A stretch of 64,000 nt of DNA, from the IMG/VR virus record IMGVR_UViG_3300042472_000628, positions 101,455-165,454 of that record. One strand, 5' to 3'. This document shows, one piece after another, positions 1-64,000 of the stretch. Every line of letters starts with the position of its first letter. Positions within the stretch are counted from its first letter, which is position 1. A model generated the notes under the pieces. The model searched no databases, was not told where the DNA came from, and was given only the letters and a program-made list of their open reading frames with translations. A program made the translations under genes and the position numbers. The DNA is from a virus (taxonomy: Duplodnaviria; Heunggongvirae; Uroviricota; Caudoviricetes).

Positions 1-47
1 ATTGTACTGTCCATGGTGATAATTTTATCTGGAGCCCAGATTGGGAT

Positions 48-257
48 TTGGAACAATGTAGAGCTATTGAGATTAAGCAATATTTACAAGATCATCCAGA
101 AGTAACTCACTGGGTCGCTATTGATGATTTAAATATGGGCAAAGGTGAAGATTGGCGAGAATCATGGGGATTGGATAATTTTGTACTTACACCTAAACGA
201 ATGGAAGGAATTAAACAATCTGGAATTAAAGATAAAATATTAGAATTTTTAAAATAA
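48..257 (+). CDS. hypothetical protein; frame is open back to position 1, so it may be the 3' part of a gene starting upstream of the window (TTG at 48 otherwise)
   Basis: ORF track; manual frame check shows no stop between nt 3 and 48. Confidence 0.3.
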   Translation: MEQCRAIEIKQYLQDHPEVTHWVAIDDLNMGKGEDWRESWGLDNFVLTPKRMEGIKQSGIKDKILEFLK

Positions 258-341
258 CAAGATATGAAAAATTACGAAAGAGTGCTACACATATTAGCTG
301 GTATAACATTAGGATATTTAATGTTTGCAAATATTTAAATT

Positions 342-701
342 ATGGAAAGATTTTTTAATCACAAAGATTTGGGCAAGGTAGAAGTTTTAATGAGCTTCCA
401 GAGAACTGAAGATGGTAAAGATTTATCAAAGGTAATTGCATTAGCAACATCGACGACGAAACCATGTGTTTCAGAAAAATGGAGCAATTTAGGTGAAGTT
501 ACATATAAACAATCTTATAATAACAAAGGTCAATTGACCAAGCATCATTATTTGATTTGGGGAACTGATGAAAACTTCAAAGAATCAGGATTTCAACAAT
601 TAGTTACTAAATCAGGTAGAAAGGTATCTTTTAAAAGTGCTCTTAAAATTTTTAATGATGCAAGAAAAGCAACAGAATTTGTAAACTTTTCCAAGATCTA
701 A
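342..701 (+). CDS. hypothetical protein
   Basis: ORF track, same-strand tight packing. Confidence 0.4.
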   Translation: MERFFNHKDLGKVEVLMSFQRTEDGKDLSKVIALATSTTKPCVSEKWSNLGEVTYKQSYNNKGQLTKHHYLIWGTDENFKESGFQQLVTKSGRKVSFKSALKIFNDARKATEFVNFSKI

Positions 702-725
702 GATATAATTTAAAATATAACAATT

Positions 726-983
726 ATGCCATTTTATACAGGAACAAAACCAGACTTTTCTGATATTCGAGAAATCGGAGGTATGTATATCTCAGAAAAT
801 GGAAATGAATGGTCTAATCAACCATATCCAATTCATAGAGAATTGTACAGACACTTAAGATATGTTAATTTGTCTTTTAAAGAAGCATATGAAGCAATGT
901 TAAACGGAACTTCAAAAGCATCTAAGAGAGTACAAAAATATGTATTGGCTAATTATCATGCAATGAACCCGCAAAACAAATAA
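726..983 (+). CDS. hypothetical protein
   Basis: ORF track; stop 2 nt before next start. Confidence 0.4.
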   Translation: MPFYTGTKPDFSDIREIGGMYISENGNEWSNQPYPIHRELYRHLRYVNLSFKEAYEAMLNGTSKASKRVQKYVLANYHAMNPQNK

Positions 984-984
984 T

Positions 985-1665
985 ATGAAATATATCTCAA
1001 TTGATATCGAAACTACAGGATTAGATCCAGACTTTAACCAAATTCTTTCAATTGGTGCAGTAATCGAAGACACCTTAAACCCTCTTCCATTCGAAGAGTT
1101 ACCAAAGTTTCATGCTGTTATCAAACGCGAAAGTGTTTATGGTAGTATTTTTGCATTAAACTTAAACCGAGATTTGATTCAAGCAATGAAGGATTATTCT
1201 GAAGCAAGAACTCAAGAACTTAAGGATGAAATTGAGGAATCATTTGGTGCTAAATTCTATGAAGAGGATGAAGTTGTTGAAGCACTTTACCAATTTTGTT
1301 ATAGAAACAACTTGGTTGAATTTGATCCAGATTTCTTAAATAAACATATCAAAGTAGTTGATGGTATTGCGTATCCTATATTAGGCTCAAATATGAAGAA
1401 AACTTATTTGAATTGTGCTGGTAAAAACTTTGCAGGATTTGACAAGAAATTCTTAGAAAAACTACCAAGATGGAAACAAGTATTTTCAATTCGTAGTCGA
1501 GTTTTAGATCCAGGAATCTTATTTGTTGATTGGAAAAATGATGAATCAATTCCGAGTTTGGATCAATGCAAACAACGTGCAGGAATCGATGGTGTTGTAA
1601 CTCACAACGCCGTTGAAGATGCAATGGATGTTGTTATGTTATTACGTAAATGTTATCAAAAATAA
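985..1665 (+). CDS. DnaQ-like DEDDh 3'-5' exonuclease
   Basis: N-terminal IDIETTG (Exo I motif D-x-E) and C-terminal H-N-A-V-E-D (Exo III H-x4-D) in the translation. Confidence 0.65.
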   Translation: MKYISIDIETTGLDPDFNQILSIGAVIEDTLNPLPFEELPKFHAVIKRESVYGSIFALNLNRDLIQAMKDYSEARTQELKDEIEESFGAKFYEEDEVVEALYQFCYRNNLVEFDPDFLNKHIKVVDGIAYPILGSNMKKTYLNCAGKNFAGFDKKFLEKLPRWKQVFSIRSRVLDPGILFVDWKNDESIPSLDQCKQRAGIDGVVTHNAVEDAMDVVMLLRKCYQK

Positions 1666-1667
1666 TC

Positions 1668-2003
1668 ATGGGACTACTACAAAAAATAAGTTGGAAAACT
1701 CGTAAATGGAATCTTAAATTTAATTTACTTGAAGTTTATTTACATGATGGTGATGGTTGTTGGGGATTTTCATTCTTTGAAGTAATCAAAGACTACAGGC
1801 CATATTCATTATTGGCAATAGAATTTAGATTGCCAAATGGAGCAGAAAGAACTGAAACACAATTGACAAATTGGGATATTTTATGTTTAAGTACACCTTT
1901 ATATGATTGGATGGGCGATCTAGAAGAGTCTATATTATGGGGATATAAACCAACGAGAACACAAAGAATATTGCTTAACGTAGCAAATAGATTATTTAAA
2001 TAA
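1668..2003 (+). CDS. hypothetical protein (start moved to internal ATG after upstream stop)
   Basis: ORF 1650..2003 overlaps previous gene; the ATG at 1668 follows the TAA at 1663-1665. Confidence 0.4.
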   Translation: MGLLQKISWKTRKWNLKFNLLEVYLHDGDGCWGFSFFEVIKDYRPYSLLAIEFRLPNGAERTETQLTNWDILCLSTPLYDWMGDLEESILWGYKPTRTQRILLNVANRLFK

Positions 2004-2032
2004 ACAAAACCAATAACAAACATATAAGTTAT

Positions 2033-2506
2033 ATGAAATTAATACTTGTAGGAAAAGCAGCTTCTGGTAAAGATCACTTAAAACAGAAGTTACAAAAGAA
2101 AGGATTTAAAATCGGTATAAGTCATACCACAAGATTACCAAGAGCGAATGAACAAAATGGTGTAGATTATCATTTTGTAACTGAAGATCAATTTTCAGAA
2201 ATGCTAGAGAATGGTGCTTTCATCGAATACATGAAATTCAATGGTTGGTATTATGGCCAAACTGAAGAGGATTTTAATGGAGCAGATGTAATGATTATGA
2301 GCAAAGATGGTCTAGACATACTACCAGAACAGTATAGAAAACAATGTGCAGTCATTTATTTAGACATCGATAGATTAACTAGGATCGAAAGACTTAATGA
2401 CAGAGATGATAAGAATGATTCCATTCAAAGACGAATGGATACTGATGATGCACAGTTTGAAAACTTTACAGACTTTGAGATTAGAATAAAAAACGCAGAT
2501 TTTTAA
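2033..2506 (+). CDS. P-loop nucleoside monophosphate kinase, guanylate-kinase-like
   Basis: Walker A GKAASGKD; HTTR-x-PR and VDYHFV motifs resemble the guanylate kinase signature (TTRxPRxxExxGxDYxFV). Confidence 0.55.
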   Translation: MKLILVGKAASGKDHLKQKLQKKGFKIGISHTTRLPRANEQNGVDYHFVTEDQFSEMLENGAFIEYMKFNGWYYGQTEEDFNGADVMIMSKDGLDILPEQYRKQCAVIYLDIDRLTRIERLNDRDDKNDSIQRRMDTDDAQFENFTDFEIRIKNADF

Positions 2507-2545
2507 GCAAGATAAATAATAAAACAATTAATTTAAACAACAAAT

Positions 2546-3058
2546 ATGAACGCAAAATTAAAAACACGCCAAACTGAATTGGCTACGGAAATTGATGCAA
2601 TGCAAACAGAAGCTTCTCAAAAAAGATTCGAGATTAAATTTGATAGCATCAAATCAATTAAAACAGTACAAGAACACCTTAACAAAGGATATACTTGGAA
2701 AACTCAAAATGCTGCAGTAGTTGTATCTTTATATGATCAATTCAAAACCCAATCTAAAGGTTTTACAGCAGAAACAGAGCCAGTTATTTCATTGAGAGGT
2801 CATGAATTAAATGCGCTTTACCAAGCATTGTTAAATGTTGAAGGTACAGGAATTGAAAATGCTCGTAGATTTATCACAATGTTAACACAAGTTGGTGAAG
2901 CTGTAGGTATTGCAATGCAAGAATTGAGTGCAATGAATGTTACGCTTAACCAATTACATGCAGAATTAGGAGAAGTTGATGCTCAATTAGACGCTGAACA
3001 AAAAGTTGAGGTGGTTACACCTGAACTAGAAACTGCAACGACTAAATCTAGTAAGTAA
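2546..3058 (+). CDS. hypothetical protein
   Basis: ORF track. Confidence 0.4.
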   Translation: MNAKLKTRQTELATEIDAMQTEASQKRFEIKFDSIKSIKTVQEHLNKGYTWKTQNAAVVVSLYDQFKTQSKGFTAETEPVISLRGHELNALYQALLNVEGTGIENARRFITMLTQVGEAVGIAMQELSAMNVTLNQLHAELGEVDAQLDAEQKVEVVTPELETATTKSSK

Positions 3059-3120
3059 GAATCAAAAATGCACTGATCCCCAAAGATCAGTGCAATATTA
3101 AATTTATAGTAGCGTAATAT

Positions 3121-3636
3121 ATGAAAATATTTGTAACATCTAATCTTCAATTGGGAAGACCTGGTTCTATTAAAAAATATAAGAGATCGCATGCTGATGT
3201 AGATCAGATGACTAATGATCTTATATTAAAATGGAATACAGTTGTAAAGCAAGAGGATACAGTGTATCACCTTGGTAACTTTGCTCATGACCCAAAAACT
3301 GCACAAGATAGTATCACGAGATTAAATGGCACTATTAAATTCATTGAAGGCGATATGGATCAAGCAATCGTAACTTTACGAGATCGAGGTCTATTATCAC
3401 CAAGATGTTCTATAATTAATTGCTTAAGTTTTATAGAAGAACTTAATTGTGCAGTATCTTATTGGCCTTTGGGTGTATGGCCTAAGAAATCTTCAAAAGC
3501 ATGGTCTATTATAGGATACCCTGACAAAAAATTTAAATCAGATCCTAAGAATAAGATTATTAATGTTTCTACTGATTTATGGGGAAACACACCACAAGAA
3601 CTAGAAAAACTATTAGGCATATTTTCGGATTTCTAA
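3121..3636 (+). CDS. calcineurin-like metallophosphoesterase homolog with substituted metal ligands
   Basis: N-terminus IFVTSNLQLGRP aligns to the MPP motif I-x-x-SDxHxGH but with D to N and H to Q/R; a GNF/HD block follows. Confidence 0.35.
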   Translation: MKIFVTSNLQLGRPGSIKKYKRSHADVDQMTNDLILKWNTVVKQEDTVYHLGNFAHDPKTAQDSITRLNGTIKFIEGDMDQAIVTLRDRGLLSPRCSIINCLSFIEELNCAVSYWPLGVWPKKSSKAWSIIGYPDKKFKSDPKNKIINVSTDLWGNTPQELEKLLGIFSDF

Positions 3637-3718
3637 TTGTTCGTAACTTTTTTAAAAATACTTGACATAATGCTTTTTTATGTCAAGTTTTTCACGTATA
3701 TTTACATTATAATTAAAA
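3637..3718 (+). promoter_or_regulatory. conserved intergenic cassette 1: TTGTTCGTAACTTT + hairpin (cttgacat/atgtcaag) + TATATTTAC..TATAATTAAAA
   Basis: Motif repeated 11 times in the window at gene starts; ATG of the 3729 gene lies 11 nt downstream. Confidence 0.6.
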
Positions 3719-3728
3719 CAGTTAAACT

Positions 3729-4085
3729 ATGCAGATCAAAATTAATAAAGACCAAGAACAAGTTTTAAAGGACGCTATTGAACTTTACATCGAAAACCTA
3801 GTAGGTAAAGGTAAAAAGTACAACAATGCAGTTGAAATCTTAAATACGATTAATTCAACTGGATTAGTTACTGAAGAAACTAGAATTCCTAAGGTATTTA
3901 TAGAAAAACAATATATGTTCACATTTGCTGAAGGTGGTTGGAATACAGTTTGGGCTAAGACCAAGCGTGGAGCCATCCGAGCTGCCATGTCAGAGTATAA
4001 GGATTCAACTCTTAATCCTATTCCAAGTTCATTCCATGTGGCCACAGAAGCTGGTTTGAAATCAGCAATGAGTTTATTTTACTAA
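3729..4085 (+). CDS. hypothetical protein
   Basis: ORF track; preceded by cassette. Confidence 0.45.
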   Translation: MQIKINKDQEQVLKDAIELYIENLVGKGKKYNNAVEILNTINSTGLVTEETRIPKVFIEKQYMFTFAEGGWNTVWAKTKRGAIRAAMSEYKDSTLNPIPSSFHVATEAGLKSAMSLFY

Positions 4086-4156
4086 TTGTTCGTAACTTTT
4101 AGCAAATAAATTTTTTATTGTCAAATATTTGTAGTATATTAGCCTTATAATTAAAA
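4086..4156 (+). promoter_or_regulatory. conserved intergenic cassette 2 (TTGTTCGTAACTTTT ... TTTTTTATTGTCAA ... TATATTAGCCTTATAATTAAAA)
   Basis: Same motif as the other cassettes; lies upstream of the sigma factor gene. Confidence 0.6.
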
Positions 4157-4174
4157 ACTTAAAAAAACAATCAT

Positions 4175-4789
4175 ATGTCAAAACAACCAAAACAACTTAG
4201 TTACAGAGAATTATCAGAAAACTTTATTCGTACTAAATCAGAAAAGGACTACAATGCTCTTTATGCACGAGTAAAACCAGGACTTAAAAACTATATTGCA
4301 AATGTAGTTAAGGATTCTGAAGCTACTGATGATATTCTTACTAATACTCTAACAAAAATGTGGACTAAGATTGATCAATATGATCCATCATACCAAATTA
4401 CAACTTGGTTATATCGCATCGCATTTAATGAGTGTCTTGGATGGATTCGTCAACGTAACTCTAAATATAGTATTGATACTATGAAAGAGTATGGTATTGA
4501 AATCTCTGAACAGTTTAGTCACACTTCTGCTAAAGACTTGTTGATCGAGTCAGAATTCAAGACTGAAGCAGATTGGTTATTAGAAGATCAAGATTTGACT
4601 AATCGTTATGAATTGGCTTTGAATAACATCAATGATTTGAAACCAATGTATAAAGAGATTATCGAAGATCGATTACTTAATGACATGAAATACGAAGATA
4701 TTGCTGAAAAGTACAATCTTCCATTGCAGACTATCAAGAACAGAATTCGTCGAGGTAAGTCTATCATTGCAGAAAATATGGGATATTAA
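4175..4789 (+). CDS. phage-encoded sigma-70 family (ECF-like) RNA polymerase sigma factor
   Basis: Region 2-like block DDILTNTLTKMWTKIDQYDPSYQITTWLYRIAFNECLGWIRQR; region 4 HTH-like C-terminus YEDIAEKYNLPLQTIKNRIRRGK. Confidence 0.65.
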   Translation: MSKQPKQLSYRELSENFIRTKSEKDYNALYARVKPGLKNYIANVVKDSEATDDILTNTLTKMWTKIDQYDPSYQITTWLYRIAFNECLGWIRQRNSKYSIDTMKEYGIEISEQFSHTSAKDLLIESEFKTEADWLLEDQDLTNRYELALNNINDLKPMYKEIIEDRLLNDMKYEDIAEKYNLPLQTIKNRIRRGKSIIAENMGY

Positions 4790-4942
4790 TTCGATATTTT
4801 TTAAAAAAAGAGATGAAACAAAAAATAAAGGGGATATATAAATCTCATGATGACAACATTTACATATAATTTAGACACTGACAGGTTACAGGAATGTAGC
4901 TCAAAGGCTCTCTTTATGTAAAGTTAACACAACACTATCATG

Positions 4943-4975
4943 AAAAAGAGTCTCCGAAAGAGACTCTTTTTTTTG
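4943..4975 (+). terminator. rho-independent terminator hairpin (aagagtctc-cgaa-gagactctt + T8)
   Basis: Perfect inverted repeat followed by a T-run, downstream of the sigma factor gene. Confidence 0.6.
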
Positions 4976-5052
4976 AAACAAACTCAACGCTATCGGTATA
5001 AAGATAGTAAATAACAAAATGAGTTCATTGACATATTGGTAAGAAAGAAAAT

Positions 5053-5137
5053 ACTCGGGTGGCGAAATCGGTAAACGCGCTGGACTTAAACTCCAGTGGA
5101 CATTGTGTCCTTGCGGGTTCAAGTCCCGCCCCGAGTA
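5053..5137 (+). tRNA. tRNA-Leu (anticodon TAA), class II with long variable arm
   Basis: Acceptor actcggg/cccgagt; Leu-type D arm; anticodon loop cTTAAAc; T loop GGGTTCAAGTCCC. Confidence 0.75.
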
Positions 5138-5149
5138 CAACAAAAAAAT

Positions 5150-5223
5150 GATTCGATAGCTCAACTGGATAGAGCAACGCCCTTCTAAGGCGTAGGTTGA
5201 AGGTTCGACTCCTTCTCGAATCA
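5150..5223 (+). tRNA. tRNA-Arg (TCT)
   Basis: Acceptor gattcga/tcgaatc; D arm tagctcaactggatagagca; anticodon stem acgcc/ggcgt with loop cttctaa. Confidence 0.75.
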
Positions 5224-5266
5224 CAATCTAAACATGGTGTTTAGAGGTTAAAACAAAAACAAAAAG

Positions 5267-5440
5267 ATGAAAAAAGTATTTTTCGCAGCAGTTTTCGCAG
5301 TATTGGCTTTGGCCTCATGCAAGAACACATCAACTTCAGGAGAAGCAACTTCAACTGATTCAACAACAGTTGTAGTAGATTCTACAACAGCAACAGTAGA
5401 CAGCGTAACAGTTGATACTACTGCAGCTCAAGTAAAGTAA
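5267..5440 (+). CDS. small lipoprotein (57 aa) embedded in the tRNA array
   Basis: Hand translation MKKVFFAAVFAVLALASCKNTSTSGEATSTDSTTVVVDSTTATVDSVTVDTTAAQVK; signal peptide with LASC lipobox; not in ORF track because under 60 aa. Confidence 0.5.
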   Translation: MKKVFFAAVFAVLALASCKNTSTSGEATSTDSTTVVVDSTTATVDSVTVDTTAAQVK

Positions 5441-5551
5441 GAAGCTTTAAAAAGCTGACTCAAATCCTATTGCATTATAGGTGAAATAGAGAGAACCAGT
5501 AATCTGCGGGTAAACCATAAGATTAGAATACGTCATACTCTATTTTAATTT

Positions 5552-5624
5552 GCCTCTTTAGCTCAGTTGGTAGAGCAGATCATTTGTAATGATCAGGTCG
5601 TTGGTTCGAGCCCGACAAGAGGCT
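5552..5624 (+). tRNA. tRNA-Thr (TGT)
   Basis: Acceptor gcctctt/aagaggc; D arm tagctcagttggtagagca; anticodon stem gatca/tgatc with loop tttgtaa. Confidence 0.75.
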
Positions 5625-5639
5625 CAAAATATAAAGGAT

Positions 5640-5712
5640 GGTTACAGCAAAAAATACTGAATAGACTGTTAATCTCGTGGTCGTCGGTTCGAATCCGGCT
5701 TTGTGTATCGTA
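5640..5712 (+). other. tRNA-like 3' half (T arm cgtcggttcgaatccggc) without a matching 5' acceptor strand
   Basis: Canonical T stem-loop present, but no complementary 5' acceptor within 90 nt. Confidence 0.3.
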
Positions 5713-5720
5713 AGAAAAGC

Positions 5721-5760
5721 AAATAGCTCAGTTGGTAGAGCACGTATCAAAAAGCTATCC
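5721..5760 (+). other. tRNA-like 5' half (acceptor + canonical D arm gcaaatagctcagttggtagagca) without a matching 3' half
   Basis: Perfect D-arm consensus but no downstream T arm/acceptor partner; lies inside a repeat element also seen at 10793-10860. Confidence 0.3.
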
Positions 5761-5961
5761 TGTTATTTTAATTTAAAAAGTGTAGCTCAGTGACATTAAT
5801 GAGAGCAATCTTCAGTACTTCGCAATTTGCAAGGAACATAGACGTGACGGTAGGTTGGATTCCTCCCACTCTTTTTTATTTAGATGGTGTCTCGGTACGC
5901 TCTGAAGAAATTCAACGACGAGGTCTCGGTAGGCAAAAGGCCTTTGATCCTACCCAACTTT

Positions 5962-6033
5962 GGTCCTGTAGTTAAACGGCTATAATGCAGCCCTGTCACG
6001 GCTGAGTTCGGGGTTCGATTCCCCGTGGGACCG
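5962..6033 (+). tRNA. tRNA-Asp (GTC)
   Basis: Acceptor ggtcctg/tgggacc (2 GU); anticodon stem cagcc/ggctg with loop ctgtcac; T loop GGGGTTCGATTCCCC. Confidence 0.65.
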
Positions 6034-6371
6034 CAAATTGATAATGAAAAAGTACTTTATGAGTATGTTAAATGGGACACTGCCAAAACCCAATAACCCA
6101 TAGTTTAACGAAAGTAGAAGAAAGACAATGGCGCATCAGGAACCTTAGAGGCCGCAATCTCAATGGGTATTTAGAAGACAATGTGATAGCTTCATTTATC
6201 CTGCTCTGGTAAGAAATTTGGTCAATTTATCAATGATTATGCTTAAAACCATTTCGCGTTAAGGTAACAAGTAGCGGCGTGCGGAGACTATGAAACAGTA
6301 GTTGAGTCTTTTTAGAACAAGACGTTAAAGAATTCAAAACCTTGGAATTGTCAAATATTCCTGAAGCTACC

Positions 6372-6399
6372 ATGGAAGGTGCTGGTGGTGACCTTCCAT
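6372..6399 (+). other. perfect 9-bp hairpin (atggaaggt ... accttccat) immediately 5' of tRNA-Glu
   Basis: Exact inverted repeat with 10-nt loop; no strong T-run, so more likely a processing or structural element than a terminator. Confidence 0.4.
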
Positions 6400-6403
6400 A
6401 TTT

Positions 6404-6475
6404 GCTGCCATCGTCTAACGGTTAGGACATTAGGTTTTCATCCTAAAAATCGGAGTTCGATTCTCCGTGGCAGTA
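6404..6475 (+). tRNA. tRNA-Glu (TTC)
   Basis: Acceptor gctgcca/tggcagt; anticodon stem ttagg/cctaa with loop ttttcat; T loop GGAGTTCGATTCTCC. Confidence 0.65.
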
Positions 6476-6588
6476 CGAATGCTAATGTATATGGTCAATA
6501 CATTAAATGTGATATAACAGACCCGTAAAAAAATGAAGCAATCACGGAAGGAAAGTTTTCGCAAACCTGCTTACACTTTGGATCGTAA

Positions 6589-6672
6589 AGTGATTTGGGA
6601 TTATAGTACAATAGGATAGTATAAAGCGACAGTAGTTGCGACAACATGGGTTCGAGTCCCATTATTTCCACA
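6589..6672 (+). other. tRNA-like element with canonical T arm (atgggttcgagtcccat), cloverleaf unresolved
   Basis: T loop and plausible acceptor (gggatta/tatttcc, 1 mismatch) but D and anticodon arms could not be folded by eye. Confidence 0.25.
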
Positions 6673-7083
6673 AACAATTATTTCTTACCAATATGTCAAA
6701 TTGACTTATTTTTAAAATAAATTAGAAAAAAACACATAAATTGTGAAACTTTTAAAAAGTTAATGATATATACTATAATAATACAAAAAACAACAACGAT
6801 GAAACGCAACAACTTACATATAAAATATTGTCTACAGATGATTAGCTGGATATTTAATCCGGGGGTTAATCATGGGCGTGTCTTATCTATAAGTTGATAG
6901 TATAATTATTTCAACATTTAGTTAAACCAAGCCCATCAAAAAGCTTGGTTTTTTTTTGTTTAAAATTTTAAAACGTTTGGTTGGCCGATCGGTTAGGCGC
7001 AGGATTGCAAACTCTGTAAGGTTGGTTCGATTCCAACACTAAACTCAGAACAAAGAGTTCTTTGACATCTTGGTGAAAACGAT

Positions 7084-7156
7084 GGAGCAGTGGCAGATGA
7101 GGTCATTGCGCTGGACTGAAAATCCAGAGGAGTTGGATCGATACCAACCTGCTCCA
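7084..7156 (+). tRNA. tRNA-Phe (GAA)
   Basis: Acceptor ggagcag/ctgctcc; anticodon stem ctgga/tccag with loop ctgaaaa; non-canonical T loop atcgata. Confidence 0.65.
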
Positions 7157-7162
7157 CAATAT

Positions 7163-7233
7163 TGTCCTTTGGTCTAATGGCAGGACACCTGGTTTTGATC
7201 CAGGCGGTCGAGGTTCGAATCCTCGAGGGACAA
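7163..7233 (+). tRNA. tRNA-Gln (TTG)
   Basis: Acceptor tgtcctt/agggaca; anticodon stem cctgg/ccagg with loop ttttgat; T loop GAGGTTCGAATCCTC. Confidence 0.65.
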
Positions 7234-7239
7234 CAACTA

Positions 7240-7315
7240 CGGAAGGTATAGGAGTCAGGTTTATCTAGCTCGCCTTGGACGCGAGATCACGTGGGTTCGA
7301 ATCCCACTCTTCCGA
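7240..7315 (+). tRNA. tRNA-Pro (TGG)
   Basis: Acceptor cggaagg/tcttccg; anticodon stem ctcgc/gcgag with loop cttggac; T loop GTGGGTTCGAATCCCAC. Confidence 0.65.
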
Positions 7316-7323
7316 CTTTTAAA

Positions 7324-7402
7324 TTGTTCGTAACTTTTGAAAAATAATTACGAAAACTGTTTCCAGATTAAAAAACTTTGTGTATATTTACATATAATTA
7401 AT
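7324..7402 (+). promoter_or_regulatory. conserved intergenic cassette 3, located inside the tRNA array (TTGTTCGTAACTTTTG ... TGTATATTTACATATAATTAATAA)
   Basis: Same motif as the protein-gene cassettes; followed by a TTGACAT-TTGG motif and tRNA-Gly. Confidence 0.55.
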
Positions 7403-7439
7403 AACAAAAGCTCTTTGACATGTTGGAAATAACAAATAA

Positions 7440-7511
7440 GCAGATGTCGTATAATGGTCATTACTCCAGACTTCCAATCTGGAGATGAGAGTTCGATTCT
7501 CTCCATCTGCT
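7440..7511 (+). tRNA. tRNA-Gly (TCC)
   Basis: Acceptor gcagatg/catctgc (perfect); anticodon stem ccaga/tctgg with loop cttccaa; T loop GAGAGTTCGATTCTCTC. Confidence 0.7.
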
Positions 7512-7519
7512 CACAGATA

Positions 7520-8110
7520 AGACTGTTATTAATTCATAGAGCTACATATTGCGATCATAGAATTAAAGGTGTTGGCTTCAAGGACGCTAGTAGGGAAGTA
7601 CACTTAAATAAAACGTGCAACGGGGAAAGTGTCGACTTAAGAAACGGCAAGTACCAACGAAGCGTGTGGTATCCATCAAACGCCTCCACGTGGCGATACT
7701 GGAAATTAGTTATGGAACTTGCGCAAGGAAAGCAACTAAAACCAAGTTTGAAAAAGCATAGGTAACTGAAAAATGTGGTTCGAGTCCACACCCGTAATAG
7801 CCAAAGGGTTGAAGCATTGAGGTTGATGCATAAGTTATAACAGAGCTGCAGCTCTAGGATAGGTCTGGTTAAAGTAGGCAGTGCCAATACAAAAGGTTCG
7901 AATCCTTTCTATCCACAAATACATGAGCTTTGAAGCACAAGTGGACGTGCAACCGGTAAAAGGCCGGATTAGGTTATAGGTTCGAATCCTATCTCTGCTC
8001 CAAATGATTATGAGGCCATTGGTTGGCGGCACCTCACAAAGGTTGAGTTGAAATATACTCTTTATTGTAAAGCTGGAATTGGTTCGAATCCAATCATAAT
8101 TACAAAGAAG
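7520..8110 (+). other. block of at least four tRNA-like elements with canonical GGTTCGA(A/G)TCC T loops (near 7777, 7897, 7978, 8071) whose 5' halves do not fold into standard cloverleaves
   Basis: T-loop consensus matches; acceptor partners found for some (e.g. gattatg/cataatt spanning 8006-8101, about 95 nt) but D/anticodon arms unresolved. Confidence 0.3.
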
Positions 8111-8200
8111 ATGCCTGATCAGCAATATCTTCCTAACGATTAAGATTACATATAGCTTAAAGAAATTTGTCGACACTAATTTCTGTAATTTTAATTGATT

Positions 8201-8276
8201 GCTTTACGTAGTTTAACTTGGTTTGGAACGCGGGCACTGAGCCCGAAGAGTATGGGTTCGAATCCCATGTAAAGAC
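8201..8276 (+). tRNA. tRNA, anticodon uncertain (possibly CTG, Gln)
   Basis: Acceptor gctttac/gtaaaga (1 mismatch); stem cggg/cccg with loop cactgag; T loop ATGGGTTCGAATCCCAT. Confidence 0.4.
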
Positions 8277-8283
8277 ACTATAT

Positions 8284-8355
8284 TGCGGGGTAGAGCAGAG
8301 GTAGCTCAGCGGGCTCATAACCCGAAGGTCGCAGGTTCGAATCCTGCCCCCGCTA
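8284..8355 (+). tRNA. initiator tRNA-fMet (CAT)
   Basis: Anticodon loop ctcataa flanked by GGG/CCC in the anticodon stem (initiator hallmark); unpaired 1-72 position; D arm gagc/gctc; T loop GCAGGTTCGAATCCTGC. Confidence 0.65.
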
Positions 8356-8408
8356 CAAATCTTAAGAAGTAATTAATCTTAAGACTGAATGGTTCGAAAC
8401 ATTCGGAA

Positions 8409-8499
8409 TGATTATGGTGTATGGTGCACAGTAGAAGTTAGTAAGCACATAGTGACTGAGGGCGGACACAGGATTAAGGTTCAAATCCTTATTAATCAG
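8409..8499 (+). tRNA. class II (long variable arm) tRNA-like, anticodon unresolved
   Basis: Acceptor tgattat/ttaatca (6 of 7 bp), T loop AAGGTTCAAATCCTT, length about 91 nt. Confidence 0.3.
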
Positions 8500-8505
8500 C
8501 AAAAT

Positions 8506-8579
8506 TCCTCAGTAGCTCAGTTGGTTAGAGCACCTGACTGTTAATCAGGGGGTCGTAAGTTCGAGTCTTACCTGGGGAG
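8506..8579 (+). tRNA. tRNA-Asn (GTT)
   Basis: Acceptor tcctcag/ctgggga; D arm tagctcagttggttagagca; anticodon stem cctga/tcagg with loop ctgttaa. Confidence 0.75.
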
Positions 8580-8645
8580 CTAACTACCAAAATTGAATGA
8601 TACGAGCCTCCAAAGTTCGAAAGGAGTCAGGTGGTAGTTAAATTT

Positions 8646-8726
8646 GGGAGTGTTGAGCAACGGTTGCTTAGCAGACTGTAAATCTGTGGCCTTACGGCAT
8701 TGGGGGTTCGAATCCCTCCACTCCCA
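8646..8726 (+). tRNA. tRNA-Tyr (GTA), class II
   Basis: Acceptor gggagtg/cactccc; anticodon loop ctgtaaa; long variable arm ggccttacggcat; T loop GGGGGTTCGAATCCCTC. Confidence 0.65.
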
Positions 8727-8735
8727 CTATAATAT

Positions 8736-8806
8736 ACATGTGTGGTGCAATGGTAGCATGACGGTCTCCAAAACCGTTGATGGGAGTTCGAATCTCTCCA
8801 CTTGTG
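8736..8806 (+). tRNA. tRNA-Trp (CCA)
   Basis: Anticodon stem acggt/accgt with loop ctccaaa; D stem gtgc/gcat; acceptor acatgtg/cacttgt has one internal mismatch. Confidence 0.55.
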
Positions 8807-9002
8807 CAAATAATAAGTTGATATGCTGTGAAAACCGAAATGAGCGCAAGTTGAGGTTAGGTGGGTTCGAATCCTGTTCAATAATTCCTATGTGGTGGAG
8901 CCAAGTAACAGATAACATATCATAGCCGATTTGGGTTGTGCACCTCGTCCGAGAAGCCCTAATAGTTCCTAATAGTTCGGTATGGAACAACTTATTATTA
9001 AT

Positions 9003-9076
9003 GGACTTGTAGCTCAGTTGGTTAGAGCACCGCACTCATAATGCGTAGGTCGTTGGTTCGAGTCCAGCCTGGTCCA
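9003..9076 (+). tRNA. tRNA with CAT anticodon (elongator Met or Ile2/lysidine type)
   Basis: D arm tagctcagttggttagagca; anticodon loop ctcataa without the GGG/CCC initiator signature. Confidence 0.6.
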
Positions 9077-9139
9077 CAGAATATGGAACAACATCGATCC
9101 CGTAATGCCATGGCTCGTGCACGAGTAACGGGATGCAAT

Positions 9140-9211
9140 AGTCGATTAGTTCAACGGATAGAACACTGAGCTACGGACTCAGGAATAAGGGTTCGAATCC
9201 TTTATTGACTA
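9140..9211 (+). tRNA. tRNA-Arg (ACG)
   Basis: Acceptor agtcgat/attgact; D stem gttc/gaac; anticodon stem ctgag/ctcag with loop ctacgga. Confidence 0.7.
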
Positions 9212-9220
9212 CAAATATAT

Positions 9221-9294
9221 TGCGGGTTAAAGTTCTGGTGAACTTATCGGTCTCATAAGCCGAATGAAGGGTAGTTCGATTCTGCCACCCGCTA
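9221..9294 (+). tRNA. tRNA with CAT anticodon (second non-initiator copy; Met or Ile2)
   Basis: Anticodon stem tcggt/gccga with loop ctcataa; T loop GGTAGTTCGATTCTGCC; acceptor gcgggt/acccgc. Confidence 0.5.
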
Positions 9295-9300
9295 CTAAAT

Positions 9301-9374
9301 TGCGATATGGTAGAGTTGGTTTCTTACGATGCTCTCATAAGGCATAGACTCTGGTTCGAGTCCAGATATCGCAA
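9301..9374 (+). tRNA. tRNA with CAT anticodon (third CAT species)
   Basis: Perfect acceptor tgcgata/tatcgca; anticodon stem atgct/ggcat with loop ctcataa; T loop TCTGGTTCGAGTCCAGA. Confidence 0.55.
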
Positions 9375-9379
9375 CACAT

Positions 9380-9507
9380 GATTGTACTTGTGCAGGGAAG
9401 CACAGCCCACCGGTAAATTGGGTGCCTTTTAGGCTAGGTTAATTTAAAGATGATGAAGTATCGATCAAGTAATCATCAGGGTTCGAGTCCTCTTACAATC
9501 ACGAAGA
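9380..9507 (+). ncRNA. about 128-nt tRNA-like RNA (perfect 7-bp acceptor gattgta/tacaatc + T-loop-like cagggttcgagtcct) with about 55 extra nt of internal hairpins
   Basis: Acceptor pairing and T loop seen directly; internal hairpins tgtgc-agggaa-gcaca and cacc-ggtaaattg-ggtg; may be an intron-containing tRNA or a stable small RNA. Confidence 0.35.
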
Positions 9508-9532
9508 GAAAAGCGAATAGTAATAATATTAG

Positions 9533-9604
9533 CGGCGATTAGTGGAGTGGTGACCACGCTGGCTATAGGGGCCGGAGAAGCAAGTTCGATTCTTGTATTG
9601 TCGT
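9533..9604 (+). tRNA. tRNA, anticodon uncertain (loop tataggg gives TAG, but no long variable arm and A33)
   Basis: Acceptor cggcgat/attgtcg (2 GU); D stem gtgg/ccac; T loop GCAAGTTCGATTCTTGT. Confidence 0.4.
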
Positions 9605-9795
9605 TATAAAATACTGGCCGCAATAAAATAAACCGGAAGTGTAGTAACGTGACAGATACTTAAGTTGCAAATAAAGTATTTGGTGTAGTTAAGTCTTACG
9701 TGGATTCGCGGTCTTAGGTAAGATGTTTATTTTATACTCTTTTTAAAAGTTTTTAGGGTGGTTCTGGTTCTTCAAAAACGCTATCACCTCCACCA

Positions 9796-9869
9796 GACTT
9801 CGTAGCTCAGTTGGTTAGAGCATCGCACTTTTAATGCGAGGGCCGATGGTTCGAGTCCATCCGGGGTCA
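9796..9869 (+). tRNA. tRNA-Lys (TTT)
   Basis: D arm tagctcagttggttagagca; anticodon stem tcgca/tgcga with loop cttttaa; T loop GATGGTTCGAGTCCATC. Confidence 0.75.
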
Positions 9870-10034
9870 CAATAAACTAAAAATTGTTACAATAAACTAA
9901 TAAGGTTTATTGATACAAAAAGAAGTTTACTGAATATGCTTCACTCATAATACTGCGATCTCTCAGTTAAAAGCTGTCGTAGAGTAAAGTTATAGTCCAA
10001 TATGGCTATAGGTTATGGTAAAGTGAAGCTCCAC

Positions 10035-10109
10035 GCTTTCTTAGCTCAGTTGGTTCAGAGCGCCTCGTTTACACCGAGGAGGTCACAGGTTCGAACCCTG
10101 TAGAAAGTA
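10035..10109 (+). tRNA. tRNA-Val (TAC)
   Basis: D arm tagctcagttggttcagagcg; anticodon stem cctcg/cgagg with loop tttacac; T loop ACAGGTTCGAACCCTGT. Confidence 0.75.
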
Positions 10110-10180
10110 CGACGGTGCACAAAGGGTACATGTCCTGGTCAGAGATTTATTCTCGCAAACTCGATACCTTAAGTTGAGCT

Positions 10181-10204
10181 GCCGATCTACGGGATCGGCT
10201 TTAT
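10181..10204 (+). terminator. hairpin gccgatc-tacgg-gatcggc followed by TTTAT (terminator or processing site inside the tRNA array)
   Basis: Perfect 7-bp inverted repeat directly 5' of tRNA-Leu(TAG). Confidence 0.4.
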
Positions 10205-10284
10205 GCCTGGGTGGTGGAATTGGTAGACACGGCGGTCTTAGAAACCGTGGCGAAAGCTTGAGAGTTCGAGTCTCTCCCTGGGTA
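10205..10284 (+). tRNA. tRNA-Leu (TAG), class II
   Basis: D region tg-gtg-gaattggtaga-cac matches the E. coli tRNA-Leu D loop; anticodon stem gcggt/accgt with loop cttagaa; variable arm ggcgaaagctt. Confidence 0.65.
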
Positions 10285-10287
10285 CTA

Positions 10288-10345
10288 GTGTTCATTATAA
10301 ATGAATGTTCATTGCCAATGAACACATGAAAATAATGAACATATA
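10288..10345 (+). promoter_or_regulatory. array of four 9-bp TGTTCATT/AATGAACA motifs in alternating orientation (two overlapping inverted-repeat pairs)
   Basis: gtgttcatt(10288) .. atgttcatt(10304) .. aatgaacac(10318) .. aatgaacat(10335); candidate operator or RNA structure between tRNA-Leu and tRNA-His. Confidence 0.4.
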
Positions 10346-10348
10346 CAT

Positions 10349-10422
10349 GGTGGTTATAGTGTTAGCGGTTAGCACGTCAGTTTGTGGTACTGATAGCATG
10401 GGTTCGAATCCCATTAATCACC
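10349..10422 (+). tRNA. tRNA-His (GTG) with encoded G-1
   Basis: Anticodon stem tcagt/actga (perfect) with loop ttgtggt; acceptor gtggtta/taatcac preceded by an extra G; T loop ATGGGTTCGAATCCCAT. Confidence 0.65.
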
Positions 10423-10429
10423 CAAAATT

Positions 10430-10514
10430 GGAAGATTGTCAGAGTGGTCTATTGTGCAACTTTGCTAAAGTTGTGGACTTCACGGTCCCGAAGGTTCGAA
10501 TCCTTCATCTTCCG
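10430..10514 (+). tRNA. tRNA-Ser (GCT), class II
   Basis: Perfect acceptor ggaagat/atcttcc; anticodon stem caact/agttg with loop ttgctaa; variable-arm hairpin tggacttcacggtccc; T loop GAAGGTTCGAATCCTTC. Confidence 0.75.
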
Positions 10515-10599
10515 CAAAAAATGAAACTTTTTTAATTGATCAAGTATAATTATCAAATAACAAAGTTCTTTAAAATATTAAAGGTTTCTTACAGCAATT

Positions 10600-10725
10600 A
10601 AAAAGCAATCAGAACCGGTACATTGTAGGTTCGAGTCCTACCTCCTCAACAAATTAACTATGAAAAATTGAGGAGTGGTGAAATTGGTAAACACACTGGT
10701 AAGCAAAAACAGAAACCTGACCATA
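10600..10725 (+). other. apparently permuted tRNA: T arm + 3' acceptor strand (gtaggttcgagtcctac-ctcctca, ending about 10648) lies UPSTREAM of its complementary 5' acceptor + D arm (tgaggag-tg-gtg-aaattggtaaa-cac, from about 10669)
   Basis: Exact complementarity ctcctca/tgaggag seen in sequence; halves are in reversed order on the same strand. Confidence 0.3.
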
Positions 10726-10914
10726 TTGGAATACATACAGCAAATTTACAAACTTTGACTTTTACTCAAACAAACTGTATTCCGTATTTTTAAAATATAA
10801 AGGATGCTTCCAGCAAATTTAAAAACTTTTATTGGAAAAAGCAAATCAGCATCCTGTTATTTTATTCATTTAACTAGCCAGCTTTATTAGATACATATAT
10901 AAATATTACAACAA

Positions 10915-11607
10915 ATGAAAACACATATAATTTATCTAAAGGGCAATGAATTCTCAGAGACCATGGTAAAAGATACCATAAAGTCTTTGAACAAATTCGA
11001 TATCGACTATGAATTATTTGATGGAGTTGTAGGCAGAAAAGGCATTGAAGTTTTAAAATCTTATAATGCAAAACCCTCAGCATATGTTAATATGGAAGAT
11101 TGGACCGATGGTACTATCGGTTGTTTAGCAAGTCATTATTTATTATGGGACGAGTGCTCTAAACAAGATCAACCTTTTTTAATTCTTGAACAAGATGCTG
11201 TTTTAGTTAGAGATCCTAGAGAAATACTACACTTAATAGAAAATGCATGTCATTTAGATGCATATTTACCCTTTAATAATTCAGGTGCTGTTACAGAACA
11301 TGAACACTTTAAAGCTTATAATGATGCTATCAAACTTTATACTAGTGGAGTTAAAAAACACCCTATTAGTAAATTTTATGGAGATAAGTCTGTAACTGGA
11401 AGCACTTTTAGAGGCGCATATGGATATATAATAACACCCAAAGGTGCCCAAGAAATCTTAAATTTTATAAATAAAAAAGGTATATTTCCAGCAGATGCAT
11501 GTTTATGTGAAAATGCTACAGATATTCAAAGATCAAATAGTACATACGTTAGATTAAATCCATTTTTCGAAACATTGGACTTACAAAGAAAATTTTCATC
11601 AAGATAA
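10915..11607 (+). CDS. glycosyltransferase family 25 (LOS/LPS beta-glycosyltransferase-like)
   Basis: GTIGCLASHYLLWDE motif and overall layout typical of GT25 (Lic2B/LgtB-like). Confidence 0.55.
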   Translation: MKTHIIYLKGNEFSETMVKDTIKSLNKFDIDYELFDGVVGRKGIEVLKSYNAKPSAYVNMEDWTDGTIGCLASHYLLWDECSKQDQPFLILEQDAVLVRDPREILHLIENACHLDAYLPFNNSGAVTEHEHFKAYNDAIKLYTSGVKKHPISKFYGDKSVTGSTFRGAYGYIITPKGAQEILNFINKKGIFPADACLCENATDIQRSNSTYVRLNPFFETLDLQRKFSSR

Positions 11608-11611
11608 CCAT

Positions 11612-11685
11612 AGTCATTTAGCTCAGTTGGTTAGAGCGCCTCGCTGATACCGAGGAGGTCGTAAGTTCGAGTCTTACATTGACTA
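11612..11685 (+). tRNA. tRNA-Ile (GAT)
   Basis: D arm tagctcagttggttagagcg; anticodon stem cctcg/cgagg with loop ctgatac; T loop GTAAGTTCGAGTCTTAC. Confidence 0.7.
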
Positions 11686-11689
11686 CATA

Positions 11690-11717
11690 AAAAAAGCCGC
11701 AATTTGCGGCTTTTTTC
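11690..11717. terminator. bidirectional rho-independent terminator (A6-gccgcaa-at-ttgcggc-T6) between convergent + and - strand genes
   Basis: Perfect 7-bp hairpin flanked by an A-run and a T-run. Confidence 0.7.
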
Positions 11718-11734
11718 GTTTCATCAGTTTTAGA

Positions 11735-14365
11735 TTAACTAAAAGATATTGATATTGGATCACCATATACAAATGATGAAGCTGCTGTTACAGTTTGAGT
11801 TGCTGCAGCAGTGTTAATACTTATAAAACCTGGACCTGCATTAACATACGCCATGTTTGACATAAGAGTGTAAGTTGCTGTATTACCATTTTGTGTAACT
11901 GATATAGTTCCACCGTTATTTTGTAAAGCAGTGAATTGAGTTGTATAATCAGTACCTGCGCTGTCTTTTAAGCAAAAGTTAAGATAGTCAATTCCTGTAT
12001 TATTATTTGGATTAAATGTTGAAAGAGTTCCAGAACCTGAGTTATTATCTGTAAATATCGCTTGACCGTCTGATGTAGGAGGTCCAACTGTGAATGCTCC
12101 TTCAGCAGTATAGAAGTACCAAGAACCTGATCCAGTGTTTCCACCTCCACCGTTGTTTCCACCTTCATCTAAAACAAAAGGTCCTTTATAGTCTTTTGAA
12201 ATATAAACTCCATTTCCTCCTGCGCTCATGCTTAATACACTAATCATAGGAACATTACCTTCAATTGTATCAAATCCTCTTAAAATAGTAGAATTTATTG
12301 TTTCATAAACTAAAGGCATTGCTGTAAGAGTATTAACAACTAAACTTAGATCTTGCGTACTTCCAGGAATTTGATCCATTGAAATTCCGATTATATTGTA
12401 AACATTATATAAGTTACCTCCATTAGTTATTTCAATATTAGTGATTGAGCCACCAGAAACTGTAATTGTAAATTGTGCACCAGTACCTTCACTACCAGAA
12501 TAGTTAGCAGTTTGGTATACATTATAAACACCATCAGTATATGTAGATTCTCCTATGTTTATTGAAACTGTAGCTATAGAATTAAGTTTTTCTTTAAAAT
12601 TCACACCAGATAAACCAACAACATCAACTTTATTATTTTGAAACCAATGACCGATATTATTAGTACTAAAGTTATCAGCGATATGATTACTATAAAAATA
12701 TTCACCAATGTTATTACCAGTAAAGAAATTACCAATTACATTTCCTCTTGATTCACCATAACCAAATCCAAAGTCTGATGCAATAGTGTTATTGGTAAAA
12801 TTATGACCAATTGTATTGAATCTAAAATCATATCCAATTGTATTATTTTGAAAATTATTACCGATGGTGTTATTATCACCACCTTCTAATATATTAGCTA
12901 TAAAATAATTACCAATTACATTATCACCGAAATTGTTTGTGATTTTATTTTCTCTAAATGCATTTCCAATTCTATTGTTTTCAAACGTATCATGGCAAAT
13001 GTTATTACCGAAATCAAAATCAATAGTGTTAGCTATAAATGTATCGTCTATTATGTTTCTTTGAAAATCATCATTGATGATATTTTTCATGAACTCACCG
13101 TTTGACATAGTTACGAAATTATATTTAAAATTATTTCGTATAACATTATTACTAAAATCATAACCATCATTATCAGCTAAAGTATTATGTTCAAAGCCAT
13201 CACCAATTTGATTTCTAGCCATATCACAATCAATCCAGTTATTTGTAAAATAATTTCCAATGGTGTTTCTATCAAAATCATCAGTCATGATATTATTTTG
13301 GAAATAAAGACCTATTCTGTTACCGTCCATATCATCATCAAATGTATTATTTTGTACATTAGCACCAAAATAATTATCATTATATGTACCGTCTAAGAAA
13401 ACATTATTTGATAAAATAAAAGAATTATAGTCTCTATTATCACCTAAATAAGTATTATTACTATCGTTATCATTAAACGTATAAAATTGTTCAGAATTGA
13501 AACGCAAAGATGGTGCATTACATTTAAATGGACTTCTAAGACCTTTTGTCCAACCTTTAGAATATGTAGCGTTATATTCCCAACCATATGAAATACCAGC
13601 AACAGTCATTGTTGTATCATTTTCAATTCCAACAACTTCATAGAAGTTATGACAACCGATATTATTTGTGTTAAAAACAGCAAGATAATCACCAACATAG
13701 AAACTATTTGTAAAACTAGTATTAGTTCCGGTTACTGTTGCATGCATTATTGGTCCATCAGGTCCGATTAATTGTTCTTGTGTTTCAGGATTATACACGA
13801 AAAAAGGTTCTCCAACACTAACAGTACCTTCATAATAAGAATCTGCCATTAAAGCTTCATGTCTTATAAATTGTACATTTCTAAAATCATAATCAGCTCT
13901 ATTATTTCTTTCATCGATTCTTTCTGTAATTCTACCTTTAGCACCACTATTAGTAAACTCAGTTTGATTCCAAGTAACGTCATATTGAATTTTGTCTTTA
14001 GGATATTCTGGTGAATAAGTTGTTGATGAAATTCTATCTGCAGCTAAAGCCAAAACCATTAATGACTCAATATTACCAACTTTATATGTGTTTTCATTAC
14101 TGATAGCATTACCATTCCAGTCAAAATTAGGTTGATCATAGCATGTTTGGAAATCTGTTATCATATAGAAGTTACCCGGTACTAAACCAACAACTGATAT
14201 TAATCCTGTTAATTCAGCATAAGTTAGTTCTGTGTAGTTTACACCTGCAATTTCAGAATATGGTACATGAACTGTAGCACCATTTTTTTCAGCTAAAAAT
14301 AATGTAGTAGCTGTAACTTGATCAATTGGATTTAATTGACCTATTGTTTTTGGAGTTAATGACAT
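11735..14365 (-). CDS. tail fibre / receptor-binding protein with long run of N-x-(I/F)-G-x-N-F beta-helix-type repeats and Gly-rich C-terminal region
   Basis: 876-aa ORF; central region is about 25 degenerate repeats (NNIxxDxFxxNxIGNxF...); composition typical of phage fibres/spikes. Confidence 0.55.
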   Translation of the reverse strand: MSLTPKTIGQLNPIDQVTATTLFLAEKNGATVHVPYSEIAGVNYTELTYAELTGLISVVGLVPGNFYMITDFQTCYDQPNFDWNGNAISNENTYKVGNIESLMVLALAADRISSTTYSPEYPKDKIQYDVTWNQTEFTNSGAKGRITERIDERNNRADYDFRNVQFIRHEALMADSYYEGTVSVGEPFFVYNPETQEQLIGPDGPIMHATVTGTNTSFTNSFYVGDYLAVFNTNNIGCHNFYEVVGIENDTTMTVAGISYGWEYNATYSKGWTKGLRSPFKCNAPSLRFNSEQFYTFNDNDSNNTYLGDNRDYNSFILSNNVFLDGTYNDNYFGANVQNNTFDDDMDGNRIGLYFQNNIMTDDFDRNTIGNYFTNNWIDCDMARNQIGDGFEHNTLADNDGYDFSNNVIRNNFKYNFVTMSNGEFMKNIINDDFQRNIIDDTFIANTIDFDFGNNICHDTFENNRIGNAFRENKITNNFGDNVIGNYFIANILEGGDNNTIGNNFQNNTIGYDFRFNTIGHNFTNNTIASDFGFGYGESRGNVIGNFFTGNNIGEYFYSNHIADNFSTNNIGHWFQNNKVDVVGLSGVNFKEKLNSIATVSINIGESTYTDGVYNVYQTANYSGSEGTGAQFTITVSGGSITNIEITNGGNLYNVYNIIGISMDQIPGSTQDLSLVVNTLTAMPLVYETINSTILRGFDTIEGNVPMISVLSMSAGGNGVYISKDYKGPFVLDEGGNNGGGGNTGSGSWYFYTAEGAFTVGPPTSDGQAIFTDNNSGSGTLSTFNPNNNTGIDYLNFCLKDSAGTDYTTQFTALQNNGGTISVTQNGNTATYTLMSNMAYVNAGPGFISINTAAATQTVTAASSFVYGDPISISFS

Positions 14366-14387
14366 TTTTGTTAAATTTATTTTTTGT

Positions 14388-14834
14388 TTAGATGTTATAA
14401 GCTAAGTATACGCCTTCGTCAAGAGAGATGTATTCGTTGTTTGAAGTGATGATCGCATTAAATAATTCGGTTTCTTCATTTGGAGTTAATCCCCAAGAAG
14501 TCCAATATCCATTATCGTTTAACCAAACTTTTGCGGTATCGCCTGTTAAAAAACTTTGATCAAATACTTTATTTACTAGTAAAAGAAATGAAGCTTCTGT
14601 TTTTATAGAAGATCTTACGAAACCTAAATAAGCGGTATCACCATCTGCACCTATGTGCAAACCTTCTGGATCTGGTTGAGCAATAATATAATTTAGATCT
14701 TCTTCTGGACCGTTCCACCATTTTAATGATGTGGACTCAAAACTATCAGTAGGTGTTCCTACAGTTAATGATCCAAATTGTTGTGTTCCTGATATATTCC
14801 CACTGGGATTATATGCAAATGGTCTTGTACTCAT
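14388..14834 (-). CDS. tail-fibre-associated / baseplate protein (co-oriented, immediately upstream of the fibre gene)
   Basis: ORF track; position and strand. Confidence 0.35.
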   Translation of the reverse strand: MSTRPFAYNPSGNISGTQQFGSLTVGTPTDSFESTSLKWWNGPEEDLNYIIAQPDPEGLHIGADGDTAYLGFVRSSIKTEASFLLLVNKVFDQSFLTGDTAKVWLNDNGYWTSWGLTPNEETELFNAIITSNNEYISLDEGVYLAYNI

Positions 14835-14901
14835 ATTTCATACTTTTTTATAATTATATATTTAGAGGAATATATAGAATATACTTAAAAATAAGACAGT
14901 T

Positions 14902-15933
14902 ATGAAATTAAAAAGTTATGAAGGGTTCATTGCTAATAAAAGATTAGTAGAATCTAGACGACAAGTAATAGTTAATGTACTTGAACAGTTCGAAGAAATT
15001 AAACCAATTATGAATGAAGCTCTATTTATAGTTGAGTTTGGTATATTTGATGAAGGTTTTGATAATCTGAATGAAGAGAACCTAATTAGCAAAATGAAAG
15101 CTAAATTTGATGCTGCTGTAGAGGTTGCAAAAGAAAAAGGTAAACAAGCATTATCAAAATCACAAGAAGTTATCATCAAATTAGGTGGTAAAATTGCTTC
15201 TATTATTAAACTTATAGTTGAGAAATTAAAAGAATGGGTTGACACCGCATGGACTGCTGCAAAAGCTGCATATCAATCAGGTGTACAAGCTAAGGCTAAA
15301 GAAATTTCTGCAGCTATTGAAAAGAAATCAGAAGAAAGTAAAAATCTTTTATTAAAAGAAGTTAAACAAGGTAAACAGGTTGTATCTGCAACAGTTGGAT
15401 GGATTACTAGTGGATTTGTTAAAGATACTGCAACTGCAGCTCAACAGGCTGCAAGTGAAGATGTTAAAGAAGCTTTTGAAATTGCAATATTAGATTCTAT
15501 AAATGAAGCTATTATTAATGGCGATATTGATTTCAGAGAATTGGTACAAGAAAGCGATGAACATGCAGCTGGTATTCCATTTGTATCTGCAATCGCTCAT
15601 AAAATGCACCATATTCCACCGTTTAATTTATTAGATAAAGTTAAACAAGCTGCTGAAAAAGTTGCTAAAGGAACTCTAGGTAAATTATCATATTATGCTA
15701 CTGAATTAGCAGGAGCACCAGGACCATTTGAGTTTATTGCACTTGCAGGTATTATTGGAATTATTGCTGAAGTTAAAGTTAAAGGAGCTGCAAAACATGC
15801 TTTATTACATGCAGTGCCAGGTTTAGGTACAGTAGCATCAATTATATCAAATGTTGCCATGTTATTAGCTGTAATTGGTATTGTTGAAGCTTTAATGGCA
15901 AAAGATTCTGAAGAAGGCGAAAAAGCACACTAA
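14902..15933 (+). CDS. hypothetical alpha-helical protein with C-terminal hydrophobic segments
   Basis: ORF track; K/E/A-rich helical N-terminus, hydrophobic C-terminus (IALAGIIGIIAEV..., VASIISNVAMLLAVIGIV). Confidence 0.4.
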   Translation: MKLKSYEGFIANKRLVESRRQVIVNVLEQFEEIKPIMNEALFIVEFGIFDEGFDNLNEENLISKMKAKFDAAVEVAKEKGKQALSKSQEVIIKLGGKIASIIKLIVEKLKEWVDTAWTAAKAAYQSGVQAKAKEISAAIEKKSEESKNLLLKEVKQGKQVVSATVGWITSGFVKDTATAAQQAASEDVKEAFEIAILDSINEAIINGDIDFRELVQESDEHAAGIPFVSAIAHKMHHIPPFNLLDKVKQAAEKVAKGTLGKLSYYATELAGAPGPFEFIALAGIIGIIAEVKVKGAAKHALLHAVPGLGTVASIISNVAMLLAVIGIVEALMAKDSEEGEKAH

Positions 15934-15958
15934 TTTCAAGCTACCAATCTGATATATA

Positions 15959-16264
15959 TTGTATAACGCTATAATGCGTAAAAATATATACGATATTATG
16001 AAATTTATTAATTGGTTAGCGAAATTATTTCAGGATGAACATGGTAATCCATCATCTAAAAGATTTGTTGGAATTATATGTGCACTATCATTATGTGTTA
16101 CTTTATTTCTTCCAGTAAATCTACAACACTCAGGTACTTTAATCAATGCAGTGGCTTTATTAGCATTTGGTGGTTTAGGATTATCTTCAGTAGACAAATT
16201 TACTGCTGTTAAAAAACAAATCGCTGAAGCTACAGCAGATGAAACTGAAAAAACAGAAAATTAA
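15959..16264 (+). CDS. small membrane protein (2 predicted TM helices), holin-like topology
   Basis: FVGIICALSLCVTLFLPV and LINAVALLAFGGLGL hydrophobic stretches. Confidence 0.35.
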   Translation: MYNAIMRKNIYDIMKFINWLAKLFQDEHGNPSSKRFVGIICALSLCVTLFLPVNLQHSGTLINAVALLAFGGLGLSSVDKFTAVKKQIAEATADETEKTEN

Positions 16265-16266
16265 TT

Positions 16267-16866
16267 ATGTACACTAGAGAACAAATAGAAAAAGCTGTAA
16301 AAGCAAAAAAATACGTTTGGTTTGAAGGTGCAAAAGACTTTGATGTTAATATCGTTGGAGTTAGAAGTAACGCAGCTGCAATTGCAGACAAAGTAACTAA
16401 CGTATTTGATGACTATATGACTTTATCTTTTAAAGAAGGTGGAGTTTGGAAATTCTATCAATGGGCAATTACAACAGATCCTGGAACAAAAGCTGTAAAG
16501 GAATTTCACAATCCAAATGGAGTTGCAAGAGTAGTTCCTAGTCAATATAGAGGAATGTGGGCAGTTGGTTTACATCAAGGTAAATATGAAGCAATGCGTC
16601 AAGTTAAACCTGTTAAAGTTTACCGTGATAAGAATAAGGATATGACATTTGATGAAACCATTATTCAAGAAGGTATTTTTGGAATCAATGGTCATAGATC
16701 TAATCCTAAAACTGAATCAGCTTATGTAGAAAATTGGTCAGAAGGTTGTCAAGTATTTAAAAGAATAAAGGATTTCAAAGAATTTATGGCACTTATTAAT
16801 AAAGCCAAAGCAATTCATGGAAATTCATTCACATATACCTTAATAGAGTCAACTGACATCGCATAA
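16267..16866 (+). CDS. putative cell-wall-acting enzyme with His...S-x-G-C motif reminiscent of the YkuD (L,D-transpeptidase) catalytic fold
   Basis: GINGHRSNPKTESAYVENWSEGCQVF: His then 17 aa then SEGC; family assignment is tentative. Confidence 0.3.
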   Translation: MYTREQIEKAVKAKKYVWFEGAKDFDVNIVGVRSNAAAIADKVTNVFDDYMTLSFKEGGVWKFYQWAITTDPGTKAVKEFHNPNGVARVVPSQYRGMWAVGLHQGKYEAMRQVKPVKVYRDKNKDMTFDETIIQEGIFGINGHRSNPKTESAYVENWSEGCQVFKRIKDFKEFMALINKAKAIHGNSFTYTLIESTDIA

Positions 16867-16868
16867 AA

Positions 16869-16950
16869 TTGTTCGTAACTTTTACGAAAATAATTAGCCA
16901 AACATTTTTTTGTTTGGCTTTTTTTGTGTATATTAGCTCTATAATTAAAA
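16869..16950 (+). promoter_or_regulatory. conserved intergenic cassette 4 (TTGTTCGTAACTTTT; hairpin agccaaaca-T7-tgtttggct; GTATATTAGCTCTATAATTAAAA)
   Basis: Motif instance; the stop codon of the 16267 gene lies just before TTGTTCG. Confidence 0.6.
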
Positions 16951-16961
16951 AACAAACAGAT

Positions 16962-17438
16962 ATGACAGAACAAGATATAGCATTTAAACCCATTGTTTGG
17001 CTTTTTATTCAACAATATAATTCAACAAATGATCTTTATATAAAGAAGAAATTAAAAGAAGCTTTAAAAGATACTCTTAAAAAAATGACAGATCAAAAAG
17101 TAACTATGGTTTCTGAAGCTGTTTTCTTAGCATGTCAAAAAATTAATCAAGATCCATTTGAATTGTTATGGACAAAGAGAAATATTTTAGGTAAAGATGA
17201 AAATGGTAAATCACTTCTTTTATGGGAACATTCAACACCACTAGCAGAATATTTTGAATCATTGATTAAATGTACATCTGAAACGGAAGTAGAAAAAACT
17301 ATTGAAAATTATAGCGGTGTGTGTTGGTTAATGCGATATGAAGATAATTTATTAAATAAATCAGGATTTAGAGCTAAGAGACCTGGAGGTTGGGAAGAAA
17401 CATATACTAAATGCGATATTAAAATCATTAGAAAATAA
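16962..17438 (+). CDS. hypothetical protein (start placed at ATG 12 nt after the cassette rather than the track's 16869, which lies inside the cassette)
   Basis: ORF track frame; promoter-to-ATG spacing consistent with other cassettes. Confidence 0.45.
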   Translation: MTEQDIAFKPIVWLFIQQYNSTNDLYIKKKLKEALKDTLKKMTDQKVTMVSEAVFLACQKINQDPFELLWTKRNILGKDENGKSLLLWEHSTPLAEYFESLIKCTSETEVEKTIENYSGVCWLMRYEDNLLNKSGFRAKRPGGWEETYTKCDIKIIRK

Positions 17439-17464
17439 ACACTATAACAAATCAAACGTATAAT

Positions 17465-17620
17465 ATGAAAGTAATTTACATGGAGCCTACAATTCAAATG
17501 TTGGCATTTTTAAACAAAGAAAATCCTAATTATGTTAAAACACTTATTGAAAGTGGTACAGTTAAAGAATTAGAAGGTGGTCAAAAATATTTAGTAATCG
17601 AAGATAAAACAGAAGTATAA
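17465..17620 (+). CDS. small hypothetical protein (51 aa)
   Basis: Hand translation MKVIYMEPTIQMLAFLNKENPNYVKTLIESGTVKELEGGQKYLVIEDKTEV; stop overlaps next start (TAATG). Confidence 0.3.
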   Translation: MKVIYMEPTIQMLAFLNKENPNYVKTLIESGTVKELEGGQKYLVIEDKTEV

Positions 17621-18912
17621 TGCAAGATTTAAAACAAATACAAGAGTTCGTAGATGCTCAAAATTCTACAAATAGTAATACTGACAAATTGAATGTATTA
17701 AAGGCGTATGCTAATAATCCAGCAATTCGTAAAGTACTCGAGTATACATACAATACTTTTAAACAATATTATGTTACTTCAGAAACTTGTAAAAAACGTA
17801 GCGACTTGGTTGCTTCAGAAAACGTGTATAACGATCTTTTTAGTTTGCTCGATGACCTTAGTATTCGTTATATTACTGGCCACTCCGCTATTCAAGCAGT
17901 CAATGCGTTTGTTGGCACATATCCTGAATCCGAGGAGCTAATCTTTAATATCATTGATCGTAATCTTAAAACAAGAGCTACAGCATCCATGATTAATACT
18001 GCAATCCCTAATTTAATTCCTACATTTGATGTTGCATTAGCAAAAGCATATGATGAAAAAACTCAAAAGAAAGTTAAATGGTCAGATGGTTGGTTTGTTA
18101 GTCGTAAATTAGATGGATGTCGATGTGTATGTATTATCGATGGACAAGGTGAACCTAGATTTTATTCTCGTGTAGGAAATGAATTCTTAACACTTGATAA
18201 TCTTAAACCTTCAATTAGACAACTTGGTCTTATTAATACAGTATTAGATGGTGAGATTTGTATTGTAGATGCAAATGGAAACGAAGATTTCACAAGTATT
18301 ATGAAAGAGATCAAGCGTAAAGATTACACAATTGAGAAACCACATTATTATATCTTTGACCACTTAACAATCAAAGAATTTGAATCTAAAGTTTCAACTA
18401 CTAAATTTGGTCAACGTATTGCAAACATTGAAAGCATTGTTCCAAATGATTTAGTAGGTATTTCAGTCTTAGATCAATTCATATGTGCAGACGATATGTT
18501 TGCTAGTTTATTAGAGCATTCCAAAAATGAAGGATGGGAAGGACTTATGTTACGTAAGAATACAACTTACAAAGGTAAGAGATCTGATGAGGTTCTTAAA
18601 GTAAAATCATTTCATGATGCAGAGTATATTGTTGTAGATGTTGAAAACGATATACAGCGAGTTATTGTTGATGGTTCAGAAGTTTCTGAATTAATGTTGA
18701 AAAATATTATTATTGAACATAAAGGATATCGTGTTCAAGTTGGTAGTGGTTTTAATCATGAACAGAGACGTCATTATTACAACAATCCTAATGATATTAT
18801 CGGCAAACAAGTCACTGTTCAATATTTCGAAGAAACTCACAACCAAAACGGTGGAACTAGTTTGAGATTTCCAACTATAAAAGCTATTTACGAAACAAAA
18901 AGAGATTTTTAA
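17620..18912 (+). CDS. ATP-dependent DNA ligase
   Basis: Adenylation motif I K-L-D-G-C-R (VSRKLDGCRCV); motif IV-like EGLMLRK; motif V LKVK. Confidence 0.65.
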   Translation: MQDLKQIQEFVDAQNSTNSNTDKLNVLKAYANNPAIRKVLEYTYNTFKQYYVTSETCKKRSDLVASENVYNDLFSLLDDLSIRYITGHSAIQAVNAFVGTYPESEELIFNIIDRNLKTRATASMINTAIPNLIPTFDVALAKAYDEKTQKKVKWSDGWFVSRKLDGCRCVCIIDGQGEPRFYSRVGNEFLTLDNLKPSIRQLGLINTVLDGEICIVDANGNEDFTSIMKEIKRKDYTIEKPHYYIFDHLTIKEFESKVSTTKFGQRIANIESIVPNDLVGISVLDQFICADDMFASLLEHSKNEGWEGLMLRKNTTYKGKRSDEVLKVKSFHDAEYIVVDVENDIQRVIVDGSEVSELMLKNIIIEHKGYRVQVGSGFNHEQRRHYYNNPNDIIGKQVTVQYFEETHNQNGGTSLRFPTIKAIYETKRDF

Positions 18913-18923
18913 ATATAAACAAT

Positions 18924-19142
18924 ATGAAAAAATTGTTGAGATTTATTAAGTTTCTACAAGAAGACTTTTGGAATTATATGCAATCTCTTCCTAAATGTAA
19001 AAAAGGAGGCTATTGTAACCAAGATCGTGAAGAATATTATGTCAATGATATTAAGGCTGGAAATAAAAGTACAATTGTCTATGGATACAAATATTATTGC
19101 AAAAAATGTGGCAATAATACAACTGAATTTGGTAAAATTTAA
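18924..19142 (+). CDS. small zinc-ribbon protein (two C-x-x-C-like pairs)
   Basis: CKKGGYC ... CKKCG in translation. Confidence 0.4.
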   Translation: MKKLLRFIKFLQEDFWNYMQSLPKCKKGGYCNQDREEYYVNDIKAGNKSTIVYGYKYYCKKCGNNTTEFGKI

Positions 19143-19153
19143 ATATAATTAAT

Positions 19154-19384
19154 ATGGAACAAGGATTAATTTTAGAAGAGGCAAAGTTTAGATTTTCACA
19201 AGATGCAAACTGTTTATCTGACGATGAATATGAATTCTTGGAAGTAGAAGCGAAAAGTTCACTAGGTATCGACAGAGATGGTGATTGCTTTTTTGTTTTA
19301 AAAACAAATTCATGGTCAGTAGATTCAATTGAAGATTTAGAAAAAGTGTTTGATAGAATTAGACAAGTTGTTATAAAAAAATAA
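19154..19384 (+). CDS. hypothetical protein
   Basis: ORF track. Confidence 0.4.
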   Translation: MEQGLILEEAKFRFSQDANCLSDDEYEFLEVEAKSSLGIDRDGDCFFVLKTNSWSVDSIEDLEKVFDRIRQVVIKK

Positions 19385-19391
19385 AAAAGGT

Positions 19392-19979
19392 TTGAAGGTA
19401 TTTGTTGCACCACCGAAAGGTGAAATAGAAGGAAAGGCATATATTGATTGGATTATATCAAAGGGTTATGAACCTGTTATGATAGATCTTAGATACAAAA
19501 GGATCGATGCTCCTCTTATACTTTGCGGTGGTGCAGATATTGGTATAAATGTAGATCGAGATACGCGTGAACTTAATTGGATAAAAATGGCAATTGATGC
19601 CAAACAACCAATCATTGGTGTTTGTCGTGGCATGCAAATATTGAATCACTATTTTGGTGGCAAGGTAGAAGATCTAAAAGACAGAATAGTAGAATATCAT
19701 CAAAGTGATGAATTCTCAGATGATGAAGATCATAGTGAAAGAGAATCACAATTTCATTACATCAAAAACTTAGACGATGTAATGTTTGAAGTTAATTCTA
19801 GGCATCATCAATGGTGCTCAATTATTGCAGATAATTTTAAAGTGACACATATGTCTTTTGATGGTGGTTGGATTCCAGAAGCTATAGAAGACGAAGCACT
19901 TAAAATCATTGCAGTTCAATGGCACCCAGAAAGATTTGAGTGCCCAGAGGTATTAAATCTATTTAAATATATAAAATAA
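19392..19979 (+). CDS. class I glutamine amidotransferase-like / peptidase C26 (gamma-glutamyl hydrolase-like)
   Basis: Nucleophile elbow GVCRGMQ, HHQW and QWHPE motifs. Confidence 0.6.
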   Translation: MKVFVAPPKGEIEGKAYIDWIISKGYEPVMIDLRYKRIDAPLILCGGADIGINVDRDTRELNWIKMAIDAKQPIIGVCRGMQILNHYFGGKVEDLKDRIVEYHQSDEFSDDEDHSERESQFHYIKNLDDVMFEVNSRHHQWCSIIADNFKVTHMSFDGGWIPEAIEDEALKIIAVQWHPERFECPEVLNLFKYIK

Positions 19980-19981
19980 TT

Positions 19982-20197
19982 ATGAGCGGATATTACGTAA
20001 GTGACGAGTTTAGAACAAACAATTTAAGTCTAACTCCAGGTGGTTCAACAGTAATTGTAGAATTGTCTAATGGTGAAACCAAAGCATATGACAAGGTTAA
20101 AAATCCAACAGCATATATTAATGCAATCCTAAATAAGAATCCTAATGTCATAAACGTACACGTGGATGCAAAACTAGTTTGGTCTAAAAATAAATAA
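19982..20197 (+). CDS. hypothetical protein
   Basis: ORF track. Confidence 0.4.
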   Translation: MSGYYVSDEFRTNNLSLTPGGSTVIVELSNGETKAYDKVKNPTAYINAILNKNPNVINVHVDAKLVWSKNK

Positions 20198-20202
20198 AAT
20201 TA

Positions 20203-20847
20203 ATGACAGTAAATAAAATACCAAAGAAACTACATCAAGTTTGGATTGGCTATAAAGAAGTACCAGATTGGTGCAAAAGATTTGGAGAAGAGATGCAAGC
20301 AATGCATCCAGATTGGGAATATAAGTTATGGAGTCATGATGATATTTTCAATGATTTGTACAAAGATGATCCATTTTTACAAAACTATGTAAAAGAACCT
20401 GAAATTTATAAATGGGCTTTTATTGCCGATAGAGTTAGGTTATTATTACTTAGAGATTTTGGAGGTATTTATTGTGATATAGATGCAAAACCAATTAGAC
20501 CATTTGATATAATATTGGATCAACTCTCAGAAGAACATACATTCTTTGCAGGTATGAAACCAACTCAAGAACACAATACTCTTATTGATTGTACAGTTTA
20601 TGGATCTACACCTCAAAGTAGAATCATAAATGAATGTCTTAGTGTTTATGATAGAATTACATGGGCTCATGGATGTAAAACATTCAATAATAAGATTATT
20701 GAAAAAATGGATCTGGATGTCGCTTTATTTAATTATGAATATTTCTATAATGACAAAGTAACTGATAAGACTATTATCTTGCATGATGTTGAAGAGACAC
20801 GTTTATTCTCATGGGTTGATGATGTGCATTACAAGAAAAATTGGTAA
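20203..20847 (+). CDS. DXD-motif glycosyltransferase (GT32 / Gly_transf_sug-like)
   Basis: RVRLLLLRDFGGIYCDIDAKP block matches the conserved region R-x-x-x-L-x-x-Y-GG-x-Y-x-D-x-D. Confidence 0.5.
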   Translation: MTVNKIPKKLHQVWIGYKEVPDWCKRFGEEMQAMHPDWEYKLWSHDDIFNDLYKDDPFLQNYVKEPEIYKWAFIADRVRLLLLRDFGGIYCDIDAKPIRPFDIILDQLSEEHTFFAGMKPTQEHNTLIDCTVYGSTPQSRIINECLSVYDRITWAHGCKTFNNKIIEKMDLDVALFNYEYFYNDKVTDKTIILHDVEETRLFSWVDDVHYKKNW

Positions 20848-20850
20848 AAT

Positions 20851-21111
20851 ATGAGAAACAGAGGTAAAGCTATCGAAAATAGTTACGAAATCATAAGTGG
20901 TAATGTAACGCTTATGCAAATAATAACATGTATATGTTTTATCACTGTACACCAAGGTGGTGATTTTCCAGAAGATTTAATTCCTGAATTTTTTATAGAA
21001 ACTGACCAAGAACCTACAGAACATCAAATAGATGAAATGATCAAATACTTTGAAAAGCAAGAAGAGTACGAAAAATGTCAATATTTAAAGGAATTTAAAC
21101 TTAGAATGTAA
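20851..21111 (+). CDS. hypothetical protein
   Basis: ORF track; stop abuts TTGTTCGTAAC motif. Confidence 0.4.
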   Translation: MRNRGKAIENSYEIISGNVTLMQIITCICFITVHQGGDFPEDLIPEFFIETDQEPTEHQIDEMIKYFEKQEEYEKCQYLKEFKLRM

Positions 21112-21112
21112 A

Positions 21113-21193
21113 TTGTTCGTAACTTTATGAAAATAATTAAGCCCAAATTTTTTAGTTTGGGCTTTTTTTCGTATATTAGCTTAGTAATTAAAA
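21113..21193 (+). promoter_or_regulatory. conserved intergenic cassette 5 (TTGTTCGTAACTTTATG; hairpin gcccaaa-T6-agtttgggc; GTATATTAGC..TAATTAAAAG)
   Basis: Motif instance. Confidence 0.6.
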
Positions 21194-21203
21194 GATAAAC
21201 AAA

Positions 21204-21428
21204 ATGATCAGAGAAAAACAAGAGAAAAACGGACCAATTATTATAGATTTAACAGGACCTGATGGTAATGCATTTGCTCTTATGGCATATGCTAAACGAT
21301 TTGCAACTCAATTGGGTTGGAAGGACAGAGGTGCTTCACTTATTGCTGATATGATGTCAGGTGACTATGAACACCTTTTAGAAGTTTTTGATAATGCATT
21401 TGGTGAATTTGTAATCTTAGAACGATAA
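21204..21428 (+). CDS. hypothetical protein
   Basis: ORF track. Confidence 0.4.
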   Translation: MIREKQEKNGPIIIDLTGPDGNAFALMAYAKRFATQLGWKDRGASLIADMMSGDYEHLLEVFDNAFGEFVILER

Positions 21429-21430
21429 CC

Positions 21431-21775
21431 ATGAAAATTTATACATTTCCTCGCAGTGCTTTTTACGGTGATGTTTTTGGCATAGTTAAGACCATATCTG
21501 GTACATATGTATGTCCAGGTTGGCATCGTGTAGCAGAAGGTACTACTAGAGAGCAAATTAAGTTTGAGGCAGCAGTTAATATACCTAAAAAAGAAACTCG
21601 ACCAGAGTCACCTAAAAAAGAATGGCAGGTAAATGGTTCTAAAGTTGGTGTAAATTATACAGTTTCAGATACTAATGGATCTTGGAATTGTACATGTCCA
21701 TCAAAAAGCTTCCACCGAGGTGATTGTAAACATATTAAAGCAAAAAAAGCTGAATTGTTAATAACTTTATCTTAA
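21431..21775 (+). CDS. SWIM-type zinc-finger protein
   Basis: C-x-C-x10-C-x-H (CTCPSKSFHRGDCKH). Confidence 0.45.
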   Translation: MKIYTFPRSAFYGDVFGIVKTISGTYVCPGWHRVAEGTTREQIKFEAAVNIPKKETRPESPKKEWQVNGSKVGVNYTVSDTNGSWNCTCPSKSFHRGDCKHIKAKKAELLITLS

Positions 21776-21780
21776 TATAT

Positions 21781-21825
21781 TTTTTTATATCAAATATTAG
21801 TTGTATATTAGCCTTATAATTAAAA
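21781..21825 (+). promoter_or_regulatory. conserved promoter cassette 6 (T7-ATATCAA ... TGTATATTAGCCTTATAATTAAAA)
   Basis: Motif instance without the TTGTTCG part. Confidence 0.55.
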
Positions 21826-21835
21826 ACAAACAAAG

Positions 21836-22063
21836 ATGACAGAAGACAATTATTTAGCAGAACAAGAGTACAAACAGTACCAAGAGATCATGGATACTAA
21901 AGTGTATTTGACTCAAGAAGAGTATGATTTTTGTTTCAATTGGGATCACGAAGAAACTCGTACCTCAACTAGTAAGCTTTCAGAAGGGCGATACTTAAAT
22001 CTTAATGTTTATTCTGAGGCTGAAAAAGAAGATTACGATTTTAGAAGAGAAACCGGACTTTAA
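21836..22063 (+). CDS. hypothetical protein
   Basis: ORF track. Confidence 0.4.
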   Translation: MTEDNYLAEQEYKQYQEIMDTKVYLTQEEYDFCFNWDHEETRTSTSKLSEGRYLNLNVYSEAEKEDYDFRRETGL

Positions 22064-22084
22064 TATAAATTTAAAATATAAAAC

Positions 22085-22432
22085 ATGAATAAATTAGCAA
22101 CACTTAAAGTAATCGAAGTAACAAGTCAACGTCAAGCCGATAATGGTACAATTTGTTTTCATGATCCTATTACTAACTGTGATTATTTAAGTTACGAGAG
22201 TGGTTACATCAGACGTAAGACAACAACTAAATGTTGGAGAAATGGTAAAACCTTATTTTCAATTTACCAATTAAATCCAGTTAAAAAAGAAAGCATATGG
22301 GTTGAATGGGCTGAAAGAGATTTTAAAATCAACAAACGTATCTTAATACACAATCCAAATTATCGTCTAGAGCTTCTTGCTCGTGCCGTAGTAAATTACA
22401 GAAACACTGTAAAATCTTATAAAACCGTATAA
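22085..22432 (+). CDS. hypothetical protein
   Basis: ORF track. Confidence 0.4.
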   Translation: MNKLATLKVIEVTSQRQADNGTICFHDPITNCDYLSYESGYIRRKTTTKCWRNGKTLFSIYQLNPVKKESIWVEWAERDFKINKRILIHNPNYRLELLARAVVNYRNTVKSYKTV

Positions 22433-22443
22433 AACCAACAATC

Positions 22444-22680
22444 ATGTCAAACAACGAAAAAAATCTAACACCGAACGAACGTGAACTTCTAAAAAGTTTA
22501 AACACTAAAGCTAATCTTATTCTTGAATTTGAAACTTTAATGCAAGGACTTAAATTACCATATGATAAGACTTATATTTATAGTCTTGACGAACAAGTTT
22601 TGAGAGATTTTATAATTTCATGGACACCTGAAAATCAAGAAGAGATGAAGAAAAAATTCTATCTTGAAACTAAAAAGTAA
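22444..22680 (+). CDS. hypothetical protein
   Basis: ORF track. Confidence 0.4.
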   Translation: MSNNEKNLTPNERELLKSLNTKANLILEFETLMQGLKLPYDKTYIYSLDEQVLRDFIISWTPENQEEMKKKFYLETKK

Positions 22681-22722
22681 AAGTAGCATATAAAAAATGT
22701 CTCAAACCAAAGGTAAGATAAG

Positions 22723-22998
22723 ATGAAAAAGCCAATAACAGTTTACTATTTACATTACTATGATGAGGAACACAAAAATCCTGCATTTAGCAAATATAAA
22801 GACTTCGTTACATGTGTAATGGCTGAAGATACCAATGAGGCAATTGAAAAAACTAAAATTATCGCTGGAAATCAAAATATCAAAATCATGGGTATTGCTT
22901 CTGGTAGAGAAGAAGACGTTAATGAAAAACATCCGTTAGGAACTCACGAAGAAATAATGCCACTTGGTGGTTGGAAAAACAAAAACAAAACAATATGA
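22723..22998 (+). CDS. hypothetical protein
   Basis: ORF track. Confidence 0.4.
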   Translation: MKKPITVYYLHYYDEEHKNPAFSKYKDFVTCVMAEDTNEAIEKTKIIAGNQNIKIMGIASGREEDVNEKHPLGTHEEIMPLGGWKNKNKTI

Positions 22999-23237
22999 CA
23001 GAATTAGAAACATGGCAACTGGTTAATCAAGCTGAAACACAGGAGCAACTTGCATTTATTATCAATAAACTTGCAGATGAAGAAGGAATGATTCAAGGTC
23101 GCTTAAGAAAATTTGAAGCTGGCAAAATGATCATTGGTTTGGATCTTTTTATGAAAGACCAAATAGCATCTAATATTCTTACAAGAGAATTCGGTATCAG
23201 ACAGCAAGCAATTTATCTAAAACACTTTATTAACTAA
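22971..23237 (+). CDS. hypothetical protein
   Basis: ORF track (overlaps previous by 28 nt; true start may be downstream). Confidence 0.35.
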   Translation: MEKQKQNNMTELETWQLVNQAETQEQLAFIINKLADEEGMIQGRLRKFEAGKMIIGLDLFMKDQIASNILTREFGIRQQAIYLKHFIN

Positions 23238-23241
23238 GATT

Positions 23242-23487
23242 ATGTTAAATCCAGCAAAATACGTAATTGTTGATGGATGTGCAATCATATTCTCAGCAGC
23301 AATCCAACACAAAGATATGGTTGGTTATAATGAAAAGGCAACTGGTGCAGGTTTCGTAAGATTCTACTTCGACGAAAATGAAGATGAAATTAGAGTAAGA
23401 GCTTATGGTAAATCAATCTCACTAGGAATCGAATCACAAGAAGGCGATTCAGAGATATTAACAAGACAAATCACTAATACCTATTAA
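23242..23487 (+). CDS. hypothetical protein
   Basis: ORF track. Confidence 0.4.
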   Translation: MLNPAKYVIVDGCAIIFSAAIQHKDMVGYNEKATGAGFVRFYFDENEDEIRVRAYGKSISLGIESQEGDSEILTRQITNTY

Positions 23488-23488
23488 G

Positions 23489-24034
23489 ATGAAAATAGAT
23501 TGGATTTTAAAACAACATAAAGATACAAATCACATGTATGATACGTATCTTCCTTATGAATTTCATTTGAGAATGGTTTCAAATGTTGCTCAAGAATTTA
23601 TTAAAGCAATACCTGATACAAATGATGGAGAAACTTCATTTAGAGGATCGGTGCTTTTGGCAGCTTGGGGACATGACCTTATTGAAGATACTCGTGTTTC
23701 TTATAACGATGTAAAAGATCAATTAGGACAAGAAGCTGCCGATATTATTTATGCAGTTTCTAATGAGAAAGGTAAAACACGTAAAGAACGTGCAAACACA
23801 ACTTATTACAAAGGAATTCGTCAAACTCCAGGTGCAACATTCGTAAAACTATGTGACCGTATTGCAAACGTTCAATATTCCAAAATGACTGGAAGTAGAA
23901 TGTTTGAAATGTATAAGAAAGAAAACTCAGACTTCATTCAAGAACTTGGATGGTTTGGAGATGTTACAGACCCTAACTATGAGTTATTCTGTACATTACA
24001 AGAATTATTTGTTGAACCCCGTAAAGAAAAATAA
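23489..24034 (+). CDS. HD-domain phosphohydrolase
   Basis: H ... WGHDLIEDT ... D pattern. Confidence 0.5.
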   Translation: MKIDWILKQHKDTNHMYDTYLPYEFHLRMVSNVAQEFIKAIPDTNDGETSFRGSVLLAAWGHDLIEDTRVSYNDVKDQLGQEAADIIYAVSNEKGKTRKERANTTYYKGIRQTPGATFVKLCDRIANVQYSKMTGSRMFEMYKKENSDFIQELGWFGDVTDPNYELFCTLQELFVEPRKEK

Positions 24035-24126
24035 ATGAGAGAAATTGTATTTGGCCTGATTGGAATTGCAGTAGGTTTATTTATAAGATTTTGTATTATA
24101 GAACAATTTAAAAATAAAAAATAAAG

Positions 24127-24537
24127 ATGAAAAAACACTATTTCGAATTGGACAAAGTAGATTCAATTACATTAACTGGCGAAAGAGAATCAAGTTACCG
24201 ATGGTTTCCTGAAATTCCAGCAAAAGAAAAATCATTCATGGGAATTAAATACGGAATGACTGAAGCAATTCCTGCAGGTTGGAATGAATATATTGACGAT
24301 GATGGAAATGAATACCGACCATGGAACCGAAAACAATCTTCATATTTTGATGATTACAAATGGTACCGAGTAGATGATGTAAATAAAAAAGTTTGTAGTA
24401 GAGCACATGTTGAAATACGTTTAGGATATAAACAATCTTTCGGTGTTAACTTTGAATCTACTGAAGCAGCACAAGCTTATGTTGATGATTTAATCTTAGG
24501 CTCAGATAAAAAATTCACAGTAATCATTAACAAATAA
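24127..24537 (+). CDS. hypothetical protein
   Basis: ORF track. Confidence 0.4.
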   Translation: MKKHYFELDKVDSITLTGERESSYRWFPEIPAKEKSFMGIKYGMTEAIPAGWNEYIDDDGNEYRPWNRKQSSYFDDYKWYRVDDVNKKVCSRAHVEIRLGYKQSFGVNFESTEAAQAYVDDLILGSDKKFTVIINK

Positions 24538-24541
24538 AATT

Positions 24542-25081
24542 ATGAAATTAAATATCAATTCAAAAACATCAAGGTTGTACAGATGGTTCTATGCAACTCA
24601 AAACATGCCAGAATCATTATGTCCATACTTTTGGAAATTAATCTTAATGTGGATTCTTATAATTCCATATTCGATTCTTGCACTTCCAATTATTTTAATG
24701 GAATTAACAAATACAAACGATAAGAATTCAACCGGAGAAAGAGCAGGATTCGGATTCTTAATCTGGTTTATTTTAGGCATGATTATATGCATGTTATCTT
24801 ATGTTGGTTTAATTTGGGTAATTCCAACTAAAGATTCTTTTTTCATGTTTATGTTAACTGTAGGTGGTATTGGATGGGCTGTTGGAATTATAGTTGGAGG
24901 TATTGAGTTATTCAAAGTTCTGGTAGAGAAATGGGAAAATCGAGGTGTTAAATATGACGAAAATGGTTATAGAATCTGGAATCCTAAACCAAAACAAGAT
25001 TCAATCCTTGTATCTTTCGTTAAAGCGTCATATAATAAATATTGTCCTAGAATTGAATGGACTAGAAACGATAACAAATAA
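24542..25081 (+). CDS. integral membrane protein (multiple TM helices)
   Basis: Hydrophobic segments in the translation. Confidence 0.45.
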   Translation: MKLNINSKTSRLYRWFYATQNMPESLCPYFWKLILMWILIIPYSILALPIILMELTNTNDKNSTGERAGFGFLIWFILGMIICMLSYVGLIWVIPTKDSFFMFMLTVGGIGWAVGIIVGGIELFKVLVEKWENRGVKYDENGYRIWNPKPKQDSILVSFVKASYNKYCPRIEWTRNDNK

Positions 25082-25085
25082 AATT

Positions 25086-25319
25086 ATGACAACAGATGCA
25101 CTAGGAAATCCAATTGAAATTGGACAACGTTACGGATATTCACAACAAAGTAATGGACATGTTACAATAGTCGTAGGAACAGTTGAAAAGATTAATGAAC
25201 TAAAAGCAACTTTAACTAATGTTGAAGAGCGCAGAGGTCTTTGGGGAGAAATCACAGAATCTTTTAAACCAGAATTACGTAGACGATCAGTTAATGCATG
25301 TCACCTTTTTAAAGTATAA
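25086..25319 (+). CDS. hypothetical protein (start at internal ATG after upstream stop)
   Basis: Track ORF 24945..25319 overlaps the previous gene; the ATG at 25086 follows the TAA at 25079-25081. Confidence 0.4.
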   Translation: MTTDALGNPIEIGQRYGYSQQSNGHVTIVVGTVEKINELKATLTNVEERRGLWGEITESFKPELRRRSVNACHLFKV

Positions 25320-25322
25320 ATT

Positions 25323-25757
25323 ATGAACGCAAACGAAACTCTTAAACAAGGATTAGAATGGATGAAAAGTCTACCTGGTCAAAAAAGTATGGAAGATTAC
25401 TTTAAAAAACTTGCAGAAAAGGACAGAATCCAAATGGAAAGAGCAAACAAATTATTAGAACGATATGGTGTTTGTGATGACTCGACATTTGATTATTTAA
25501 TGATTGATATTTTTGTTAAGCAAGAGAGATCTGATCAGAAACATTATAATACTTATTCAGATAGACCTCTACATCTAATGAATTTAATGTGGGAATTAGC
25601 AAGTACTTATGGAACTGAAATTGAGCCATTAGATGGTTTAACAGAGAATTTCTCATCAATGATCTATGATTATTATGGTTATCAATTTGCAATTACACAT
25701 GGACAAGGATCTGTGTTAAGTGTTTATCGTCAAAATGAATTAAGATACAGAAGCTAA
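25323..25757 (+). CDS. hypothetical protein
   Basis: ORF track. Confidence 0.4.
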   Translation: MNANETLKQGLEWMKSLPGQKSMEDYFKKLAEKDRIQMERANKLLERYGVCDDSTFDYLMIDIFVKQERSDQKHYNTYSDRPLHLMNLMWELASTYGTEIEPLDGLTENFSSMIYDYYGYQFAITHGQGSVLSVYRQNELRYRS

Positions 25758-26161
25758 TGAAAAGATTTAATGAATGGTGCGATCGAATGGATCAGAACCT
25801 AAAGAATTTTGATTGGAAAGAGATATTATACTTATTATTTCCATTTTCTTTATTCTATAAAAGAAAGCCTAAAAATGAAACTGGAAAGGCATTTGTTTAC
25901 GATACTAAAATAGGAAATCCTATACAAATCAGAAGCACCAGAAACATGTCTAATATGGAAATGATGTATGGCACTGATTTTTCTACAAGTGGATCTGGTA
26001 ATGCATCTACTAGCGGGAATTTTGCACTAGACATGTATAAAGCTGGAATTGCAAGAGAGATATGTGAAGAAATTATGAAAGGTAATCTTATAGATTGGGC
26101 AACAGAAGATACACCTAATGGTACTCAAATCACTGGGCGTATAATTGTTAACAAGTTTTGA
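25757..26161 (+). CDS. hypothetical protein
   Basis: ORF track. Confidence 0.4.
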   Translation: MKRFNEWCDRMDQNLKNFDWKEILYLLFPFSLFYKRKPKNETGKAFVYDTKIGNPIQIRSTRNMSNMEMMYGTDFSTSGSGNASTSGNFALDMYKAGIAREICEEIMKGNLIDWATEDTPNGTQITGRIIVNKF

Positions 26162-26180
26162 TAAAATAATCACACATATA

Positions 26181-26226
26181 TTTTTTTATGTCAAAACTTT
26201 TTGGTATATTTACATATAATTAAAAA
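26181..26226 (+). promoter_or_regulatory. conserved promoter cassette 7 (T7-ATGTCAAAAC ... GGTATATTTACATATAATTAAAAA)
   Basis: Motif instance. Confidence 0.55.
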
Positions 26227-26236
26227 CAACTTAAAG

Positions 26237-27133
26237 ATGATAACATTAGACTTAGTTAATCCAGAAAAATCAGACATTAAATACAAAATTAGTCAATTTC
26301 CAGATGGTCAACAAACAGTAGACCTTATTGATTGGAATGACTTAATGATATATGAAGATGCTGTAAAAATCAGTTCACGTTTAAATAGTTTTAAGGACTT
26401 AGAATTAATTATTTGTGCAACAGCAGCAATCAGAAATATTAAACCAAATCGAGAAATCGCACTTTACGTTCCATACTTCATGGGAGCTCGTTCAGATCGT
26501 AAATTTGTTGACGGTGGTGTTAACTATTTGAAACAAGTTATTTGTCCAATCATTAACTCTTTAAACTTCATAACAGTAATTACATTGGATCCACATTCAG
26601 ATGTTTTAGAAGCATGTTTAAATAACTATGAGAAAACAGATAATCATACAGTAGTTAAATATGCACTTACAGATATTGATAATAAGAGAGATGCTCAAGA
26701 AAGAATTTGTTTAGTAAGCCCAGATGCTGGTGCATACAAGAAAATCTTTGATGTTGCTAAGAAGTTTCAAATCCAAAATATTGTTACGGCAAACAAAGTT
26801 AGAGATATGAGAACTGGTAACATTCTTAAAACAGAAGTACCAAACTTACCAGGATCTATCGGAGACCCTAACTCAGTTAATGATGATATGAAATATGTAA
26901 TCATTGATGATATTTGTGATGGTGGTAGAACTTTTATTGAATTAGCTAAAGCTATTAAAGCAAGCAGACCAAGTGCTAAAATTTATTTAGTAGTTACTCA
27001 TGGAATATTTAGTGCTGGTTTTACAGAGCTAAACAAATATTTCGAACGTATTTACACAACAAATTCTCATAGAGATATTGCTGATAATGAATATGATGTA
27101 AAAACAAACACAACTGCATTTAAAGTAATATAA
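26237..27133 (+). CDS. ribose-phosphate pyrophosphokinase (PRPP synthetase) family protein; candidate ADP-ribose pyrophosphokinase of an NAD+ reconstitution pathway
   Basis: PRPP-binding loop VIIDDICDGGRTF, VSPDAGAYKK, overall Prs layout; start set at ATG 26237 (track start 26201 lies in the promoter). Confidence 0.6.
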   Translation: MITLDLVNPEKSDIKYKISQFPDGQQTVDLIDWNDLMIYEDAVKISSRLNSFKDLELIICATAAIRNIKPNREIALYVPYFMGARSDRKFVDGGVNYLKQVICPIINSLNFITVITLDPHSDVLEACLNNYEKTDNHTVVKYALTDIDNKRDAQERICLVSPDAGAYKKIFDVAKKFQIQNIVTANKVRDMRTGNILKTEVPNLPGSIGDPNSVNDDMKYVIIDDICDGGRTFIELAKAIKASRPSAKIYLVVTHGIFSAGFTELNKYFERIYTTNSHRDIADNEYDVKTNTTAFKVI

Positions 27134-27348
27134 TGTATACAATAGATTCTTTATTTACACAGCATGGTTACGTTATAGAAATAGAAGTAGACCGTACAAG
27201 TGCTCCAAAGTTTGCATTTGACATATACAAATATGAACACTTTGGTAACTATGAAAAAATTGAAGTAAGAGATTGGTATTTATACAGAACATGGCAAGAA
27301 GCATTCGATGCTGCCATTGAAGAACTAACACAATTAAATTTAATATAA
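27133..27348 (+). CDS. hypothetical protein
   Basis: ORF track. Confidence 0.4.
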   Translation: MYTIDSLFTQHGYVIEIEVDRTSAPKFAFDIYKYEHFGNYEKIEVRDWYLYRTWQEAFDAAIEELTQLNLI

Positions 27349-27349
27349 G

Positions 27350-27484
27350 ATGGCTAAAAAAGCAAAAGCAGTAGAAAAGCAAGTACAAGAAGTTATTGTA
27401 CTAGTACACGATCCAATCTTAGGTTCAAGATATGAATTAAGAGAAGTTGAAGTAGAAGAATCTGAAAACGAGGAAGCAGAGTAA
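27350..27484 (+). CDS. small acidic hypothetical protein (44 aa)
   Basis: Hand translation MAKKAKAVEKQVQEVIVLVHDPILGSRYELREVEVEESENEEAE. Confidence 0.3.
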   Translation: MAKKAKAVEKQVQEVIVLVHDPILGSRYELREVEVEESENEEAE

Positions 27485-27981
27485 TGGAATCTATTTACAA
27501 TAGAGAATATCGAATGTATGGATTGGTGCCTTATAATTTAAGCCCAATCCAACAAGGTATCCAATTTGGACATGCTGTTGTAGAATATGGACTTGACTTC
27601 TTTAATACTCCAGAATACCAAGAATGGGCGAAAATAGACAAAACATTTATTATTTTAAATGGTGGAACTACTAATGACAGTAGCATGAGATTAGGAACTC
27701 TTCAGCAAAACTATTTTGAATTAACAGATCGAGGTATTAAAGTTGGAGAATTTCATGAGCCAGATTTGGGTGATCAAATGACAGCTGTAGTTTTCTTAGT
27801 TGATGACAGAGCATTTGACAAAACCCACTGGCCTGATTATGTTGGTCCATATTATATAGATGGTACAACACCAATCGAAATGGATTATTATGAATGGAAG
27901 ATGAAATTTGCTGAAACAGAAAAGGAAGCAGATCAGATCATTTTCTTAAGAGAATTTTTAAAACGATTTAGACTAGCATAA
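27484..27981 (+). CDS. hypothetical protein; weak resemblance to peptidyl-tRNA hydrolase PTH2 family
   Basis: SPIQQGIQFGHAVVEYG resembles the PTH2 s-x-G-K-i-a-A-Q-x-x-H-A motif; tentative. Confidence 0.3.
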   Translation: MESIYNREYRMYGLVPYNLSPIQQGIQFGHAVVEYGLDFFNTPEYQEWAKIDKTFIILNGGTTNDSSMRLGTLQQNYFELTDRGIKVGEFHEPDLGDQMTAVVFLVDDRAFDKTHWPDYVGPYYIDGTTPIEMDYYEWKMKFAETEKEADQIIFLREFLKRFRLA

Positions 27982-28544
27982 TGGGAGAATTAAACAAATT
28001 TATGAAATCGATGATAGATGTTGATACAAATTATCAAGAAATAGAAGGTGATTTAATTGCACTAGCAAAACAGGGAAAGTTTGATGTAATTACACATGGT
28101 TGTAATTGCTTGTCAAATATGGGAGCTGGAATAGCACCGCAAATGGCAAAAGCGTTTGGAGTTGACCGTTTTGAAATGGAAACTTGGGGAGCAACCATTG
28201 AAAAGCTCGGATGTATCGATTGGCAAACATTCGTCATTGGTCAAAATACAATCTGGTCTTTAGAAGACGCCGATAATAAAAGGAATGAACCTGAATTATC
28301 AGTTGTAAATTCATACACTCAATTCAGATATGGTAAGAATCATACCGATGGAGTTTCAAAACCTTTAGATTATGAGGCATTAACTCTTTGTATGCGTAAG
28401 ATCAATTTTCAATTTGAAGGTAAACATATTGGATTGCCAAAGATTGGAGCAGGATTAGCAGGTGGAGATTGGAATAGAATTAAAAGGATTATTCAAACAG
28501 AATTAAAAGACATGAAAGTGTCGGTAGTAATTTATAAACCATAA
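27981..28544 (+). CDS. macro domain (ADP-ribose binding/processing) protein
   Basis: DVITHGCNCLSNMGAGIAPQMAKAFG and GLPKIGAGLAGGDW blocks align to the macrodomain N-A-A-N...G-G-G-V..A-I and P-x-I-S-t-G-x-y-G motifs. Confidence 0.5.
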   Translation: MGELNKFMKSMIDVDTNYQEIEGDLIALAKQGKFDVITHGCNCLSNMGAGIAPQMAKAFGVDRFEMETWGATIEKLGCIDWQTFVIGQNTIWSLEDADNKRNEPELSVVNSYTQFRYGKNHTDGVSKPLDYEALTLCMRKINFQFEGKHIGLPKIGAGLAGGDWNRIKRIIQTELKDMKVSVVIYKP

Positions 28545-28547
28545 GAA

Positions 28548-28757
28548 ATGAAAGATTTAATAGAAGCGCTAATCATATTAGCTAAATACATGGATCCTGA
28601 ACAAAAATGGCCTACTCATTGCGAACATGATGTTCTTTATGTTTGTCACATTGACGAAGAAGATGTATCCGAAGAGGACACGAAAAGATTAGATGAATTA
28701 GGATTTCATCCAAGCGAAGAAGGCGGATTTCAATCTTATAGATTCGGTAGTTGTTAA
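28548..28757 (+). CDS. hypothetical protein
   Basis: ORF track. Confidence 0.4.
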   Translation: MKDLIEALIILAKYMDPEQKWPTHCEHDVLYVCHIDEEDVSEEDTKRLDELGFHPSEEGGFQSYRFGSC

Positions 28758-29245
28758 ATAAGATGAAGGTTATTTTTCTAGATTTTGACGGTGTATTAAA
28801 TGTAATTCCTCAAGGACATGATGATTTCGGTGGAATATTCCATCCTGAATTTGTAGAAAATCTAGGTAGAATCATTGATGAAACCGGAGCAAAATTAGTT
28901 ATTAGTTCTTCATGGAGACACATGGGATTGGAAAGACTACATAGAATGTGGAAACAACGTCAATATCCTGGAGAAATAATTGGAATTACACCAGATCTTA
29001 GATGGAACCATGATTTAGAAGGTGGCCCAGAAATGGTTCGTGGAGATGAAATACAGTCAATTCTCGATAGACAACCTGAAATAACTAATTACGTTATTCT
29101 TGATGATGACACGGATATGTTAAAGAGTCAACGAATGAACTTTGTACAAACATCGACCAATATTAATCATCCAGATTGTATCGATATTGGTTATGGATTA
29201 ACTAAAGAATGCACAAATAGAGCAATAAGAATTTTAAACAAATAG
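28751..29245 (+). CDS. HAD-superfamily phosphatase
   Basis: Motif I FLDFDGVL, motif II ISSSW, motif IV ILDDD. Confidence 0.55.
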   Translation: MLNKMKVIFLDFDGVLNVIPQGHDDFGGIFHPEFVENLGRIIDETGAKLVISSSWRHMGLERLHRMWKQRQYPGEIIGITPDLRWNHDLEGGPEMVRGDEIQSILDRQPEITNYVILDDDTDMLKSQRMNFVQTSTNINHPDCIDIGYGLTKECTNRAIRILNK

Positions 29246-29248
29246 AAT

Positions 29249-29461
29249 ATGTCACAATCTTCACCAGAAGGAATAATTTTAGGAAAAGGTTCTAAATTAG
29301 TTTCATTTAAAGCTTCAATTGATAATGAAGTAGTTGTTAATATAGAAAAGGACAATGCTTTAGAAAAAGCCATTTCATTATTAAAACAAACAACCGAATA
29401 TGAAGTTTTAGAAAGTTTCAGAGAAAAGGTAAAAAATCTTGAACAATTTAAAAACAAATAA
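29249..29461 (+). CDS. hypothetical protein
   Basis: ORF track. Confidence 0.4.
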   Translation: MSQSSPEGIILGKGSKLVSFKASIDNEVVVNIEKDNALEKAISLLKQTTEYEVLESFREKVKNLEQFKNK

Positions 29462-29951
29462 TATGAAAGTAACAGATAAACATGTATTTTTCTGGAATGG
29501 AATTTACTCACAATGGCATAAAGCTCCAATGACAATTGACAAGATTGAATATAATTCATGTGAACAATATATGATGCATCAAAAGGCATTATTATTTGGA
29601 GATGATATTGTAGCAAGTTTGATTATGGAGGAAACGAATCCAAGAGAGCAAAAGAAATATGGTAGACAAATCCAAAACTTTGATAAAGCAACTTGGGATA
29701 AAAATTGTTTGGCAATTGTTTATGAAGGAAACTTGGCAAAATTCAGACAAAATGCTGGATTAAGAGAAGAAATGTTAAATACTGGTGATCGTATCTTTGT
29801 AGAGGCTTCTCCATTAGATAATATTTGGGGAATTGGTCTTGATGAAAATGCCGAAGGAATTGATGATCCATCATATTGGTTAGGTTTAAATCTTTTAGGA
29901 CAAGCATTAACTCTTGTAAAAAATCAATTAAGAAATGAGACAATCAGGTAA
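29439..29951 (+). CDS. NADAR (YbiA-like, DUF1768) domain protein
   Basis: FFWNGIYSQWH ... SCEQYMMHQKALLFGD ... NLAKFRQN ... NTGDRIFVEASPLDNIWGIG follows the NADAR family pattern. Confidence 0.55.
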   Translation: MNNLKTNNMKVTDKHVFFWNGIYSQWHKAPMTIDKIEYNSCEQYMMHQKALLFGDDIVASLIMEETNPREQKKYGRQIQNFDKATWDKNCLAIVYEGNLAKFRQNAGLREEMLNTGDRIFVEASPLDNIWGIGLDENAEGIDDPSYWLGLNLLGQALTLVKNQLRNETIR

Positions 29952-30219
29952 AACTACAAGATTAGTAGATGCTGCAGTTCAATATTTATTTGAACATGGA
30001 TATATTAAAATTTTAACAAACTTTGAAATATTCAATCAAAAATTCATGAGAGGTTATAGACCAGAGCAAGTTGATATGTTTTTAAGATTTATCGATCCAG
30101 ATACTAGACCAGACAATAGAGCACAACAGTATTTTATTGAAGCATTAGATAGAAGACTTGCAACTGAACACGGAGGAAGCACTGAAAGAATTAGTAGAAC
30201 AGAATTTAAAGTAATTTAA
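29935..30219 (+). CDS. hypothetical protein
   Basis: ORF track. Confidence 0.4.
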   Translation: MRQSGKTTRLVDAAVQYLFEHGYIKILTNFEIFNQKFMRGYRPEQVDMFLRFIDPDTRPDNRAQQYFIEALDRRLATEHGGSTERISRTEFKVI

Positions 30220-30371
30220 TATGAAAAGATTAGTAGAATTATTAGCACCATCATATTTAGGATTTGCTCTATCAGCATTTGCAAATATCAGCTGGTACCA
30301 ATGGGAATTTTATGCAATTATAGTTCCATTTTATATTTTAGTAAAAATAACGGATTTTAATAAAGACGAAG

Positions 30372-30947
30372 ATGAGTAGAACAGAATTTCATACCGGAAA
30401 ATTATATCCAGTCAAAATTGAGAAAAGTTTAGAAGAGACTTGTAGAAGTATTGCAAAACGATTTGATGTTGAATTAGGCGAGGATTGGCAAGAAGATTTT
30501 ATGGATGCTTTTGACGAGTACTCTAATAAAAGAAACAGTCAAAAGGAAGAGTATTTTATCTATGGAGAGAAACTTTATAGAGTTATCGATCATGTAGAAT
30601 CTGAAGATTCAGAATACTTTATGAATGTTACTAGAAATAGCGACGGAAGCCTTTCATTTATGGGACAATTCTATAATGGTGGTACATGCTTCTCTGAAAT
30701 GTTAGAAGAGTCTTTGGATAGATTGAAACCAACCTTTGTTGAACAAATCAAAATTGAAGTTGATAAAATTATCGAAGAGCATGGAGAAAAGATGCCTATA
30801 ACAGTTCCATCTGCAGCAACACTAATCATGAAATATCATGGTATTGAAAGAGCAAGAGAATTATTTGCCGGAGCTTCTAGAGAAACTGAAGGGGATCCAT
30901 TTAAACATTCGGCATATCAAGCAACTTTGCAAATCACTTTAAAATAG
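30372..30947 (+). CDS. hypothetical protein
   Basis: ORF track. Confidence 0.4.
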   Translation: MSRTEFHTGKLYPVKIEKSLEETCRSIAKRFDVELGEDWQEDFMDAFDEYSNKRNSQKEEYFIYGEKLYRVIDHVESEDSEYFMNVTRNSDGSLSFMGQFYNGGTCFSEMLEESLDRLKPTFVEQIKIEVDKIIEEHGEKMPITVPSAATLIMKYHGIERARELFAGASRETEGDPFKHSAYQATLQITLK

Positions 30948-31024
30948 TGAAACAAAATAAAAGTATTTAATATAATACTTATAACCAGCATCCAACTAAC
31001 GACGGTTGCACAATAACATATATT

Positions 31025-31870
31025 ATGAAAAACGATGCATTAGGCGATCGCATGAAAGAGTTCTACGAAGATAGAACTAGAATCAAACTCCCAAGGAGAA
31101 CATTTACAATTATCCGTATTGACGGAAAAGCCTTTCACACCTATACGAAAGGATTAGAGAGACCATTTGACCAAGGACTTATTGAAGACATGAATGCAAC
31201 TACTGCATATTTATGTAAAAACATTCAAGGTGCTAAATTTGGTTATGTACAATCAGATGAGATTAGTTTAGTTCTAACAGACTTTGATGACCTAGGAACT
31301 CACGCTTGGTTTGACAACAACCTACAAAAAATGGTATCAGTTGCTGCTTCTATGGCCACTGCAGAATTCAATAAACTTAGGTTAATGAGATACATGAAAA
31401 ATAGCATGATCTTTTTAGAACCGGAACATATTGAAAAATTCAAAATGGCTGAATTCGACGCAAGAGCATTTCAAATTCCATTTATTGATGAGGTAGAAAA
31501 CTATTTTATCTGGAGACAACAAGACGCTGTAAGAAATTCAATTTCTTCAGTTGCTCAAAGTCTTTATAGTACTAAAGAATTACATGGTAAAAAAACAAGT
31601 GACATGCAAGAATTGATCTTCCAAAAAGGAATCAATTGGAATGACTATGATTTTCGTCTAAAACGAGGTGCAGTAATTGCAAAGGTGGAAGTTCCAGTAC
31701 TTGTAAAAACCAAAGAGTTTATTAATGATGGTGAAACACATGTAATAGACCCTACTCAAATTGTAATGAGAAACAAATGGCAAGTTGTAGAAACTCCAAC
31801 ATTTACACAAGACAGATGGTTCATTAAAGGATTAATAAACCCAACTAAAAACATAGACAATGATAATTAG
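31025..31870 (+). CDS. Thg1-like protein (tRNA-His guanylyltransferase family; 3'-5' polymerase / tRNA 5'-end repair)
   Basis: N-terminal RMKEFYEDRTRIKLPRRTFTIIRIDGKAFH...RPFD...FGYVQSDEISLV parallels Thg1 FEYVRxFE...IVVRIDGKKFH...KPND...GESDEYSF. Confidence 0.6.
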   Translation: MKNDALGDRMKEFYEDRTRIKLPRRTFTIIRIDGKAFHTYTKGLERPFDQGLIEDMNATTAYLCKNIQGAKFGYVQSDEISLVLTDFDDLGTHAWFDNNLQKMVSVAASMATAEFNKLRLMRYMKNSMIFLEPEHIEKFKMAEFDARAFQIPFIDEVENYFIWRQQDAVRNSISSVAQSLYSTKELHGKKTSDMQELIFQKGINWNDYDFRLKRGAVIAKVEVPVLVKTKEFINDGETHVIDPTQIVMRNKWQVVETPTFTQDRWFIKGLINPTKNIDNDN

Positions 31871-32318
31871 AGAACAAATAAATGCAGACTTTATAACTGC
31901 AATGAAAGCAAAAGACGAAGTAGCCAAAATGGCACTTAATAGTATTAAAGCAGCAATCACGAATGCTGAAAAGGGAAATGGAACTTGGGTTGCAACGAAT
32001 GAAGAGGTTATTAAAATAATTAATAAAGGAATCAAGCAACGTGAGGAATCCATTAAAATGTATGATTTGGCAAATAGACCAGAATTGTCTAAAAAAGAAT
32101 CAGAAGAGTGTGCAATCTTAAGAAGATATATGCCAGCACAAATGGAACCTCAAGAAATTGTAGATGCTCTTACAGAAATTATGCAAGAATTTAGTGGAAT
32201 AGTTACAAATCCACAAGCATTACAAGGTAAAACTATTGGCGAATTTAACAAAAGATACCAAGGTCGTGCAGAAATCGGTATAGTTAAGAGTGTTTTAGCA
32301 AATCTTGTAGATTGTTAA
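31860..32318 (+). CDS. GatB/YqeY-domain protein
   Basis: Full-length match to the YqeY pattern (AMKAKD..., IKQREESIKMY, ILRRYMPAQM, GKTIGEFNKRYQGRAE). Confidence 0.55.
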   Translation: MIIREQINADFITAMKAKDEVAKMALNSIKAAITNAEKGNGTWVATNEEVIKIINKGIKQREESIKMYDLANRPELSKKESEECAILRRYMPAQMEPQEIVDALTEIMQEFSGIVTNPQALQGKTIGEFNKRYQGRAEIGIVKSVLANLVDC

Positions 32319-32324
32319 TAACTT

Positions 32325-32394
32325 TTTTAAAATAAATCACCTGATATTTTTTTATGTCAGGTTTTTTATGTATATTTACTCTATAATTAAAAAC
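32325..32394 (+). promoter_or_regulatory. conserved cassette 8 (degenerate TTGTTAATAACTTTTTT; hairpin acctga-T7AT-gtcaggt + T6; ATGTATATTTACTCTATAATTAAAA)
   Basis: Motif instance upstream of the NAMPT-like gene. Confidence 0.6.
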
Positions 32395-32403
32395 AATTAA
32401 TAT

Positions 32404-33984
32404 ATGAACCCATTATTTTTAACAGACGGTTACAAAACAGGACATCACCAACAATATCCAAAAGGAACAACGTTGGTTTATTCAAACTTCACACCTAGAA
32501 GTAATAAGTATGCTCCTAAAGGATGCGACCAATTAGTATCATTTGGACAACAAATGGTAATCAAACAAATTCACGAAGCATTTGACAAAGATTTCTTTAG
32601 CAAACCTAAAGATGAAGTTTGCGGCGAAATGAAACGTGAATTGTCAATGTACTTAAATACTGACTATGATGTTAGTCACTTTGAAGCATTACATGATTTA
32701 GGTTATTTACCAATCGTGGTAAAAACAATCGAAGAAGGTTCTTTAGTACCAATGAGAGTTCCTGTATTGACAATTTACAATACACATCCAGATTTCTATT
32801 GGATTACAAACTACTTAGAAACAATTATTTCTAACTTGTTATGGAAACCAATGACTTCAGCAACTATTGCACATGCTTACCGTAAATTATTTACATCATG
32901 GCAAGAAAAAACCGATGCTGAAAAAGGTTGGTTCGTAGATTGGCAAGCACATGATTTTTCAATGAGAGGTTTAGATTCTATTGATGCAACTATTAGTTCA
33001 GGATTGGGTCACTTAACAAGTTTCTCAGGTTCAGACAGTTTACCAGCAATCTTTGGAGCTCGTAAATTCTATGGAGAAACTGGATTTGTTGCTGGATCTG
33101 TGAATGCAACTGAACACTCAGTTATGTGTGCTGGATCTAAAGAAGATGAGGTTGGAACATTTAGAAACTTGATGGAAACATATCCAACAGGAATTCTTTC
33201 AATCGTATCAGATACTTGGGACTTATGGAAAGTTTGTACTGAACATATTGTTACCTTGAAAGAAGAGATTTTAGCTCGTGATGGTAAGGTAGTTATTAGA
33301 CCCGACTCTGGTGATCCAGTAGATATTATTTGCGGCGCAAGTGTTATTAAAACAAACGCGCACCATGATAATGATGTGGTTGCTTACTTAGGTGGAGTAG
33401 CAGAAGTTAATCCTACCGATGAATATTTAAACAAACCAGAAGTAAAAGGAGTTATTGAATTACTTTGGGATGTATTCGGTGGAACTATCAATGAACAAGG
33501 TTACAAAGTTCTTGATTCTCATATTGGAGCAATCTACGGAGATTCAATAACGTTAGATCGTGCAGAACAAATCTTTACAAGATTAGAAGCAAAAGGTTTC
33601 GCAAGTACAAATATTGTATTAGGCGTTGGAAGTTTTACATACCAATATAACACTAGAGATACTTTTGGTTTTGCAATGAAAGCAACTTATGTTGAAGTTA
33701 AAGAACATTTTAGAACTGTTAAAGACGAGAATGGTAACTATACACATTCAGAAGAAATCATCACAGGTCGTGAAATCTTTAAAGATCCAATCACTGATGA
33801 CGGTATTAAGAAATCTGCAAAAGGTTTATTAAGAGTTGCCGGAGACGAAACATGTTTCTTATTAGAAGATCAATGTACTTGGGAAAATGAAGCCACTGGT
33901 AAATTAAAAACTATCTATAAAGATGGCCAATTCGAAAACCAAACTACACTAACAGAAATTCGTGAACGTTTAACTAATTCATAA
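32404..33984 (+). CDS. nadV: nicotinamide phosphoribosyltransferase family protein (NadV/NAMPT-like); candidate nicotinamide ADP-ribose transferase if paired with an ADPR pyrophosphokinase
   Basis: N-terminus MNPLFLTDGYKTGHHQQYP and length 526 aa are diagnostic of the NAMPT family. Confidence 0.7.
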   Translation: MNPLFLTDGYKTGHHQQYPKGTTLVYSNFTPRSNKYAPKGCDQLVSFGQQMVIKQIHEAFDKDFFSKPKDEVCGEMKRELSMYLNTDYDVSHFEALHDLGYLPIVVKTIEEGSLVPMRVPVLTIYNTHPDFYWITNYLETIISNLLWKPMTSATIAHAYRKLFTSWQEKTDAEKGWFVDWQAHDFSMRGLDSIDATISSGLGHLTSFSGSDSLPAIFGARKFYGETGFVAGSVNATEHSVMCAGSKEDEVGTFRNLMETYPTGILSIVSDTWDLWKVCTEHIVTLKEEILARDGKVVIRPDSGDPVDIICGASVIKTNAHHDNDVVAYLGGVAEVNPTDEYLNKPEVKGVIELLWDVFGGTINEQGYKVLDSHIGAIYGDSITLDRAEQIFTRLEAKGFASTNIVLGVGSFTYQYNTRDTFGFAMKATYVEVKEHFRTVKDENGNYTHSEEIITGREIFKDPITDDGIKKSAKGLLRVAGDETCFLLEDQCTWENEATGKLKTIYKDGQFENQTTLTEIRERLTNS

Positions 33985-34256
33985 TGAACAGAAAAAATGT
34001 AACATTATTAATATTAATCTTTGCAGCGCTTGTAGCCTTTGTGGTTACAAGCTGCGAAGGTAATGTACAAGTTTCAACTCAACCGAATCCGCATCGAATG
34101 GAACTTGATAGTAATTCACAATACTCTGATCAAAATTATAGAGTCTACACTCTTGAAGGTTGTGAATATATTGTAGTCGGAATGGGTAATACTCAATGGG
34201 GATCCCATAAAGGAAATTGTAAAAATTCAATACACAAAGAAAATGGAAGTAATTAA
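33984..34256 (+). CDS. small lipoprotein / secreted Cys-rich protein
   Basis: Signal peptide LLILIFAALVAFVVTSC. Confidence 0.4.
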   Translation: MNRKNVTLLILIFAALVAFVVTSCEGNVQVSTQPNPHRMELDSNSQYSDQNYRVYTLEGCEYIVVGMGNTQWGSHKGNCKNSIHKENGSN

Positions 34257-34719
34257 ACCAGAACCAAAAAATGCATATTATAACGATCATCATGTTAAAA
34301 TATTTTTAGCAGGTTCTATTGAAATGGGAAAAGCAGAAGATTGGCAAGCAGTAATTCCTGAATTATTTAAAGATCGTCAAAACTTGGTTTTTTTCAATCC
34401 TCGTAGAGATGATTGGGATAGTTCATGGGAACAAAAAGAATCTAATCCACAATTCAGTGGACAAGTAAATTGGGAAATGAATAAGTTAGATGAATGCGAT
34501 ATTATTTTCATGTACTTTTCTCCAGAAACCAAGAGTCCAATCAGTTTATTAGAACTTGGTATGCATGCTGCATCTGAAAAAATGATTGTTTGTTGTCCAG
34601 ATGAATTTTGGCGCAAAGGAAATGTAGATATAGTTTGCAGTCGACACAACATTCCAGTCTATAATACTTTAGAAGGTGCAATTGGTAGATTAAGAACAGA
34701 ATTAAAAGACGTAGAATAA
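34243..34719 (+). CDS. nucleoside 2-deoxyribosyltransferase-like (DNPH1/Rcl family) protein
   Basis: VKIFLAGSIEMG N-terminus and ...ECDIIFMYFSPETKSPISLLELGMHAASEKMIVC core resemble the Nuc_deoxyrib_tr fold. Confidence 0.45.
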   Translation: MEVIKPEPKNAYYNDHHVKIFLAGSIEMGKAEDWQAVIPELFKDRQNLVFFNPRRDDWDSSWEQKESNPQFSGQVNWEMNKLDECDIIFMYFSPETKSPISLLELGMHAASEKMIVCCPDEFWRKGNVDIVCSRHNIPVYNTLEGAIGRLRTELKDVE

Positions 34720-34720
34720 T

Positions 34721-34999
34721 ATGAAAAATACATTAGGACTTATAAATTACGAAGGAGATTGTCTTAAATTAGTTAAAGACAATGATGCGCTTCATGTTAA
34801 AGATCAATATGGTCAAACTGTAATGCAGAATATTACAGTAGAAAGGATATATGAATTTATATCGGGTACCATAAGTATCACTGATAGTGAAGGTAAAGGT
34901 TGGTGGTTTACATTAGAACATGAGAACGCAAAACCATCACTTTTTAAAATACACGAATTCCTTAAAGACATTAACATTAAAATCTGCAAATGTTCGTAA
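34721..34999 (+). CDS. hypothetical protein (terminates inside the TGTTCGTAA motif)
   Basis: ORF track. Confidence 0.4.
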   Translation: MKNTLGLINYEGDCLKLVKDNDALHVKDQYGQTVMQNITVERIYEFISGTISITDSEGKGWWFTLEHENAKPSLFKIHEFLKDINIKICKCS

Positions 35000-35070
35000 C
35001 TTTTTAAAAAATAATCAGTCAAACATTTTTTTGTTTGGCTTTTTTTATGTATATTAGCCTTATAATTAAA
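34990..35070 (+). promoter_or_regulatory. conserved cassette 9 (TGTTCGTAACTTTTT; hairpin agtcaaaca-T7-tgtttggct; ATGTATATTAGCCTTATAATTAAAAG)
   Basis: Motif instance. Confidence 0.6.
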
Positions 35071-35081
35071 AGATAAACAAT

Positions 35082-35405
35082 ATGAAAAAATTTAAAGTAC
35101 TTAGTCAAGAAGATGCAATCAACGAGTCAAATGGCTCATCTCTTAAAGGTTACATTAGTGCAACTTATAGTCAATTAATTGAAGCACTTGGAGAACCTAC
35201 TCATAATACACCTTCGGGTGATGACAAAACTCAAGTAGAATGGGTTGTTGAATTTGAAGATAGTATTTTTACAATTTATGATTGGAAAACATATTCAAGA
35301 GAATATACTGAAACCAGATTGACACAATTTAATGTTGGTGGCAAAACTTATGCCGGGGATTTCATCGATCAAATTGAAACTATTTTAAAATCTAAAGCTT
35401 ATTAA
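35082..35405 (+). CDS. hypothetical protein
   Basis: ORF track. Confidence 0.4.
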   Translation: MKKFKVLSQEDAINESNGSSLKGYISATYSQLIEALGEPTHNTPSGDDKTQVEWVVEFEDSIFTIYDWKTYSREYTETRLTQFNVGGKTYAGDFIDQIETILKSKAY

Positions 35406-35406
35406 T

Positions 35407-35571
35407 ATGAACTACAAGAACTATTTTATTGAAGAAAATGAAAACTATTGGCCATCACACCCTGAATCTAAGTATGTGTTTAATAATACTGAAGATTGCG
35501 ATGAAACAATAGGATGTGGTAGTAGTATAGAGGATTGTATAGAACAAATCGAAGAAAGATTAGACCAATAA
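35407..35571 (+). CDS. small Cys-rich hypothetical protein (54 aa)
   Basis: Hand translation MNYKNYFIEENENYWPSHPESKYVFNNTEDCDETIGCGSSIEDCIEQIEERLDQ. Confidence 0.3.
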   Translation: MNYKNYFIEENENYWPSHPESKYVFNNTEDCDETIGCGSSIEDCIEQIEERLDQ

Positions 35572-35574
35572 CAT

Positions 35575-36282
35575 ATGAGAATAACATTAATTTCAGATAC
35601 TCACACAAAGCACGATGAGTTATCTTACGACCCTAAAGATCTCCCAGGTGGAGACTTATTAATCCACGCAGGAGACCTTATGAATTCTGGTAGAAATCCA
35701 ATGGATATTCACCAATTTTGTAAATGGTTTGAAGGATTAGAGCAATATAGCAATAAAGTTTTTATTGCAGGAAATCATGACAGAATCTTTGAAACTGACC
35801 CAGAAATGGCAAGTGAGATTTATACCTCTTATAAAAACATTGAATATCTTCAAGATAATCGATTAGATCTATGGGATCAAGATGACCAACAAACCGTTAT
35901 TTATGGTAGTCCATGGCAACCTGAATTCTATAGTTGGGCATTTAACTTACCAAAGGGTGGTCCTGGATTAATGTCAAAATGGGAAGCAATTCCTAAAGAT
36001 ACTGATATTCTTATCACACATGGACCTCCACAAGATCATTTAGATGTGAGTGGTCCTCCATATAATGAACCACATTTAGGATGTGCATTACTTAGAGAAA
36101 AGGTAGATGAACAACCACCTAAGATTCATGTATTTGGACACATTCACGGTGGATATGGTTACAAATTCCACAACGGTACTCACTTCTTTAACGCATCAAT
36201 CTTAAACGAAAGATATGAATATGTGAATAAGCCTGTAACGTTCGATTGGGATCCTGAAACTAATGAAATAACTTTTATATAA
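35575..36282 (+). CDS. calcineurin-like metallophosphoesterase
   Basis: ISDTHTKH, GDL, GNHD, GHIHGG motifs. Confidence 0.6.
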   Translation: MRITLISDTHTKHDELSYDPKDLPGGDLLIHAGDLMNSGRNPMDIHQFCKWFEGLEQYSNKVFIAGNHDRIFETDPEMASEIYTSYKNIEYLQDNRLDLWDQDDQQTVIYGSPWQPEFYSWAFNLPKGGPGLMSKWEAIPKDTDILITHGPPQDHLDVSGPPYNEPHLGCALLREKVDEQPPKIHVFGHIHGGYGYKFHNGTHFFNASILNERYEYVNKPVTFDWDPETNEITFI

Positions 36283-36287
36283 TTAAC

Positions 36288-36920
36288 ATGAAACAGAAAA
36301 GTAAATTTGAATTTAAAGACAATAGACCATTTAGCAAAAAGGCAAAAGACTTTGCTACAATGATATTGTATTGCGTGATATTTTGGAAAGGTCGTTCTAA
36401 AGGAATGATTCACACCATGAACATTAGATTCAAAGATGTTTTGGCTGTTTTCTTTCCAAAGAATTTTGCTGAGAAATATCGATACTTAGGAACTAGTGTT
36501 TGGCGAGAAGATAGTGAATATTATAAAGCCTTATTTCCATTAGTCTTAGCATTAGATTATGAGGCCAAACCAAAATGGTGTCCAAGATGGTTCTTAAGAT
36601 TCTTACACTTATTTGGTAGTGATAATTCAATAGTTAGAGTTAGAAATCGTAGACTACACAATTTATCAAAGAAACTTACTGGCGGTATTATGTTTGTTGA
36701 TTGGAAAACTAAGTGGACTAATTATGATTTAAGAATTAGTATTTGGGCACCAGAACACCTACAAGAATTGGCATCTGCAATTGAAGATAGATTTTATAGT
36801 CGAGGTAGACAAACTGAATTGAGAGATCAAATTATAGCAATAGATCCAACTAGAAATCCAATTTGGGGCAGCATCTCAAGATTAGAGAAAGAATTAGAGG
36901 AATTACAAGATAAACAATAA
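36288..36920 (+). CDS. hypothetical protein
   Basis: ORF track. Confidence 0.4.
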   Translation: MKQKSKFEFKDNRPFSKKAKDFATMILYCVIFWKGRSKGMIHTMNIRFKDVLAVFFPKNFAEKYRYLGTSVWREDSEYYKALFPLVLALDYEAKPKWCPRWFLRFLHLFGSDNSIVRVRNRRLHNLSKKLTGGIMFVDWKTKWTNYDLRISIWAPEHLQELASAIEDRFYSRGRQTELRDQIIAIDPTRNPIWGSISRLEKELEELQDKQ

Positions 36921-36949
36921 TTAATTTAACAGTATAACTAAAAAATAAG

Positions 36950-37210
36950 ATGACTAAACAAGCAAAAATTACAACAATGGCATACATCGAGATGATTTCA
37001 AAGGATTATCAATTCGATAAGAACCATGAAAATTATTTAGGATTTATTAATATAGATCCACAAGATGCAATTGAACTTGGTACTGATCATTCAGACGCTG
37101 CTATTCAAATAGCAATGAATCCTAGTCAATTTGAAGCCATCTTTAATGAATATGGTTTAAGTATACAAAGTGCTCACGAAAGTGAACTTATTATTGAGGA
37201 ACTAAACTAA
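36950..37210 (+). CDS. hypothetical protein
   Basis: ORF track. Confidence 0.4.
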   Translation: MTKQAKITTMAYIEMISKDYQFDKNHENYLGFINIDPQDAIELGTDHSDAAIQIAMNPSQFEAIFNEYGLSIQSAHESELIIEELN

Positions 37211-37215
37211 GAGAA

Positions 37216-37644
37216 ATGAAACGTATATTCCATTATTTCAAAAGAAGATTTCAAAAGGCAAAAATCAAAGTTAAGAAAACATTTGATCCAGTTGCATATT
37301 CTAGTAGAAAATTAGATCCTACTCAACAAAAGGCAAGAACAATTTGTATGAGACTCTTGAATGATCCTGATTCAGAATTATTATATTCAGGTCCACATTT
37401 AGACAGAAGATATGTTAAGAACGGTGACTACTTTATAATTATAGACGAATCAAGTCTTAAGATTGTAAATCATGTTTATAGTTACGATATAGCATTTCAT
37501 GGTTCACCTAATACTAAATTAAAAAACTTTTTCGATTTAAAATTAAATGGAATACGATTAGAAATGGAAGATGAAATCATGTTAAACGTTACACATTCAC
37601 TAGATAATATTATTGCAAACATTAATTCAAAAACAAAAAAATGA
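37216..37644 (+). CDS. hypothetical protein
   Basis: ORF track. Confidence 0.4.
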   Translation: MKRIFHYFKRRFQKAKIKVKKTFDPVAYSSRKLDPTQQKARTICMRLLNDPDSELLYSGPHLDRRYVKNGDYFIIIDESSLKIVNHVYSYDIAFHGSPNTKLKNFFDLKLNGIRLEMEDEIMLNVTHSLDNIIANINSKTKK

Positions 37645-37841
37645 CAAATTTAATAGAATTCGCAAATTTGGTTATGACCAAATATCCTCATCTTAAAGAA
37701 GATGTAAAATCATTAGTTCAGTTATGTATTGATGAAATCGAAGAAGGTAGTCCAGAATCACATGAAATTCAATTATGTTGGAGTGATATTGAGGAATTAG
37801 TAAAAGAGGAAGAGGTTAGTATTTTGTCTAGAAATATATAA
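37641..37841 (+). CDS. hypothetical protein
   Basis: ORF track; 4-nt overlap with upstream gene. Confidence 0.4.
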   Translation: MTNLIEFANLVMTKYPHLKEDVKSLVQLCIDEIEEGSPESHEIQLCWSDIEELVKEEEVSILSRNI

Positions 37842-37844
37842 TCA

Positions 37845-38060
37845 ATGAGTACCAAACCTAAATTAGATAAATTTCATTATCACGAAATGTTAGACAGATT
37901 ACATGTCGTAATGTGTATGGCTGACGATCATTTACAGCAACATCCAGTAGCAAAAATAGAATCTGAGATTGGCAAACATATAGATGATGCAGTATCTAGT
38001 TTATGGCAAGCATATCAATTAACTGGTAGAATTGATTACGAAAAATTTGACAAAGAATGA
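37845..38060 (+). CDS. hypothetical protein
   Basis: ORF track. Confidence 0.4.
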   Translation: MSTKPKLDKFHYHEMLDRLHVVMCMADDHLQQHPVAKIESEIGKHIDDAVSSLWQAYQLTGRIDYEKFDKE

Positions 38061-38431
38061 CGTACGAAAGATTTTTAAAAGTAATTCTAAGCCTTCAAAA
38101 AGAAGACAGAACCATTAATGCATTGTATACGAATGGTGTAGATCTAATTAATTTTGTTGATCCATATCATGAGATTATTTCAGAGTTGATTAAAGAAATA
38201 TATGGTGAAGAGGGTTACGATTGGTTTAGTTGGTTTTGTCATGACAGTGAATATGGTCAAAAAGATTGGTCAACATCCGATTCATATAAAATAAATGAAG
38301 AAGGTAACATGGAACTAGAACACAAAAGCGGTGAAGTTAGATTCGGAGCACATGACAAAGACGGTAATCCAATATGCTATTCATTTGAATCATTATATGA
38401 ATATCTAGAAGAAAATCATAAAACAAAATAA
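38057..38431 (+). CDS. hypothetical protein
   Basis: ORF track. Confidence 0.4.
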   Translation: MTYERFLKVILSLQKEDRTINALYTNGVDLINFVDPYHEIISELIKEIYGEEGYDWFSWFCHDSEYGQKDWSTSDSYKINEEGNMELEHKSGEVRFGAHDKDGNPICYSFESLYEYLEENHKTK

Positions 38432-38436
38432 TTAAT

Positions 38437-39165
38437 ATGAAACTGGTAGTTATAGGAGATTCAACATCTGGCGCCAGACTAAAAGATTGTGGCGATGATA
38501 CGATAGGTTGGGCAGAATATGTCAATGAATATCTAGATACCACTAAATGTATTGGTGAAAATAAATGTATGATTGGTTGGGGTATTCGAGACTTCTTTAA
38601 TCGTAATGGAAATATACTCGATATGATAATATCTAAACTTGATGAAAATGATATATTGTTAGCATCTTTTGGCACATTAGAAAGATCACCGTTATCAAGA
38701 ACAGATTTTGGTGGATTTGGTGCAAGAGGATCATTGCCAGGAAAAGATGATAGATTTGAAATAGTATATGATGAACATTATAAAGTTGAGTATACAGTAT
38801 ATACGTTTGGTGAATATCTAAGAAGACTGGCACAAAAGGTAAAAGACAGAGGTGCAAAACTATATTTTCTAAGTCAAATACCAAGAAATACATGGGAAGA
38901 TGGTCACCATAAAAGAACACATTCTATTGAATATGCTAGAATTATGGAAGACATTGCAAATGAAACTAAAGTTGGTTTTCTAGATACAAATGAAATACTG
39001 TCAGTGTTTTTAGAAGAGATTGGGCAAGATAAAGCCAAAGACTTTTATTCACCAACTGACAAATCACATACTACACCAGAAGGTGCTAAAACATATACTC
39101 AGATAATCTTGAATGAACTTAACAAGAAATATTCAAATGACTTTGACTTTATTAACAAAATTTAA
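38437..39165 (+). CDS. SGNH/GDSL-type hydrolase
   Basis: N-terminal LVVIGDSTSG (GDS block). Confidence 0.45.
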   Translation: MKLVVIGDSTSGARLKDCGDDTIGWAEYVNEYLDTTKCIGENKCMIGWGIRDFFNRNGNILDMIISKLDENDILLASFGTLERSPLSRTDFGGFGARGSLPGKDDRFEIVYDEHYKVEYTVYTFGEYLRRLAQKVKDRGAKLYFLSQIPRNTWEDGHHKRTHSIEYARIMEDIANETKVGFLDTNEILSVFLEEIGQDKAKDFYSPTDKSHTTPEGAKTYTQIILNELNKKYSNDFDFINKI

Positions 39166-39176
39166 ATTATAATAAT

Positions 39177-39953
39177 ATGGAAGCAGAAAAAGATTACACA
39201 GTAAAGGACGACATGATTTGTCCTATTACAAAATCACATTGCGATGACGAATGTTGTCCAGTTGGATCAACATGTAACATGAGCGATACAGATATACTAG
39301 ACTGTGAAAGTCCTTCATCTGAACCAGAATTAGACGTATTTGATGAATGGGCTGAAGAGAGAGCCAAAAAACTATGGATTGTAAGAAAACTTGAATGGAT
39401 TCCATTATGGTGGGATCATGAAGGTAAGTATTACCATAAAATGTTTAAAACAGGTATTAAGAACTTGATTTATTGGTTTCCTATCATTTGGAAAGATCGT
39501 AATTGGGATTCTCACTATATCTTTGAAATCATGATGCACAAAATCAAAGCTCAATCAAAATATATCGGAGAACGAGATATTCATACAAGAGCCCAACGAG
39601 ATGCTGAAATTATGATGACATGTGTTAGATTAATGAAACTAATCGATGATGATTTTTATAGCTCTGAATATTCTGACTATCATAAGACTAAGCATTGGTT
39701 TGCAGATGTGCCAGGAAAAGAAGGTTTGAGTTCATGGGAATCTCGTTTATTAGAAGAGAATTTTGATGATTTCTTTAAGAAATATCCATTGATCTATAAA
39801 AGAGTTTTAGCAGGTGAAGGTCCATTTGGTCGTGATGGACGTGAAGATGACAAACAAGTTATTGCAATGAATATTGGACATATCAATCACAACAGAGCAA
39901 ACAAATTGTTATTTAAGTTAATGGAAGAAAATATCCAAAGATGGTGGGATTAA
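39177..39953 (+). CDS. hypothetical protein
   Basis: ORF track. Confidence 0.4.
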   Translation: MEAEKDYTVKDDMICPITKSHCDDECCPVGSTCNMSDTDILDCESPSSEPELDVFDEWAEERAKKLWIVRKLEWIPLWWDHEGKYYHKMFKTGIKNLIYWFPIIWKDRNWDSHYIFEIMMHKIKAQSKYIGERDIHTRAQRDAEIMMTCVRLMKLIDDDFYSSEYSDYHKTKHWFADVPGKEGLSSWESRLLEENFDDFFKKYPLIYKRVLAGEGPFGRDGREDDKQVIAMNIGHINHNRANKLLFKLMEENIQRWWD

Positions 39954-40076
39954 TACAAAACAATACAATAGAAGTAATCATTGGTTACTTGCTGATAACA
40001 GGATGTTTTATTGCATATCATATGTATAAGGCACCAGAAGTGGACGAAAAAGGTAACATAATAAAAAACAATAAAA

Positions 40077-40238
40077 TTGAAAAGAAGTAAAACAAACAGT
40101 TACCTCGGAGGTGTCTGCGGTGGTATTGCTAAAGCTACTGGAACATCAGCTATAGCATGGCGATTAATATTCTTACTTGTACCATATACATTCTGGATAT
40201 ATGTTGCATTGTGGATAGGACTATTAGAAGAAGATTAA
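40077..40238 (+). CDS. small PspC-domain membrane protein (TTG start proposed)
   Basis: Hand translation ...KRSKTNSYLGGVCGGIAKATGTSAIAWRLIFLLVPYTFWIYVALWIGLLEED matches the PspC pattern (R-x-x-I-a-G-V-C-G-G-l-A...R-l-f-v-l); no in-frame ATG. Confidence 0.35.
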   Translation: MKRSKTNSYLGGVCGGIAKATGTSAIAWRLIFLLVPYTFWIYVALWIGLLEED

Positions 40239-40307
40239 TTCACACAGTATTGAAACAAACCAAAACAGCCCAGTATAACATATATAATAAATAAACAAAT
40301 ATAAAAC

Positions 40308-40481
40308 ATGGAAACATTAGCACAAATTCAAGAAGTATTAAACGCAGTTCAAGCTGACGCAACAAAATTCTTCGAAAACGGAAACAAAGCAGCTGGAACA
40401 AGAGTTCGTAAAGCTATGCAAGAGATCAAAAACTTAGCACAAGTTGTTAGAACAGAAGTATCTGAGAAGAACAACGCCTAA
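40308..40481 (+). CDS. histone H1-like small DNA-binding protein (Bacteroidetes type)
   Basis: Hand translation METLAQIQEVLNAVQADATKFFENGNKAAGTRVRKAMQEIKNLAQVVRTEVSEKNNA. Confidence 0.45.
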   Translation: METLAQIQEVLNAVQADATKFFENGNKAAGTRVRKAMQEIKNLAQVVRTEVSEKNNA

Positions 40482-40703
40482 TTAAACCTTAAAAAACTGT
40501 TCGAGTAGGCGTTAACGACTTATTCACTCTGACGCTAAAGTGGTGGACAAATATATAGATAAAGGTCACTAGTCAATAACGATAAGTAGTGGTTCTAATA
40601 CTGAACCTGAGGCTAGAGCGGTTGGATCCCGAAGTAATATGAGTTTTAAATGGAATAGGCTAGTTTCTCACATTGCTAAAATTAATAAGATATATAATAT
40701 CAC

Positions 40704-40777
40704 GGGGGTGTAGCTCAGTTGGCTAGAGCATCTGCCTTGCACGCAGAGGGTCGCAGGTTCGATTCCTGTCACCTCCA
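40704..40777 (+). tRNA. tRNA-Ala (TGC)
   Basis: Acceptor gggggtg/cacctcc with G3-U70; D arm tagctcagttggctagagca; anticodon stem tctgc/gcaga with loop cttgcac. Confidence 0.7.
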
Positions 40778-40781
40778 CTAA

Positions 40782-40815
40782 AAAAGACTCATCGAATGAT
40801 GAGTCTTTTTGGTTT
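40782..40815 (+). terminator. rho-independent terminator (aagactcatc-gaat-gatgagtctt + T5)
   Basis: Perfect 10-bp hairpin and T-run directly after tRNA-Ala. Confidence 0.65.
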
Positions 40816-40824
40816 AACAAACAA

Positions 40825-40903
40825 TTGTTCGTAACTTTATGAAAATAATTAGCCAAATATTTTTTTGTTTGGCTTTTTTTGTGTATATTAGCTCTATAAT
40901 TAA
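40825..40903 (+). promoter_or_regulatory. conserved cassette 10 (TTGTTCGTAACTTTATG; hairpin agccaaata-T7-gtttggct; GTGTATATTAGCTCTATAATTAAAAG)
   Basis: Motif instance. Confidence 0.6.
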
Positions 40904-40915
40904 AAGATAATCATT

Positions 40916-41830
40916 ATGGAAAATTCAATTAAAGTAGGTTACGATTCTCAAACAGGTTTATATGTAGTTAAAACTATCTATAATAGAGCTCTTATTGTTA
41001 ACGGTAAACCATTAGTAGATGCCTTAAGAGGTACTTCAAACGGTTCAGATCTTATTACTATTTCTGAGAAACCAGAAACTATCACATATAAAAGTTCTAG
41101 TCGTAATTTAATCGGTTATGATAATGTAGAAAACATGACCACAATCAGTTTAAAAGAATATAACAAAATTCTTGAAAAAGTTGTTGAGTCAAAAACTTAT
41201 AATGAAGAACTCGACGAAGATGTTTATAACACAATCGAGGATGAGGTATTTGCTACACGTTTCTTTAGAACTTATAAAGCAATTTATGAAAATATTGAAG
41301 AGATTCACAATATGGAAATCGAGATCATTGAATATCCAGTAAGCGCATATAAAAATATTGTACCATTGCACTCAATGGATGCTAAACATATTCTTGAAAC
41401 TAATTGTAAATTTACACCAAACAATAACGAATTATTCTTTGAAGTTTGTGCAAGTTTTGGAATTGACAAAACAAGAATCGATATTCCTACACATTCTGGT
41501 TTAAGATTTGTTAAGATTGACGGTTCTTATGTTAGTGGAATGGAAGATTTTGAAAAATCTGCAAGTCTTTCTATTATTTCAACATATGATAAGTGTATTG
41601 AAAGAATGAATGATAATCGTAAGAAATTAGAGGACTTAATTAGTTTCCATTTAGCAAAACAATCTCAGAAGAAAGTAAATGATGCAACTGTTGGAAACTT
41701 ATTGACTCAATTACAACATTTGCAAAATTCAGTTAGAAGTTTAGATGTTAAAGCAAAAGAACACAACTCTCAAAGATCAATTTTAACCAGAATTGGTGAA
41801 TTAATTGTAACTTATAAAGAACAAGCATAA
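40916..41830 (+). CDS. hypothetical protein
   Basis: ORF track. Confidence 0.45.
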   Translation: MENSIKVGYDSQTGLYVVKTIYNRALIVNGKPLVDALRGTSNGSDLITISEKPETITYKSSSRNLIGYDNVENMTTISLKEYNKILEKVVESKTYNEELDEDVYNTIEDEVFATRFFRTYKAIYENIEEIHNMEIEIIEYPVSAYKNIVPLHSMDAKHILETNCKFTPNNNELFFEVCASFGIDKTRIDIPTHSGLRFVKIDGSYVSGMEDFEKSASLSIISTYDKCIERMNDNRKKLEDLISFHLAKQSQKKVNDATVGNLLTQLQHLQNSVRSLDVKAKEHNSQRSILTRIGELIVTYKEQA

Positions 41831-41973
41831 TGAAAGAGACTAAGAAAATCAAATTAGAAAAAATTAACATAACATTACAAGAATGGTTTGATGCTCTTAA
41901 AGTGCCTGCACCTTATCGTAATAAAAAGAAGTATTATCGCAAAGACAAACATAAAAAGAATGATTGTTCGTAA
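41830..41973 (+). CDS. small basic hypothetical protein (47 aa) whose stop lies in the TTGTTCGTAA motif
   Basis: Hand translation MKETKKIKLEKINITLQEWFDALKVPAPYRNKKKYYRKDKHKKNDCS. Confidence 0.3.
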   Translation: MKETKKIKLEKINITLQEWFDALKVPAPYRNKKKYYRKDKHKKNDCS

Positions 41974-42030
41974 CTTTTTTAAAATATATTTTTTTATGTC
42001 AAATATTAGTATTATATTTACCCTATAACA
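41963..42030 (+). promoter_or_regulatory. conserved cassette 11 (TTGTTCGTAACTTTTTT; T7-ATGTCAAAT; TATTATATTTACCCTATAACAATTAAAA)
   Basis: Motif instance. Confidence 0.55.
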
Positions 42031-42047
42031 ATTAAAAACAATTAAAA

Positions 42048-42308
42048 ATGAAAAAATTATTCATTATAGCTATCGCAGCTATTTCACTAGCATCTTGTAC
42101 AGAAAATCAAAGAGCTAGATCATTTGGTGGAACAGAGGTTATTAACCTAGAAGCTGGTACACGAGTAGTAAATGTTACCTGGAAAGGTAAAGATGCAAGT
42201 CTTTGGATCTTGACTAAAAAAGATACCACCAAAGCAACTACTTATTACTTTACTGAGAAATCTGGTTTTGGAGTAATGGAAGGCCAAGTAATCATTAACG
42301 AAAAATAA
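42048..42308 (+). CDS. lipoprotein
   Basis: Signal peptide + lipobox LASC. Confidence 0.5.
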   Translation: MKKLFIIAIAAISLASCTENQRARSFGGTEVINLEAGTRVVNVTWKGKDASLWILTKKDTTKATTYYFTEKSGFGVMEGQVIINEK

Positions 42309-42514
42309 TGAGATACTTACTTATACTTTTAATGGTGATCCTCTCATTTTCATGTAAACCTGCAGAGGAAAGAATCAAAGAATATAGTTACACCAAAGAG
42401 TGGTATTTCAAAGATGGTCAAAGGTATCAATTGTATAAAACTAAATATGACAAAAAGTACATTTTAGTTATAAACAAGAAGGAAACCAAAATCATTAGAA
42501 AATACGTTAAATAA
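42308..42514 (+). CDS. small lipoprotein
   Basis: MRYLLILLMVILSFSCK (lipobox FSC). Confidence 0.45.
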   Translation: MRYLLILLMVILSFSCKPAEERIKEYSYTKEWYFKDGQRYQLYKTKYDKKYILVINKKETKIIRKYVK

Positions 42515-42543
42515 ACTTTTTACAATTAACAAGTACAATACAT

Positions 42544-42816
42544 ATGAACTACAAAAATCTATTTAGGGACATTTTAATTATCTTGACAATCACTATTGCG
42601 TTATTGCCAGTGGGAGATCAGATTTTTAATCTTATGAGTGCAAAATCAGATTTTGCATATTTAGGTCCAATCTTATTATTCAGCGTAGGATTTGCTGCTG
42701 GATTATTAATCTACGAGAGATGCAAATCAATTATTTACAATTATAAACAATCTGAAGAATGTCAGAAAAAAGCTACTGGGAAATCCAGCAAGAACAAAGA
42801 GAACAAGAAAAATTAA
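42544..42816 (+). CDS. small membrane protein
   Basis: Two hydrophobic helices. Confidence 0.4.
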   Translation: MNYKNLFRDILIILTITIALLPVGDQIFNLMSAKSDFAYLGPILLFSVGFAAGLLIYERCKSIIYNYKQSEECQKKATGKSSKNKENKKN

Positions 42817-42839
42817 ATCAACAATTAAAAATTAAAAAA

Positions 42840-43688
42840 ATGGTAAAGAAAATTTTAATCGGAGTAGTAGCGTTTATCGCTTTAGTAGTAGTGTTTCAAT
42901 CATGTGAGCGTATTGACGCAGGACATGTCGGAGTAAAAGTTAATTTGTACGGAAGTGGTAAAGGTGTAGATGATGTTGTAGCATGTACTGGAGTTGTATT
43001 TTATAATCCAATTTCAACAAAAATTTATGAGTTTCCAACATATATTCAACACAAAGAATATAAATTAGACAAAGAATCTGGTGTTGATAATTCATTTATC
43101 GTAAACTCAAAGGATGGTTCTGAATTTAGTGTTTCGCCTATTATGAACTACTCTGTTAAGTCAGAAAAAGTACCAGCAATTTTTGCTAAATATCGTAGAT
43201 CTCTTCCAGAAATCGAGGAAGGATTCTTAAAAACAGCAGTTTATGATGCATTCCGTTTAGCTACTAATAAATATACAGCAGACGAATTAATTTCAAATCG
43301 TGCAGTATTTGAAGTAGAAGTACGAAGATTACTTGAAGGACAATTACTTAAAGAGGGATTCGTTATTAATCAATTCACATCCAACTTAATTTATCCTGAA
43401 ACATTCAAGAGATCAATTGAAGCTAAGAATAACGCAGTACAATCAGCATTAAGAGCAGAAAATGAAGTTAAAACAGCAGAAGCACAAGCTAAAATTAAAG
43501 TTGCAACTGCAAATGGTAATGCCTCTGCAATGTTAGCATCTGCAAGAGCTGAAGCTGAAGCAAATAGTTTAAAACAAAAAACTATCACACCAATGTTACT
43601 TCAATTAGAATGGATCAATAAATGGAACGGTAAATTACCAACTACAATGTTAGGTGATAAATCAACTTCTATGATTGGTATCAAGTAA
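42840..43688 (+). CDS. SPFH / band-7 (prohibitin-flotillin-like) membrane protein
   Basis: N-terminal TM anchor then SPFH-like core (GHVGVKVN..., coiled AEAQAKIKVATANG...ARAEAEANSLKQ); start set at ATG 42840. Confidence 0.5.
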   Translation: MVKKILIGVVAFIALVVVFQSCERIDAGHVGVKVNLYGSGKGVDDVVACTGVVFYNPISTKIYEFPTYIQHKEYKLDKESGVDNSFIVNSKDGSEFSVSPIMNYSVKSEKVPAIFAKYRRSLPEIEEGFLKTAVYDAFRLATNKYTADELISNRAVFEVEVRRLLEGQLLKEGFVINQFTSNLIYPETFKRSIEAKNNAVQSALRAENEVKTAEAQAKIKVATANGNASAMLASARAEAEANSLKQKTITPMLLQLEWINKWNGKLPTTMLGDKSTSMIGIK

Positions 43689-43708
43689 ATCAAACAAACA
43701 ACAAACTC

Positions 43709-43736
43709 AAGGGCACTAATTTAGTGCCCTTTTTTA
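43709..43736 (+). terminator. rho-independent terminator (agggcactaa-ttt-agtgccct + T6)
   Basis: Perfect hairpin + T-run after the SPFH gene. Confidence 0.65.
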
Positions 43737-43766
43737 GTTAGATAAATATTTAAAATATATTAAAAT

Positions 43767-44468
43767 ATGGCATTCGATCTAACTTCACAATCTGGTCAAA
43801 AGTTTTTTTATCAAGTAGGTTCTGTTACTACAACAATTCCATGGCGAAGACCATCTTTTGAAAAGATAACAAGATTTTTTCAAGATGAATCAATTTCTTA
43901 TTTACTTGAAAAATATAATGCATATCTTACTGGTGGATGTTTATGGGATTTTAATACATGGGACGTTGATTTAATATTAATACATGATTGGAACGAATCA
44001 GTGGATTGGAATGTAATCGAACAGGATCTAAATACATTAAATGATGCAGCTCTAAATAAACATCACATATTAGTAGATCTTTCATTGTTTGACAAAATAG
44101 AAAATTCTTTTAAATTTCCAACTAAATCTGAATTAATAGAACACAATAAAGGAATAGATGAATCAGAATATGAATATCAAAGAAGACCATTGGAAGGTGC
44201 AGTACTTGTAAAAGTAAGTTACATCAAAAAACAAGTAGGTGACATAACACAGGAAACTGATTTAAAATATGATGAAAGAAAACAACCTCTTACAGAAAAT
44301 TATCTATATAAAATTGATGACAGAGGAAATCCACATTCAAGTAAGATCATTCAAAAGATATTGAAGTTTGATGAATCTGGTAAATTTATTCATCATTTGC
44401 ACTATAAAGAATTTTTATCTATGGATGCTGACACTTTTTACAAAATACAAAATAAACGAATATTCTAA
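43767..44468 (+). CDS. hypothetical protein
   Basis: ORF track. Confidence 0.4.
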   Translation: MAFDLTSQSGQKFFYQVGSVTTTIPWRRPSFEKITRFFQDESISYLLEKYNAYLTGGCLWDFNTWDVDLILIHDWNESVDWNVIEQDLNTLNDAALNKHHILVDLSLFDKIENSFKFPTKSELIEHNKGIDESEYEYQRRPLEGAVLVKVSYIKKQVGDITQETDLKYDERKQPLTENYLYKIDDRGNPHSSKIIQKILKFDESGKFIHHLHYKEFLSMDADTFYKIQNKRIF

Positions 44469-44516
44469 TCTTTTGAAACATTTCAATATTACCTCATATA
44501 AAACTAAACATTAGTT

Positions 44517-44735
44517 ATGAATATACAAATTTGGATACAAGAAGAAGCTATTGAGAACCTTATTAAAATTAGCTCTGAAAAATATCAAGGCGATGCTGAG
44601 CAAGCTTTTGAAGATTCAGTAGAATACACTAAGGTATTAACAATAGAAGGTCAGGTTGCTATTAATATGTCATTGGACACATTTATTAGATTAACAGACA
44701 ATGAATTATTAACAGAATGGACATTACAATATTAA
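44517..44735 (+). CDS. hypothetical protein
   Basis: ORF track. Confidence 0.4.
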   Translation: MNIQIWIQEEAIENLIKISSEKYQGDAEQAFEDSVEYTKVLTIEGQVAINMSLDTFIRLTDNELLTEWTLQY

Positions 44736-44738
44736 AAT

Positions 44739-45023
44739 ATGGAAATTAAAGAACAAATTAAAACAGGCAGAGTACTTGTAGATTTTTACGCAGATTGGTG
44801 TGGACCATGTAGAGTCTTAGGTAAGACTTTAGAGAAATATGAAACTGAAATTACTGACGTGAAAGTAGTTAAAGTAAACGTTGATAAACATCAAGATTTA
44901 TCAGCAGAATATGGCATTAGATCAATACCAGCATTATTGTATATGGAAGATGGTCAATTGATTGACAGAACCATAGGTACAAAAAGCATGGACCAATTAA
45001 AAGAATTTACTAAAATCAATTAA
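44739..45023 (+). CDS. thioredoxin
   Basis: WCGPC active site, about 94 aa. Confidence 0.65.
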   Translation: MEIKEQIKTGRVLVDFYADWCGPCRVLGKTLEKYETEITDVKVVKVNVDKHQDLSAEYGIRSIPALLYMEDGQLIDRTIGTKSMDQLKEFTKIN

Positions 45024-45024
45024 T

Positions 45025-45513
45025 ATGTGGAAATCATTTTTAAGTACATTTAGTTTTTGGCGAGAACTCTCCAAAGATGTCAGAATATGGTGGATCTTTC
45101 GTAGAACTGCAAATCAATATAAAGATCAATTAAATAAAGATTTTCAATTGAGAGTTGACTGGTTAGGAAGAATTTATGGCGTAGTTAATTTACCAGAAGA
45201 AGTACAAGGTGCTTCAGGTGAAATTCAACAAGCTTATGTTCTTAATAAGATTTCAACGTATGGTAACTATATGTTACAAATTGGTTTAGCAGATATGGTA
45301 TATCCACAGATTCAAAAACTACCACAATCAGCATCATACTTGGTTATATTATGGCCAGTTTTTGATGAGCTTGCAATATTGCCTATTCTTGGTAATATTT
45401 TAAAATCTGCATTTGTAGGACTAATATTATTCCTTATTTATAAATTTATCTTTGTTAATCTAGATCTTTGGGTTGCATTATGGGATAAATTTACACACGT
45501 AATCTTACAATAG
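45025..45513 (+). CDS. membrane protein
   Basis: Hydrophobic helices in translation. Confidence 0.4.
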   Translation: MWKSFLSTFSFWRELSKDVRIWWIFRRTANQYKDQLNKDFQLRVDWLGRIYGVVNLPEEVQGASGEIQQAYVLNKISTYGNYMLQIGLADMVYPQIQKLPQSASYLVILWPVFDELAILPILGNILKSAFVGLILFLIYKFIFVNLDLWVALWDKFTHVILQ

Positions 45514-45514
45514 T

Positions 45515-46276
45515 TTGGATCAGTATAAAATAGTACGAGTTCATGAAGATGGTCTAAGATTTTATCAAGTTACCGAAGGTGATACAGTAATAGCTAAATT
45601 ACCATCTGTTACTACAGTTTTAGGTCAAACTAAAGATCAATCTGGATTGGACAAATGGCGTCAAAAAGTTGGTGAAGCAGAAGCTGATCGAATTTCAACG
45701 CTATCTATGAATAGAGGTACTATTATGCACAGACTTATAGAGCTATATAAGGGCACTTCTGGCGAAGCTAACGAAAGGCTTATTATTCTTAAAGATTTGG
45801 CAAAAGAAGATGATGAGTGTAACCAATTCAGTGATGATGAGAACGGAGCATTGTACTTAGCAGAAGCTTGGAAATTCTTTTACAAATTCTACTTTAATAG
45901 TTCAGATTATTTTGACAGAATTAAAAAAGTATTAGAAGCTGAAACATTCTTATGGACTACAAAAGCCGGAGGTTGGGCAGGTACAGTAGATAACATATCT
46001 GAAATGACAGATAATTTGATTAAGATCATTGACTACAAAAATTCACGTAAACCAAAACAAGAACATTGGATCCAAGATTATTTCATTCAAACAGGTGCTT
46101 ATTTTATTGCATATTGGGATAGAACTGGTATTAAAGCAGATGGAGCAGAAATTTGGATCGCTAACGAAGAGGATAATTTACCACAATGTTTCTCATTAAC
46201 ACAAAAAGATTTAGAATTCTATTCAAAAGAATTCATGAGAAGAAGAAAAATGTTTAAAGAAAAATTTAATATATGA
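45515..46276 (+). CDS. PD-(D/E)XK-family nuclease (TTG start)
   Basis: GTVDNI ... IIDYKNSRK (D...D/E-x-K arrangement) and upstream GTIMHRLIE. Confidence 0.4.
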   Translation: MDQYKIVRVHEDGLRFYQVTEGDTVIAKLPSVTTVLGQTKDQSGLDKWRQKVGEAEADRISTLSMNRGTIMHRLIELYKGTSGEANERLIILKDLAKEDDECNQFSDDENGALYLAEAWKFFYKFYFNSSDYFDRIKKVLEAETFLWTTKAGGWAGTVDNISEMTDNLIKIIDYKNSRKPKQEHWIQDYFIQTGAYFIAYWDRTGIKADGAEIWIANEEDNLPQCFSLTQKDLEFYSKEFMRRRKMFKEKFNI

Positions 46277-47364
46277 AAGCAAACAAAAAATTCTTATACA
46301 ATTATTTAAATGCGTATAGTCCAGTAGGACAAGAAAGCGAAGGACAACAAATATGGACAGATTACATTAGACCATATGCTGATACTTTAAAACAAGATGC
46401 ATATGGAACCACATATGGTGTACTAAAAGGATCACAACCGTCATTAGCACATAGATTGGGTGTACCATATAAAGTAGTTATTGAAGCACATTGTGATGAA
46501 ATAGCATGGATCATTACCAATATTGAAAAAACTGGAATGATTAGAGTTAAAAGACATGGTGGTTCAGATAACATGATTGCACCTTCTAAAACTGTAATGA
46601 TTCATACACATGATGGTAAGAAAGTTAGAGGTCTTTTTGGTTGGCCGGCAATTCACACTAGAGATTCATACACCGAAATGGGTTATGAGCAACATGAATT
46701 ATGGGTTGATTGTGGATTAGCTGACAAAGAAGCAGTAATTGAAGCAGGTATTGAGATTGGAAATCTAATTACGTTTGATACACAATTAGAAGAAATTGGG
46801 GACTATTATGTTGGAAGATCATTAGATAATAAGATTGGTGGTTACATTATCGCAGAAGCACTAAGAACTATTAAAGAGAATAGTATTAAACTACCTTATG
46901 ATTTATATGTAGTCAATTCAGTACAAGAAGAAGTTGGATTACATGGTGCAAAGAAAATTGCTAAAGAATTAAAAGCAGATCTTGCATTAGTACACGATGT
47001 ATGTCACAATACTAATACACCTAAAATTGACAAAGCAAAAGATGGAGATAATAAAGGTGGAGAAGGTCCTTGTTTAGAATACACTGCACAAAATCACAGA
47101 GACATTAATAAAATGTTAAGAGAGGTTGCAAAAACAAACGAGATTCCAGTTCAATTAACAGTAGGTTCAATGGGTAACGATACCATGGCTTTCTTTATGG
47201 AAAACACACCAACTGCAATCTTGGCAACTCCACTCAAATATATGCATACCACAGTTGAAATGGCACATAAAGATGATGTTGAAGCTTGTATTAAACTATT
47301 CATTGAATTCTTAAAGGCACTGACAATCGAAAAAATTGACACAATAAATAAAACAAATATATAA
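46273..47364 (+). CDS. M42-family (glutamyl aminopeptidase / CelM-like) metallopeptidase
   Basis: HCDEIAW (M42 H-x-D-E-I-G-type motif), DNKIGG, VQEEVGLHGA. Confidence 0.5.
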   Translation: MKANKKFLYNYLNAYSPVGQESEGQQIWTDYIRPYADTLKQDAYGTTYGVLKGSQPSLAHRLGVPYKVVIEAHCDEIAWIITNIEKTGMIRVKRHGGSDNMIAPSKTVMIHTHDGKKVRGLFGWPAIHTRDSYTEMGYEQHELWVDCGLADKEAVIEAGIEIGNLITFDTQLEEIGDYYVGRSLDNKIGGYIIAEALRTIKENSIKLPYDLYVVNSVQEEVGLHGAKKIAKELKADLALVHDVCHNTNTPKIDKAKDGDNKGGEGPCLEYTAQNHRDINKMLREVAKTNEIPVQLTVGSMGNDTMAFFMENTPTAILATPLKYMHTTVEMAHKDDVEACIKLFIEFLKALTIEKIDTINKTNI

Positions 47365-47379
47365 ATAAAACATAAAATC

Positions 47380-47664
47380 ATGAACAAATTTAATCAATTC
47401 CTAGAAAATCACGGTACAAAGATTGTATTAGTGTTATTATTGTTAACTTACATGAAATCATGTAGTATTGATTCTGAAGTCAGCAAATTAAAAAAAGAAG
47501 CTAAGGCAAATCAAGAAATTATCAATACTTTACCAACAGCAAAGCAATTGCAAATTGAAGGTTTAAAAGTTGAAAAAAGAATGATCCAAGCAACTGATCG
47601 TAAAATGTTAGATGTTCAACGTCAAAATGTAATTGAAAAAGAAATAGAAAAACTTAGCAAATAA
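47380..47664 (+). CDS. hypothetical secreted/membrane protein
   Basis: N-terminal hydrophobic segment. Confidence 0.4.
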   Translation: MNKFNQFLENHGTKIVLVLLLLTYMKSCSIDSEVSKLKKEAKANQEIINTLPTAKQLQIEGLKVEKRMIQATDRKMLDVQRQNVIEKEIEKLSK

Positions 47665-47669
47665 TAATT

Positions 47670-48032
47670 ATGGCATCCGAAGATAAAACACAAAATTTCA
47701 ACGAGGATCTTAACAAGATAAACATTACGCCACCTCCGGCTAGTATTGAGACACCAAGAGAGGAAACGTCTCAAATTAGTCAAATACTTTCTGGATGGGG
47801 TAATAGGTTTAAAGATGTATTCGGTTTACTAGATGAAGAGACTAAAGAGATTAGTCGTGCACGTTTAATACACTGTAATTCATGTTATATGAGAACTGGT
47901 AATTCATGTGATCCAAGGAAAGCTATGAAAAATAATGCAACAGGCGAAATAGTAAAAGGATGCGGATGTAATATATCTGCAAAATCATTATCACCACATT
48001 CGATATGTCCATTGAGTAAATGGGACAAATAA
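47670..48032 (+). CDS. Cys-rich (zinc-binding) hypothetical protein
   Basis: CNSC...C...CGC...C pattern. Confidence 0.4.
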   Translation: MASEDKTQNFNEDLNKINITPPPASIETPREETSQISQILSGWGNRFKDVFGLLDEETKEISRARLIHCNSCYMRTGNSCDPRKAMKNNATGEIVKGCGCNISAKSLSPHSICPLSKWDK

Positions 48033-49111
48033 AAACAAAAATTATGAAAGATAAATTAGTAAGAAACTTTGTAATAGGCACATTTGTAACTCTGTATGCG
48101 TTAGTGTCAGTAATTTCAACAATTCACGTAATAGACTTCTTTGAATTATCGAATCCATATTGGTTAGCGGTAACTCTTGCAATTGGATTTGAGATTGGAG
48201 CAGCGGCATCATTAGCATCTTTAGTTATTTTGAAAAAAATGAATAAGACATTGGTTTGGGCTCTCTTTATTACCATAACTTTAATGCAAATGCAAGGAAA
48301 TATGTATTACGCATTTAAAAATATTAGTAATTACGAAACATGGTCTCAATTATTCAATTTAATAGAAGAAGATGCTATTTACCAAAAAAGAATTCTTGCG
48401 TTTGTTTCAGGTGCTATTTTACCTCTTATTGCATTAGGATTTATTAAATCATTAATTGATTATATCAAACCAGAAGAAGATGAACAAGAAACATTAACTG
48501 ATGGTATATTGGGCGAAAATATGGAAATGCCTCACGGATTTGATAAAGAACCTTCTAAAGAATATTTTGAAGATATTGAAGATCCAACACAACTTACTAA
48601 AGAGCATAGAAGAGAAACTCTTGCCGAGATGATGAAAAATGATGAAGAACTTGGTTTATATGACGAGATTTGGGATCAAACATTAATGGATGGATTAGAA
48701 GACGAAGATCATGCATTTGATTTAGTTATGAATGATATGGTTGAAGATATGACACCTGATGAAATTCAAGAAATTATTGATGGAACTTCAGAACAAGAAA
48801 AACCATGGTGGGAAGGACCAATAGGTACAAATGGACCGAATGATGAATTTGATGGTTTAACAATGGGTCAAATTGAGTCAAAACCAGAAAAAGAAAATAT
48901 GTTAGACATACTTGAATTAGAAATTGATGATGAGAATGCAAATATAAATCCAACATCAGTAGGTTCAATAGTACAAAAAATGTCTACACCGCATTTACCA
49001 ACAAATGAAGATCAACCTAAAAGTGAAGACCAACTTTGGAATGAAGCCATGGCTAAAAAAGCTAAAGAAGACATGGAAGCTTTTATAAAAAATAAAAATG
49101 CTAACAAATAG
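48020..49111 (+). CDS. membrane protein with acidic C-terminal region
   Basis: Multiple TM helices then a D/E-rich tail. Confidence 0.4.
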   Translation: MGQIKTKIMKDKLVRNFVIGTFVTLYALVSVISTIHVIDFFELSNPYWLAVTLAIGFEIGAAASLASLVILKKMNKTLVWALFITITLMQMQGNMYYAFKNISNYETWSQLFNLIEEDAIYQKRILAFVSGAILPLIALGFIKSLIDYIKPEEDEQETLTDGILGENMEMPHGFDKEPSKEYFEDIEDPTQLTKEHRRETLAEMMKNDEELGLYDEIWDQTLMDGLEDEDHAFDLVMNDMVEDMTPDEIQEIIDGTSEQEKPWWEGPIGTNGPNDEFDGLTMGQIESKPEKENMLDILELEIDDENANINPTSVGSIVQKMSTPHLPTNEDQPKSEDQLWNEAMAKKAKEDMEAFIKNKNANK

Positions 49112-49532
49112 ACTTAAGATCAATATTGAAGATCTTTATATTTCAAAGCCCTTAGAGAAAGAAACTTTTCTCAAAGTCATTAATGAGCATCACAACACAA
49201 TTCATTCGTTATATTTAATAGCGAATGAATTGAAGTCTATGCACTATTTCCTTTCATTAGAAGATCATCCATTATATGACGTAAGTGCATATATTAGTGT
49301 CCAACATGGATACTGTGGTAAAGCAAAACAACAAATCGGTGTTGTTAAATCGATGATCGATAAGTATAAACAAAGACCACTATTTTCAATTTCTTATAAG
49401 ATAATATTGAAAGAGAATGTCAAGGAAGTCTTTTCTTTTAGACATGTATGTTCGAGTAAAAAGGAAATATATAAATTAATAGATAAATTTCATAAAAAAA
49501 CAGAACAGTTATGCAAAGTAAATACGTTTTAA
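49098..49532 (+). CDS. hypothetical protein
   Basis: ORF track. Confidence 0.4.
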   Translation: MLTNRLKINIEDLYISKPLEKETFLKVINEHHNTIHSLYLIANELKSMHYFLSLEDHPLYDVSAYISVQHGYCGKAKQQIGVVKSMIDKYKQRPLFSISYKIILKENVKEVFSFRHVCSSKKEIYKLIDKFHKKTEQLCKVNTF

Positions 49533-50431
49533 AATTAGGTCAAACTGGAAACTTGGTAGGAATACTTCAAGAACTTTTGGATCTAAAAATAGACGGTGAA
49601 TTTGGAAATGAAACTAGACTTGCCGTTATTAAATTCCAAAAAGCAAATGGTTTAAAATCAGATGGTACAGTGGGTCCATTAACATGGAAAGCTTTAAATT
49701 ATAATCCACTAGAATTAGATGCCGATACTGATGCTACTACTGGTGCAACATGGATTCAACAACATCTTTTACCAGATAACGAATATATCAAAGAAGTAAC
49801 ACATAAAGAATGGATATTTTTACATCACACTGCTGGTAGACATAATCCAAAAGATACAATTGACCAATGGGCTAAGGACCAACGTGGTAGAATAGGAACA
49901 CATTATGTTATTGGTGGAATTCCTTCAACTGCAAATATTAATACACTGACAGAAAAAGAATCTGAATGGGATGGTAAAATTTTACAAGCCATCAAAGATG
50001 AATATTGGGGTTATCATTTAGGTGCTGTCAAATCTTCAAAAATGCATAAGGGTTCTATTAGTATAGAAATCTGTTCTGCAGGATGTTTAACAGAAAAGGA
50101 TGGTAAATATTACACATGGTACGGTGCTCAAGTTCATGAATCACAAGTCGCAAGATTAGATTCTGAATACAGAGGTTTTAAATATTACCATAAATATTCA
50201 CCAGAACAAATCAAAGCTACTAAAGCATTATTGTTATTATTATCAGATAAACATGATATTGATTTAAAATCAGGAGTAGTTCAAAAATTAACTAGTTCTA
50301 ATGCTTTTGAATATAGCGAAGATGCAAATCTAGGAAAGATCAAAGGCGTATTAACGCATGGTCAAGTTAGAAAGGATAAATCAGATGTATTTCCACAACA
50401 AGAATTAATTACAATGCTATTGAGTTTATAA
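49511..50431 (+). CDS. endolysin: peptidoglycan-binding domain + N-acetylmuramoyl-L-alanine amidase (amidase_2/PGRP type)
   Basis: PG_binding_1-like LQELLDLKIDGEFGNETRLAVIKFQKANGLKSDGTVGPLTWKAL; amidase_2-like FLHHTAG ... THYVIGG. Confidence 0.55.
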   Translation: MQSKYVLKLGQTGNLVGILQELLDLKIDGEFGNETRLAVIKFQKANGLKSDGTVGPLTWKALNYNPLELDADTDATTGATWIQQHLLPDNEYIKEVTHKEWIFLHHTAGRHNPKDTIDQWAKDQRGRIGTHYVIGGIPSTANINTLTEKESEWDGKILQAIKDEYWGYHLGAVKSSKMHKGSISIEICSAGCLTEKDGKYYTWYGAQVHESQVARLDSEYRGFKYYHKYSPEQIKATKALLLLLSDKHDIDLKSGVVQKLTSSNAFEYSEDANLGKIKGVLTHGQVRKDKSDVFPQQELITMLLSL

Positions 50432-50489
50432 TTAATCCTCAATATAAACTATTAGTATAAATTTGGTATAAGTATTAAACTATTTAAAA

Positions 50490-50696
50490 ATGTCAGAACA
50501 AACAACACAAGAAAAACCACAAGTTTCACCTTTCGAAGAAGTGAAAACTATGACCAATGTACAAGCTCTTAATATTTTAATTCAGGCAGCTAATGCAGCT
50601 CAAGGCGCAGGAGTATTAAGTGTACGAGATTCAGTATTTGTTGCAGCCGCAGCAGAATTATTAACAAAACCATTCAGTGATAAAAAAGCGAAATAA
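50490..50696 (+). CDS. hypothetical protein
   Basis: ORF track. Confidence 0.4.
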   Translation: MSEQTTQEKPQVSPFEEVKTMTNVQALNILIQAANAAQGAGVLSVRDSVFVAAAAELLTKPFSDKKAK

Positions 50697-51085
50697 TGAA
50701 AATCGAGGTATCAAACGGAGAAATTATTGACAAGTTAACTATTTTAGAAATCAAACTTAAAGAGATTTCTGATCCTGAAAAATTAGCAAATATTCAAAAA
50801 GAGTATGATTCACTTTCATCTGTCGTAGATCACATCTATAATGAAGTTGATGACTATCGTGAATTAACAGTATTACACGAAGATTTATTTAATGTAAATA
50901 AAACCCTTTGGAATATTGAAGATATGATTCGTGAATGTGAACGCAAAGAATCATTTGGCGAAGACTTCATTGAATTGGCAAGATCTGTGTATTACACAAA
51001 TGATGATAGATCTGATGTCAAGAAAAAAATCAATTTGTTAACAGGATCTTTATTCGTAGAAGAGAAATCCTATGAATCATACTAA
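50696..51085 (+). CDS. hypothetical protein
   Basis: ORF track. Confidence 0.4.
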   Translation: MKIEVSNGEIIDKLTILEIKLKEISDPEKLANIQKEYDSLSSVVDHIYNEVDDYRELTVLHEDLFNVNKTLWNIEDMIRECERKESFGEDFIELARSVYYTNDDRSDVKKKINLLTGSLFVEEKSYESY

Positions 51086-51088
51086 TAC

Positions 51089-54000
51089 ATGTCAAAACAA
51101 GTTGCGATATGTATAGATACGCCTGCATTAGGTGACACGATAGCAGCAATTCCTACACTTAGGAAGTTAGCTAAAGCGTGTGAGTCACAGCTTATAGTAT
51201 TTTCTAGTAAACCTTTCTTATTCGAGGGTCATCCACTAGTGTCGAAAGCACTAAAGTTGGATGACCCTCTTAGATATGACCCTAATATAAAGGTTTATCG
51301 TACGTTTATGCCAATTGTTGGTAAAGCATATGATTTAAGAGGTGAACAAGTAGAATTTAGATCGTCTAATATGGATATTAGACAATTTCATGCAGTTTCA
51401 TTAGGGTTTAGTTTAACTCAAGATGAAATGGAAATGGATTTGTATATTGAACGTGAAAGAAATCTTGGATTTGAAAACTATGTTATAATACACCCAACTT
51501 ATACTTGGGCAAGTAGAACATGGGATCAAGATAAGTGGCAAGAACTTGTTGATAGATTAAACGATAGAGGTATTCCAGTAGTTGCAGTTGGTCGAGATTC
51601 TCATGAAGTTGGTACATTCTCAGTAGACAAACCAGTAATGAATTTGAATATAAAACTCGGAGTTAACTTACTTAATGATCCAACAAATGATCCAGCTGAA
51701 TTAAGATGGATGATGAATCATAAAGCTAGAGCTATAGTTACTATGGATTCTGGTTTATTGCACATTGCAGGAACTACTGATGTAAATATTATTCAATTGG
51801 GTAGTTCAATAGATCCAAAATTAAGAGCACCTTATAGAAAGGGTTCACAAGATTATAAATACAAATATATTGGTGGAAGTTGCGATATTTTCTGTTCTAG
51901 TAATATGAAATACAATATTATTGAACATGGAACTATTCAAGCTATTCCTCCACAGTTGCATTGCTTAGAATATAAACCAACATTCGAGTGTCATCCTACA
52001 GTGGATAAAACATTCGATGCAGTTATAGATTTGTATAATGACTTATTAGTAGACCATGTCTATATGAAACCTAACACCAAAGAAATGACAAACAAAACTA
52101 AATTACTATTCCTAGCACCACATTTAAGTACAGGAGGCATGCCTCAATTTGTCTTAAAGAGAGTTGAAGCTATGTTAGATGTAAAAGACTTTGAAATCCA
52201 CTTAGTAGAGTATACTCAATATAGTGATATTTACAATGTACAACGAGATCAACTTATAGAAAAATTAGGTGCTAGATTTCATTCATTAGGATTTTTAAAT
52301 TCAATAGACATCACTGAGCGAGGTGAAAGATTAAAAGCAAAGATTTTAGAAATAAACCCAGATATTATTCATATTGATGAATGTCCAGAATCATTTGATG
52401 GATTTAATAAAATTGATCAAAGCGCAATGGAATGGCTTTACAATAAACAATGGAAGATTGTAGAAACATCTCACAATATTTGGTTTGATCCAAACAATAA
52501 GATCAATGATCCAGATATGTACATGATGTGTACTCCATATCATTTAGAAACATTTGGAAATAGAGATGGTTTAAAACCAGTTGTAGAATATCCTATATTA
52601 AATCAAAAACCTTCAGCATTTGATAAAGCAAAATCAAGAGCTAAATTAGGTTTAGCTATCGATAAGACTCACATATTAAATGTAGGTCTTTGGACACAAG
52701 GAAAGAATCAAGCAGAAGGTGTTGATATTGCTAGAATTGTAGAAGCTCAATTTCCTGGAAAGTATCACTTTCATTTCGTGGGTAATCAAGCAGAAAACTT
52801 CGAACAATATTGGGGACCAATTATGAAGAAGCTGCCAAGTAATGTTACTATATGGGGTGAGAGAAACGACGTTGATGTCTTTATGAGTGCATGTGACGCA
52901 TTTATGTTTAACTCAACATGGGAGTGTAGTCCACTCGCACTACGTGAAGCAATCGGTCATGGTCTAATCACATTCTCTAGAAACTTAGAGCAATATAAGG
53001 ACATGTTTACACCTTACATTGTCCCATTCACAGATGATCTCCATGGAAATGTTGACCAATTAATCAAAACACTCAAATCATCCGAGGCACAAGGAAAAAA
53101 TATCCCAGACGACGATCTAAAACGTTTCACTGTACAACATATCCAATGGTACCAACAATGTTTAACTACCCCACGAGGCCCTCAAAAGCCACCGACACAC
53201 AAACAACCTGAATGGACATTAGAGTATCAAGATGGTCCGAAATTAACGATCAAGTCAACTGGAAGTGGTCAATTACGGGCCGAGTTTTATGATAACCAAG
53301 ATCTAGTCTGGAACGCTACAGACCTGCAAGCTGGAAGTTGGTACAAGCCCGCAAGAAATTGGTGGACTCAGTGGACTGTTAAGGTTTACAGTAATGACCA
53401 ACTAGTTCATTCAGAACGTCTGAGCCTGGAAGGCCAGGAACTGACAGTGGAAATGGCGAGCTCATCACTTGGAGACACACTGAGCTTCATGGGACAGCTG
53501 CACACAGTGATAGACACACATAAGCTTAGCAAATTATATGTGAAGACACACAAACCCTGGCTGTTTGACAAAGCATGGTATAGCTCAAAGGGCATAGACA
53601 TCATTGACTGGTCAGTGCCTAACAAGGGTGCGCTAATTACACTCGGAGTCTTTTACACCATGGAAGAACCATGGAAACGTGCTGAACATAAATATGACTG
53701 GAGACAAATACCCCTGGGGAAAATCGCCTCAGATCGCTTAGGTACTGAGTACGTAGAACAAAGACCTCAACTAGCGCGCGAATTCTTGATCAAGTCTACT
53801 GCAAAAAAACGCTCCATTGTCATTGCTACCCAAAGTACCGCACAAGCCAAGTATTGGAATAATCCTACTGGATGGCAAGAAACCATTGACTGGTGTAATA
53901 GTAAAGAGATTAGTGTGTACCATGCTAGTAAAGAAGGTAGTCAATTAAAAGGGGTTAAACAATTACCAGAAGAGCTTGCATTAGTAGCAGGAGCTATCAA

Positions 54001-54292
54001 TGAAGCTGAACTGTTTATTGGAATCAGCTCTGGCCTTAGTTGGTTCGCTTGGGCACTTGGAGCAAAAGTAATTATTATTAGTGGCTTTACAGATCCTTAT
54101 GTAGAATTTGCAGATGCCATTTATATTAACAATCATCAAGTATGTCATGGTTGTTGGGGTTGGGATACATTTGACAAAGGTGATTGGAATTGGTGTCCTT
54201 TATGGAAAGGTACACACCGACAATTTGAATGTACTAAAACAATTGGATCGGACAGAGTTATAAATGTAATTAATAAAGAACTGTATGGATAA
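51089..54292 (+). CDS. 1067-aa multidomain glycosyltransferase (GT9 heptosyltransferase-like N-domain + GT4/GT1-like middle domain + second GT9-like C-domain)
   Basis: N-term VAICIDTPALGDTIAAIPTLRKL (GT9 signature); middle ...FNSTWECSPLALREAIGHGL (GT4 E-x7-E-like region); C-terminal IATQSTAQAKYWNNPTGW block GT9-like. Confidence 0.5.
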   Translation: MSKQVAICIDTPALGDTIAAIPTLRKLAKACESQLIVFSSKPFLFEGHPLVSKALKLDDPLRYDPNIKVYRTFMPIVGKAYDLRGEQVEFRSSNMDIRQFHAVSLGFSLTQDEMEMDLYIERERNLGFENYVIIHPTYTWASRTWDQDKWQELVDRLNDRGIPVVAVGRDSHEVGTFSVDKPVMNLNIKLGVNLLNDPTNDPAELRWMMNHKARAIVTMDSGLLHIAGTTDVNIIQLGSSIDPKLRAPYRKGSQDYKYKYIGGSCDIFCSSNMKYNIIEHGTIQAIPPQLHCLEYKPTFECHPTVDKTFDAVIDLYNDLLVDHVYMKPNTKEMTNKTKLLFLAPHLSTGGMPQFVLKRVEAMLDVKDFEIHLVEYTQYSDIYNVQRDQLIEKLGARFHSLGFLNSIDITERGERLKAKILEINPDIIHIDECPESFDGFNKIDQSAMEWLYNKQWKIVETSHNIWFDPNNKINDPDMYMMCTPYHLETFGNRDGLKPVVEYPILNQKPSAFDKAKSRAKLGLAIDKTHILNVGLWTQGKNQAEGVDIARIVEAQFPGKYHFHFVGNQAENFEQYWGPIMKKLPSNVTIWGERNDVDVFMSACDAFMFNSTWECSPLALREAIGHGLITFSRNLEQYKDMFTPYIVPFTDDLHGNVDQLIKTLKSSEAQGKNIPDDDLKRFTVQHIQWYQQCLTTPRGPQKPPTHKQPEWTLEYQDGPKLTIKSTGSGQLRAEFYDNQDLVWNATDLQAGSWYKPARNWWTQWTVKVYSNDQLVHSERLSLEGQELTVEMASSSLGDTLSFMGQLHTVIDTHKLSKLYVKTHKPWLFDKAWYSSKGIDIIDWSVPNKGALITLGVFYTMEEPWKRAEHKYDWRQIPLGKIASDRLGTEYVEQRPQLAREFLIKSTAKKRSIVIATQSTAQAKYWNNPTGWQETIDWCNSKEISVYHASKEGSQLKGVKQLPEELALVAGAINEAELFIGISSGLSWFAWALGAKVIIISGFTDPYVEFADAIYINNHQVCHGCWGWDTFDKGDWNWCPLWKGTHRQFECTKTIGSDRVINVINKELYG

Positions 54293-54992
54293 TTTTTGGA
54301 TAATAAATCGATTAGCAGATCAATATAAAACTAGTCTAGAAGCCAATGGAGGTCGACCTGAAAGAGCAAGACAAATTGATACTATAGTTAGCGCTATAAT
54401 TGGTAAAGTAAAAGCTATTGGTCCTATTAATATTATAGAAACTGGAGCTAGTCAATCATGGCAAGATGGTATGATGGGTACTTTTTTTGCTAATATAGCT
54501 TTAGTAACTGGTGGTAAAATGTGGGTCGTAGATATAGATCCTATTATAATAGCTAAATCTAAAACAGCATTTGCAGAATTAGGTTTGGAATTTGTAGAAT
54601 TTTTTACTGAAGACTCCGTCCAATTTTTAAAGAGGTTTGATGAGCATGTAGATATTGTTCATTTAGATTCATGGGATTTGGATTTACGTGATTCTTTACC
54701 TAGTGCATTACATGGTTGGCGAGAATTCGAAGCCATTGAAGCCAAATTAGGTGCAGGTGCTATAGTAATAGTCGATGATAATTATTTAGATGGTACATGG
54801 GTTAATATAAACGAGATACTAAATGGTCAGTTGACTGAAAAATTCGAAAGATTTGATGTAACAATGCCATGTGCTGGTAAAGGTGCTCATATATATTGGT
54901 GGGTTAAACAAGATGCAAATAAATGGTCTCTTTTAGGAGATCATTATCATGCAGGAAATAATATTAAAATTATATGTCAAAAAGAAGTATGA
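54285..54992 (+). CDS. class I SAM-dependent methyltransferase (TylF/MycF, Methyltransf_24-like)
   Basis: IIETGASQSW ... VVDIDP pattern; tentative. Confidence 0.4.
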   Translation: MDNFWIINRLADQYKTSLEANGGRPERARQIDTIVSAIIGKVKAIGPINIIETGASQSWQDGMMGTFFANIALVTGGKMWVVDIDPIIIAKSKTAFAELGLEFVEFFTEDSVQFLKRFDEHVDIVHLDSWDLDLRDSLPSALHGWREFEAIEAKLGAGAIVIVDDNYLDGTWVNINEILNGQLTEKFERFDVTMPCAGKGAHIYWWVKQDANKWSLLGDHYHAGNNIKIICQKEV

Positions 54993-55867
54993 AAGCTGTA
55001 GTTACAGGTGGAGCTGGTTTTATCGGTTCACATCTAGTTAAAGAACTATTAAATAATGGATGGTTTGTAACTGTACTTGATAATTTCAGTACTGGATCAA
55101 TTGACAATTTAGAGCCACATCCAAATCTAATTATTGAAGCCATAGATATTACTAATGGTAAATTGCCAACTTATAAATTTGATACTCTATTTCATTTAGC
55201 TGCACCTATTAGTGTACCTGAAAGTTTAGAAGAGCCAATGAAATATTGGACAGGTATATGTGTTGCAAGTAGAAGAGTCATGAGTTGGGCTTATGAAATG
55301 GGAGCTACTTCAATGGTAGCTGCATCCACTGCTGCAGTTTATGGTGATTCAGAACAAGTGCCTCTAAAAGAGAGTGATACACCAAGTCCAATGAGTCCTT
55401 ATGCCGAATTTAAATTGGAAATGGAACACATGATGATGAGTTATAATAAACCTCAATTTAAGTGTACAGCTCTAAGATTTTTTAATGTCTTTGGTGAAGG
55501 TCAAAGAGCTACTGGTGGATACCGAAGTGCAGTGCCTATTTTCTTACAACAATATGAATCTTATCAACCTATTACTGTAACTGGTGATGGTGCACAAACC
55601 AGAGATTGGATTTATGTTAAAGATGTAGTCAATGCTATTATAATGAGTAGTCAGGCCGAATTTAAGACCACAATGCCAATTTATAATGTTGGATCTGGCA
55701 CAGAAACTCAAGTTATTGAAGTAGCTGAAGCATTTGGTGGTGAAATCAAACATTTAGAAAAAAGAGAGGAACCTATGCGTTCTGTTGCAGATATTGCAAA
55801 AATAACTAAACAATTGGGTTGGAAACCTGAAACAAACTTATTATCTTGGATAAAATCAATTAAGTAA
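54974..55867 (+). CDS. NAD-dependent nucleotide-sugar epimerase/dehydratase (SDR family)
   Basis: VVTGGAGFIGSHLVKEL Rossmann motif; about 297 aa. Confidence 0.6.
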   Translation: MSKRSMKAVVTGGAGFIGSHLVKELLNNGWFVTVLDNFSTGSIDNLEPHPNLIIEAIDITNGKLPTYKFDTLFHLAAPISVPESLEEPMKYWTGICVASRRVMSWAYEMGATSMVAASTAAVYGDSEQVPLKESDTPSPMSPYAEFKLEMEHMMMSYNKPQFKCTALRFFNVFGEGQRATGGYRSAVPIFLQQYESYQPITVTGDGAQTRDWIYVKDVVNAIIMSSQAEFKTTMPIYNVGSGTETQVIEVAEAFGGEIKHLEKREEPMRSVADIAKITKQLGWKPETNLLSWIKSIK

Positions 55868-55876
55868 AACTAATAA

Positions 55877-56269
55877 ATGGAACATATAACAACACACCCT
55901 ATCAAAAAGTCAGATTTGGGTTTTCATGGAAATCTTTTTGGTGGAAAACTATTAGCATGGTTAGATGCTGCAGCTGCAGGATATGCAATGCAAGTGTGTG
56001 ATACACCAAGAATGGTTACAGTAATGATTGATAAGTGTGAGTTTAAAAAACCTGCAAAAGAAGGTCAACTATTAAAAATTTATGGTAAAATGCTAAATAT
56101 CGGTAGAACGAGTATTACGCTATATTTAGAAGCCAGAGCACATAACGTATATTCAGGCAGTCAATCAATTATATTATGTACAAATATCAAGTTTGTACGA
56201 ATAGATGAGAATGGTGATCCCATACCAATTAGTGAAAGAGTTAAAGAAAAATATAAACTCGATATATAA
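55877..56269 (+). CDS. hotdog-fold acyl-CoA thioesterase
   Basis: HGNLFGGKLLAWLDAAAAGYA block. Confidence 0.5.
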   Translation: MEHITTHPIKKSDLGFHGNLFGGKLLAWLDAAAAGYAMQVCDTPRMVTVMIDKCEFKKPAKEGQLLKIYGKMLNIGRTSITLYLEARAHNVYSGSQSIILCTNIKFVRIDENGDPIPISERVKEKYKLDI

Positions 56270-56304
56270 GTTATAAGTGTTTAAATTAAAAACATAAAAA
56301 CATC

Positions 56305-56595
56305 ATGAGCACTACAGAAAAGTTTCTAATGCTATTTTCAGACTTCGAGATGATCGTGGTTGAAAAAACGAATGAGGTAAAAATAGACAAGAGTAATACT
56401 CAACATTCGATTGGCACCAATCAAACAAAGAGTGAACTAAAGAAAGTACTTAAGCGATTGACTGAAGAATACAGCAGAGCTAAAAAGTCATTTAAACAAA
56501 ATAAATTAAGTCGTCAAGAGCTATTTGATTTCGAATGGAGATTATTTGAAATACAAGAAGAGATTAAAAGATTAGATGACGAAACTACAGCATAA
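56305..56595 (+). CDS. hypothetical protein
   Basis: ORF track. Confidence 0.4.
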   Translation: MSTTEKFLMLFSDFEMIVVEKTNEVKIDKSNTQHSIGTNQTKSELKKVLKRLTEEYSRAKKSFKQNKLSRQELFDFEWRLFEIQEEIKRLDDETTA

Positions 56596-57083
56596 TGAAA
56601 CACCTAAAAAAATATGATCAATTTATCAACGAGAAATATCTAGACACTAGATATTCAGCTGGTCTTGCGATTGTGTTTGATGGTAAAATTTTGTTAGGTC
56701 AATCTAGAGGTAGAAAAGAAGGAACAGGTTATGGTATATCTAAAGGTGGCATCGAAGAAGGTGAATCACATTTAGATGCTGCTATCAGAGAAACTTATGA
56801 AGAGTTCGGTATCAAAGTTCCTAAATCTTTAATAAGCAAAAATGAACATACATTTGTTTTAACTTCTAGAAAGTATAAGTATAATAAAGTTATTTATTAT
56901 TTTATAGTTGAAATAGATAACCTGTCTAAAATAGGACTTAAAGATCTAGTGGTACCTAAAGGACAATTACAGCGTGAAGAAATTGATAATGCCAAATTTA
57001 TGGACAAAATCGAAGCTTCACAAGTTGTAATGTTAAGTCAACAAGTGGTTTTACAAAATCTAAGTGCAATGGGACTAATATGA
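56595..57083 (+). CDS. Nudix hydrolase
   Basis: Nudix box GGIEEGESHLDAAIRETYEEFGI (G-x5-E-x7-R-E-x2-E-E-x-G). Confidence 0.6.
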   Translation: MKHLKKYDQFINEKYLDTRYSAGLAIVFDGKILLGQSRGRKEGTGYGISKGGIEEGESHLDAAIRETYEEFGIKVPKSLISKNEHTFVLTSRKYKYNKVIYYFIVEIDNLSKIGLKDLVVPKGQLQREEIDNAKFMDKIEASQVVMLSQQVVLQNLSAMGLI

Positions 57084-57403
57084 AAGAATTAATAGGACAA
57101 TACATATCAGAATGGGGTTGGGTGACAGCAGTAGCTATAATTTCATTTACATTCAAAGACATGATTGCTAATCTTGTTATTGGTATGCAGTTTTTATGGG
57201 GTAATGATTTTAATGTAGACGATATTGTTTATATTAAAGGCGCTAAGAAAGCTAGAATAGTTAGACAAAATATATATAAAACAACTTTTTATGTTTTTGG
57301 ACATGAAAGAAAATTCGTAGTACCTAATAATAGGCTATGGACTCTAGAAATAGAAAAAGAAATACCAAAAGATGAAACACCTGAAAACTTTCCAATTATT
57401 TGA
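57080..57403 (+). CDS. hypothetical membrane protein
   Basis: ORF track. Confidence 0.4.
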   Translation: MKELIGQYISEWGWVTAVAIISFTFKDMIANLVIGMQFLWGNDFNVDDIVYIKGAKKARIVRQNIYKTTFYVFGHERKFVVPNNRLWTLEIEKEIPKDETPENFPII

Positions 57404-57635
57404 GGATGCTCAAAAAGTAGCTGACCTAAATCTTAAAGTTAGAGAATTAGATTCAAAGAAAAACGACATTAAATCTAAAGCGGTTGAAACTGCAAAAGCA
57501 ATGAGAAATGAAGAGGATCCATTAAAATCTGAAATATTATCACTTAATGCTCAAAAATTATCTATGCAAGCAGAAATAGCAAAAATTGATATAAAAATTG
57601 CTGCTATAAAAATAAAACAAGAATCTAATAAATAA
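57372..57635 (+). CDS. hypothetical coiled-coil protein
   Basis: ORF track. Confidence 0.35.
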   Translation: MKHLKTFQLFEDAQKVADLNLKVRELDSKKNDIKSKAVETAKAMRNEEDPLKSEILSLNAQKLSMQAEIAKIDIKIAAIKIKQESNK

Positions 57636-57665
57636 ACATTATTAGATTTTTTAGTATAATTAAAG

Positions 57666-58265
57666 ATGAAACACCTTAAGAATTACACAGAATACCTGAA
57701 TGAGGTAAACAGAGCTGGAAAACCATATCATGGTTCAAAAATTCTTGTGTTTGATCTTGACGACACATTAGTTATTTCTTCAGCTAAGATTAAGGTTTGC
57801 AATAAGAAAACCGGAGAATGTTATTCATTAACACCAGAGGAATTTAATAGTTATGAAAAACATGCAGATCATGAATTAAACTTTGATGAATTTAAATCAT
57901 TAGAGATTATGAAAGCTGGTCAAATGATTGAACATTACTTAGACATATTCAAAGAAGCTTATAAATCACGTATCGCAGTTGGAATTGTTACAGCAAGAGA
58001 TGATAGAGAAATGATCTATAGATGGTTAAGAGAACATGTTGGATTTAGAATCGACAAAGATCTTATTTTTGCAGTAAATGATTCAGTACATAAATTTAAA
58101 GGTAGTATATCAGATCGTAAAAAACAAGCGTTTAGAGAATTGATCAATATGGGTTATAGCGACCTACAATTTTACGATGATGATGAAGCTAATTTAGTAT
58201 TAGTAAAATCATTAGAACAAGAACACGAAGGAATTCAAATTTCCACAATCAGAGCATATAAATAA
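57666..58265 (+). CDS. HAD-superfamily phosphatase (possible sugar-phosphate, KdsC-like, phosphatase)
   Basis: Motif I FDLDDTLV, GIVTARD, FYDDD. Confidence 0.5.
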   Translation: MKHLKNYTEYLNEVNRAGKPYHGSKILVFDLDDTLVISSAKIKVCNKKTGECYSLTPEEFNSYEKHADHELNFDEFKSLEIMKAGQMIEHYLDIFKEAYKSRIAVGIVTARDDREMIYRWLREHVGFRIDKDLIFAVNDSVHKFKGSISDRKKQAFRELINMGYSDLQFYDDDEANLVLVKSLEQEHEGIQISTIRAYK

Positions 58266-58271
58266 TTTAAT

Positions 58272-60092
58272 ATGAAAAAACAATTTAACGATATCAGAAA
58301 TGATTTTGCTATTGCTATGGCAAAAATGAATGCAAAAAATGCTATCAATGAGCTTGACTTTACAGATAAAGAAGAGATGGCTGATTATGAAGATGAACAT
58401 AAAATCGGAGATAATACAAAAGTTACAATAGATGGTGTTACATCTAAAAGAGGTGATGTCGAAACAGAAGATGATAAAAAATTATCTGGTTTAAATAAAA
58501 TTACCGATAATATTGAAAAAGCATTAAAAGATATAACAGATCCAGAACAAAAAGCAAATGCTGAAGAATTATTAAGCGGTATTAGAAAGATCCAAGATCC
58601 AAATGTATCAGCTGAAGAAAAGAAAGAATTGTTAGGTAAATATGTTGAATCTGGTTGGATTAAAAAAAATGCAGGAGGTACTAAATTATATGTAGACACT
58701 GCTTCAACTGGTCTTTATAGAAAATCATTAGGTGATAAAACTACGCCAAAGGGTCTTATTGATGTTGCTAATGATTACGGGATTGATAATATTGAAAAAG
58801 ATGGTAGTAAACGTATTGCTAAAAAAGCAATGACCGGAGCTAAAATCTTTGGTGATAAAAAAGCCAAAATGGAAGTTAAACAATTAGACAATGGTGTTTC
58901 TATTGACGGTGCTGACTATACAAGACATGATGTTCCCAGCGACGAAAGATTACTTGAAATCTATGGTAATGAAAAAGAAGCAAAACGTGCAAAAAAAGTA
59001 TTAGAGAAATATAATAAAATTATTGACCTAACTGCAAAAGCATTTAAAGACACTGATAATATTGAAACATTATCTGCATTTCCTGATACACCTCCTACCA
59101 CACCAGAAAATAGAAAAAAACTAAAAGATGGTACAGCAGATATTTTAGCAGATGGTTTTGCTAAACAATTTGCAGATGAAGAACCTACCAAAGAACAACA
59201 AGCCATAATTGATGATTTTAAAAATCTTAAAGATATTAAAGATCAGCAAGAATATGATGACAAATTAATGGAAATTACTGGAAGAATGATGAAGGATCCG
59301 TATATGTCAACTGGAGCAGCTGATGTAGTTGAAATGGTTTCATATATGAGAGAACTTAATAAAGGTAATTCAGTTTATATGCCAGCCGCTTCTAACTTTC
59401 CGTTAGGTGATATTGTTTCTATTTCACCAGAAAAAGTTGATTTTGAAAAAGATTCACCAGAAGAAATTCAAAGAAAATTACAATTAATTATGACTAGTGT
59501 TGAAACTAGATCTATTAAAAAAGATGCTGGTGGAGCATCAGCTTCTGGAGATAAAACAGAATTAACTGAATACAAAGAATACACAAGTAAAGACGGTAAG
59601 AAGATTAGTCCTGAAGAAATAAAAGGTGATTTAACTAAAATGTCTAACAAAACAGAGATGTATTCATCTATATTTGATGGAGATACGGCGAAAGCACATG
59701 AAGACATTAAAGCAATGTCTAAGAAATATGATTTTGATCTAGAAGATCCAAAATACAAAGCACGTAAAGAAAAATCAATTGCATCTGCAATAGCTTACGT
59801 GAAAAAGAAAAATCAAGATATCGATGAAGATAAATTGAGAGCACAATACGAAGCATATTACGATTTAGGTAACATATATGCAAATACGTATAATTCTACT
59901 GCTGATTCTCAAATGTTTACAAACGAAGTTTGGAAGTATGATAAAAAAGAAGGTAAAGCTAAAGTTAATAAAACAGATGGATTAGATACATTAAGTTTAT
60001 TGAAATTCGAATTCAATATTGGATTCGGTGCAACTGGAAGACCTTCAAATCCAGTACCTACCAGATTTCAAAATCAAGAAGGTGAAGAATAA
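58272..60092 (+). CDS. large K/E/D-rich hypothetical protein (606 aa), possibly virion-associated
   Basis: ORF track; composition. Confidence 0.4.
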   Translation: MKKQFNDIRNDFAIAMAKMNAKNAINELDFTDKEEMADYEDEHKIGDNTKVTIDGVTSKRGDVETEDDKKLSGLNKITDNIEKALKDITDPEQKANAEELLSGIRKIQDPNVSAEEKKELLGKYVESGWIKKNAGGTKLYVDTASTGLYRKSLGDKTTPKGLIDVANDYGIDNIEKDGSKRIAKKAMTGAKIFGDKKAKMEVKQLDNGVSIDGADYTRHDVPSDERLLEIYGNEKEAKRAKKVLEKYNKIIDLTAKAFKDTDNIETLSAFPDTPPTTPENRKKLKDGTADILADGFAKQFADEEPTKEQQAIIDDFKNLKDIKDQQEYDDKLMEITGRMMKDPYMSTGAADVVEMVSYMRELNKGNSVYMPAASNFPLGDIVSISPEKVDFEKDSPEEIQRKLQLIMTSVETRSIKKDAGGASASGDKTELTEYKEYTSKDGKKISPEEIKGDLTKMSNKTEMYSSIFDGDTAKAHEDIKAMSKKYDFDLEDPKYKARKEKSIASAIAYVKKKNQDIDEDKLRAQYEAYYDLGNIYANTYNSTADSQMFTNEVWKYDKKEGKAKVNKTDGLDTLSLLKFEFNIGFGATGRPSNPVPTRFQNQEGEE

Positions 60093-60259
60093 TGAATCCT
60101 CAAGAGTGGAAACACTACATAGACAAAGGTGAGGTTCCAATGCATTTTTTTAAATCAATGGTGGAATCTATTAAGAAAGGCGAAAGGCTAAATGGTCAAC
60201 ATTTAGCCGTTTACCAATCTCATGGCATGATTGTTGAAATGATGTTACGTAAAAAATAA
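60092..60259 (+). CDS. small hypothetical protein (55 aa)
   Basis: Hand translation MNPQEWKHYIDKGEVPMHFFKSMVESIKKGERLNGQHLAVYQSHGMIVEMMLRKK; start overlaps the upstream stop. Confidence 0.3.
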   Translation: MNPQEWKHYIDKGEVPMHFFKSMVESIKKGERLNGQHLAVYQSHGMIVEMMLRKK

Positions 60260-60290
60260 ACTATTTCCAAGATTTTCATATAACTCATAA

Positions 60291-61043
60291 ATGAAAATGG
60301 AAAATTACACATATATTCTAGGTCCTTGTAGCATTGAAAGCGAGGACAACTTCATAGAAGTAGCAAATGCACTATATCCTTTAATGCAAGGAAAAGATTG
60401 GTATCTTAAAGGTAGCTTTGATAAAGCCAATAGAACTTCAATTCACTCTAATCGAGGTCCAGGTTTGGACGAAGGTATTCAGATCATGCGAAATGTTAAA
60501 GATAAATTTCCAGGTCTTAAAATTGTTACAGATATTCATACTGCAGATCAAGCATTACCATTATCAGATGTAGTAGATGTGATTCAAATTCCAGCATTCT
60601 TGTGTAGACAAACAGATCTTCTTATAGAATGTGCAAAACACTTTGATATTATTAACGTTAAGAAAGGTCAGTGGTTATCTGCAGATGCAATGAAACATGC
60701 TGTTACCAAGATCAAAGAAGTAAATCCAACATGTCAAGTATGGATTACAGAACGTGGATCTCAATTTGGCTTCGATAGATTAATTGTAGATTTTAGAGGT
60801 GTTGATGTTATGAAACAATTTGCAGATAAAGTTATCTTTGATTGTACACACTCAACTCAAATGTCAGGTGATGGTATTACTGGTGGAAGCAGAAAACTTG
60901 CAAAACAATATTCTTTAGCTGCGCGTATTTTTGAATATGATGGAGTATTTATTGAAACACATCCAGATCCTGATAATGCCATCTCAGACGCAGCTAGTCA
61001 AGTAGAATTGGATTGGATGGTTGAAAATCTAAAAAACATCTAA
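60291..61043 (+). CDS. kdsA: 3-deoxy-8-phosphooctulonate (KDO-8-P) synthase
   Basis: ILGPCSIES, GSFDKANRTS, IPAFLCRQTDLL blocks characteristic of KdsA / DAHP-synthase I family. Confidence 0.6.
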   Translation: MKMENYTYILGPCSIESEDNFIEVANALYPLMQGKDWYLKGSFDKANRTSIHSNRGPGLDEGIQIMRNVKDKFPGLKIVTDIHTADQALPLSDVVDVIQIPAFLCRQTDLLIECAKHFDIINVKKGQWLSADAMKHAVTKIKEVNPTCQVWITERGSQFGFDRLIVDFRGVDVMKQFADKVIFDCTHSTQMSGDGITGGSRKLAKQYSLAARIFEYDGVFIETHPDPDNAISDAASQVELDWMVENLKNI

Positions 61044-61074
61044 ATTTCGTGTTAGATATATAATAAGAGAGTAT

Positions 61075-61278
61075 ATGCCTTACCCTTTAAAAATATCTAG
61101 TTTTACAATGGCTGAATTTATCCCAGAAGTTGTTCCCGCTTCTGAGCATGATTCAAAAACCGTAGAAGTTACAAGTGTTAAAAATGATCACATTTTCCAA
61201 ATTAGTTTAGATGATCTTTATGACATAGCAGATGATTACGCAAATTGGGTCCATTTCGGAGTCGGTGGTCCAGCTTAA
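61075..61278 (+). CDS. hypothetical protein
   Basis: ORF track. Confidence 0.35.
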   Translation: MPYPLKISSFTMAEFIPEVVPASEHDSKTVEVTSVKNDHIFQISLDDLYDIADDYANWVHFGVGGPA

Positions 61279-61289
61279 ACAGAACAAAG

Positions 61290-61313
61290 AGCAGCTTTTT
61301 AGCTGCTTTTTTC
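61290..61313 (+). terminator. rho-independent terminator (agcagct-tttt-agctgct + T6)
   Basis: Perfect 7-bp hairpin + T-run. Confidence 0.6.
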
Positions 61314-61378
61314 TTTTATGAAACAAAACGAAGATAAATAATATAAATATATAATCAAAAATAATAAAAAACAAAATT

Positions 61379-61810
61379 ATGAGTACAACAATCATCGCAG
61401 TAGTGCTAGTATCTTTAGTAGTTATTATAACTATTTTTAAAGCAGTTGCAAAAAAAGAGAAAGAAGATTCTAAAAGAGGTTCAGTACTTGATCCTATTGT
61501 AGAACCTACAGTAAAAAAGCCTACTAAAATTAAAGCTGCTAAACCAGTAAAAGAAGTAGCACCAATTGCTAAAGAAGCAAAAGCTAAAAAACTTACACCT
61601 AAAAAACCAAAAACAGGTAAAAATGCTACTAGTGGTTCAGGATCTGGATCAGGATCGGGCACTGGAAGTGGATCAAATATAGGTGGAACAGGATATGCTT
61701 ATGGTACAGGTTCTGGCCGTTCAAGTGGTAAAGGTTCAGGTTCTGGAAGCGGAAGTGGTTCAGGTTCTGGAAGCGGAAGTGGTAAAGGTTCCGGTGCTGG
61801 TAAAAAATAA
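61379..61810 (+). CDS. membrane-anchored protein with basic linker and long Gly-Ser (GSGSGS) repeat tail
   Basis: N-terminal TM IIAVVLVSLVVIITIF; KKPTKIKAAKPVKE basic segment; (GSGS)n. Confidence 0.45.
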   Translation: MSTTIIAVVLVSLVVIITIFKAVAKKEKEDSKRGSVLDPIVEPTVKKPTKIKAAKPVKEVAPIAKEAKAKKLTPKKPKTGKNATSGSGSGSGSGTGSGSNIGGTGYAYGTGSGRSSGKGSGSGSGSGSGSGSGSGKGSGAGKK

Positions 61811-61842
61811 GAATATATAAAGTAAAATATACAAACAAACAT

Positions 61843-64000
61843 ATGTCATCATTTATTAATTTCAATAATAAAGAAGTTACGACTGAAGTAAGCTATACTG
61901 CTGAAGCAGTTAAACTAGCTTTATTAAAGTCAGAGACTAAAAGCTCTATAAAAGCTGAAACGCTTACAAAAAATATCAAAGAACCTTTGTCATTAAATGA
62001 GGCTTTAGTATTTTTTACTGATAAATTATCAGCAATGAAATCATTATCTCTTGCAAACGCAGAGATCAATGAAGGAAAGATCAAGCAATTCGAAACGGAT
62101 TACAAGGATATGGAAACTAGTATCAAAAGAGGTATTGGTTGGATTGATCCAGAATACGTAGGAGATACTTGGGAAAATTCATCTGATTCTATTGATTTTG
62201 AATTAGTTAAAACCGAGCTTTATAAGAGATTAATTGCTGCAGGTTTATTAGCATTTTCAAATCCAGAAGATGGTGAAACAAAAGGTGTACCTGTTAGAAG
62301 TTTAAAAGACTTAAGTATTAAAGAATCTTTAGAAGCAGATAAAGTTAACGAAACTTTATTCTTTGCATTCTTTAATAACAAGAAAATTGAAGTAGAAGGT
62401 AAAGATCTTTGGGATGCTAAACAAAAAGCAATCATTGAACTAAAGGTACCTAAATCAAAAATCGGTTATTTAGCTGTAGTAAGTGCTGAATCACAAAAGA
62501 ATCAAGATTTTAAATTTGAATCCTTTGTAAATGAAAGCGAAGTTGAAACCATTGAACTTGATATGGCATGGGACGCTTCTAGTACAGAAGATGACAAAGC
62601 AGCTAAAGCAGCATTCAAGAAATATAAGATCAAAGTAAAAGGTGCAAATGGTCAACCCGGAACATATGAAGTAACTGGTAAGAAAAAAGACATTCTTGCA
62701 TATCTTAAAAGTGATTTCTATGAAATGGATCAAGAAACTATTGAAGAATACTATCCTGAACTTTTAGAATCTGCTAAAAAACCAGCAGGTCTTACATTAG
62801 ACGATACAAAAAAAGTTGCAGAATTATATGCTAGCGCTCTTTCTAAAGCAGATGGTGTTAAAGCTACTGTTAATAAAAAATCACTAGAAGAAGATTCATT
62901 TGATTTAGATGTAGATGGCGAAGAATACGCAGGTGGATCTTATAATATTTATCATAACGGAGAAGTAGTTAATCACGCAGTTCCAGGATCACCAGTATAC
63001 GGTTATTTTGATGACAAGCTAGATACTATTGTAAAAAATATAAAAAATCCAAAGTTACACGAAAGTGCAATGTCAAATATTGATATTATGGCTCAAGAAG
63101 CAAAAGATTTTAAATCATTTGTAAAAGAGTTTAAAAAAGAACATCATGATTTGTCTAAATCTGGTGAACCTGGTCAATTTGAAGCATGGTTACAAACAAT
63201 TTACGATACTGCTAAAGAAAACATGGATGAGTCAGTAGTTAATGAAGGTCAATTCTCATGGATGGCTCAAGATACTGGAAATCAAATTGGTTCTGAAAAA
63301 CAAAATACCATTACAATTACAATGTTTGATGACAAAGGTAATAAATGGGAAGAAAAGAAATACGACGGTTATGGTGAATTCGGTGGTAAAGATTACTATG
63401 AATTACTAGCTCAAATGAATGGAATTGAAAATCCTAATAGACAAGATGGTATTGATATTGCATTTGATAAAAAGAAAGTTAAAGGAAAAGTTCTTTTCCC
63501 AGCTTTAGTTGAAGATCCAAAACGTTTTAACTTCAAAAAGCATGATTTTACACAAGAAGCTGAAAGTGATCCAAATCAATCATGGTACCAGGAAGAAGAG
63601 TATGATGATGATTATGAAGAGTATGATGAATCAGTTGTAACTGAAGCTATGTTTGGTGCTAAAGATTTTAATAAAACTTTAATAACATATGCACTTGATC
63701 CTAAAGCTGATGAAATCTATATTATTAAAGTTGATACAGTTATTAATTCAGGCTTCCCTGATCCTACAAAAGTATCAGACAAAAGATTCCATGGAATGTT
63801 CGGTATGATGTTAGAAGATAACTGGATGAAACAATATGACAAATTACCAGAAGTTGGTGATATTTTACCAGCTCCTAAAAAAGATAAAGCATTTGAATCT
63901 AAAGTCAATGAAGCAGCAAGAGTACCTTCTAATGTTTTAGATTTTGCTAAAAGAAAAGGAAGTTATGCAACTTCATTAGTTAAGAAAGCTGCTACATGGG
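61843..64000 (+). CDS. large hypothetical protein, 5' partial in window (more than 719 aa, continues past the window end); K/E-rich, possibly structural
   Basis: Open frame from ATG 61843 to the window end, checked by hand over the first about 1.2 kb (to about 63040) and assumed open beyond; absent from the ORF track because no stop is reached. Confidence 0.45.
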   Translation, partial: MSSFINFNNKEVTTEVSYTAEAVKLALLKSETKSSIKAETLTKNIKEPLSLNEALVFFTDKLSAMKSLSLANAEINEGKIKQFETDYKDMETSIKRGIGWIDPEYVGDTWENSSDSIDFELVKTELYKRLIAAGLLAFSNPEDGETKGVPVRSLKDLSIKESLEADKVNETLFFAFFNNKKIEVEGKDLWDAKQKAIIELKVPKSKIGYLAVVSAESQKNQDFKFESFVNESEVETIELDMAWDASSTEDDKAAKAAFKKYKIKVKGANGQPGTYEVTGKKKDILAYLKSDFYEMDQETIEEYYPELLESAKKPAGLTLDDTKKVAELYASALSKADGVKATVNKKSLEEDSFDLDVDGEEYAGGSYNIYHNGEVVNHAVPGSPVYGYFDDKLDTIVKNIKNPKLHESAMSNIDIMAQEAKDFKSFVKEFKKEHHDLSKSGEPGQFEAWLQTIYDTAKENMDESVVNEGQFSWMAQDTGNQIGSEKQNTITITMFDDKGNKWEEKKYDGYGEFGGKDYYELLAQMNGIENPNRQDGIDIAFDKKKVKGKVLFPALVEDPKRFNFKKHDFTQEAESDPNQSWYQEEEYDDDYEEYDESVVTEAMFGAKDFNKTLITYALDPKADEIYIIKVDTVINSGFPDPTKVSDKRFHGMFGMMLEDNWMKQYDKLPEVGDILPAPKKDKAFESKVNEAARVPSNVLDFAKRKGSYATSLVKKAATW

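Follow-up and report, generated by a model that had tools for sequence, protein, structure and literature searches.

Eleven copies of a composite intergenic cassette lie in the 64-kb window (the whole stretch of phage DNA that was analysed). They are probably early promoter modules read by host RNA polymerase, with the phage-encoded ECF sigma factor reading a second promoter class, TGAAAC-N17-TATAA (class B); we put the probability of this whole reading at about 0.6. We infer the assignment of promoter classes to sigma factors from sequence comparison. The phage is large and uncultured, and its host is most likely a member of the Bacteroidota.

Eleven cassettes precede genes in the window

The + strand carries all of the cassettes found in the window, exactly 11, and each ends at a start codon except one, which ends at a tRNA gene. 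Four modules make up the cassette: an upstream box of 14 bp, seen in 10 of the 11 copies; an optional hairpin, a predicted terminator, in 6; the core GTATATT(AG/TA)C (class A); and the A-rich leader ATAATTAAAA. The copies are as follows (dG in kcal/mol).

3637..3728, + strand: cassette 1; box 3637-3650; hairpin 3660-3688, then T-run; -7 box 3697-3704; leader ATAATTAAAA 3709-3718; ATG 3729; dG -13.0; box to -7 spacing 46
4086..4174, + strand: cassette 2, short form without hairpin, before the sigma gene; box 4086-4099; -7 box 4135-4142; spacing 35; ATG 4175; dG -2.5
7324..7439, + strand: cassette 3, in the tRNA array, without hairpin; box 7324-7337; -7 box 7383-7390; then tRNA-Gly 7440
16869..16961, + strand: cassette 4; box 16869-16882; hairpin 16896-16919, then T-run; -7 box 16929-16936; ATG 16962; dG -15
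21113..21203, + strand: cassette 5; box 21113-21126; hairpin 21139-21164; -7 box 21172-21179; ATG 21204; dG -15
21755..21835, + strand: cassette 6, short form; variant box TTGTTAATAACTTT 21755-21768; -7 box 21804-21811; ATG 21836
26145..26236, + strand: cassette 7; degenerate palindromic box TTGTTAACAAGTTT 26145-26158; weak 5-bp hairpin only; -7 box 26205-26212; ATG 26237
32312..32403, + strand: cassette 8; variant box 32312-32325; hairpin 32339-32362; -7 box 32371-32378; ATG 32404 (NAMPT gene); dG -14.2
34990..35081, + strand: cassette 9; box 34990-35003, its TAA being the stop codon of the upstream ORF; hairpin 35017-35040; -7 box 35050-35057; ATG 35082; dG -11.2
40825..40915, + strand: cassette 10; box 40825-40838; hairpin 40851-40874; -7 box 40884-40891; ATG 40916; dG -11.4
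41964..42047, + strand: cassette 11, short form; box 41964-41977; -7 box 42013-42020; ATG 42048

The original prediction of eleven composite cassettes was borne out: an nhmmer profile of the 11 aligned copies, run against the 64 kb, recovered the same 11 with E values of 1e-10 to 2e-19 and no further match. Core and leader, also predicted, were found in 11 of 11 copies, separated by 2-3 nt (6 nt at 41964), and the pattern TATATTWRC-N3-ATAATTAAAA gave 8 strong matches in the window against 1.3 expected. Start codons, expected 10-20 nt further on, lie 10-18 nt past ATAATTAAAA in 10 copies. The copy at 7324 does lie inside the tRNA array, 45 nt upstream of tRNA-Gly, and there the tRNA gene at 7440 follows in place of an ATG. 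The positions 3637, 4086, 7324, 16869, 21113, 34990 and 40825 had been placed exactly. Four others were off: 21781 and 26181 mark an internal T-run (the true boxes start at 21755 and 26145), 32325 is the final base of the box at 32312-32325, and 41963 is corrected to 41964. Sigma-oriented loci of related contigs have all of their cassette-core matches (132/132) on the + strand. A promoter-like anatomy of the cassettes is supported by their strict orientation along the genes, by their constant distance from start codons and by a -7/-10-like box in which T-12, A-11, T-8 and T-7 do not vary.

The core resembles Bacteroidota promoters

The promoter of Bacteroidota sigma-ABfr consists of a -33 TTTG and a -7 TAnnTTTG, the latter refined as TAHHTTTG in F. 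johnsoniae, where under sigma-A it occupies -12 to -5, lies 4-5 nt from the transcription start and is accompanied by AT-rich motifs at -18 and -28 (PMC6847099). The core box TATATT(AG/TA) agrees with this housekeeping element at 5 of 6 near-invariant positions. Among 129 unique copies in related contigs T-12, A-11, T-8 and T-7 are conserved in 100%, as in sigma-ABfr promoters, and there is likewise no G at -10 or -9. T-rich blocks in the family cores, at -19 to -16, -28/-26 and -36 to -31, match the T-rich motifs of Bacteroidota promoters near -18 and -28 and their T-run at -36 to -31.

The match is nevertheless imperfect in the window, where none of the 11 copies has a perfect TAHHTTTG; each departs from it at -6 or -5 (TAG or TTA, not TTG), positions that are near-invariant in F. 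johnsoniae promoters, and -33 is T rather than the G of TTTG. All six positions are matched in some relatives, several related phages having a perfect TATATTTG. The 129 copies divide mainly into TATATTTA (57), TATATTAG (56) and TATATTTG (10). As only 10 of 129 are perfect, recognition of the core may be specialised. Conservation of the cassette, from -55 to +10, is also far longer than that of host promoters.

The predicted transcription start is the first A of ATAATTAAAA, giving a leader without a Shine-Dalgarno sequence, as the geometry of Bacteroidota promoters also predicts. Ten window copies lie before an ORF, and in 8 of them this leader would be 20-21 nt long; in the family its length peaks at 19-22 nt. 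The translation signals of the window genes are Bacteroidota-like: Shine-Dalgarno-like motifs occur in 2 of 75 genes, 68% have A at -3, and 64-68% have it at -11 to -13. The earlier view of the AT-rich leader as an initiation region lacking a Shine-Dalgarno sequence fits these figures.

The upstream box is helically phased

Allowing up to two mismatches, the box TTGTTCGTAACTTT has 10 matches in the window against 1.4 expected, on the + strand only. Its inclusion in every cassette, as first proposed, holds for seven exact copies, for 34990 with one mismatch and for 21755 and 32312 with the variant TTGTTAATAACTTT; at 26145 the box is degenerate, TTGTTAACAAGTTT. In related contigs 159 boxes lie on the + strand and 8 on the opposite one; of 111 unique contexts, 108 have a class A core following the box, at spacings of 25 (2 cases), 34-36 (16), 44-46 (83), 56-57 (6) and 63 bp (1). 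Across 32 independent sequence clusters, mutually less than 75% identical, these spacing classes hold with a scatter of only ~1 bp and a best period of 10.6 bp (R = 0.89). Tandem boxes are 11 bp apart, and two box variants are conserved across phages whose sigma proteins are 54-99% identical. Spacing classes and tandem boxes together speak for selection on phase, beyond descent alone.

About half of the copies contain a hairpin

A stable hairpin of 9-11 bp followed by a T-run (dG -11 to -15 kcal/mol) is present in 6 of 11 copies, at 3637, 16869, 21113, 32312, 34990 and 40825; in the other five window copies no stable hairpin was found, dG being -3.5 or weaker. A hairpin had been predicted for every cassette, and a built-in terminator with it; a predicted intrinsic terminator stands for about half of the copies and not for the rest, and across relatives many different compensating stems are found at the one position. 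Folding at dG -8 or stronger was seen for 53 of 117 unique family copies against 3.2 in shuffles (maximum 6), and the family has over 25 different complementary stems between -45 and -20.

The sigma gene and a proposed second promoter class

The sigma-70/ECF-like gene named in the original prediction is a genuine ECF-type gene, preceded as stated by a cassette (4086..4174). Profile searches found both regions 2 and 4, with Pfam Sigma70_r2 at 2e-10 and Sigma70_r4_2 at 8e-8, and the protein scored 67 bits against TIGR02937 (sigma70-ECF; cutoff 42.9). It matches the Bacteroidetes ECF subfamily best and SigW next, and more than 1000 homologues occur in metagenomes. The motif TGAAAC-N17-TATAA, missed by the first reading, has 8 sites in the window where 0.19 would be expected.

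4175..4789, + strand: ECF-type sigma factor gene, 204 aa (Sigma70_r2, Sigma70_r4_2, TIGR02937)
4814..4841, + strand: class B promoter-like site directly 3' of the sigma gene
4974..5001, + strand: class B site adjoining a hairpin at ~4947-4975, upstream of tRNA-Leu 5053
10522..10549, + strand: class B site where the tRNA array ends
30948..30975, + strand: class B site upstream of Thg1-like gene 31025
36255..36282, + strand: class B site before gene 36288
40251..40278, + strand: class B site before gene 40308
44474..44501, + strand: class B site heading a ~17-kb + strand gene run, 44517-61278, with no cassette in the run
61319..61346, + strand: class B site past a hairpin at ~61290-61313, before gene 61379

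In 1.3 Mb of relatives class B has 192 occurrences on the + strand and 0 on the - strand, with a spacer of 17 in 145 cases, 18 in 33 and any other length in at most 3. The sites cluster there directly past the sigma gene. Class B precedes tRNA genes and clamp-loader, DNA-polymerase and primase genes, and also those for an Fpg/Nei-like glycosylase, guanylate kinase and an epimerase. ECF sigma factors recognise a -35 containing AAC with a spacer of 16-17 bp, and B. subtilis SigW uses TGAAAC. Because it has an ECF-type -35 and ECF-like geometry, class B is more probably the target of the phage sigma than the cassette is. Against this link, the -10 of class B, TATAA, differs from the CGT-type element that ECF sigmas typically use. 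Neither the cassette nor the class B motif was seen in distant phages whose sigmas are 28-34% identical, and the link thus rests on co-occurrence within one family.

In related contigs all 90 cases have a class A core ahead of the sigma gene, which is the first gene after the core in 79, the second in 10 and the third in 1; a class B promoter stands before it in 0 of 90. A perfect TATATTTG precedes the sigma orthologue in seven loci (L146, L148, L155, L159, L165, L184 and L187). Since the sigma gene is downstream of such a core in every case, use of the cassette by host polymerase as an early promoter is likelier than its use by the phage sigma.

Alternative readings

The original prediction took the cassette for a phage-specific promoter of the phage ECF sigma or a phage-modified host polymerase, which would make the sigma gene positively autoregulated. 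A long, highly specific conserved region (~23 bp from GTATATT to AAAA, plus the upstream box) suits that idea, as do the rarity of TATATTTG, the perfect host -7 box, which 119 of 129 copies lack, and the confinement of the cassette to the sigma-carrying phage family, with none in 27 bacterial contigs matching the box-plus-core pattern; the 7-11/phiEco32 group also has phage-sigma promoters upstream of its sigma gene (PMC4331800). We nevertheless consider it unlikely. With only a class A promoter before the sigma gene, expression could not easily bootstrap, and some of these promoters are of the perfect host type. The core is TAHHTTTG with one mismatch, the region 16-18 bp from the -7 box is T-run or hairpin loop with no AAC-type -35, and the overlooked class B motif, equally family-specific, has the ECF geometry.

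Slightly less probable still is that the cassettes are host-polymerase promoters whose box and repeat serve mainly as homology for PeSL-like joints of module shuffling or for mini-circle substrates, the spacings being inherited from a few archetypes and not set by a bound protein. PeSL (promoter-early stem-loop) cassettes of T4-like phages are documented joints of this kind (Arbiol et al. 2010, PMC2839356; Comeau et al. 2014, PMC4122927). Homology breaks exactly at box starts or -7 boxes in L125/L126 (window 3637 and 4135, on either side of a segment in which 5.5 kb replaces 0.5 kb), L132/L133 (~3718 and ~4110) and L112 (32370). Orthologous genes may carry differing cassette forms, NAMPT having a 45-type with hairpin in the window and a 35-type in L112, and the box can be flush with the upstream stop codon or supply it. 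Yet breakpoints fall in cassettes in 15 of 133 clusters, no excess over the cassettes' share of gene boundaries, and the constancy of spacing over 32 clusters, the tandem boxes, the strict orientation and the two conserved variants all count against it. That the cassette is no promoter, and acts in RNA as a 3'-end processing or stability signal for the upstream message or as an enhancer of downstream translation, seems very improbable. In its favour, messages from upstream genes would carry the box, the hairpin and the U-tract in their 3' ends, and ATAATTAAAA keeps a fixed distance to AUG; however, the -10-like box has its invariant T-12, A-11, T-8 and T-7, T-blocks lie one helical turn apart, 5 of 11 copies lack the hairpin, one copy is followed by a tRNA rather than an ORF, no Rfam family matches, and helical phasing is a property of DNA.

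Known analogues and the proposed early programme

Judged by its layout, the closest known analogue is the PeSL cassette. Both are repeated intergenic modules that span the gap between the stop codon of one gene and the start codon of the next, with an AT-rich upstream region and a promoter apparently of host primary-sigma type; in both a stem-loop, here a predicted terminator or attenuator, overlaps the promoter at variable positions. Both are concentrated before small genes of unknown function and found at insertion, deletion and replacement junctions among related phages. The present phage is not T4-like, however, and its cassettes follow a Bacteroidota-type grammar (-7 box, T-blocks) instead of TTGACA/TATAAT, with a conserved A-rich leader in place of a Shine-Dalgarno sequence.

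New here, and without a counterpart in PeSLs, is the sequence-specific 14-bp box, helically phased 25, 35, 45 or 56 bp from the core. Class I activator sites, such as those of CRP at -61.5, -72.5 and -82.5, and the p4 sites of phage phi29 keep whole-helical-turn spacing from the core promoter. The box would resemble them in that its distances differ by whole turns (centres at about -44.5, -54.5, -64.5 and -75.5); unlike them, it is asymmetric and keeps a single orientation.

Phage sigma genes are usually first transcribed from host-type promoters, SPO1 being an example. The same holds for phiEco32 and 7-11 (PMC4331800), and the present phage may share with all three the order of host-sigma early promoters, phage sigma and a distinct later promoter class. 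It differs in that no anti-sigma or shut-off factor was identified, and from phiEco32 in that its candidate phage-sigma promoters are bipartite, those of phiEco32 having a single extended -10-like element (TAATGTATA).

If the cassettes are early promoters, host RNA polymerase with the host housekeeping sigma would read a core comprising the T-run (-36 to -31), the T-rich stretches (-28/-26 and -19 to -16) and the -7 box TATATT(AG/TA) (-12 to -5). Transcription would start 4-5 nt past the -7 box, at the first A of ATAATTAAAA, and yield an A-rich leader of 20-21 nt without a Shine-Dalgarno sequence; the AAAA run of this leader occupies -11 to -14 relative to AUG, a region rich in A in Bacteroidota mRNAs. 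A hairpin containing GC is nested in the promoter of about half of the copies, its loop formed by the -33 T-run and its U-tract by the -18 T-block, and would halt read-through from the upstream gene directly before the new start. The box, TTGTTCGTAACTTT or TTGTTAATAACTT, on one face of the helix, is a candidate site for a protein acting on RNA polymerase at the core, either as activator or as shut-off repressor. Being homologous repeats located at gene borders, the cassettes may also provide joints for recombination, like the PeSLs of T4-like phages. One cassette would express the phage ECF sigma, which would then read TGAAAC-N17-TATAA before tRNAs and genes of nucleotide metabolism and DNA replication.

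Cassette copies in the window

The cassette, here called class A, combines an upstream 14-bp box (TTGTTCGTAACTTT or TTGTTAATAACTT), an optional hairpin, the core GTATATT(AG/TA)C and an A-rich leader block, ATAATTAAAA. Copies are named by the window position at which the box begins: 3637, 4086, 7324, 16869, 21113, 21755, 26145, 32312, 34990, 40825 and 41964. The 64-kb window has 32.6% G+C and 26 tRNA genes, and nearly all of its genes lie on the + strand. Within it the 14-mer TTGTTCGTAACTTT was matched 10 times with at most two mismatches (1.4 expected), and TATATTWRC-N3-ATAATTAAAA gave 8 strong matches (1.3 expected), in both cases on the + strand only. An nhmmer profile built from an alignment of the 11 window copies (A1) recovered the same 11 and no others in 64 kb, with E values of 1e-10 to 2e-19. 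The profile search thus bore out the eleven copies of the original prediction, whose coordinates were exact or off by at most a few tens of bases; 21781 and 26181 proved to be an internal T-run, the boxes themselves beginning at 21755 and 26145.

Each cassette begins at the upstream gene's stop codon, which adjoins or sits inside the box, and extends to the next start codon. The box was exact or near-exact in 8 of the 11 copies, took the form TTGTTAATAACTTT in two and was degenerate in one, and the core with its ATAATTAAAA block was present in all 11. An ATG follows ten of the cassettes, 20–28 nt 3′ of the predicted transcription start. The remaining copy, 7324, lies instead 45 nt 5′ of tRNA-Gly, which confirms the predicted copy inside the tRNA array. 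In several cassettes (34990–34999, 41964–41973 and 32312–32318) the upstream ORF terminates at a TAA lying within the 14-bp box, so that the cassette supplies the end of the gene, as would be expected had recombination linked genes to cassettes.

The series runs on past the right end of the window. Two further copies were seen in locus L230, a complete one with box, hairpin and core at 13613–13710 and a degenerate one (GTACATTAGC) at 14530–14610, approximately 1.0 and 1.9 kb beyond that end. Decayed strings resembling the core promoter (for example CATATTAGCTGGTATAACATTA) were also noted at window positions ~290–330, ~4855–4880 and ~14850–14880, under the profile threshold; these may be eroded cassettes. 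Inspection of the 11-copy alignment by eye ruled against a MITE or other small mobile element, as the two ends, TTGTTCGTAACTTT and ATAATTAAAA, do not form inverted repeats and no flanking duplication is shared. An Rfam scan of the window returned tRNAs only, and a literature string search for the box returned primers and genome-editing tags only.

Conservation in an uncultured phage family

Of 50,697 phage records searched, none was a near relative in DNA sequence. Scanning IMG/VR for the 14-mer and then for orthologues of the sigma factor encoded at 4175–4789 (+ strand) yielded about 100 related loci, 80 of which encode a sigma 54–99% identical to that of the window. Homologues of this sigma number more than 1000 in metagenomes at E ≤ 1e-20, on contigs of up to 271 kb.

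Among 129 unique family copies of the cassette, T-12, A-11, T-8 and T-7 of the core (numbered from the predicted transcription start) were 100% conserved, and the core 8-mer was TATATTTA in 57, TATATTAG in 56 and TATATTTG in 10; the ATAATTAAAA block forms A-rich positions +2 to +9. Upstream of the core in the family copies, the frequency of T was 0.72–0.95 at -19 to -16, 0.93–0.95 at -28 and -26, and 0.83–0.97 at -36 to -31. All 132 core matches in sigma-oriented loci were on the + strand. The box was found in about half of the family copies and the hairpin in about half, each independently of the other. A box-plus-core scan of bacterial genomes gave 27 chance matches in unrelated taxa and no true cassette.

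Hairpins nested in the putative promoter

A hairpin had been predicted in every copy. When the 11 cassettes were folded, a stable hairpin with a T-run (dG -11 to -15 kcal/mol) was present in six (3637, 16869, 21113, 32312, 34990 and 40825), each with the GC-containing stem and following U-tract of an intrinsic terminator. It was absent from the other five (4086, 7324, 21755, 26145 and 41964), so the prediction was right in part only. Where the hairpin is present, the T-run at -36 to -31 forms its loop and the T-block at -19 to -14 serves as its U-tract. As both are T-blocks of the putative promoter, transcripts arriving from upstream would end just 5′ of the -7 box.

A fixed-register covariation model of the hairpin paired 46% of positions, no better than shifted controls; register and loop length vary among the stems. 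Per-sequence folding against shuffles was used in its place. A dG of -8 or lower was obtained for 53 of 117 unique family copies, compared with 3.2 in shuffles (maximum 6), and over 25 distinct complementary stems were seen at this one position. The excess over shuffles and the variety of stems together indicate that selection acts on the hairpin itself. Some relatives have other architectures, with the -33 T-run as U-tract or the 14-bp box in the loop.

Helical phasing of the upstream box

Written as [AT]TGTT[ACT][AG][TC]AAC[TA]T, the box had 159 matches on the + strand of the family loci and 8 on the - strand; a class A core lay downstream of it in 108 of 111 unique contexts. Distances from the end of the box to T-12 fell into discrete groups, of 25 bp (2 cases), 34–36 bp (16), 44–46 bp (83), 56–57 bp (6) and 63 bp (1). 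The best period was 10.6 bp (R = 0.89), calculated over 32 clusters of intervening sequence with less than 75% mutual identity, and tandem boxes are 11 bp apart. Dependence on the face of the helix is a property of DNA, and points to a putative protein acting on the polymerase at the core promoter.

A putative Bacteroidota-type core promoter and leader

The housekeeping promoter of Bacteroidota, as described in F. johnsoniae, consists of TAHHTTTG at -12 to -5, 4–5 nt from the start, with AT-rich sequence at -18/-28 and a weak TTTG at -33 (PMC6847099). All 11 window copies have a -7 box, TATATTAG or TATATTTA, that agrees with five of the six near-invariant positions of the F. johnsoniae consensus TAHHTTTG; in each copy the single mismatch is at -6 or -5. 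All six positions are matched by TATATTTG in 10 of the 129 family copies, and a perfect TATATTTG stands 5′ of the sigma gene in seven orthologue loci (L146, L148, L155, L159, L165, L184 and L187). The T-blocks of the cassette correspond to the upstream AT-rich motifs and -33 element of the Bacteroidota sigma-A promoter.

In the TAHHTTTG frame, the predicted transcription start would be the first A of ATAATTAAAA. The leader measured from this point is 20–21 nt long in 8 of 10 window copies, and its AAAA run coincides with the A-rich stretch of Bacteroidota leaders. A Shine-Dalgarno (SD)-like motif was present in 2 of 75 window genes, and A was found at -3 in 68% and at -11 to -13 in 64–68%. The same pattern, with A enriched 5′ of start codons and no SD, has been described for Flavobacterium johnsoniae (PMC6847099). 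Both the scarcity of SD-like motifs and the leader geometry are consistent with the SD-less initiation originally proposed. Overall, the reading of the cassette as a putative promoter, terminator and leader is supported.

The phage sigma factor and a second motif

A sigma-70/ECF-like gene had been predicted at 4175–4789, and profile searches of its 204-aa product agreed, with regions 2 and 4 detected (PF04542, Sigma70_r2, 2e-10; PF08281, Sigma70_r4_2, 8e-8) and the ECF profile above cutoff (TIGR02937, 67 bits compared with 42.9). The best subfamily match was a Bacteroidetes ECF group, with SigW next. Reading of the cassette-free intergenic regions brought to light a second motif, TGAAAC-N17-TATAA, here called class B.

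Class B sites in the window, by motif match
4814, + strand, TGAAAC-N17-TATAA
4974, + strand, TGAAAC-N17-TATAA
10522, + strand, TGAAAC-N17-TATAA
22665, + strand, TGAAAC-N18-TATAA
30948, + strand, TGAAAC-N17-TATAA
36255, + strand, TGAAAC-N17-TATAA
40251, + strand, TGAAAC-N17-TATAA
44474, + strand, TGAAAC-N17-TATAA
61319, + strand, TGAAAC-N17-TATAA

The eight exact window matches, all on the + strand, compare with 0.19 expected. Family loci had 46 matches in 240 kb and unrelated loci one in 908 kb, and in 1.3 Mb of sigma-oriented loci 192 matches were on the + strand and none on the - strand. With TGAAAC alone as the query, the spacer to TATAA was 17 bp in 145 cases, 18 bp in 33, and any other length in three cases or fewer. 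Such bipartite geometry is typical of sigma-70-family promoters. With an AAC-containing -35, a spacer of 16–18 bp, a -10, strand specificity and a position 5′ of genes, class B has the make-up of an ECF promoter. SigW promoters of Bacillus subtilis have the same -35 sequence, TGAAAC; ECF -10 elements are usually of the CGT type, and class B has TATAA instead.

Class B sites cluster immediately 3′ of the sigma gene and often adjoin a hairpin with a T-run. In the window they lie 5′ of tRNAs, a Thg1-like gene and a 17-kb gene run, and in relatives 5′ of genes for clamp loader, DNA polymerase, primase, an Fpg/Nei-like glycosylase, guanylate kinase and epimerase. The genes behind cassettes mostly lack a known function, and the remainder are those for sigma, ligase, NAMPT and a PNKP phosphatase; among the genes behind class B sites are those for clamp loader, DNA polymerase, primases, Fpg/Nei and guanylate kinase. 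This division of gene content is a suggestive clue to timing. Neither motif was enriched in three distant phages with a sigma 28–34% identical (LR756500, LR745206 and Lak-B2). Among the comparison loci L238–L297, from IMG/VR contigs of up to 430 kb, several (L248, L242, L244 and L255 among them) had two to four class B motifs and no class A cassette in the fetched stretch, so the TGAAAC-N17-TATAA class may be used more widely than the cassette.

Which polymerase reads the cassette

The nearest phage homologues of the sigma are in Lak and other huge phages of Bacteroidetes. Together with the translation signals and the Bacteroidetes ECF subfamily match, this makes the host very probably a member of Bacteroidota. 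The original prediction assigned the cassette to the phage sigma. This is probably wrong, since the cassette has no AAC-containing -35 at 16–18 bp and the sigma gene lies behind a class A core only. At 16–18 bp 5′ of the -7 box the cassette has a T-run or the loop of a hairpin, and the AAC inside the 14-bp box is 28–59 bp upstream of the -7 box, outside ECF -35 spacing. In 79 cases the sigma gene came directly after a class A core; in 10 one gene stood between them and in one case two genes did, and it never followed class B. A host-type promoter before a phage sigma gene is the usual layout (PMC4331800), and a phage sigma whose synthesis depended solely on promoters of its own class would have a bootstrapping problem. 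These considerations, with the fit of the -7 box and the perfect TATATTTG before some sigma genes, lead us to infer that the cassettes would be early promoters read by the host polymerase. The main point against a host-polymerase promoter is the systematic mismatch at -6 or -5, found in 119 of 129 copies. From co-occurrence and by analogy, class B is probably a better candidate than the cassette for the target of the phage ECF sigma.

Other placements of the promoter elements were also considered and rejected. A TATAAT inside ATAATTAAAA could be taken as a sigma-70 -10, but in family copies its A-11 equivalent is A in 40% and G in 40%, and no -35 lies 16–18 bp upstream. TGTCAA/TTGACA as a -35 is only 10 nt from TATATT and at least 21 nt from TATAAT, and forms the 3′ arm of some hairpins. 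If the 14-bp box were an ECF -35 with a -10 of its own, conservation would be expected 16–18 bp downstream; none was found, and the short and long forms differ there.

The tRNA array and other genes

T-arm-like strings (GGTTCGAATCC...) uncalled by ARAGORN were seen in gaps of the tRNA array (7513–8200, 8357–8505, 8808–9002, 9376–9531 and 10516–10918), and may be degenerate, split or intron-containing tRNAs. Rfam reported an extra tRNA at 6597–6670, and the ARAGORN tRNAs 8201–8276 and 9532–9605 were missing from its list. A motif, TTTGACAT(A/G)TTGG(T/A)AA, lies at ~5026–5052 and ~7413–7439, directly 5′ of tRNA-Leu (5053) and tRNA-Gly (7440). It occurs once on the - strand at ~6680–6700, beside the Rfam tRNA 6597–6670, and is present also in comparison locus L067; possible roles are those of a tRNA leader, a processing signal or a further promoter.

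The sole clear - strand island (11735–14834) encodes proteins of 876 and 148 aa, for which Pfam and PHROG gave no match. The island ends in a bidirectional hairpin (~11688–11712) and faces a divergent intergenic region (14835–14901) with decayed GTATATT-like strings on both strands. The window also carries a set of NAD-salvage and RNA-repair genes: NAMPT, PRPP-synthetase-like, NUDIX, Thg1-like tRNA-His guanylyltransferase, ATP-dependent ligase and polynucleotide kinase.

Positions of the NAD-salvage/RNA-repair set
17620–18912
26237–27133
31025–31870
32404–33984
56595–57083
57666–58265

With the 26 tRNAs, this toolkit suggests defence against host immunity that targets tRNA or NAD. Envelope and sugar genes at 51089–61043, including a 1067-aa multi-glycosyltransferase (Glyco_transf_9/1), an epimerase, a 4HBT thioesterase and a DAHP/KDO8P-synthase-like protein, form one operon under a class B site.

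Discussion

The closest known system to the window cassettes is the PeSL of T4-like phages. PeSLs comprise a stop codon, an AT-rich region, an early promoter for host sigma, a stem-loop variably placed in the promoter and translation signals; they are concentrated 5′ of genes of unknown function and serve as recombination joints (PMC2839356, PMC4122927). The window cassettes are likewise a repeated composite intergenic motif running from an upstream stop to a downstream start codon. However, the window phage is not T4-like, its promoter and translation grammar is of the Bacteroidota type, and it has the phased box in addition. PeSLs have a sigma-70 -35/-10 and an SD site, whereas the cassette has neither an SD site nor TTGACA-N17-TATAAT geometry. 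As these are lacking, and no near-DNA relative was found in the 50,697 records, the cassettes are an analogue of PeSLs and not a member. Some junctions with relatives coincide exactly with cassettes: in L125/L126 homology is interrupted at window positions 3637 and 4135, on either side of a 0.5-kb stretch exchanged for 5.5 kb, and in L112 it is interrupted at 32370. Over the family, 15 of 133 breakpoint clusters fell inside cassettes, approximately their share of gene boundaries and no excess.

Relative to known systems there are two additions, namely the helically phased box and a putative second class of promoter. We tentatively propose, with a probability of about one in three, that the box is the operator of an undescribed phage or host regulator that contacts the RNA polymerase of Bacteroidota from one helical face and switches about half of the early promoters on or off together; with the ECF sigma and TGAAAC-N17-TATAA, it would make up a complete new temporal circuit of transcription in a widespread uncultured family of 150–270 kb Bacteroidota phages.

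These results provide a predicted promoter grammar for an abundant uncultured family, for which the phage collection searched yielded no cultured relative. The two classes should allow likely early and middle genes to be sorted by sequence alone, and the phased box is a testable lead to a concrete candidate regulator. The cassettes are also possible compact promoter, terminator and leader parts for Bacteroidota genetics. The PeSL idea is that of a terminator nested in a strong early promoter and put to further use as a recombination joint. By what looks like convergence, it seems to have emerged separately in this phage lineage, whose host has very different transcription and translation signals.

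What the first reader, a model, noticed from the sequence alone, without database searches (positions are those of the whole stretch)
5053..10514. Very large phage tRNA island with initiator, three CAT-anticodon species and many aberrant members
I could fold 25 tRNAs by eye (including tRNA-Ile at 11.6 kb and tRNA-Ala at 40.7 kb outside the island). They cover at least 19 amino acids: Leu x2, Arg x2, Thr, Asp, Glu, Phe, Gln, Pro, Gly, Asn, Tyr, Trp, Lys, Val, His, Ser, Ile and Ala. The CAT-anticodon genes are an initiator with the GGG/CCC stem signature plus three further species at 9003, 9221 and 9301. Many additional elements carry a perfect GGTTCGAATCC T loop but do not fold canonically. A set this size makes the phage largely independent of host tRNA pools and is typical of phages facing tRNA-depleting defences or codon-usage mismatch. 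The initiator plus three further CAT species are compatible with a full fMet / elongator Met / Ile2 (lysidine-type) set, but Met versus Ile2 identity could not be assigned by eye. The phage encodes no obvious TilS.
Basis: seen in the sequence. Interest (0 to 1): 0.6.

Follow-up and report, generated by a model that had tools for sequence, protein, structure and literature searches.

The report
Phage tRNA array with tRNA-like RNAs
This is a real, near-complete set of transfer RNA genes in an uncultured phage, and the "broken" tRNA look-alikes scattered between them are conserved, structured small-RNA families rather than decaying gene copies.

Summary
ARAGORN finds 26 tRNAs, all on the + strand: 24 in 5053-10515, plus Ile-GAT at 11612 and Ala-TGC at 40704. 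Twenty-four are canonical. "Gln-CTG" at 8201 and "Leu-TAG" at 9532 lack U33 and are tRNA-like only.

There are four CAT genes. 8284 is a textbook initiator and 9221 is a diverged paralogue of it. 9003 and 9301 are the elongator Met / Ile2 pair, with 9003 the better Ile2 candidate, but this is unresolved. No TilS lies in the window.

The orphan "GGTTCGAATCC" elements are not pseudogenes. They are 80-99% conserved in phages whose flanking sigma factor is only about 60% identical, and their stems covary. One family (8006-8102) has 57 distinct variants in viral and metagenomic contigs, 99.3% pairing with 17 of 25 pairs compensatory. It is absent from 185,579 species' genomes, GenBank phages and Rfam.

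Two modules (5636-5760, 10582-10718) are circularly permuted tRNA-like domains, with YrlA-like topology, inside a terminal stem that carries UUACAGCAA.

The closest precedent is T4 species 1 RNA. The function of these RNAs is unknown. I infer that a tRNA chassis lets RNase P and RNase Z excise them from the array transcripts.

The parts
5024..5039 (+). Conserved motif TTCATTGACATATTGG, 14 nt upstream of tRNA-Leu. Candidate promoter or leader element. Copies also at 7058 and 7411.
   Evidence: 8 matches against 2.07 expected. The three + strand copies inside the island each sit 11-15 nt upstream of a tRNA.
5053..5138 (+). tRNA-Leu (UAA), class II
   Evidence: ARAGORN; Rfam 63.5 bits; U33/R37
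5150..5224 (+). tRNA-Arg (UCU)
   Evidence: (71.7 bits)
5267..5440 (+). Small ORF (57 aa) with a lipoprotein-type signal (…LALASC…), embedded in the island
   Evidence: DNA conserved in about 3 lineages. Not analysed further.
5552..5625 (+). tRNA-Thr (UGU)
   Evidence: (67.3 bits)
5636..5760 (+). Terminal-stem ncRNA with a circularly permuted tRNA-like insert. Terminal stem GGATGG 5636-5641 / CTATCC 5755-5760, followed on the 5' side by UUACAGCAAA. T arm 5683-5699. Acceptor closed as a hairpin, TTTGTGT 5700-5706 / AAGCAAA 5717-5723. D arm 5726-5741.
   Evidence: Rfam YrlA 33.5 bits, E 6e-6, below GA 69. MFE fold pairs the two ends. 4 lineages, 95.2% paired, 4 compensatory pairs.
5780..5871 (+). 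tRNA-like element with an expanded D loop, an enlarged anticodon-region hairpin and a degenerate T loop (TTGGATT)
   Evidence: 98-99% identical in L001 and L084. The L064 homologue keeps an intact D arm, T arm and a 7-bp acceptor.
5887..5957 (+). Conserved structured RNA without a T loop, directly upstream of tRNA-Asp. Hairpin GGTAGG…CCTACC covaries.
   Evidence: 8 distinct lineages; GGTAGG/CCTACC, GGTTGG/CCAACC, GGCAGG/CCTGCC, GGTAGA/TCTACC
5962..6034 (+). tRNA-Asp (GUC)
   Evidence: (58.6 bits)
6404..6476 (+). tRNA-Glu (UUC)
   Evidence: (63.9 bits)
6597..6671 (+). Aberrant tRNA-like element with a short anticodon loop (ARAGORN models 6 nt; the MFE fold gives 4 nt). It lies in a ~200-bp insertion (about 6480-6680) unique to this phage.
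   Evidence: Rfam tRNA 36.5 bits. ARAGORN -ps calls 'tRNA-?? (gt)'. No homologue in any locus.
6927..6957 (+). Hairpin plus T-run, an intrinsic-terminator-like site splitting the island into transcription units
   Evidence: read directly from the sequence. Not listed by the simple scan.
   Evidence: (47.6 bits)
7084..7157 (+). tRNA-Phe (GAA)
   Evidence: (59.8 bits)
7163..7234 (+). tRNA-Gln (UUG)
   Evidence: (63.9 bits)
7240..7316 (+). tRNA-Pro (UGG)
   Evidence: (51 bits)
7320..7426 (+). Intergenic element matched in about 30 related loci, ending in the TTTGACATGTTGG motif
   Evidence: coverage profile
7440..7512 (+). tRNA-Gly (UCC)
   Evidence: (68.2 bits)
7658..7856 (+). Conserved ~200-nt multi-hairpin RNA domain. 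It includes a T-arm-like hairpin at 7774-7790 and the hairpin AGAGC-UGCA-GCUCU at 7842-7855. It lies immediately 5' of the mini tRNA-like element at 7857.
   Evidence: block 7656-7924 present in about 8 lineages. RNAalifold gives 41 pairs, 11 with compensatory changes.
7857..7915 (+). 59-nt tRNA-like element without an anticodon arm: acceptor GGATAG/CTATCC, D-loop-like GGUUAAAG, a mini hairpin, T arm 7892-7908
   Evidence: 14 distinct sequences. 5 of 6 acceptor pairs and 4 of 5 T-stem pairs show compensatory changes.
7925..8002 (+). tRNA-like element with T arm 7976-7992 and a poor acceptor stem
   Evidence: 96% identical in the L065/L070 lineages; only 3 distinct sequences
8006..8102 (+). Member of a phage-restricted tRNA-like RNA family. 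7-bp acceptor; 3-bp D stem with loop AUUGGUU; 3-4-bp 'anticodon' stem with a 5-7-nt C-rich loop; variable hairpin; conserved CUCUUUAUGGCAAAGCUG; T arm.
   Evidence: see report
8201..8276 (+). tRNA-like element called 'Gln-CTG'. It has A33 instead of U33. The anticodon loop is hypervariable in sequence and length among homologues.
   Evidence: (30.8 bits). CAG is only 8% of Gln codons.
8284..8356 (+). Initiator tRNA (CAU): G29-31:C39-41, U1.U72 mismatch, A11:U24
   Evidence: 64.3 bits; 84% identical to the E. coli tRNA-fMet sequence as I recalled it
8409..8500 (+). 92-nt tRNA-like element with T arm 8475-8491 (TTCAAAT loop), a covarying acceptor and a long variable hairpin
   Evidence: 7 lineages; GATTA/TAATC versus GACTA/TAGTC
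8506..8580 (+). tRNA-Asn (GUU)
   Evidence: (71 bits)
8646..8727 (+). tRNA-Tyr (GUA), class II
   Evidence: (52.9 bits)
8736..8807 (+). tRNA-Trp (CCA)
   Evidence: (62.4 bits)
8820..8999 (+). Two conserved structured segments: one with a T-arm-like hairpin at 8861, and a 93-98% conserved 3' segment at 8894-8999
   Evidence: 10 distinct lineages
9003..9077 (+). Elongator-type tRNA (CAU). The better tRNA-Ile2 (lysidine) candidate, but Met is not excluded.
   Evidence: (65.7 bits), 41: C4:G69; 72-80% identical to the phage Ile-GAT tRNAs; 81% versus 78% identical to the recalled E. coli Ile2 and Met sequences
9140..9212 (+). tRNA-Arg (ACG)
   Evidence: (59.6 bits)
9221..9294 (+). Initiator-like CAU tRNA paralogue: U1.U72 mismatch, A11:U24, 2 of 3 G:C pairs in the anticodon stem, 6-bp D stem with a 4-nt loop, 6-nt variable loop
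   Evidence: tRNA-Sec model 36 bits; 97-100% conserved in 5 loci
9301..9375 (+). Elongator-type tRNA (CAU) with an unusual D loop (AGUUGGUUUC), G2:C71 and C3:G70. The likelier elongator Met.
   Evidence: 57.4 bits; 95% identical in L043/L044. No match in GenBank phages.
9379..9501 (+). 123-nt structured RNA closed by an 8-bp acceptor-like stem (UGAUUGUA/UACAAUCA), with a T-loop-like hairpin and four internal covarying hairpins
   Evidence: 5 lineages
9532..9605 (+). tRNA-like element called 'Leu-TAG': no long variable arm, A33, and an 8-bp acceptor in the MFE fold
   Evidence: (44 bits). Conserved only in L001.
9796..9870 (+). tRNA-Lys (UUU)
   Evidence: (71.7 bits)
10035..10110 (+). tRNA-Val (UAC)
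   Evidence: (68.9 bits)
10205..10285 (+). tRNA-Leu (UAG), class II
   Evidence: (49.9 bits)
10350..10423 (+). tRNA-His (GUG), with G-1 encoded at 10349 opposite C73
   Evidence: (57.6 bits)
10430..10515 (+). tRNA-Ser (GCU), class II
   Evidence: (48 bits)
10582..10718 (+). Second terminal-stem ncRNA with a permuted tRNA-like insert. Stem AGGTTTCT 10582-10589 / AGAAACCT 10711-10718, then UACAGCAA. Anticodon-stem equivalent 10614-10618 / 10696-10700. T arm 10625-10641. Closed acceptor CTCCTCAA 10642-10649 / TTGAGGAG 10668-10675. Leu-like D arm.
   Evidence: 5 sequences, 97.9% paired, 5 compensatory pairs. Rfam Dicty_Class_I_RNA 24.7 bits. tmRNA models 9.6-13.2 bits.
10728..10783 (+). Insert-less copy of the same terminal-stem RNA (GGAATACA…TGTATTCC, motif UACAGCAAA)
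   Evidence: (RF01414 21.9 bits)
10802..10854 (+). Insert-less copy of the same terminal-stem RNA (GGATGCT…AGCATCC, motif UCCAGCAAA), followed by CUGUUAUUUUA
   Evidence: RF01414 29.6 bits, GA 41.5; 7 lineages
11612..11686 (+). tRNA-Ile (GAU), followed by a terminator-like hairpin at 11693-11716
   Evidence: (69.9 bits)
40704..40778 (+). tRNA-Ala (UGC), an isolated gene outside the island
   Evidence: (71.5 bits)

Best explanation
The region is the tRNA array of a large, AT-rich, uncultured phage, probably of a Bacteroidota host. It holds two kinds of genes on one strand.

(1) A near-complete minimal decoding set of 24 canonical tRNAs, mostly with U34 anticodons that match the phage's own A/U-ending codons. 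It includes a true initiator, a second initiator-like paralogue, and two elongator-type CAU tRNAs that most likely split into Met and lysidine-dependent Ile2. Only Ser-UGA is missing from the window.

(2) At least a dozen conserved non-coding RNAs built on a tRNA chassis. They keep an acceptor stem, a T arm and usually a D arm. The anticodon arm is truncated, hypervariable, replaced by other hairpins, or opened so that the tRNA-like domain is circularly permuted inside a longer stem.

Shown: these elements are under purifying selection with compensatory base-pair changes, and one family has invariant non-tRNA sequence blocks across dozens of phages.

Inferred: they are co-transcribed with the tRNAs, and the acceptor/T-arm minihelix and elbow recruit host RNase P, RNase Z and perhaps the CCA-adding enzyme to excise and stabilise them. 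The variable or invariant inserts would carry the actual, still unknown, function, such as tRNA mimicry or binding of a protein.
For: tRNA set:
- ARAGORN 26 and Rfam 25; 24 have U33 and R37.
- Codon usage has 81% A/T at third positions; AUA accounts for 282 codons.
- 8284 has the initiator features; 9221 is its paralogue.

Not pseudogenes:
- Inter-tRNA units are 80-99% identical in loci whose sigma factor is only 55-62% identical at the protein level.
- Units are shuffled as modules between loci.

Family at 8006-8102:
- 29-sequence alignment: 99.3% of cells paired, 17 of 25 pairs with changes on both sides, 106 such cells, 0 of 500 shuffles as high, slid controls at most 5 pairs.
- With the metagenome scan: 142 instances, 57 distinct sequences, 18 acceptor-stem versions. 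The D-stem closing pair uses all four Watson-Crick combinations, 57 of 57 paired.
- G.U pairs occur only in the + strand sense.
- The elements lie inside tRNA arrays on the same strand and are never called tRNA.
- 36 of 57 variants carry the same A-CAA 3' trailer as the neighbouring tRNAs.

Other elements:
- Mini tRNA-like 7857-7915: 9 of 11 acceptor and T-stem pairs are compensatory.
- Permuted modules: 95-98% paired, with compensatory changes in the terminal stem, anticodon-stem equivalent and closed acceptor.

Precedent: T4 rnaC (species 1 RNA) sits in the T4 tRNA cluster and ends in a CCGGG-UUCGAAU-CCCGG T arm closed by its 5' and 3' ends.
Against: - There are no expression data. Transcription, processing by RNase P or Z, CCA addition and stability are all inferred.
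- Simple promoter and terminator scans are no better than shuffles.
- Several units rest on only 3-5 lineages (7925-8002, 9532, 5636-5760, 10582-10718), so their covariation counts are small.
- The unit at 6597 has no homologue and could be a degenerate copy.
- L064 carries a deletion of the T arm in its copy of the 7857 element, so not every copy is maintained.
- No conserved protein neighbour was found that would point to a partner.
- The Met versus Ile2 assignment rests on E. coli identity rules and tRNA sequences recalled from memory, not on an isotype-specific classifier.
Confidence: 0.66

Rival explanations
1. The aberrant elements are decaying tRNA pseudogenes and fragments left by duplication and recombination in a fast-evolving array, with no function of their own.
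For: - 6597 lies in an insertion with no homologue.
- 9532 is found in only one other locus.
- L064 has lost the T arm of its 7857-type copy.
- Arrays are visibly rearranged between relatives.
Against: - Most units are more conserved than the flanking proteins.
- Stems change by compensatory substitutions.
- The 8006-type family keeps invariant non-tRNA blocks while every acceptor pair varies, across 57 distinct sequences.
Confidence: 0.08
2. They are functional but non-canonical tRNAs that are aminoacylated and decode on the ribosome, for example for recoding, frameshifting or suppression.
For: - They keep the acceptor stem, the T arm and the D-loop GG that form the tRNA elbow.
- 9221 has a proper 7-nt CUCAUAA loop.
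- Non-canonical cloverleaf tRNAs are known from bacteria and their phages (PMC5389517, listed).
Against: - The 8006 family has a 3-4-bp 'anticodon' stem and a loop of 5-7 nt whose length varies.
- The 8201 family's loop varies in both length and sequence, with A33.
- 7857 has no anticodon arm at all.
- None has a conserved anticodon triplet.
Confidence: 0.07
3. The two permuted modules and their insert-less siblings are phage Y-RNA-like scaffolds. A conserved terminal stem would bind a Ro/Rsr-type or other RNA-binding protein, and the tRNA-like domain would tether an effector, as part of an RNA-repair or RNA-quality-control system.
For: - The topology is the same as YrlA: T arm, then closed acceptor, then D arm, all inside a long stem. 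The best Rfam hit for 5655-5767 is YrlA at E 6e-6, and 37.4 bits in L001.
- The window encodes RNA-repair-type proteins: Thg1-like (102.6 bits), HAD_SAK_2, NADAR and an RNase T-like exonuclease.
- Four copies share a stem plus the UUACAGCAA motif.
Against: - The YrlA score is half the gathering threshold, and the model also weakly hits ordinary tRNA-tRNA junctions.
- No TROVE/Rsr or RtcB was found among the 30 ORFs scanned. The only unscanned-size candidate of 400 aa or more has no Pfam hit.
- The stem sequence does not resemble the YrlA consensus.
Confidence: 0.2
4. The tRNA-like RNAs are decoys or sponges for host tRNA-targeting defence enzymes or toxins that recognise the tRNA body. The canonical tRNAs would replace cleaved host tRNAs.
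For: - The body is conserved while the anticodon loop is hypervariable or deleted.
- The phage co-encodes a full replacement tRNA set and tRNA-repair-type enzymes.
- From general knowledge, phage tRNAs are reported to counter anticodon nucleases and the PARIS defence system.
Against: - Known anticodon nucleases recognise the anticodon loop, which these RNAs lack.
- The invariant non-tRNA blocks in the 8006 family suggest a specific ligand rather than generic mimicry.
- No defence or anti-defence gene linkage was found.
Confidence: 0.15
5. The orphan T-arm and acceptor pieces are DNA-level features, such as attP-like tRNA fragments for integration or homing-endonuclease targets, rather than RNAs.
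For: Phage attachment sites often contain tRNA 3' halves (general knowledge). T4 has the homing endonuclease segB inside its tRNA cluster.
Against: - No integrase or homing endonuclease ORF lies in or beside the island.
- The partner strands covary, and G.U pairs are tolerated on one strand only.
Confidence: 0.02

Closest known systems
Large tRNA arrays of big phages (T4-like phages, mycobacteriophage cluster C, huge phages and Lak phages)
   Same: Tens of tRNAs on one strand, covering nearly all amino acids and matching the phage's own codon bias. The sigma factor next to the island is 28-34% identical to proteins of huge phages and Prevotella Lak phages.
   Different: No close relative among 50,697 GenBank phage records at the DNA level. 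About two thirds of the island is not tRNA but conserved structured RNA.
Phage T4 species 1 and species 2 RNAs (rnaC, rnaD)
   Same: Small stable RNAs of unknown function encoded inside a phage tRNA cluster. rnaC ends in a canonical T arm (CCGGG-UUCGAAU-CCCGG), and its 5' and 3' ends pair like an acceptor stem around inserted hairpins. This is the same design as 8006-8102 and 9379-9501.
   Different: No detectable sequence similarity. The families here are restricted to uncultured phage contigs. There are many per array rather than two.
Bacterial Y RNA YrlA (Rfam RF02553)
   Same: A tRNA-like domain whose acceptor is closed by a loop and whose 'anticodon stem' continues into a long terminal helix. 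It is the best Rfam match for 5655-5767.
   Different: Scores 33.5 bits against a gathering score of 69. The terminal helix sequence is unrelated. No Rsr/Ro gene was seen in the window.
Two-piece (permuted) tmRNA (Rfam RF04321)
   Same: The same permuted gene order (T arm, acceptor 3' strand, spacer, acceptor 5' strand). A true example sits in the tRNA island of relative L040 (56.8 bits, G3:U70, tag …ADGEFALAA*).
   Different: The window's modules score 9.6-17.5 bits, have A3:U70 rather than G3:U70, have a full D stem, and have no tag reading frame.
Dictyostelium Class I RNAs (Rfam RF01414; PMC7919456)
   Same: A short stem joining the 5' and 3' ends, a conserved motif (CC)UUACAGCAA immediately after the 5' strand, a variable interior and a similar length of about 55 nt. 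Rfam hits of 21.9-29.6 bits in the window and 28.1-29.6 bits in four relatives.
   Different: Below the gathering score of 41.5. Class I RNAs are reported as unique to dictyostelids with a DUSE promoter. Here they are phage-encoded, and two copies carry a tRNA-like insert. The resemblance may be convergent or chance.
tRNA-scaffolded viral or cellular ncRNAs (MHV68 tRNA-miRNA TMERs; MALAT1 mascRNA) — from general knowledge
   Same: A tRNA-like module is used so that RNase P and RNase Z define the ends of an adjoining non-coding RNA. The structured 7658-7856 domain followed by the 7857-7915 mini tRNA-like element has this layout.
   Different: Those systems are eukaryotic. Processing here has not been tested.

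Membership tests
Canonical tRNA | Cloverleaf scoring above the Rfam RF00005 gathering score and called by ARAGORN | tested here: met
   26 ARAGORN calls. 25 Rfam hits at or above 29 bits, plus 9533 at 44 bits and 8202 at 30.8 bits with looser filters.
Canonical tRNA | 7-nt anticodon loop with U33 and purine 37, and an anticodon conserved among homologues | tested here: met
   Met for 24 genes. Not met for 8201 (A33; loop varies in length and sequence among homologues), for 9532 (A33) or for 6597 (short loop: 6 nt in ARAGORN's model, 4 nt in the MFE fold). These three are filed as tRNA-like.
Bacterial initiator tRNA | CAU anticodon with three consecutive G:C pairs (29-31:39-41) in the anticodon stem | tested here: met
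   8284: CGGGCUCAUAACCCG. 9221 keeps only G29:C41 and G30:C40, with U31.G39.
Bacterial initiator tRNA | Unpaired 1:72 position and A11:U24 | tested here: met
   Both 8284 and 9221 have U1 opposite U72 (E. coli has C1.A72) and A11:U24. Read from the sequence.
tRNA-Ile2 (lysidine-modified CAU) | CAU anticodon with Ile-type body determinants (E. coli rule from general knowledge: C4:G69 and C5:G68; resemblance to tRNA-Ile1) | tested here: inconclusive
   9003 has C4:G69 and U5.G68, and is the CAT tRNA closest to the phage Ile-GAT tRNAs (72-80%). But it is 81% versus 78% identical to the recalled E. coli Ile2 and Met sequences. 9301 has G4:C69 and A5:U68. Depositor annotations were uninformative.
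tRNA-Ile2 (lysidine-modified CAU) | A TilS enzyme available and lysidine present at position 34 | not testable with these tools
   No SGGxDS PP-loop ORF in the window. The rest of the phage genome and the host are unknown. The modification needs mass spectrometry.
YrlA / bacterial Y RNA (RF02553) | Score at or above the Rfam gathering score (69 bits) | tested here: not met
   33.5 bits for 5655-5767. No hit for 10582-10718.
YrlA / bacterial Y RNA (RF02553) | tRNA-like domain (T arm, closed acceptor, D arm) mounted on a terminal helix formed by the 5' and 3' ends | tested here: met
   Both modules: 95.2% and 97.9% of cells paired, with compensatory changes in all helices.
YrlA / bacterial Y RNA (RF02553) | Associated Ro/Rsr (TROVE) protein gene | tested here: not met
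   None among the 30 ORFs scanned with Pfam. The window covers only part of the genome.
Two-piece tmRNA (RF04321) | Gathering score of 47 bits, G3:U70 in the acceptor, and a tag reading frame ending in …LAA* | tested here: not met
   Window hits score 9.6-17.5 bits. ARAGORN -m finds none. The acceptor is UGAGGAG/CUCCUCA, so position 3:70 is A:U. Positive control: L040 scores 56.8 bits with tag ADGEFALAA*.
Dictyostelium Class I RNA (RF01414) | Gathering score of 41.5 bits | tested here: not met
   29.6, 24.7 and 21.9 bits in the window; 28.1-29.6 bits in relatives.
Dictyostelium Class I RNA (RF01414) | 6-bp stem joining the ends, plus an 11-nt motif adjacent to the 5' strand (PMC7919456) | tested here: met
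   Four copies have a 6-8-bp covarying stem followed by UUACAGCAA, UACAGCAA or UCCAGCAA, and by CUG after the 3' strand. The model consensus is printed.
Dictyostelium Class I RNA (RF01414) | Dictyostelid origin with the DUSE promoter about 60 nt upstream | tested here: not met
   The sequence is from a phage (IMG/VR relatives). DUSE itself was not searched for.
T4 species 1 RNA-type stable RNA of phage tRNA clusters | Non-tRNA small RNA gene inside a phage tRNA cluster, on the same strand, with a terminal T arm and end-to-end pairing | tested here: met
   T4 annotation and fold, compared with 8006-8102, 8409-8500 and 9379-9501. Stability and expression are untested here.

The most novel reading that the evidence does not exclude
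Phage tRNA arrays of this uncultured lineage double as operons for a whole repertoire of tRNA-chassis non-coding RNAs. These include a widespread phage-only family (8006-type) with an invariant ligand-binding core. They also include Y-RNA-like, permuted tRNA-like modules mounted on a stem-plus-UUACAGCAA scaffold that is otherwise known only from Dictyostelium Class I RNAs. On this reading the RNAs act as tRNA mimics that engage host tRNA-binding proteins (defence nucleases, Ro-type RNPs or translation factors) during infection.
Probability: 0.2. Interest if true: 0.85.

Novelty: new variant of a known kind. Interest (0 to 1): 0.66.

Why it matters
Large phage tRNA sets are well known, so the island as such is ordinary. 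What is not ordinary is that roughly two thirds of it consists of conserved, covarying RNAs that automated tRNA finders either skip or mislabel.

- At least one family is abundant in viral metagenomes and is missing from Rfam, GenBank phages and cellular genomes.
- T4's species 1 and 2 RNAs have had no assigned function since they were described decades ago (from general knowledge). This lineage offers many more such RNAs, with rich comparative data, which makes the question of what phages do with tRNA-shaped non-tRNAs testable.
- There is a practical consequence. Phage tRNA counts and 'pseudo-tRNA' calls in metagenomes, such as Gln-CTG and Leu-TAG here, can be misassigned structured ncRNAs.

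Tried and rejected
- Intron-aware ARAGORN (-i) added nothing, so these are not intron-containing tRNAs.
- ARAGORN -m found no tmRNA in the window.
- Simple promoter and terminator scans were no better than shuffles.
- The pattern AAAGGNNNNNTTACAGCAA in viral contigs was too unspecific.
- The genome-contig scan for the 8006-type D-loop motif gave 40 hits, all chance matches in coding DNA. This is useful as a negative result.
- A search for a conserved protein neighbour of the 8006-type RNA found only the sigma-factor neighbourhood shared by near-duplicate contigs.
- Depositor annotations of similar CAT tRNAs all say 'tRNA-Met' and do not help with Ile2. 9301 and the 8006-type consensus have no match in GenBank phages.
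- I considered an anti-Shine-Dalgarno mimic (CACCUCC in the 8006-type core). I dropped it because ACC is paired and the window's own copy reads CACCUCA.
- ARAGORN's relaxed call at 7710-7798 ('Trp') is wrong. Comparative folding shows that T-arm-like hairpin belongs to a larger multi-hairpin domain.
- Three literature searches found no description of these elements.

Full report
**Observation.** ARAGORN finds 26 tRNA genes in the window, all on the + strand. Twenty-four lie in 5053-10515; the others are Ile-GAT at 11612 and Ala-TGC at 40704. Rfam's tRNA model independently reaches its gathering score for 25 loci. With looser filters it also scores 9533 at 44 bits and 8202 at 30.8 bits. It overlooked tRNA-Cys (GCA) at 6975, so all 20 amino acids are represented.

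A scan for perfect T arms finds 10 'orphans' outside called tRNAs, at 5683, 6646, 7774, 7892, 7976, 8078, 8475, 8861, 9270 and 10625. All are on the + strand and confined to the island. Acceptor-plus-T-arm minihelices appear 0.15 times per shuffled island, against 34 observed in the window, 32 of them in the island.

**Which tRNAs are canonical.** Twenty-four of the 26 calls have U33 and a purine at position 37. The exceptions are 'Gln-CTG' at 8201 (loop CACUGAG) and 'Leu-TAG' at 9532 (loop UAUAGGG, no long variable arm). In homologues of 8201 the acceptor, D and T regions are nearly invariant and the anticodon stem covaries. The loop, however, differs in both sequence and length: CACTGAG, CATATAAGT, TTTTCT, CGACCAG. 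CAG is only 8% of the phage's Gln codons. These two are tRNA-like RNAs, not decoders.

No tRNA encodes CCA. Most are followed by N73-CAA(A). The anticodon set is mostly U34 and fits the phage's own usage, with 81% A/T at third positions. It would read every sense codon except Ser UCN. tRNA-Ser (UGA) lies about 6.6 kb upstream of the sigma gene in relatives, which would place it outside this window.

**CAT species.** 8284 is a textbook initiator. It has GGG/CCC in the anticodon stem, an unpaired 1:72 (U.U) and A11:U24. It is 84% identical to the E. coli tRNA-fMet sequence as I recalled it from memory.

It still folds as a clean cloverleaf with a CUCAUAA loop (-26.7 kcal/mol, z = -3.5). It shares the UGCGGG acceptor, the U1.U72 mismatch and A11:U24 with 8284, at 72% identity. 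It is 97-100% conserved in five loci. It is a second, diverged initiator-like gene.

9003 and 9301 are elongator-type. 9003 carries C4:G69 and is the CAT tRNA closest to the phages' Ile-GAT tRNAs (72-80%). Its identity to the recalled E. coli Ile2 sequence is 81%, against 78% for E. coli Met. 9301 has G2:C71 and C3:G70 and an odd D loop. It is 95% conserved in a distant lineage and has no match in GenBank phages.

AUA accounts for 282 codons, 24% of Ile. Several relatives carry tRNA-Ile (UAU) instead. An AUA decoder is therefore clearly under selection. 9003 as Ile2 and 9301 as Met is the better guess, but it is not settled. No PP-loop (TilS-like) ORF lies in the window.

**Relatives.** The ECF-type sigma factor at 4175-4789 retrieves more than 80 IMG/VR loci, many with tRNA arrays downstream. 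The GT25 gene at 10915-11607 retrieves four more. No GenBank phage is close at the DNA level. The nearest named relatives of the sigma factor are huge phages and Prevotella Lak phages, at 28-34%.

**The aberrant elements are conserved RNAs.** BLAST of the island against these loci shows that inter-tRNA segments are 80-99% identical in phages whose sigma factor is only 55-62% identical at the protein level. Units are reshuffled as cassettes. In L001, for example, the 8006-type unit precedes the 7514-7919 block and the 7925 unit is absent.

**The 8006-8102 family.**
- Searching viral contigs for its D-loop motif found 78 stretches, about 35 of which are distinct tRNA-like variants. They lie inside arrays of 12-26 tRNAs on the same strand and are never called tRNA.
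- A 29-sequence alignment gives 99.3% paired cells and 17 of 25 pairs with changes on both sides (106 cells). No shuffle out of 500 reached this, and slid controls gave at most 5 such pairs.
- Every acceptor pair varies, yet ACC-UCCCCAA-GGU and CUCUUUAUGGCAAAGCUG are nearly invariant.
- A metagenome scan raises the count to 142 instances, 57 distinct sequences and 18 acceptor versions. The D-stem closing pair is Watson-Crick in 57 of 57 using all four combinations, and 36 of 57 end in A-CAA like the tRNAs.
- The 'anticodon' stem is only 3-4 bp and its loop is 5-7 nt, so the RNA cannot decode.
- The same motif in one genome for each of 185,579 bacterial and archaeal species gave 40 hits, none of them tRNA-like.
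- The family consensus has no match in 50,697 GenBank phages and no Rfam family (best hit: tRNA at 15.3 bits).

**Other units.**
- 7857-7915 is a 59-nt tRNA-like RNA with no anticodon arm. In 14 distinct sequences, 5 of 6 acceptor pairs and 4 of 5 T-stem pairs show compensatory changes.
- It follows a conserved ~200-nt multi-hairpin domain at 7658-7856. RNAalifold predicts 41 pairs there, 11 of them compensatory, across 8 lineages.
- 8409-8500, 9379-9501, 5887-5957 and 8820-8999 are likewise conserved, with covarying hairpins.
- 6597-6671 is different. It lies in a ~200-bp insertion unique to this phage and has a short anticodon loop, 6 nt in ARAGORN's model and 4 nt in the MFE fold. It may be a degenerate copy.

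**Permuted modules.** At 5683-5741 and 10625-10694 the order is T arm, acceptor 3' strand, short loop, acceptor 5' strand, D arm. Both are enclosed by an anticodon-stem equivalent and a terminal helix formed by the 5' and 3' ends.
- Across 5 and 4 lineages, 97.9% and 95.2% of cells pair, with compensatory changes in every helix. Examples are CTCCTCAA/TTGAGGAG, CTCTCCAA/TTGGAGAG and CTCCCTAA/TTAGGGAG.
- This is the topology of the bacterial Y RNA YrlA, which is the best Rfam hit for 5655-5767. But the score is 33.5 bits against a gathering score of 69, and that model also weakly hits ordinary tRNA junctions.
- It is also the gene order of two-piece tmRNA. A genuine one sits in relative L040: 56.8 bits against a gathering score of 47, G3:U70, tag ADGEFALAA*. 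The window's modules score 9.6-17.5 bits, have A3:U70 and have no tag.

**A shared terminal stem.** The terminal stem of both modules is followed by (U)UACAGCAA on the 5' side and CUG on the 3' side. Two insert-less copies lie at 10728-10783 and 10802-10854.

Rfam's Dictyostelium Class I RNA model matches these at 21.9-29.6 bits in the window and 28.1-29.6 bits in relatives, against a gathering score of 41.5. Its consensus reads GaUcuCCUUACAGCAA…GagAuCUG. Class I RNAs are described as 42-65 nt, with a 6-bp terminal stem and an 11-nt motif next to its 5' strand, and as unique to dictyostelids (PMC7919456). I record this as an unexplained resemblance, not as membership.

**Context.** The window encodes the following:
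- a Thg1-like tRNA-His guanylyltransferase family protein (31025-31870, 102.6 bits);
- YqeY and an 'RNA-repair' HAD domain (28751-29245);
- NADAR, and a below-threshold macro-domain match (17.1 bits against a cut-off of 22);
- an RNase T-like exonuclease and an ATP-dependent ligase;
- NAD-salvage enzymes.

No Rsr/TROVE, RtcB or CCA-adding enzyme was seen among the 30 ORFs scanned.

**Known precedent.** In T4, rnaC and rnaD (species 1 and 2 RNAs) are annotated as small stable RNAs directly after tRNA-Arg in the tRNA cluster. rnaC ends in a canonical T arm, and its two ends pair around inserted hairpins. This is the same chassis design.

**Interpretation.**
- Shown: a real, near-complete tRNA set, plus several conserved, covarying tRNA-chassis RNA families on the same strand.
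- Inferred: they are co-transcribed, and the acceptor/T-arm minihelix and elbow make them substrates for RNase P, RNase Z and possibly the CCA-adding enzyme. That would excise and stabilise them.
- Unknown: what the inserts do. Candidate functions are Y-RNA-like scaffolding linked to RNA repair, decoys for tRNA-binding host factors, or binding of a specific ligand by the invariant core of the 8006 family.
- Largely excluded: pseudogene decay, unconventional decoding and DNA-level roles, at least for the conserved families.

**Verdict.** The tRNA island is an already-known kind of feature. The interleaved RNA families are new members or variants of the poorly understood class exemplified by T4 species 1 RNA, and one of them is a well-supported, phage-restricted family that has not been catalogued.

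Noticed in passing
window 27981-34000: A cluster of RNA-repair and NAD-related genes. It holds a below-threshold macro-domain match (27981-28544; 17.1 bits against a cut-off of 22), HAD_SAK_2 'Swiss Army Knife RNA repair' HAD (28751-29245), NADAR (29439-29951), a Thg1-like tRNA-His guanylyltransferase (31025-31870, 102.6 bits; 48% identical to Bacillus phage homologues), YqeY (31860-32318) and NAMPT (32404-33984). A PRPP-synthetase-like gene lies at 26201-27133.
   Followed up: partly
window 5024-5039, 7058-7073, 7411-7426: The motif TTC(T/A)TTGACATNTTGG sits 11-15 nt upstream of tRNA-Leu, tRNA-Phe and tRNA-Gly. There are 8 matches in the window against 2.07 expected. It could be a promoter for the adjacent phage ECF sigma factor (4175-4789) or a leader or processing signal.
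   Followed up: partly
window 7320-7410: A ~90-nt intergenic element (…TTTACATATAATTAATAACAAAAG…) is matched in about 30 distinct related loci, far more than its neighbours. A similar TTTACATATAATT occurs at 4859 and 26209.
   Followed up: no
window 5267-5440: A 57-aa ORF with a lipoprotein signal and lipobox (MKKVFFAAVFAVLALASC…) followed by a Thr/Ser/Val-rich repeat lies inside the tRNA island. Its DNA is conserved in about 3 lineages.
   Followed up: no
L040 11054-11215 (also the L033/L035 lineage): A relative carries a genuine permuted (two-piece) tmRNA inside its tRNA island: RF04321 at 56.8 bits, G3:U70 acceptor, tag …ADGEFALAA*. ARAGORN misses it. ARAGORN does call permuted or standard tmRNAs in L105, L106, L109, L114 and L145.
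   Followed up: partly
window 10728-10783, 10802-10854 (and the outer stems of 5636-5760 and 10582-10718): Four copies of a stem-plus-UUACAGCAA RNA resemble Dictyostelium Class I RNAs in architecture and motif (Rfam RF01414, 21.9-29.6 bits, below the gathering score of 41.5). That family is reported as unique to dictyostelids.
   Followed up: partly
L013-L016, L027, L032, L038-L042: Several relatives carry tRNA-Ile with a UAU anticodon, which reads AUA directly, where this phage has only CAU-type candidates. This suggests alternative solutions to AUA decoding within one phage group.
   Followed up: partly
window tRNA 3' ends (e.g. 5137-5142, 8355-8360, 9211-9216): No tRNA encodes CCA. Most tRNAs, and 36 of 57 variants of the 8006-type RNA, are followed by N73-CAA(A), one base away from CCA. 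In relatives L001, L083 and L084 the 9003-type tRNA does encode CCA.
   Followed up: partly
window 6480-6680: A ~200-bp insertion relative to L001 and L084 carries the aberrant tRNA-like element at 6597-6671. It has no homologue in any fetched locus.
   Followed up: partly
L064 ~17040-17075: In L064 the 7857-type mini tRNA-like element has lost its T arm and hairpin, leaving GGATAGGTCTGGTTTCTATCC (acceptor stem around a small loop), while the upstream domain is 96% identical to the window.
   Followed up: no
window 51089-54292 and 54285-55867, 60291-61043: A 1067-aa multi-glycosyltransferase fusion (GT9 + GT1, plus a C-terminal region similar to a gene annotated 'methyltransferase FkbM' in Microcystis phage Mel-JY01), an NAD-dependent epimerase-like ORF and a KDO-8-P-synthase-like ORF. 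This suggests the phage remodels host surface sugars. The epimerase-like and KDO-8-P-synthase-like labels come from reading the translations, not from a Pfam scan.
   Followed up: no
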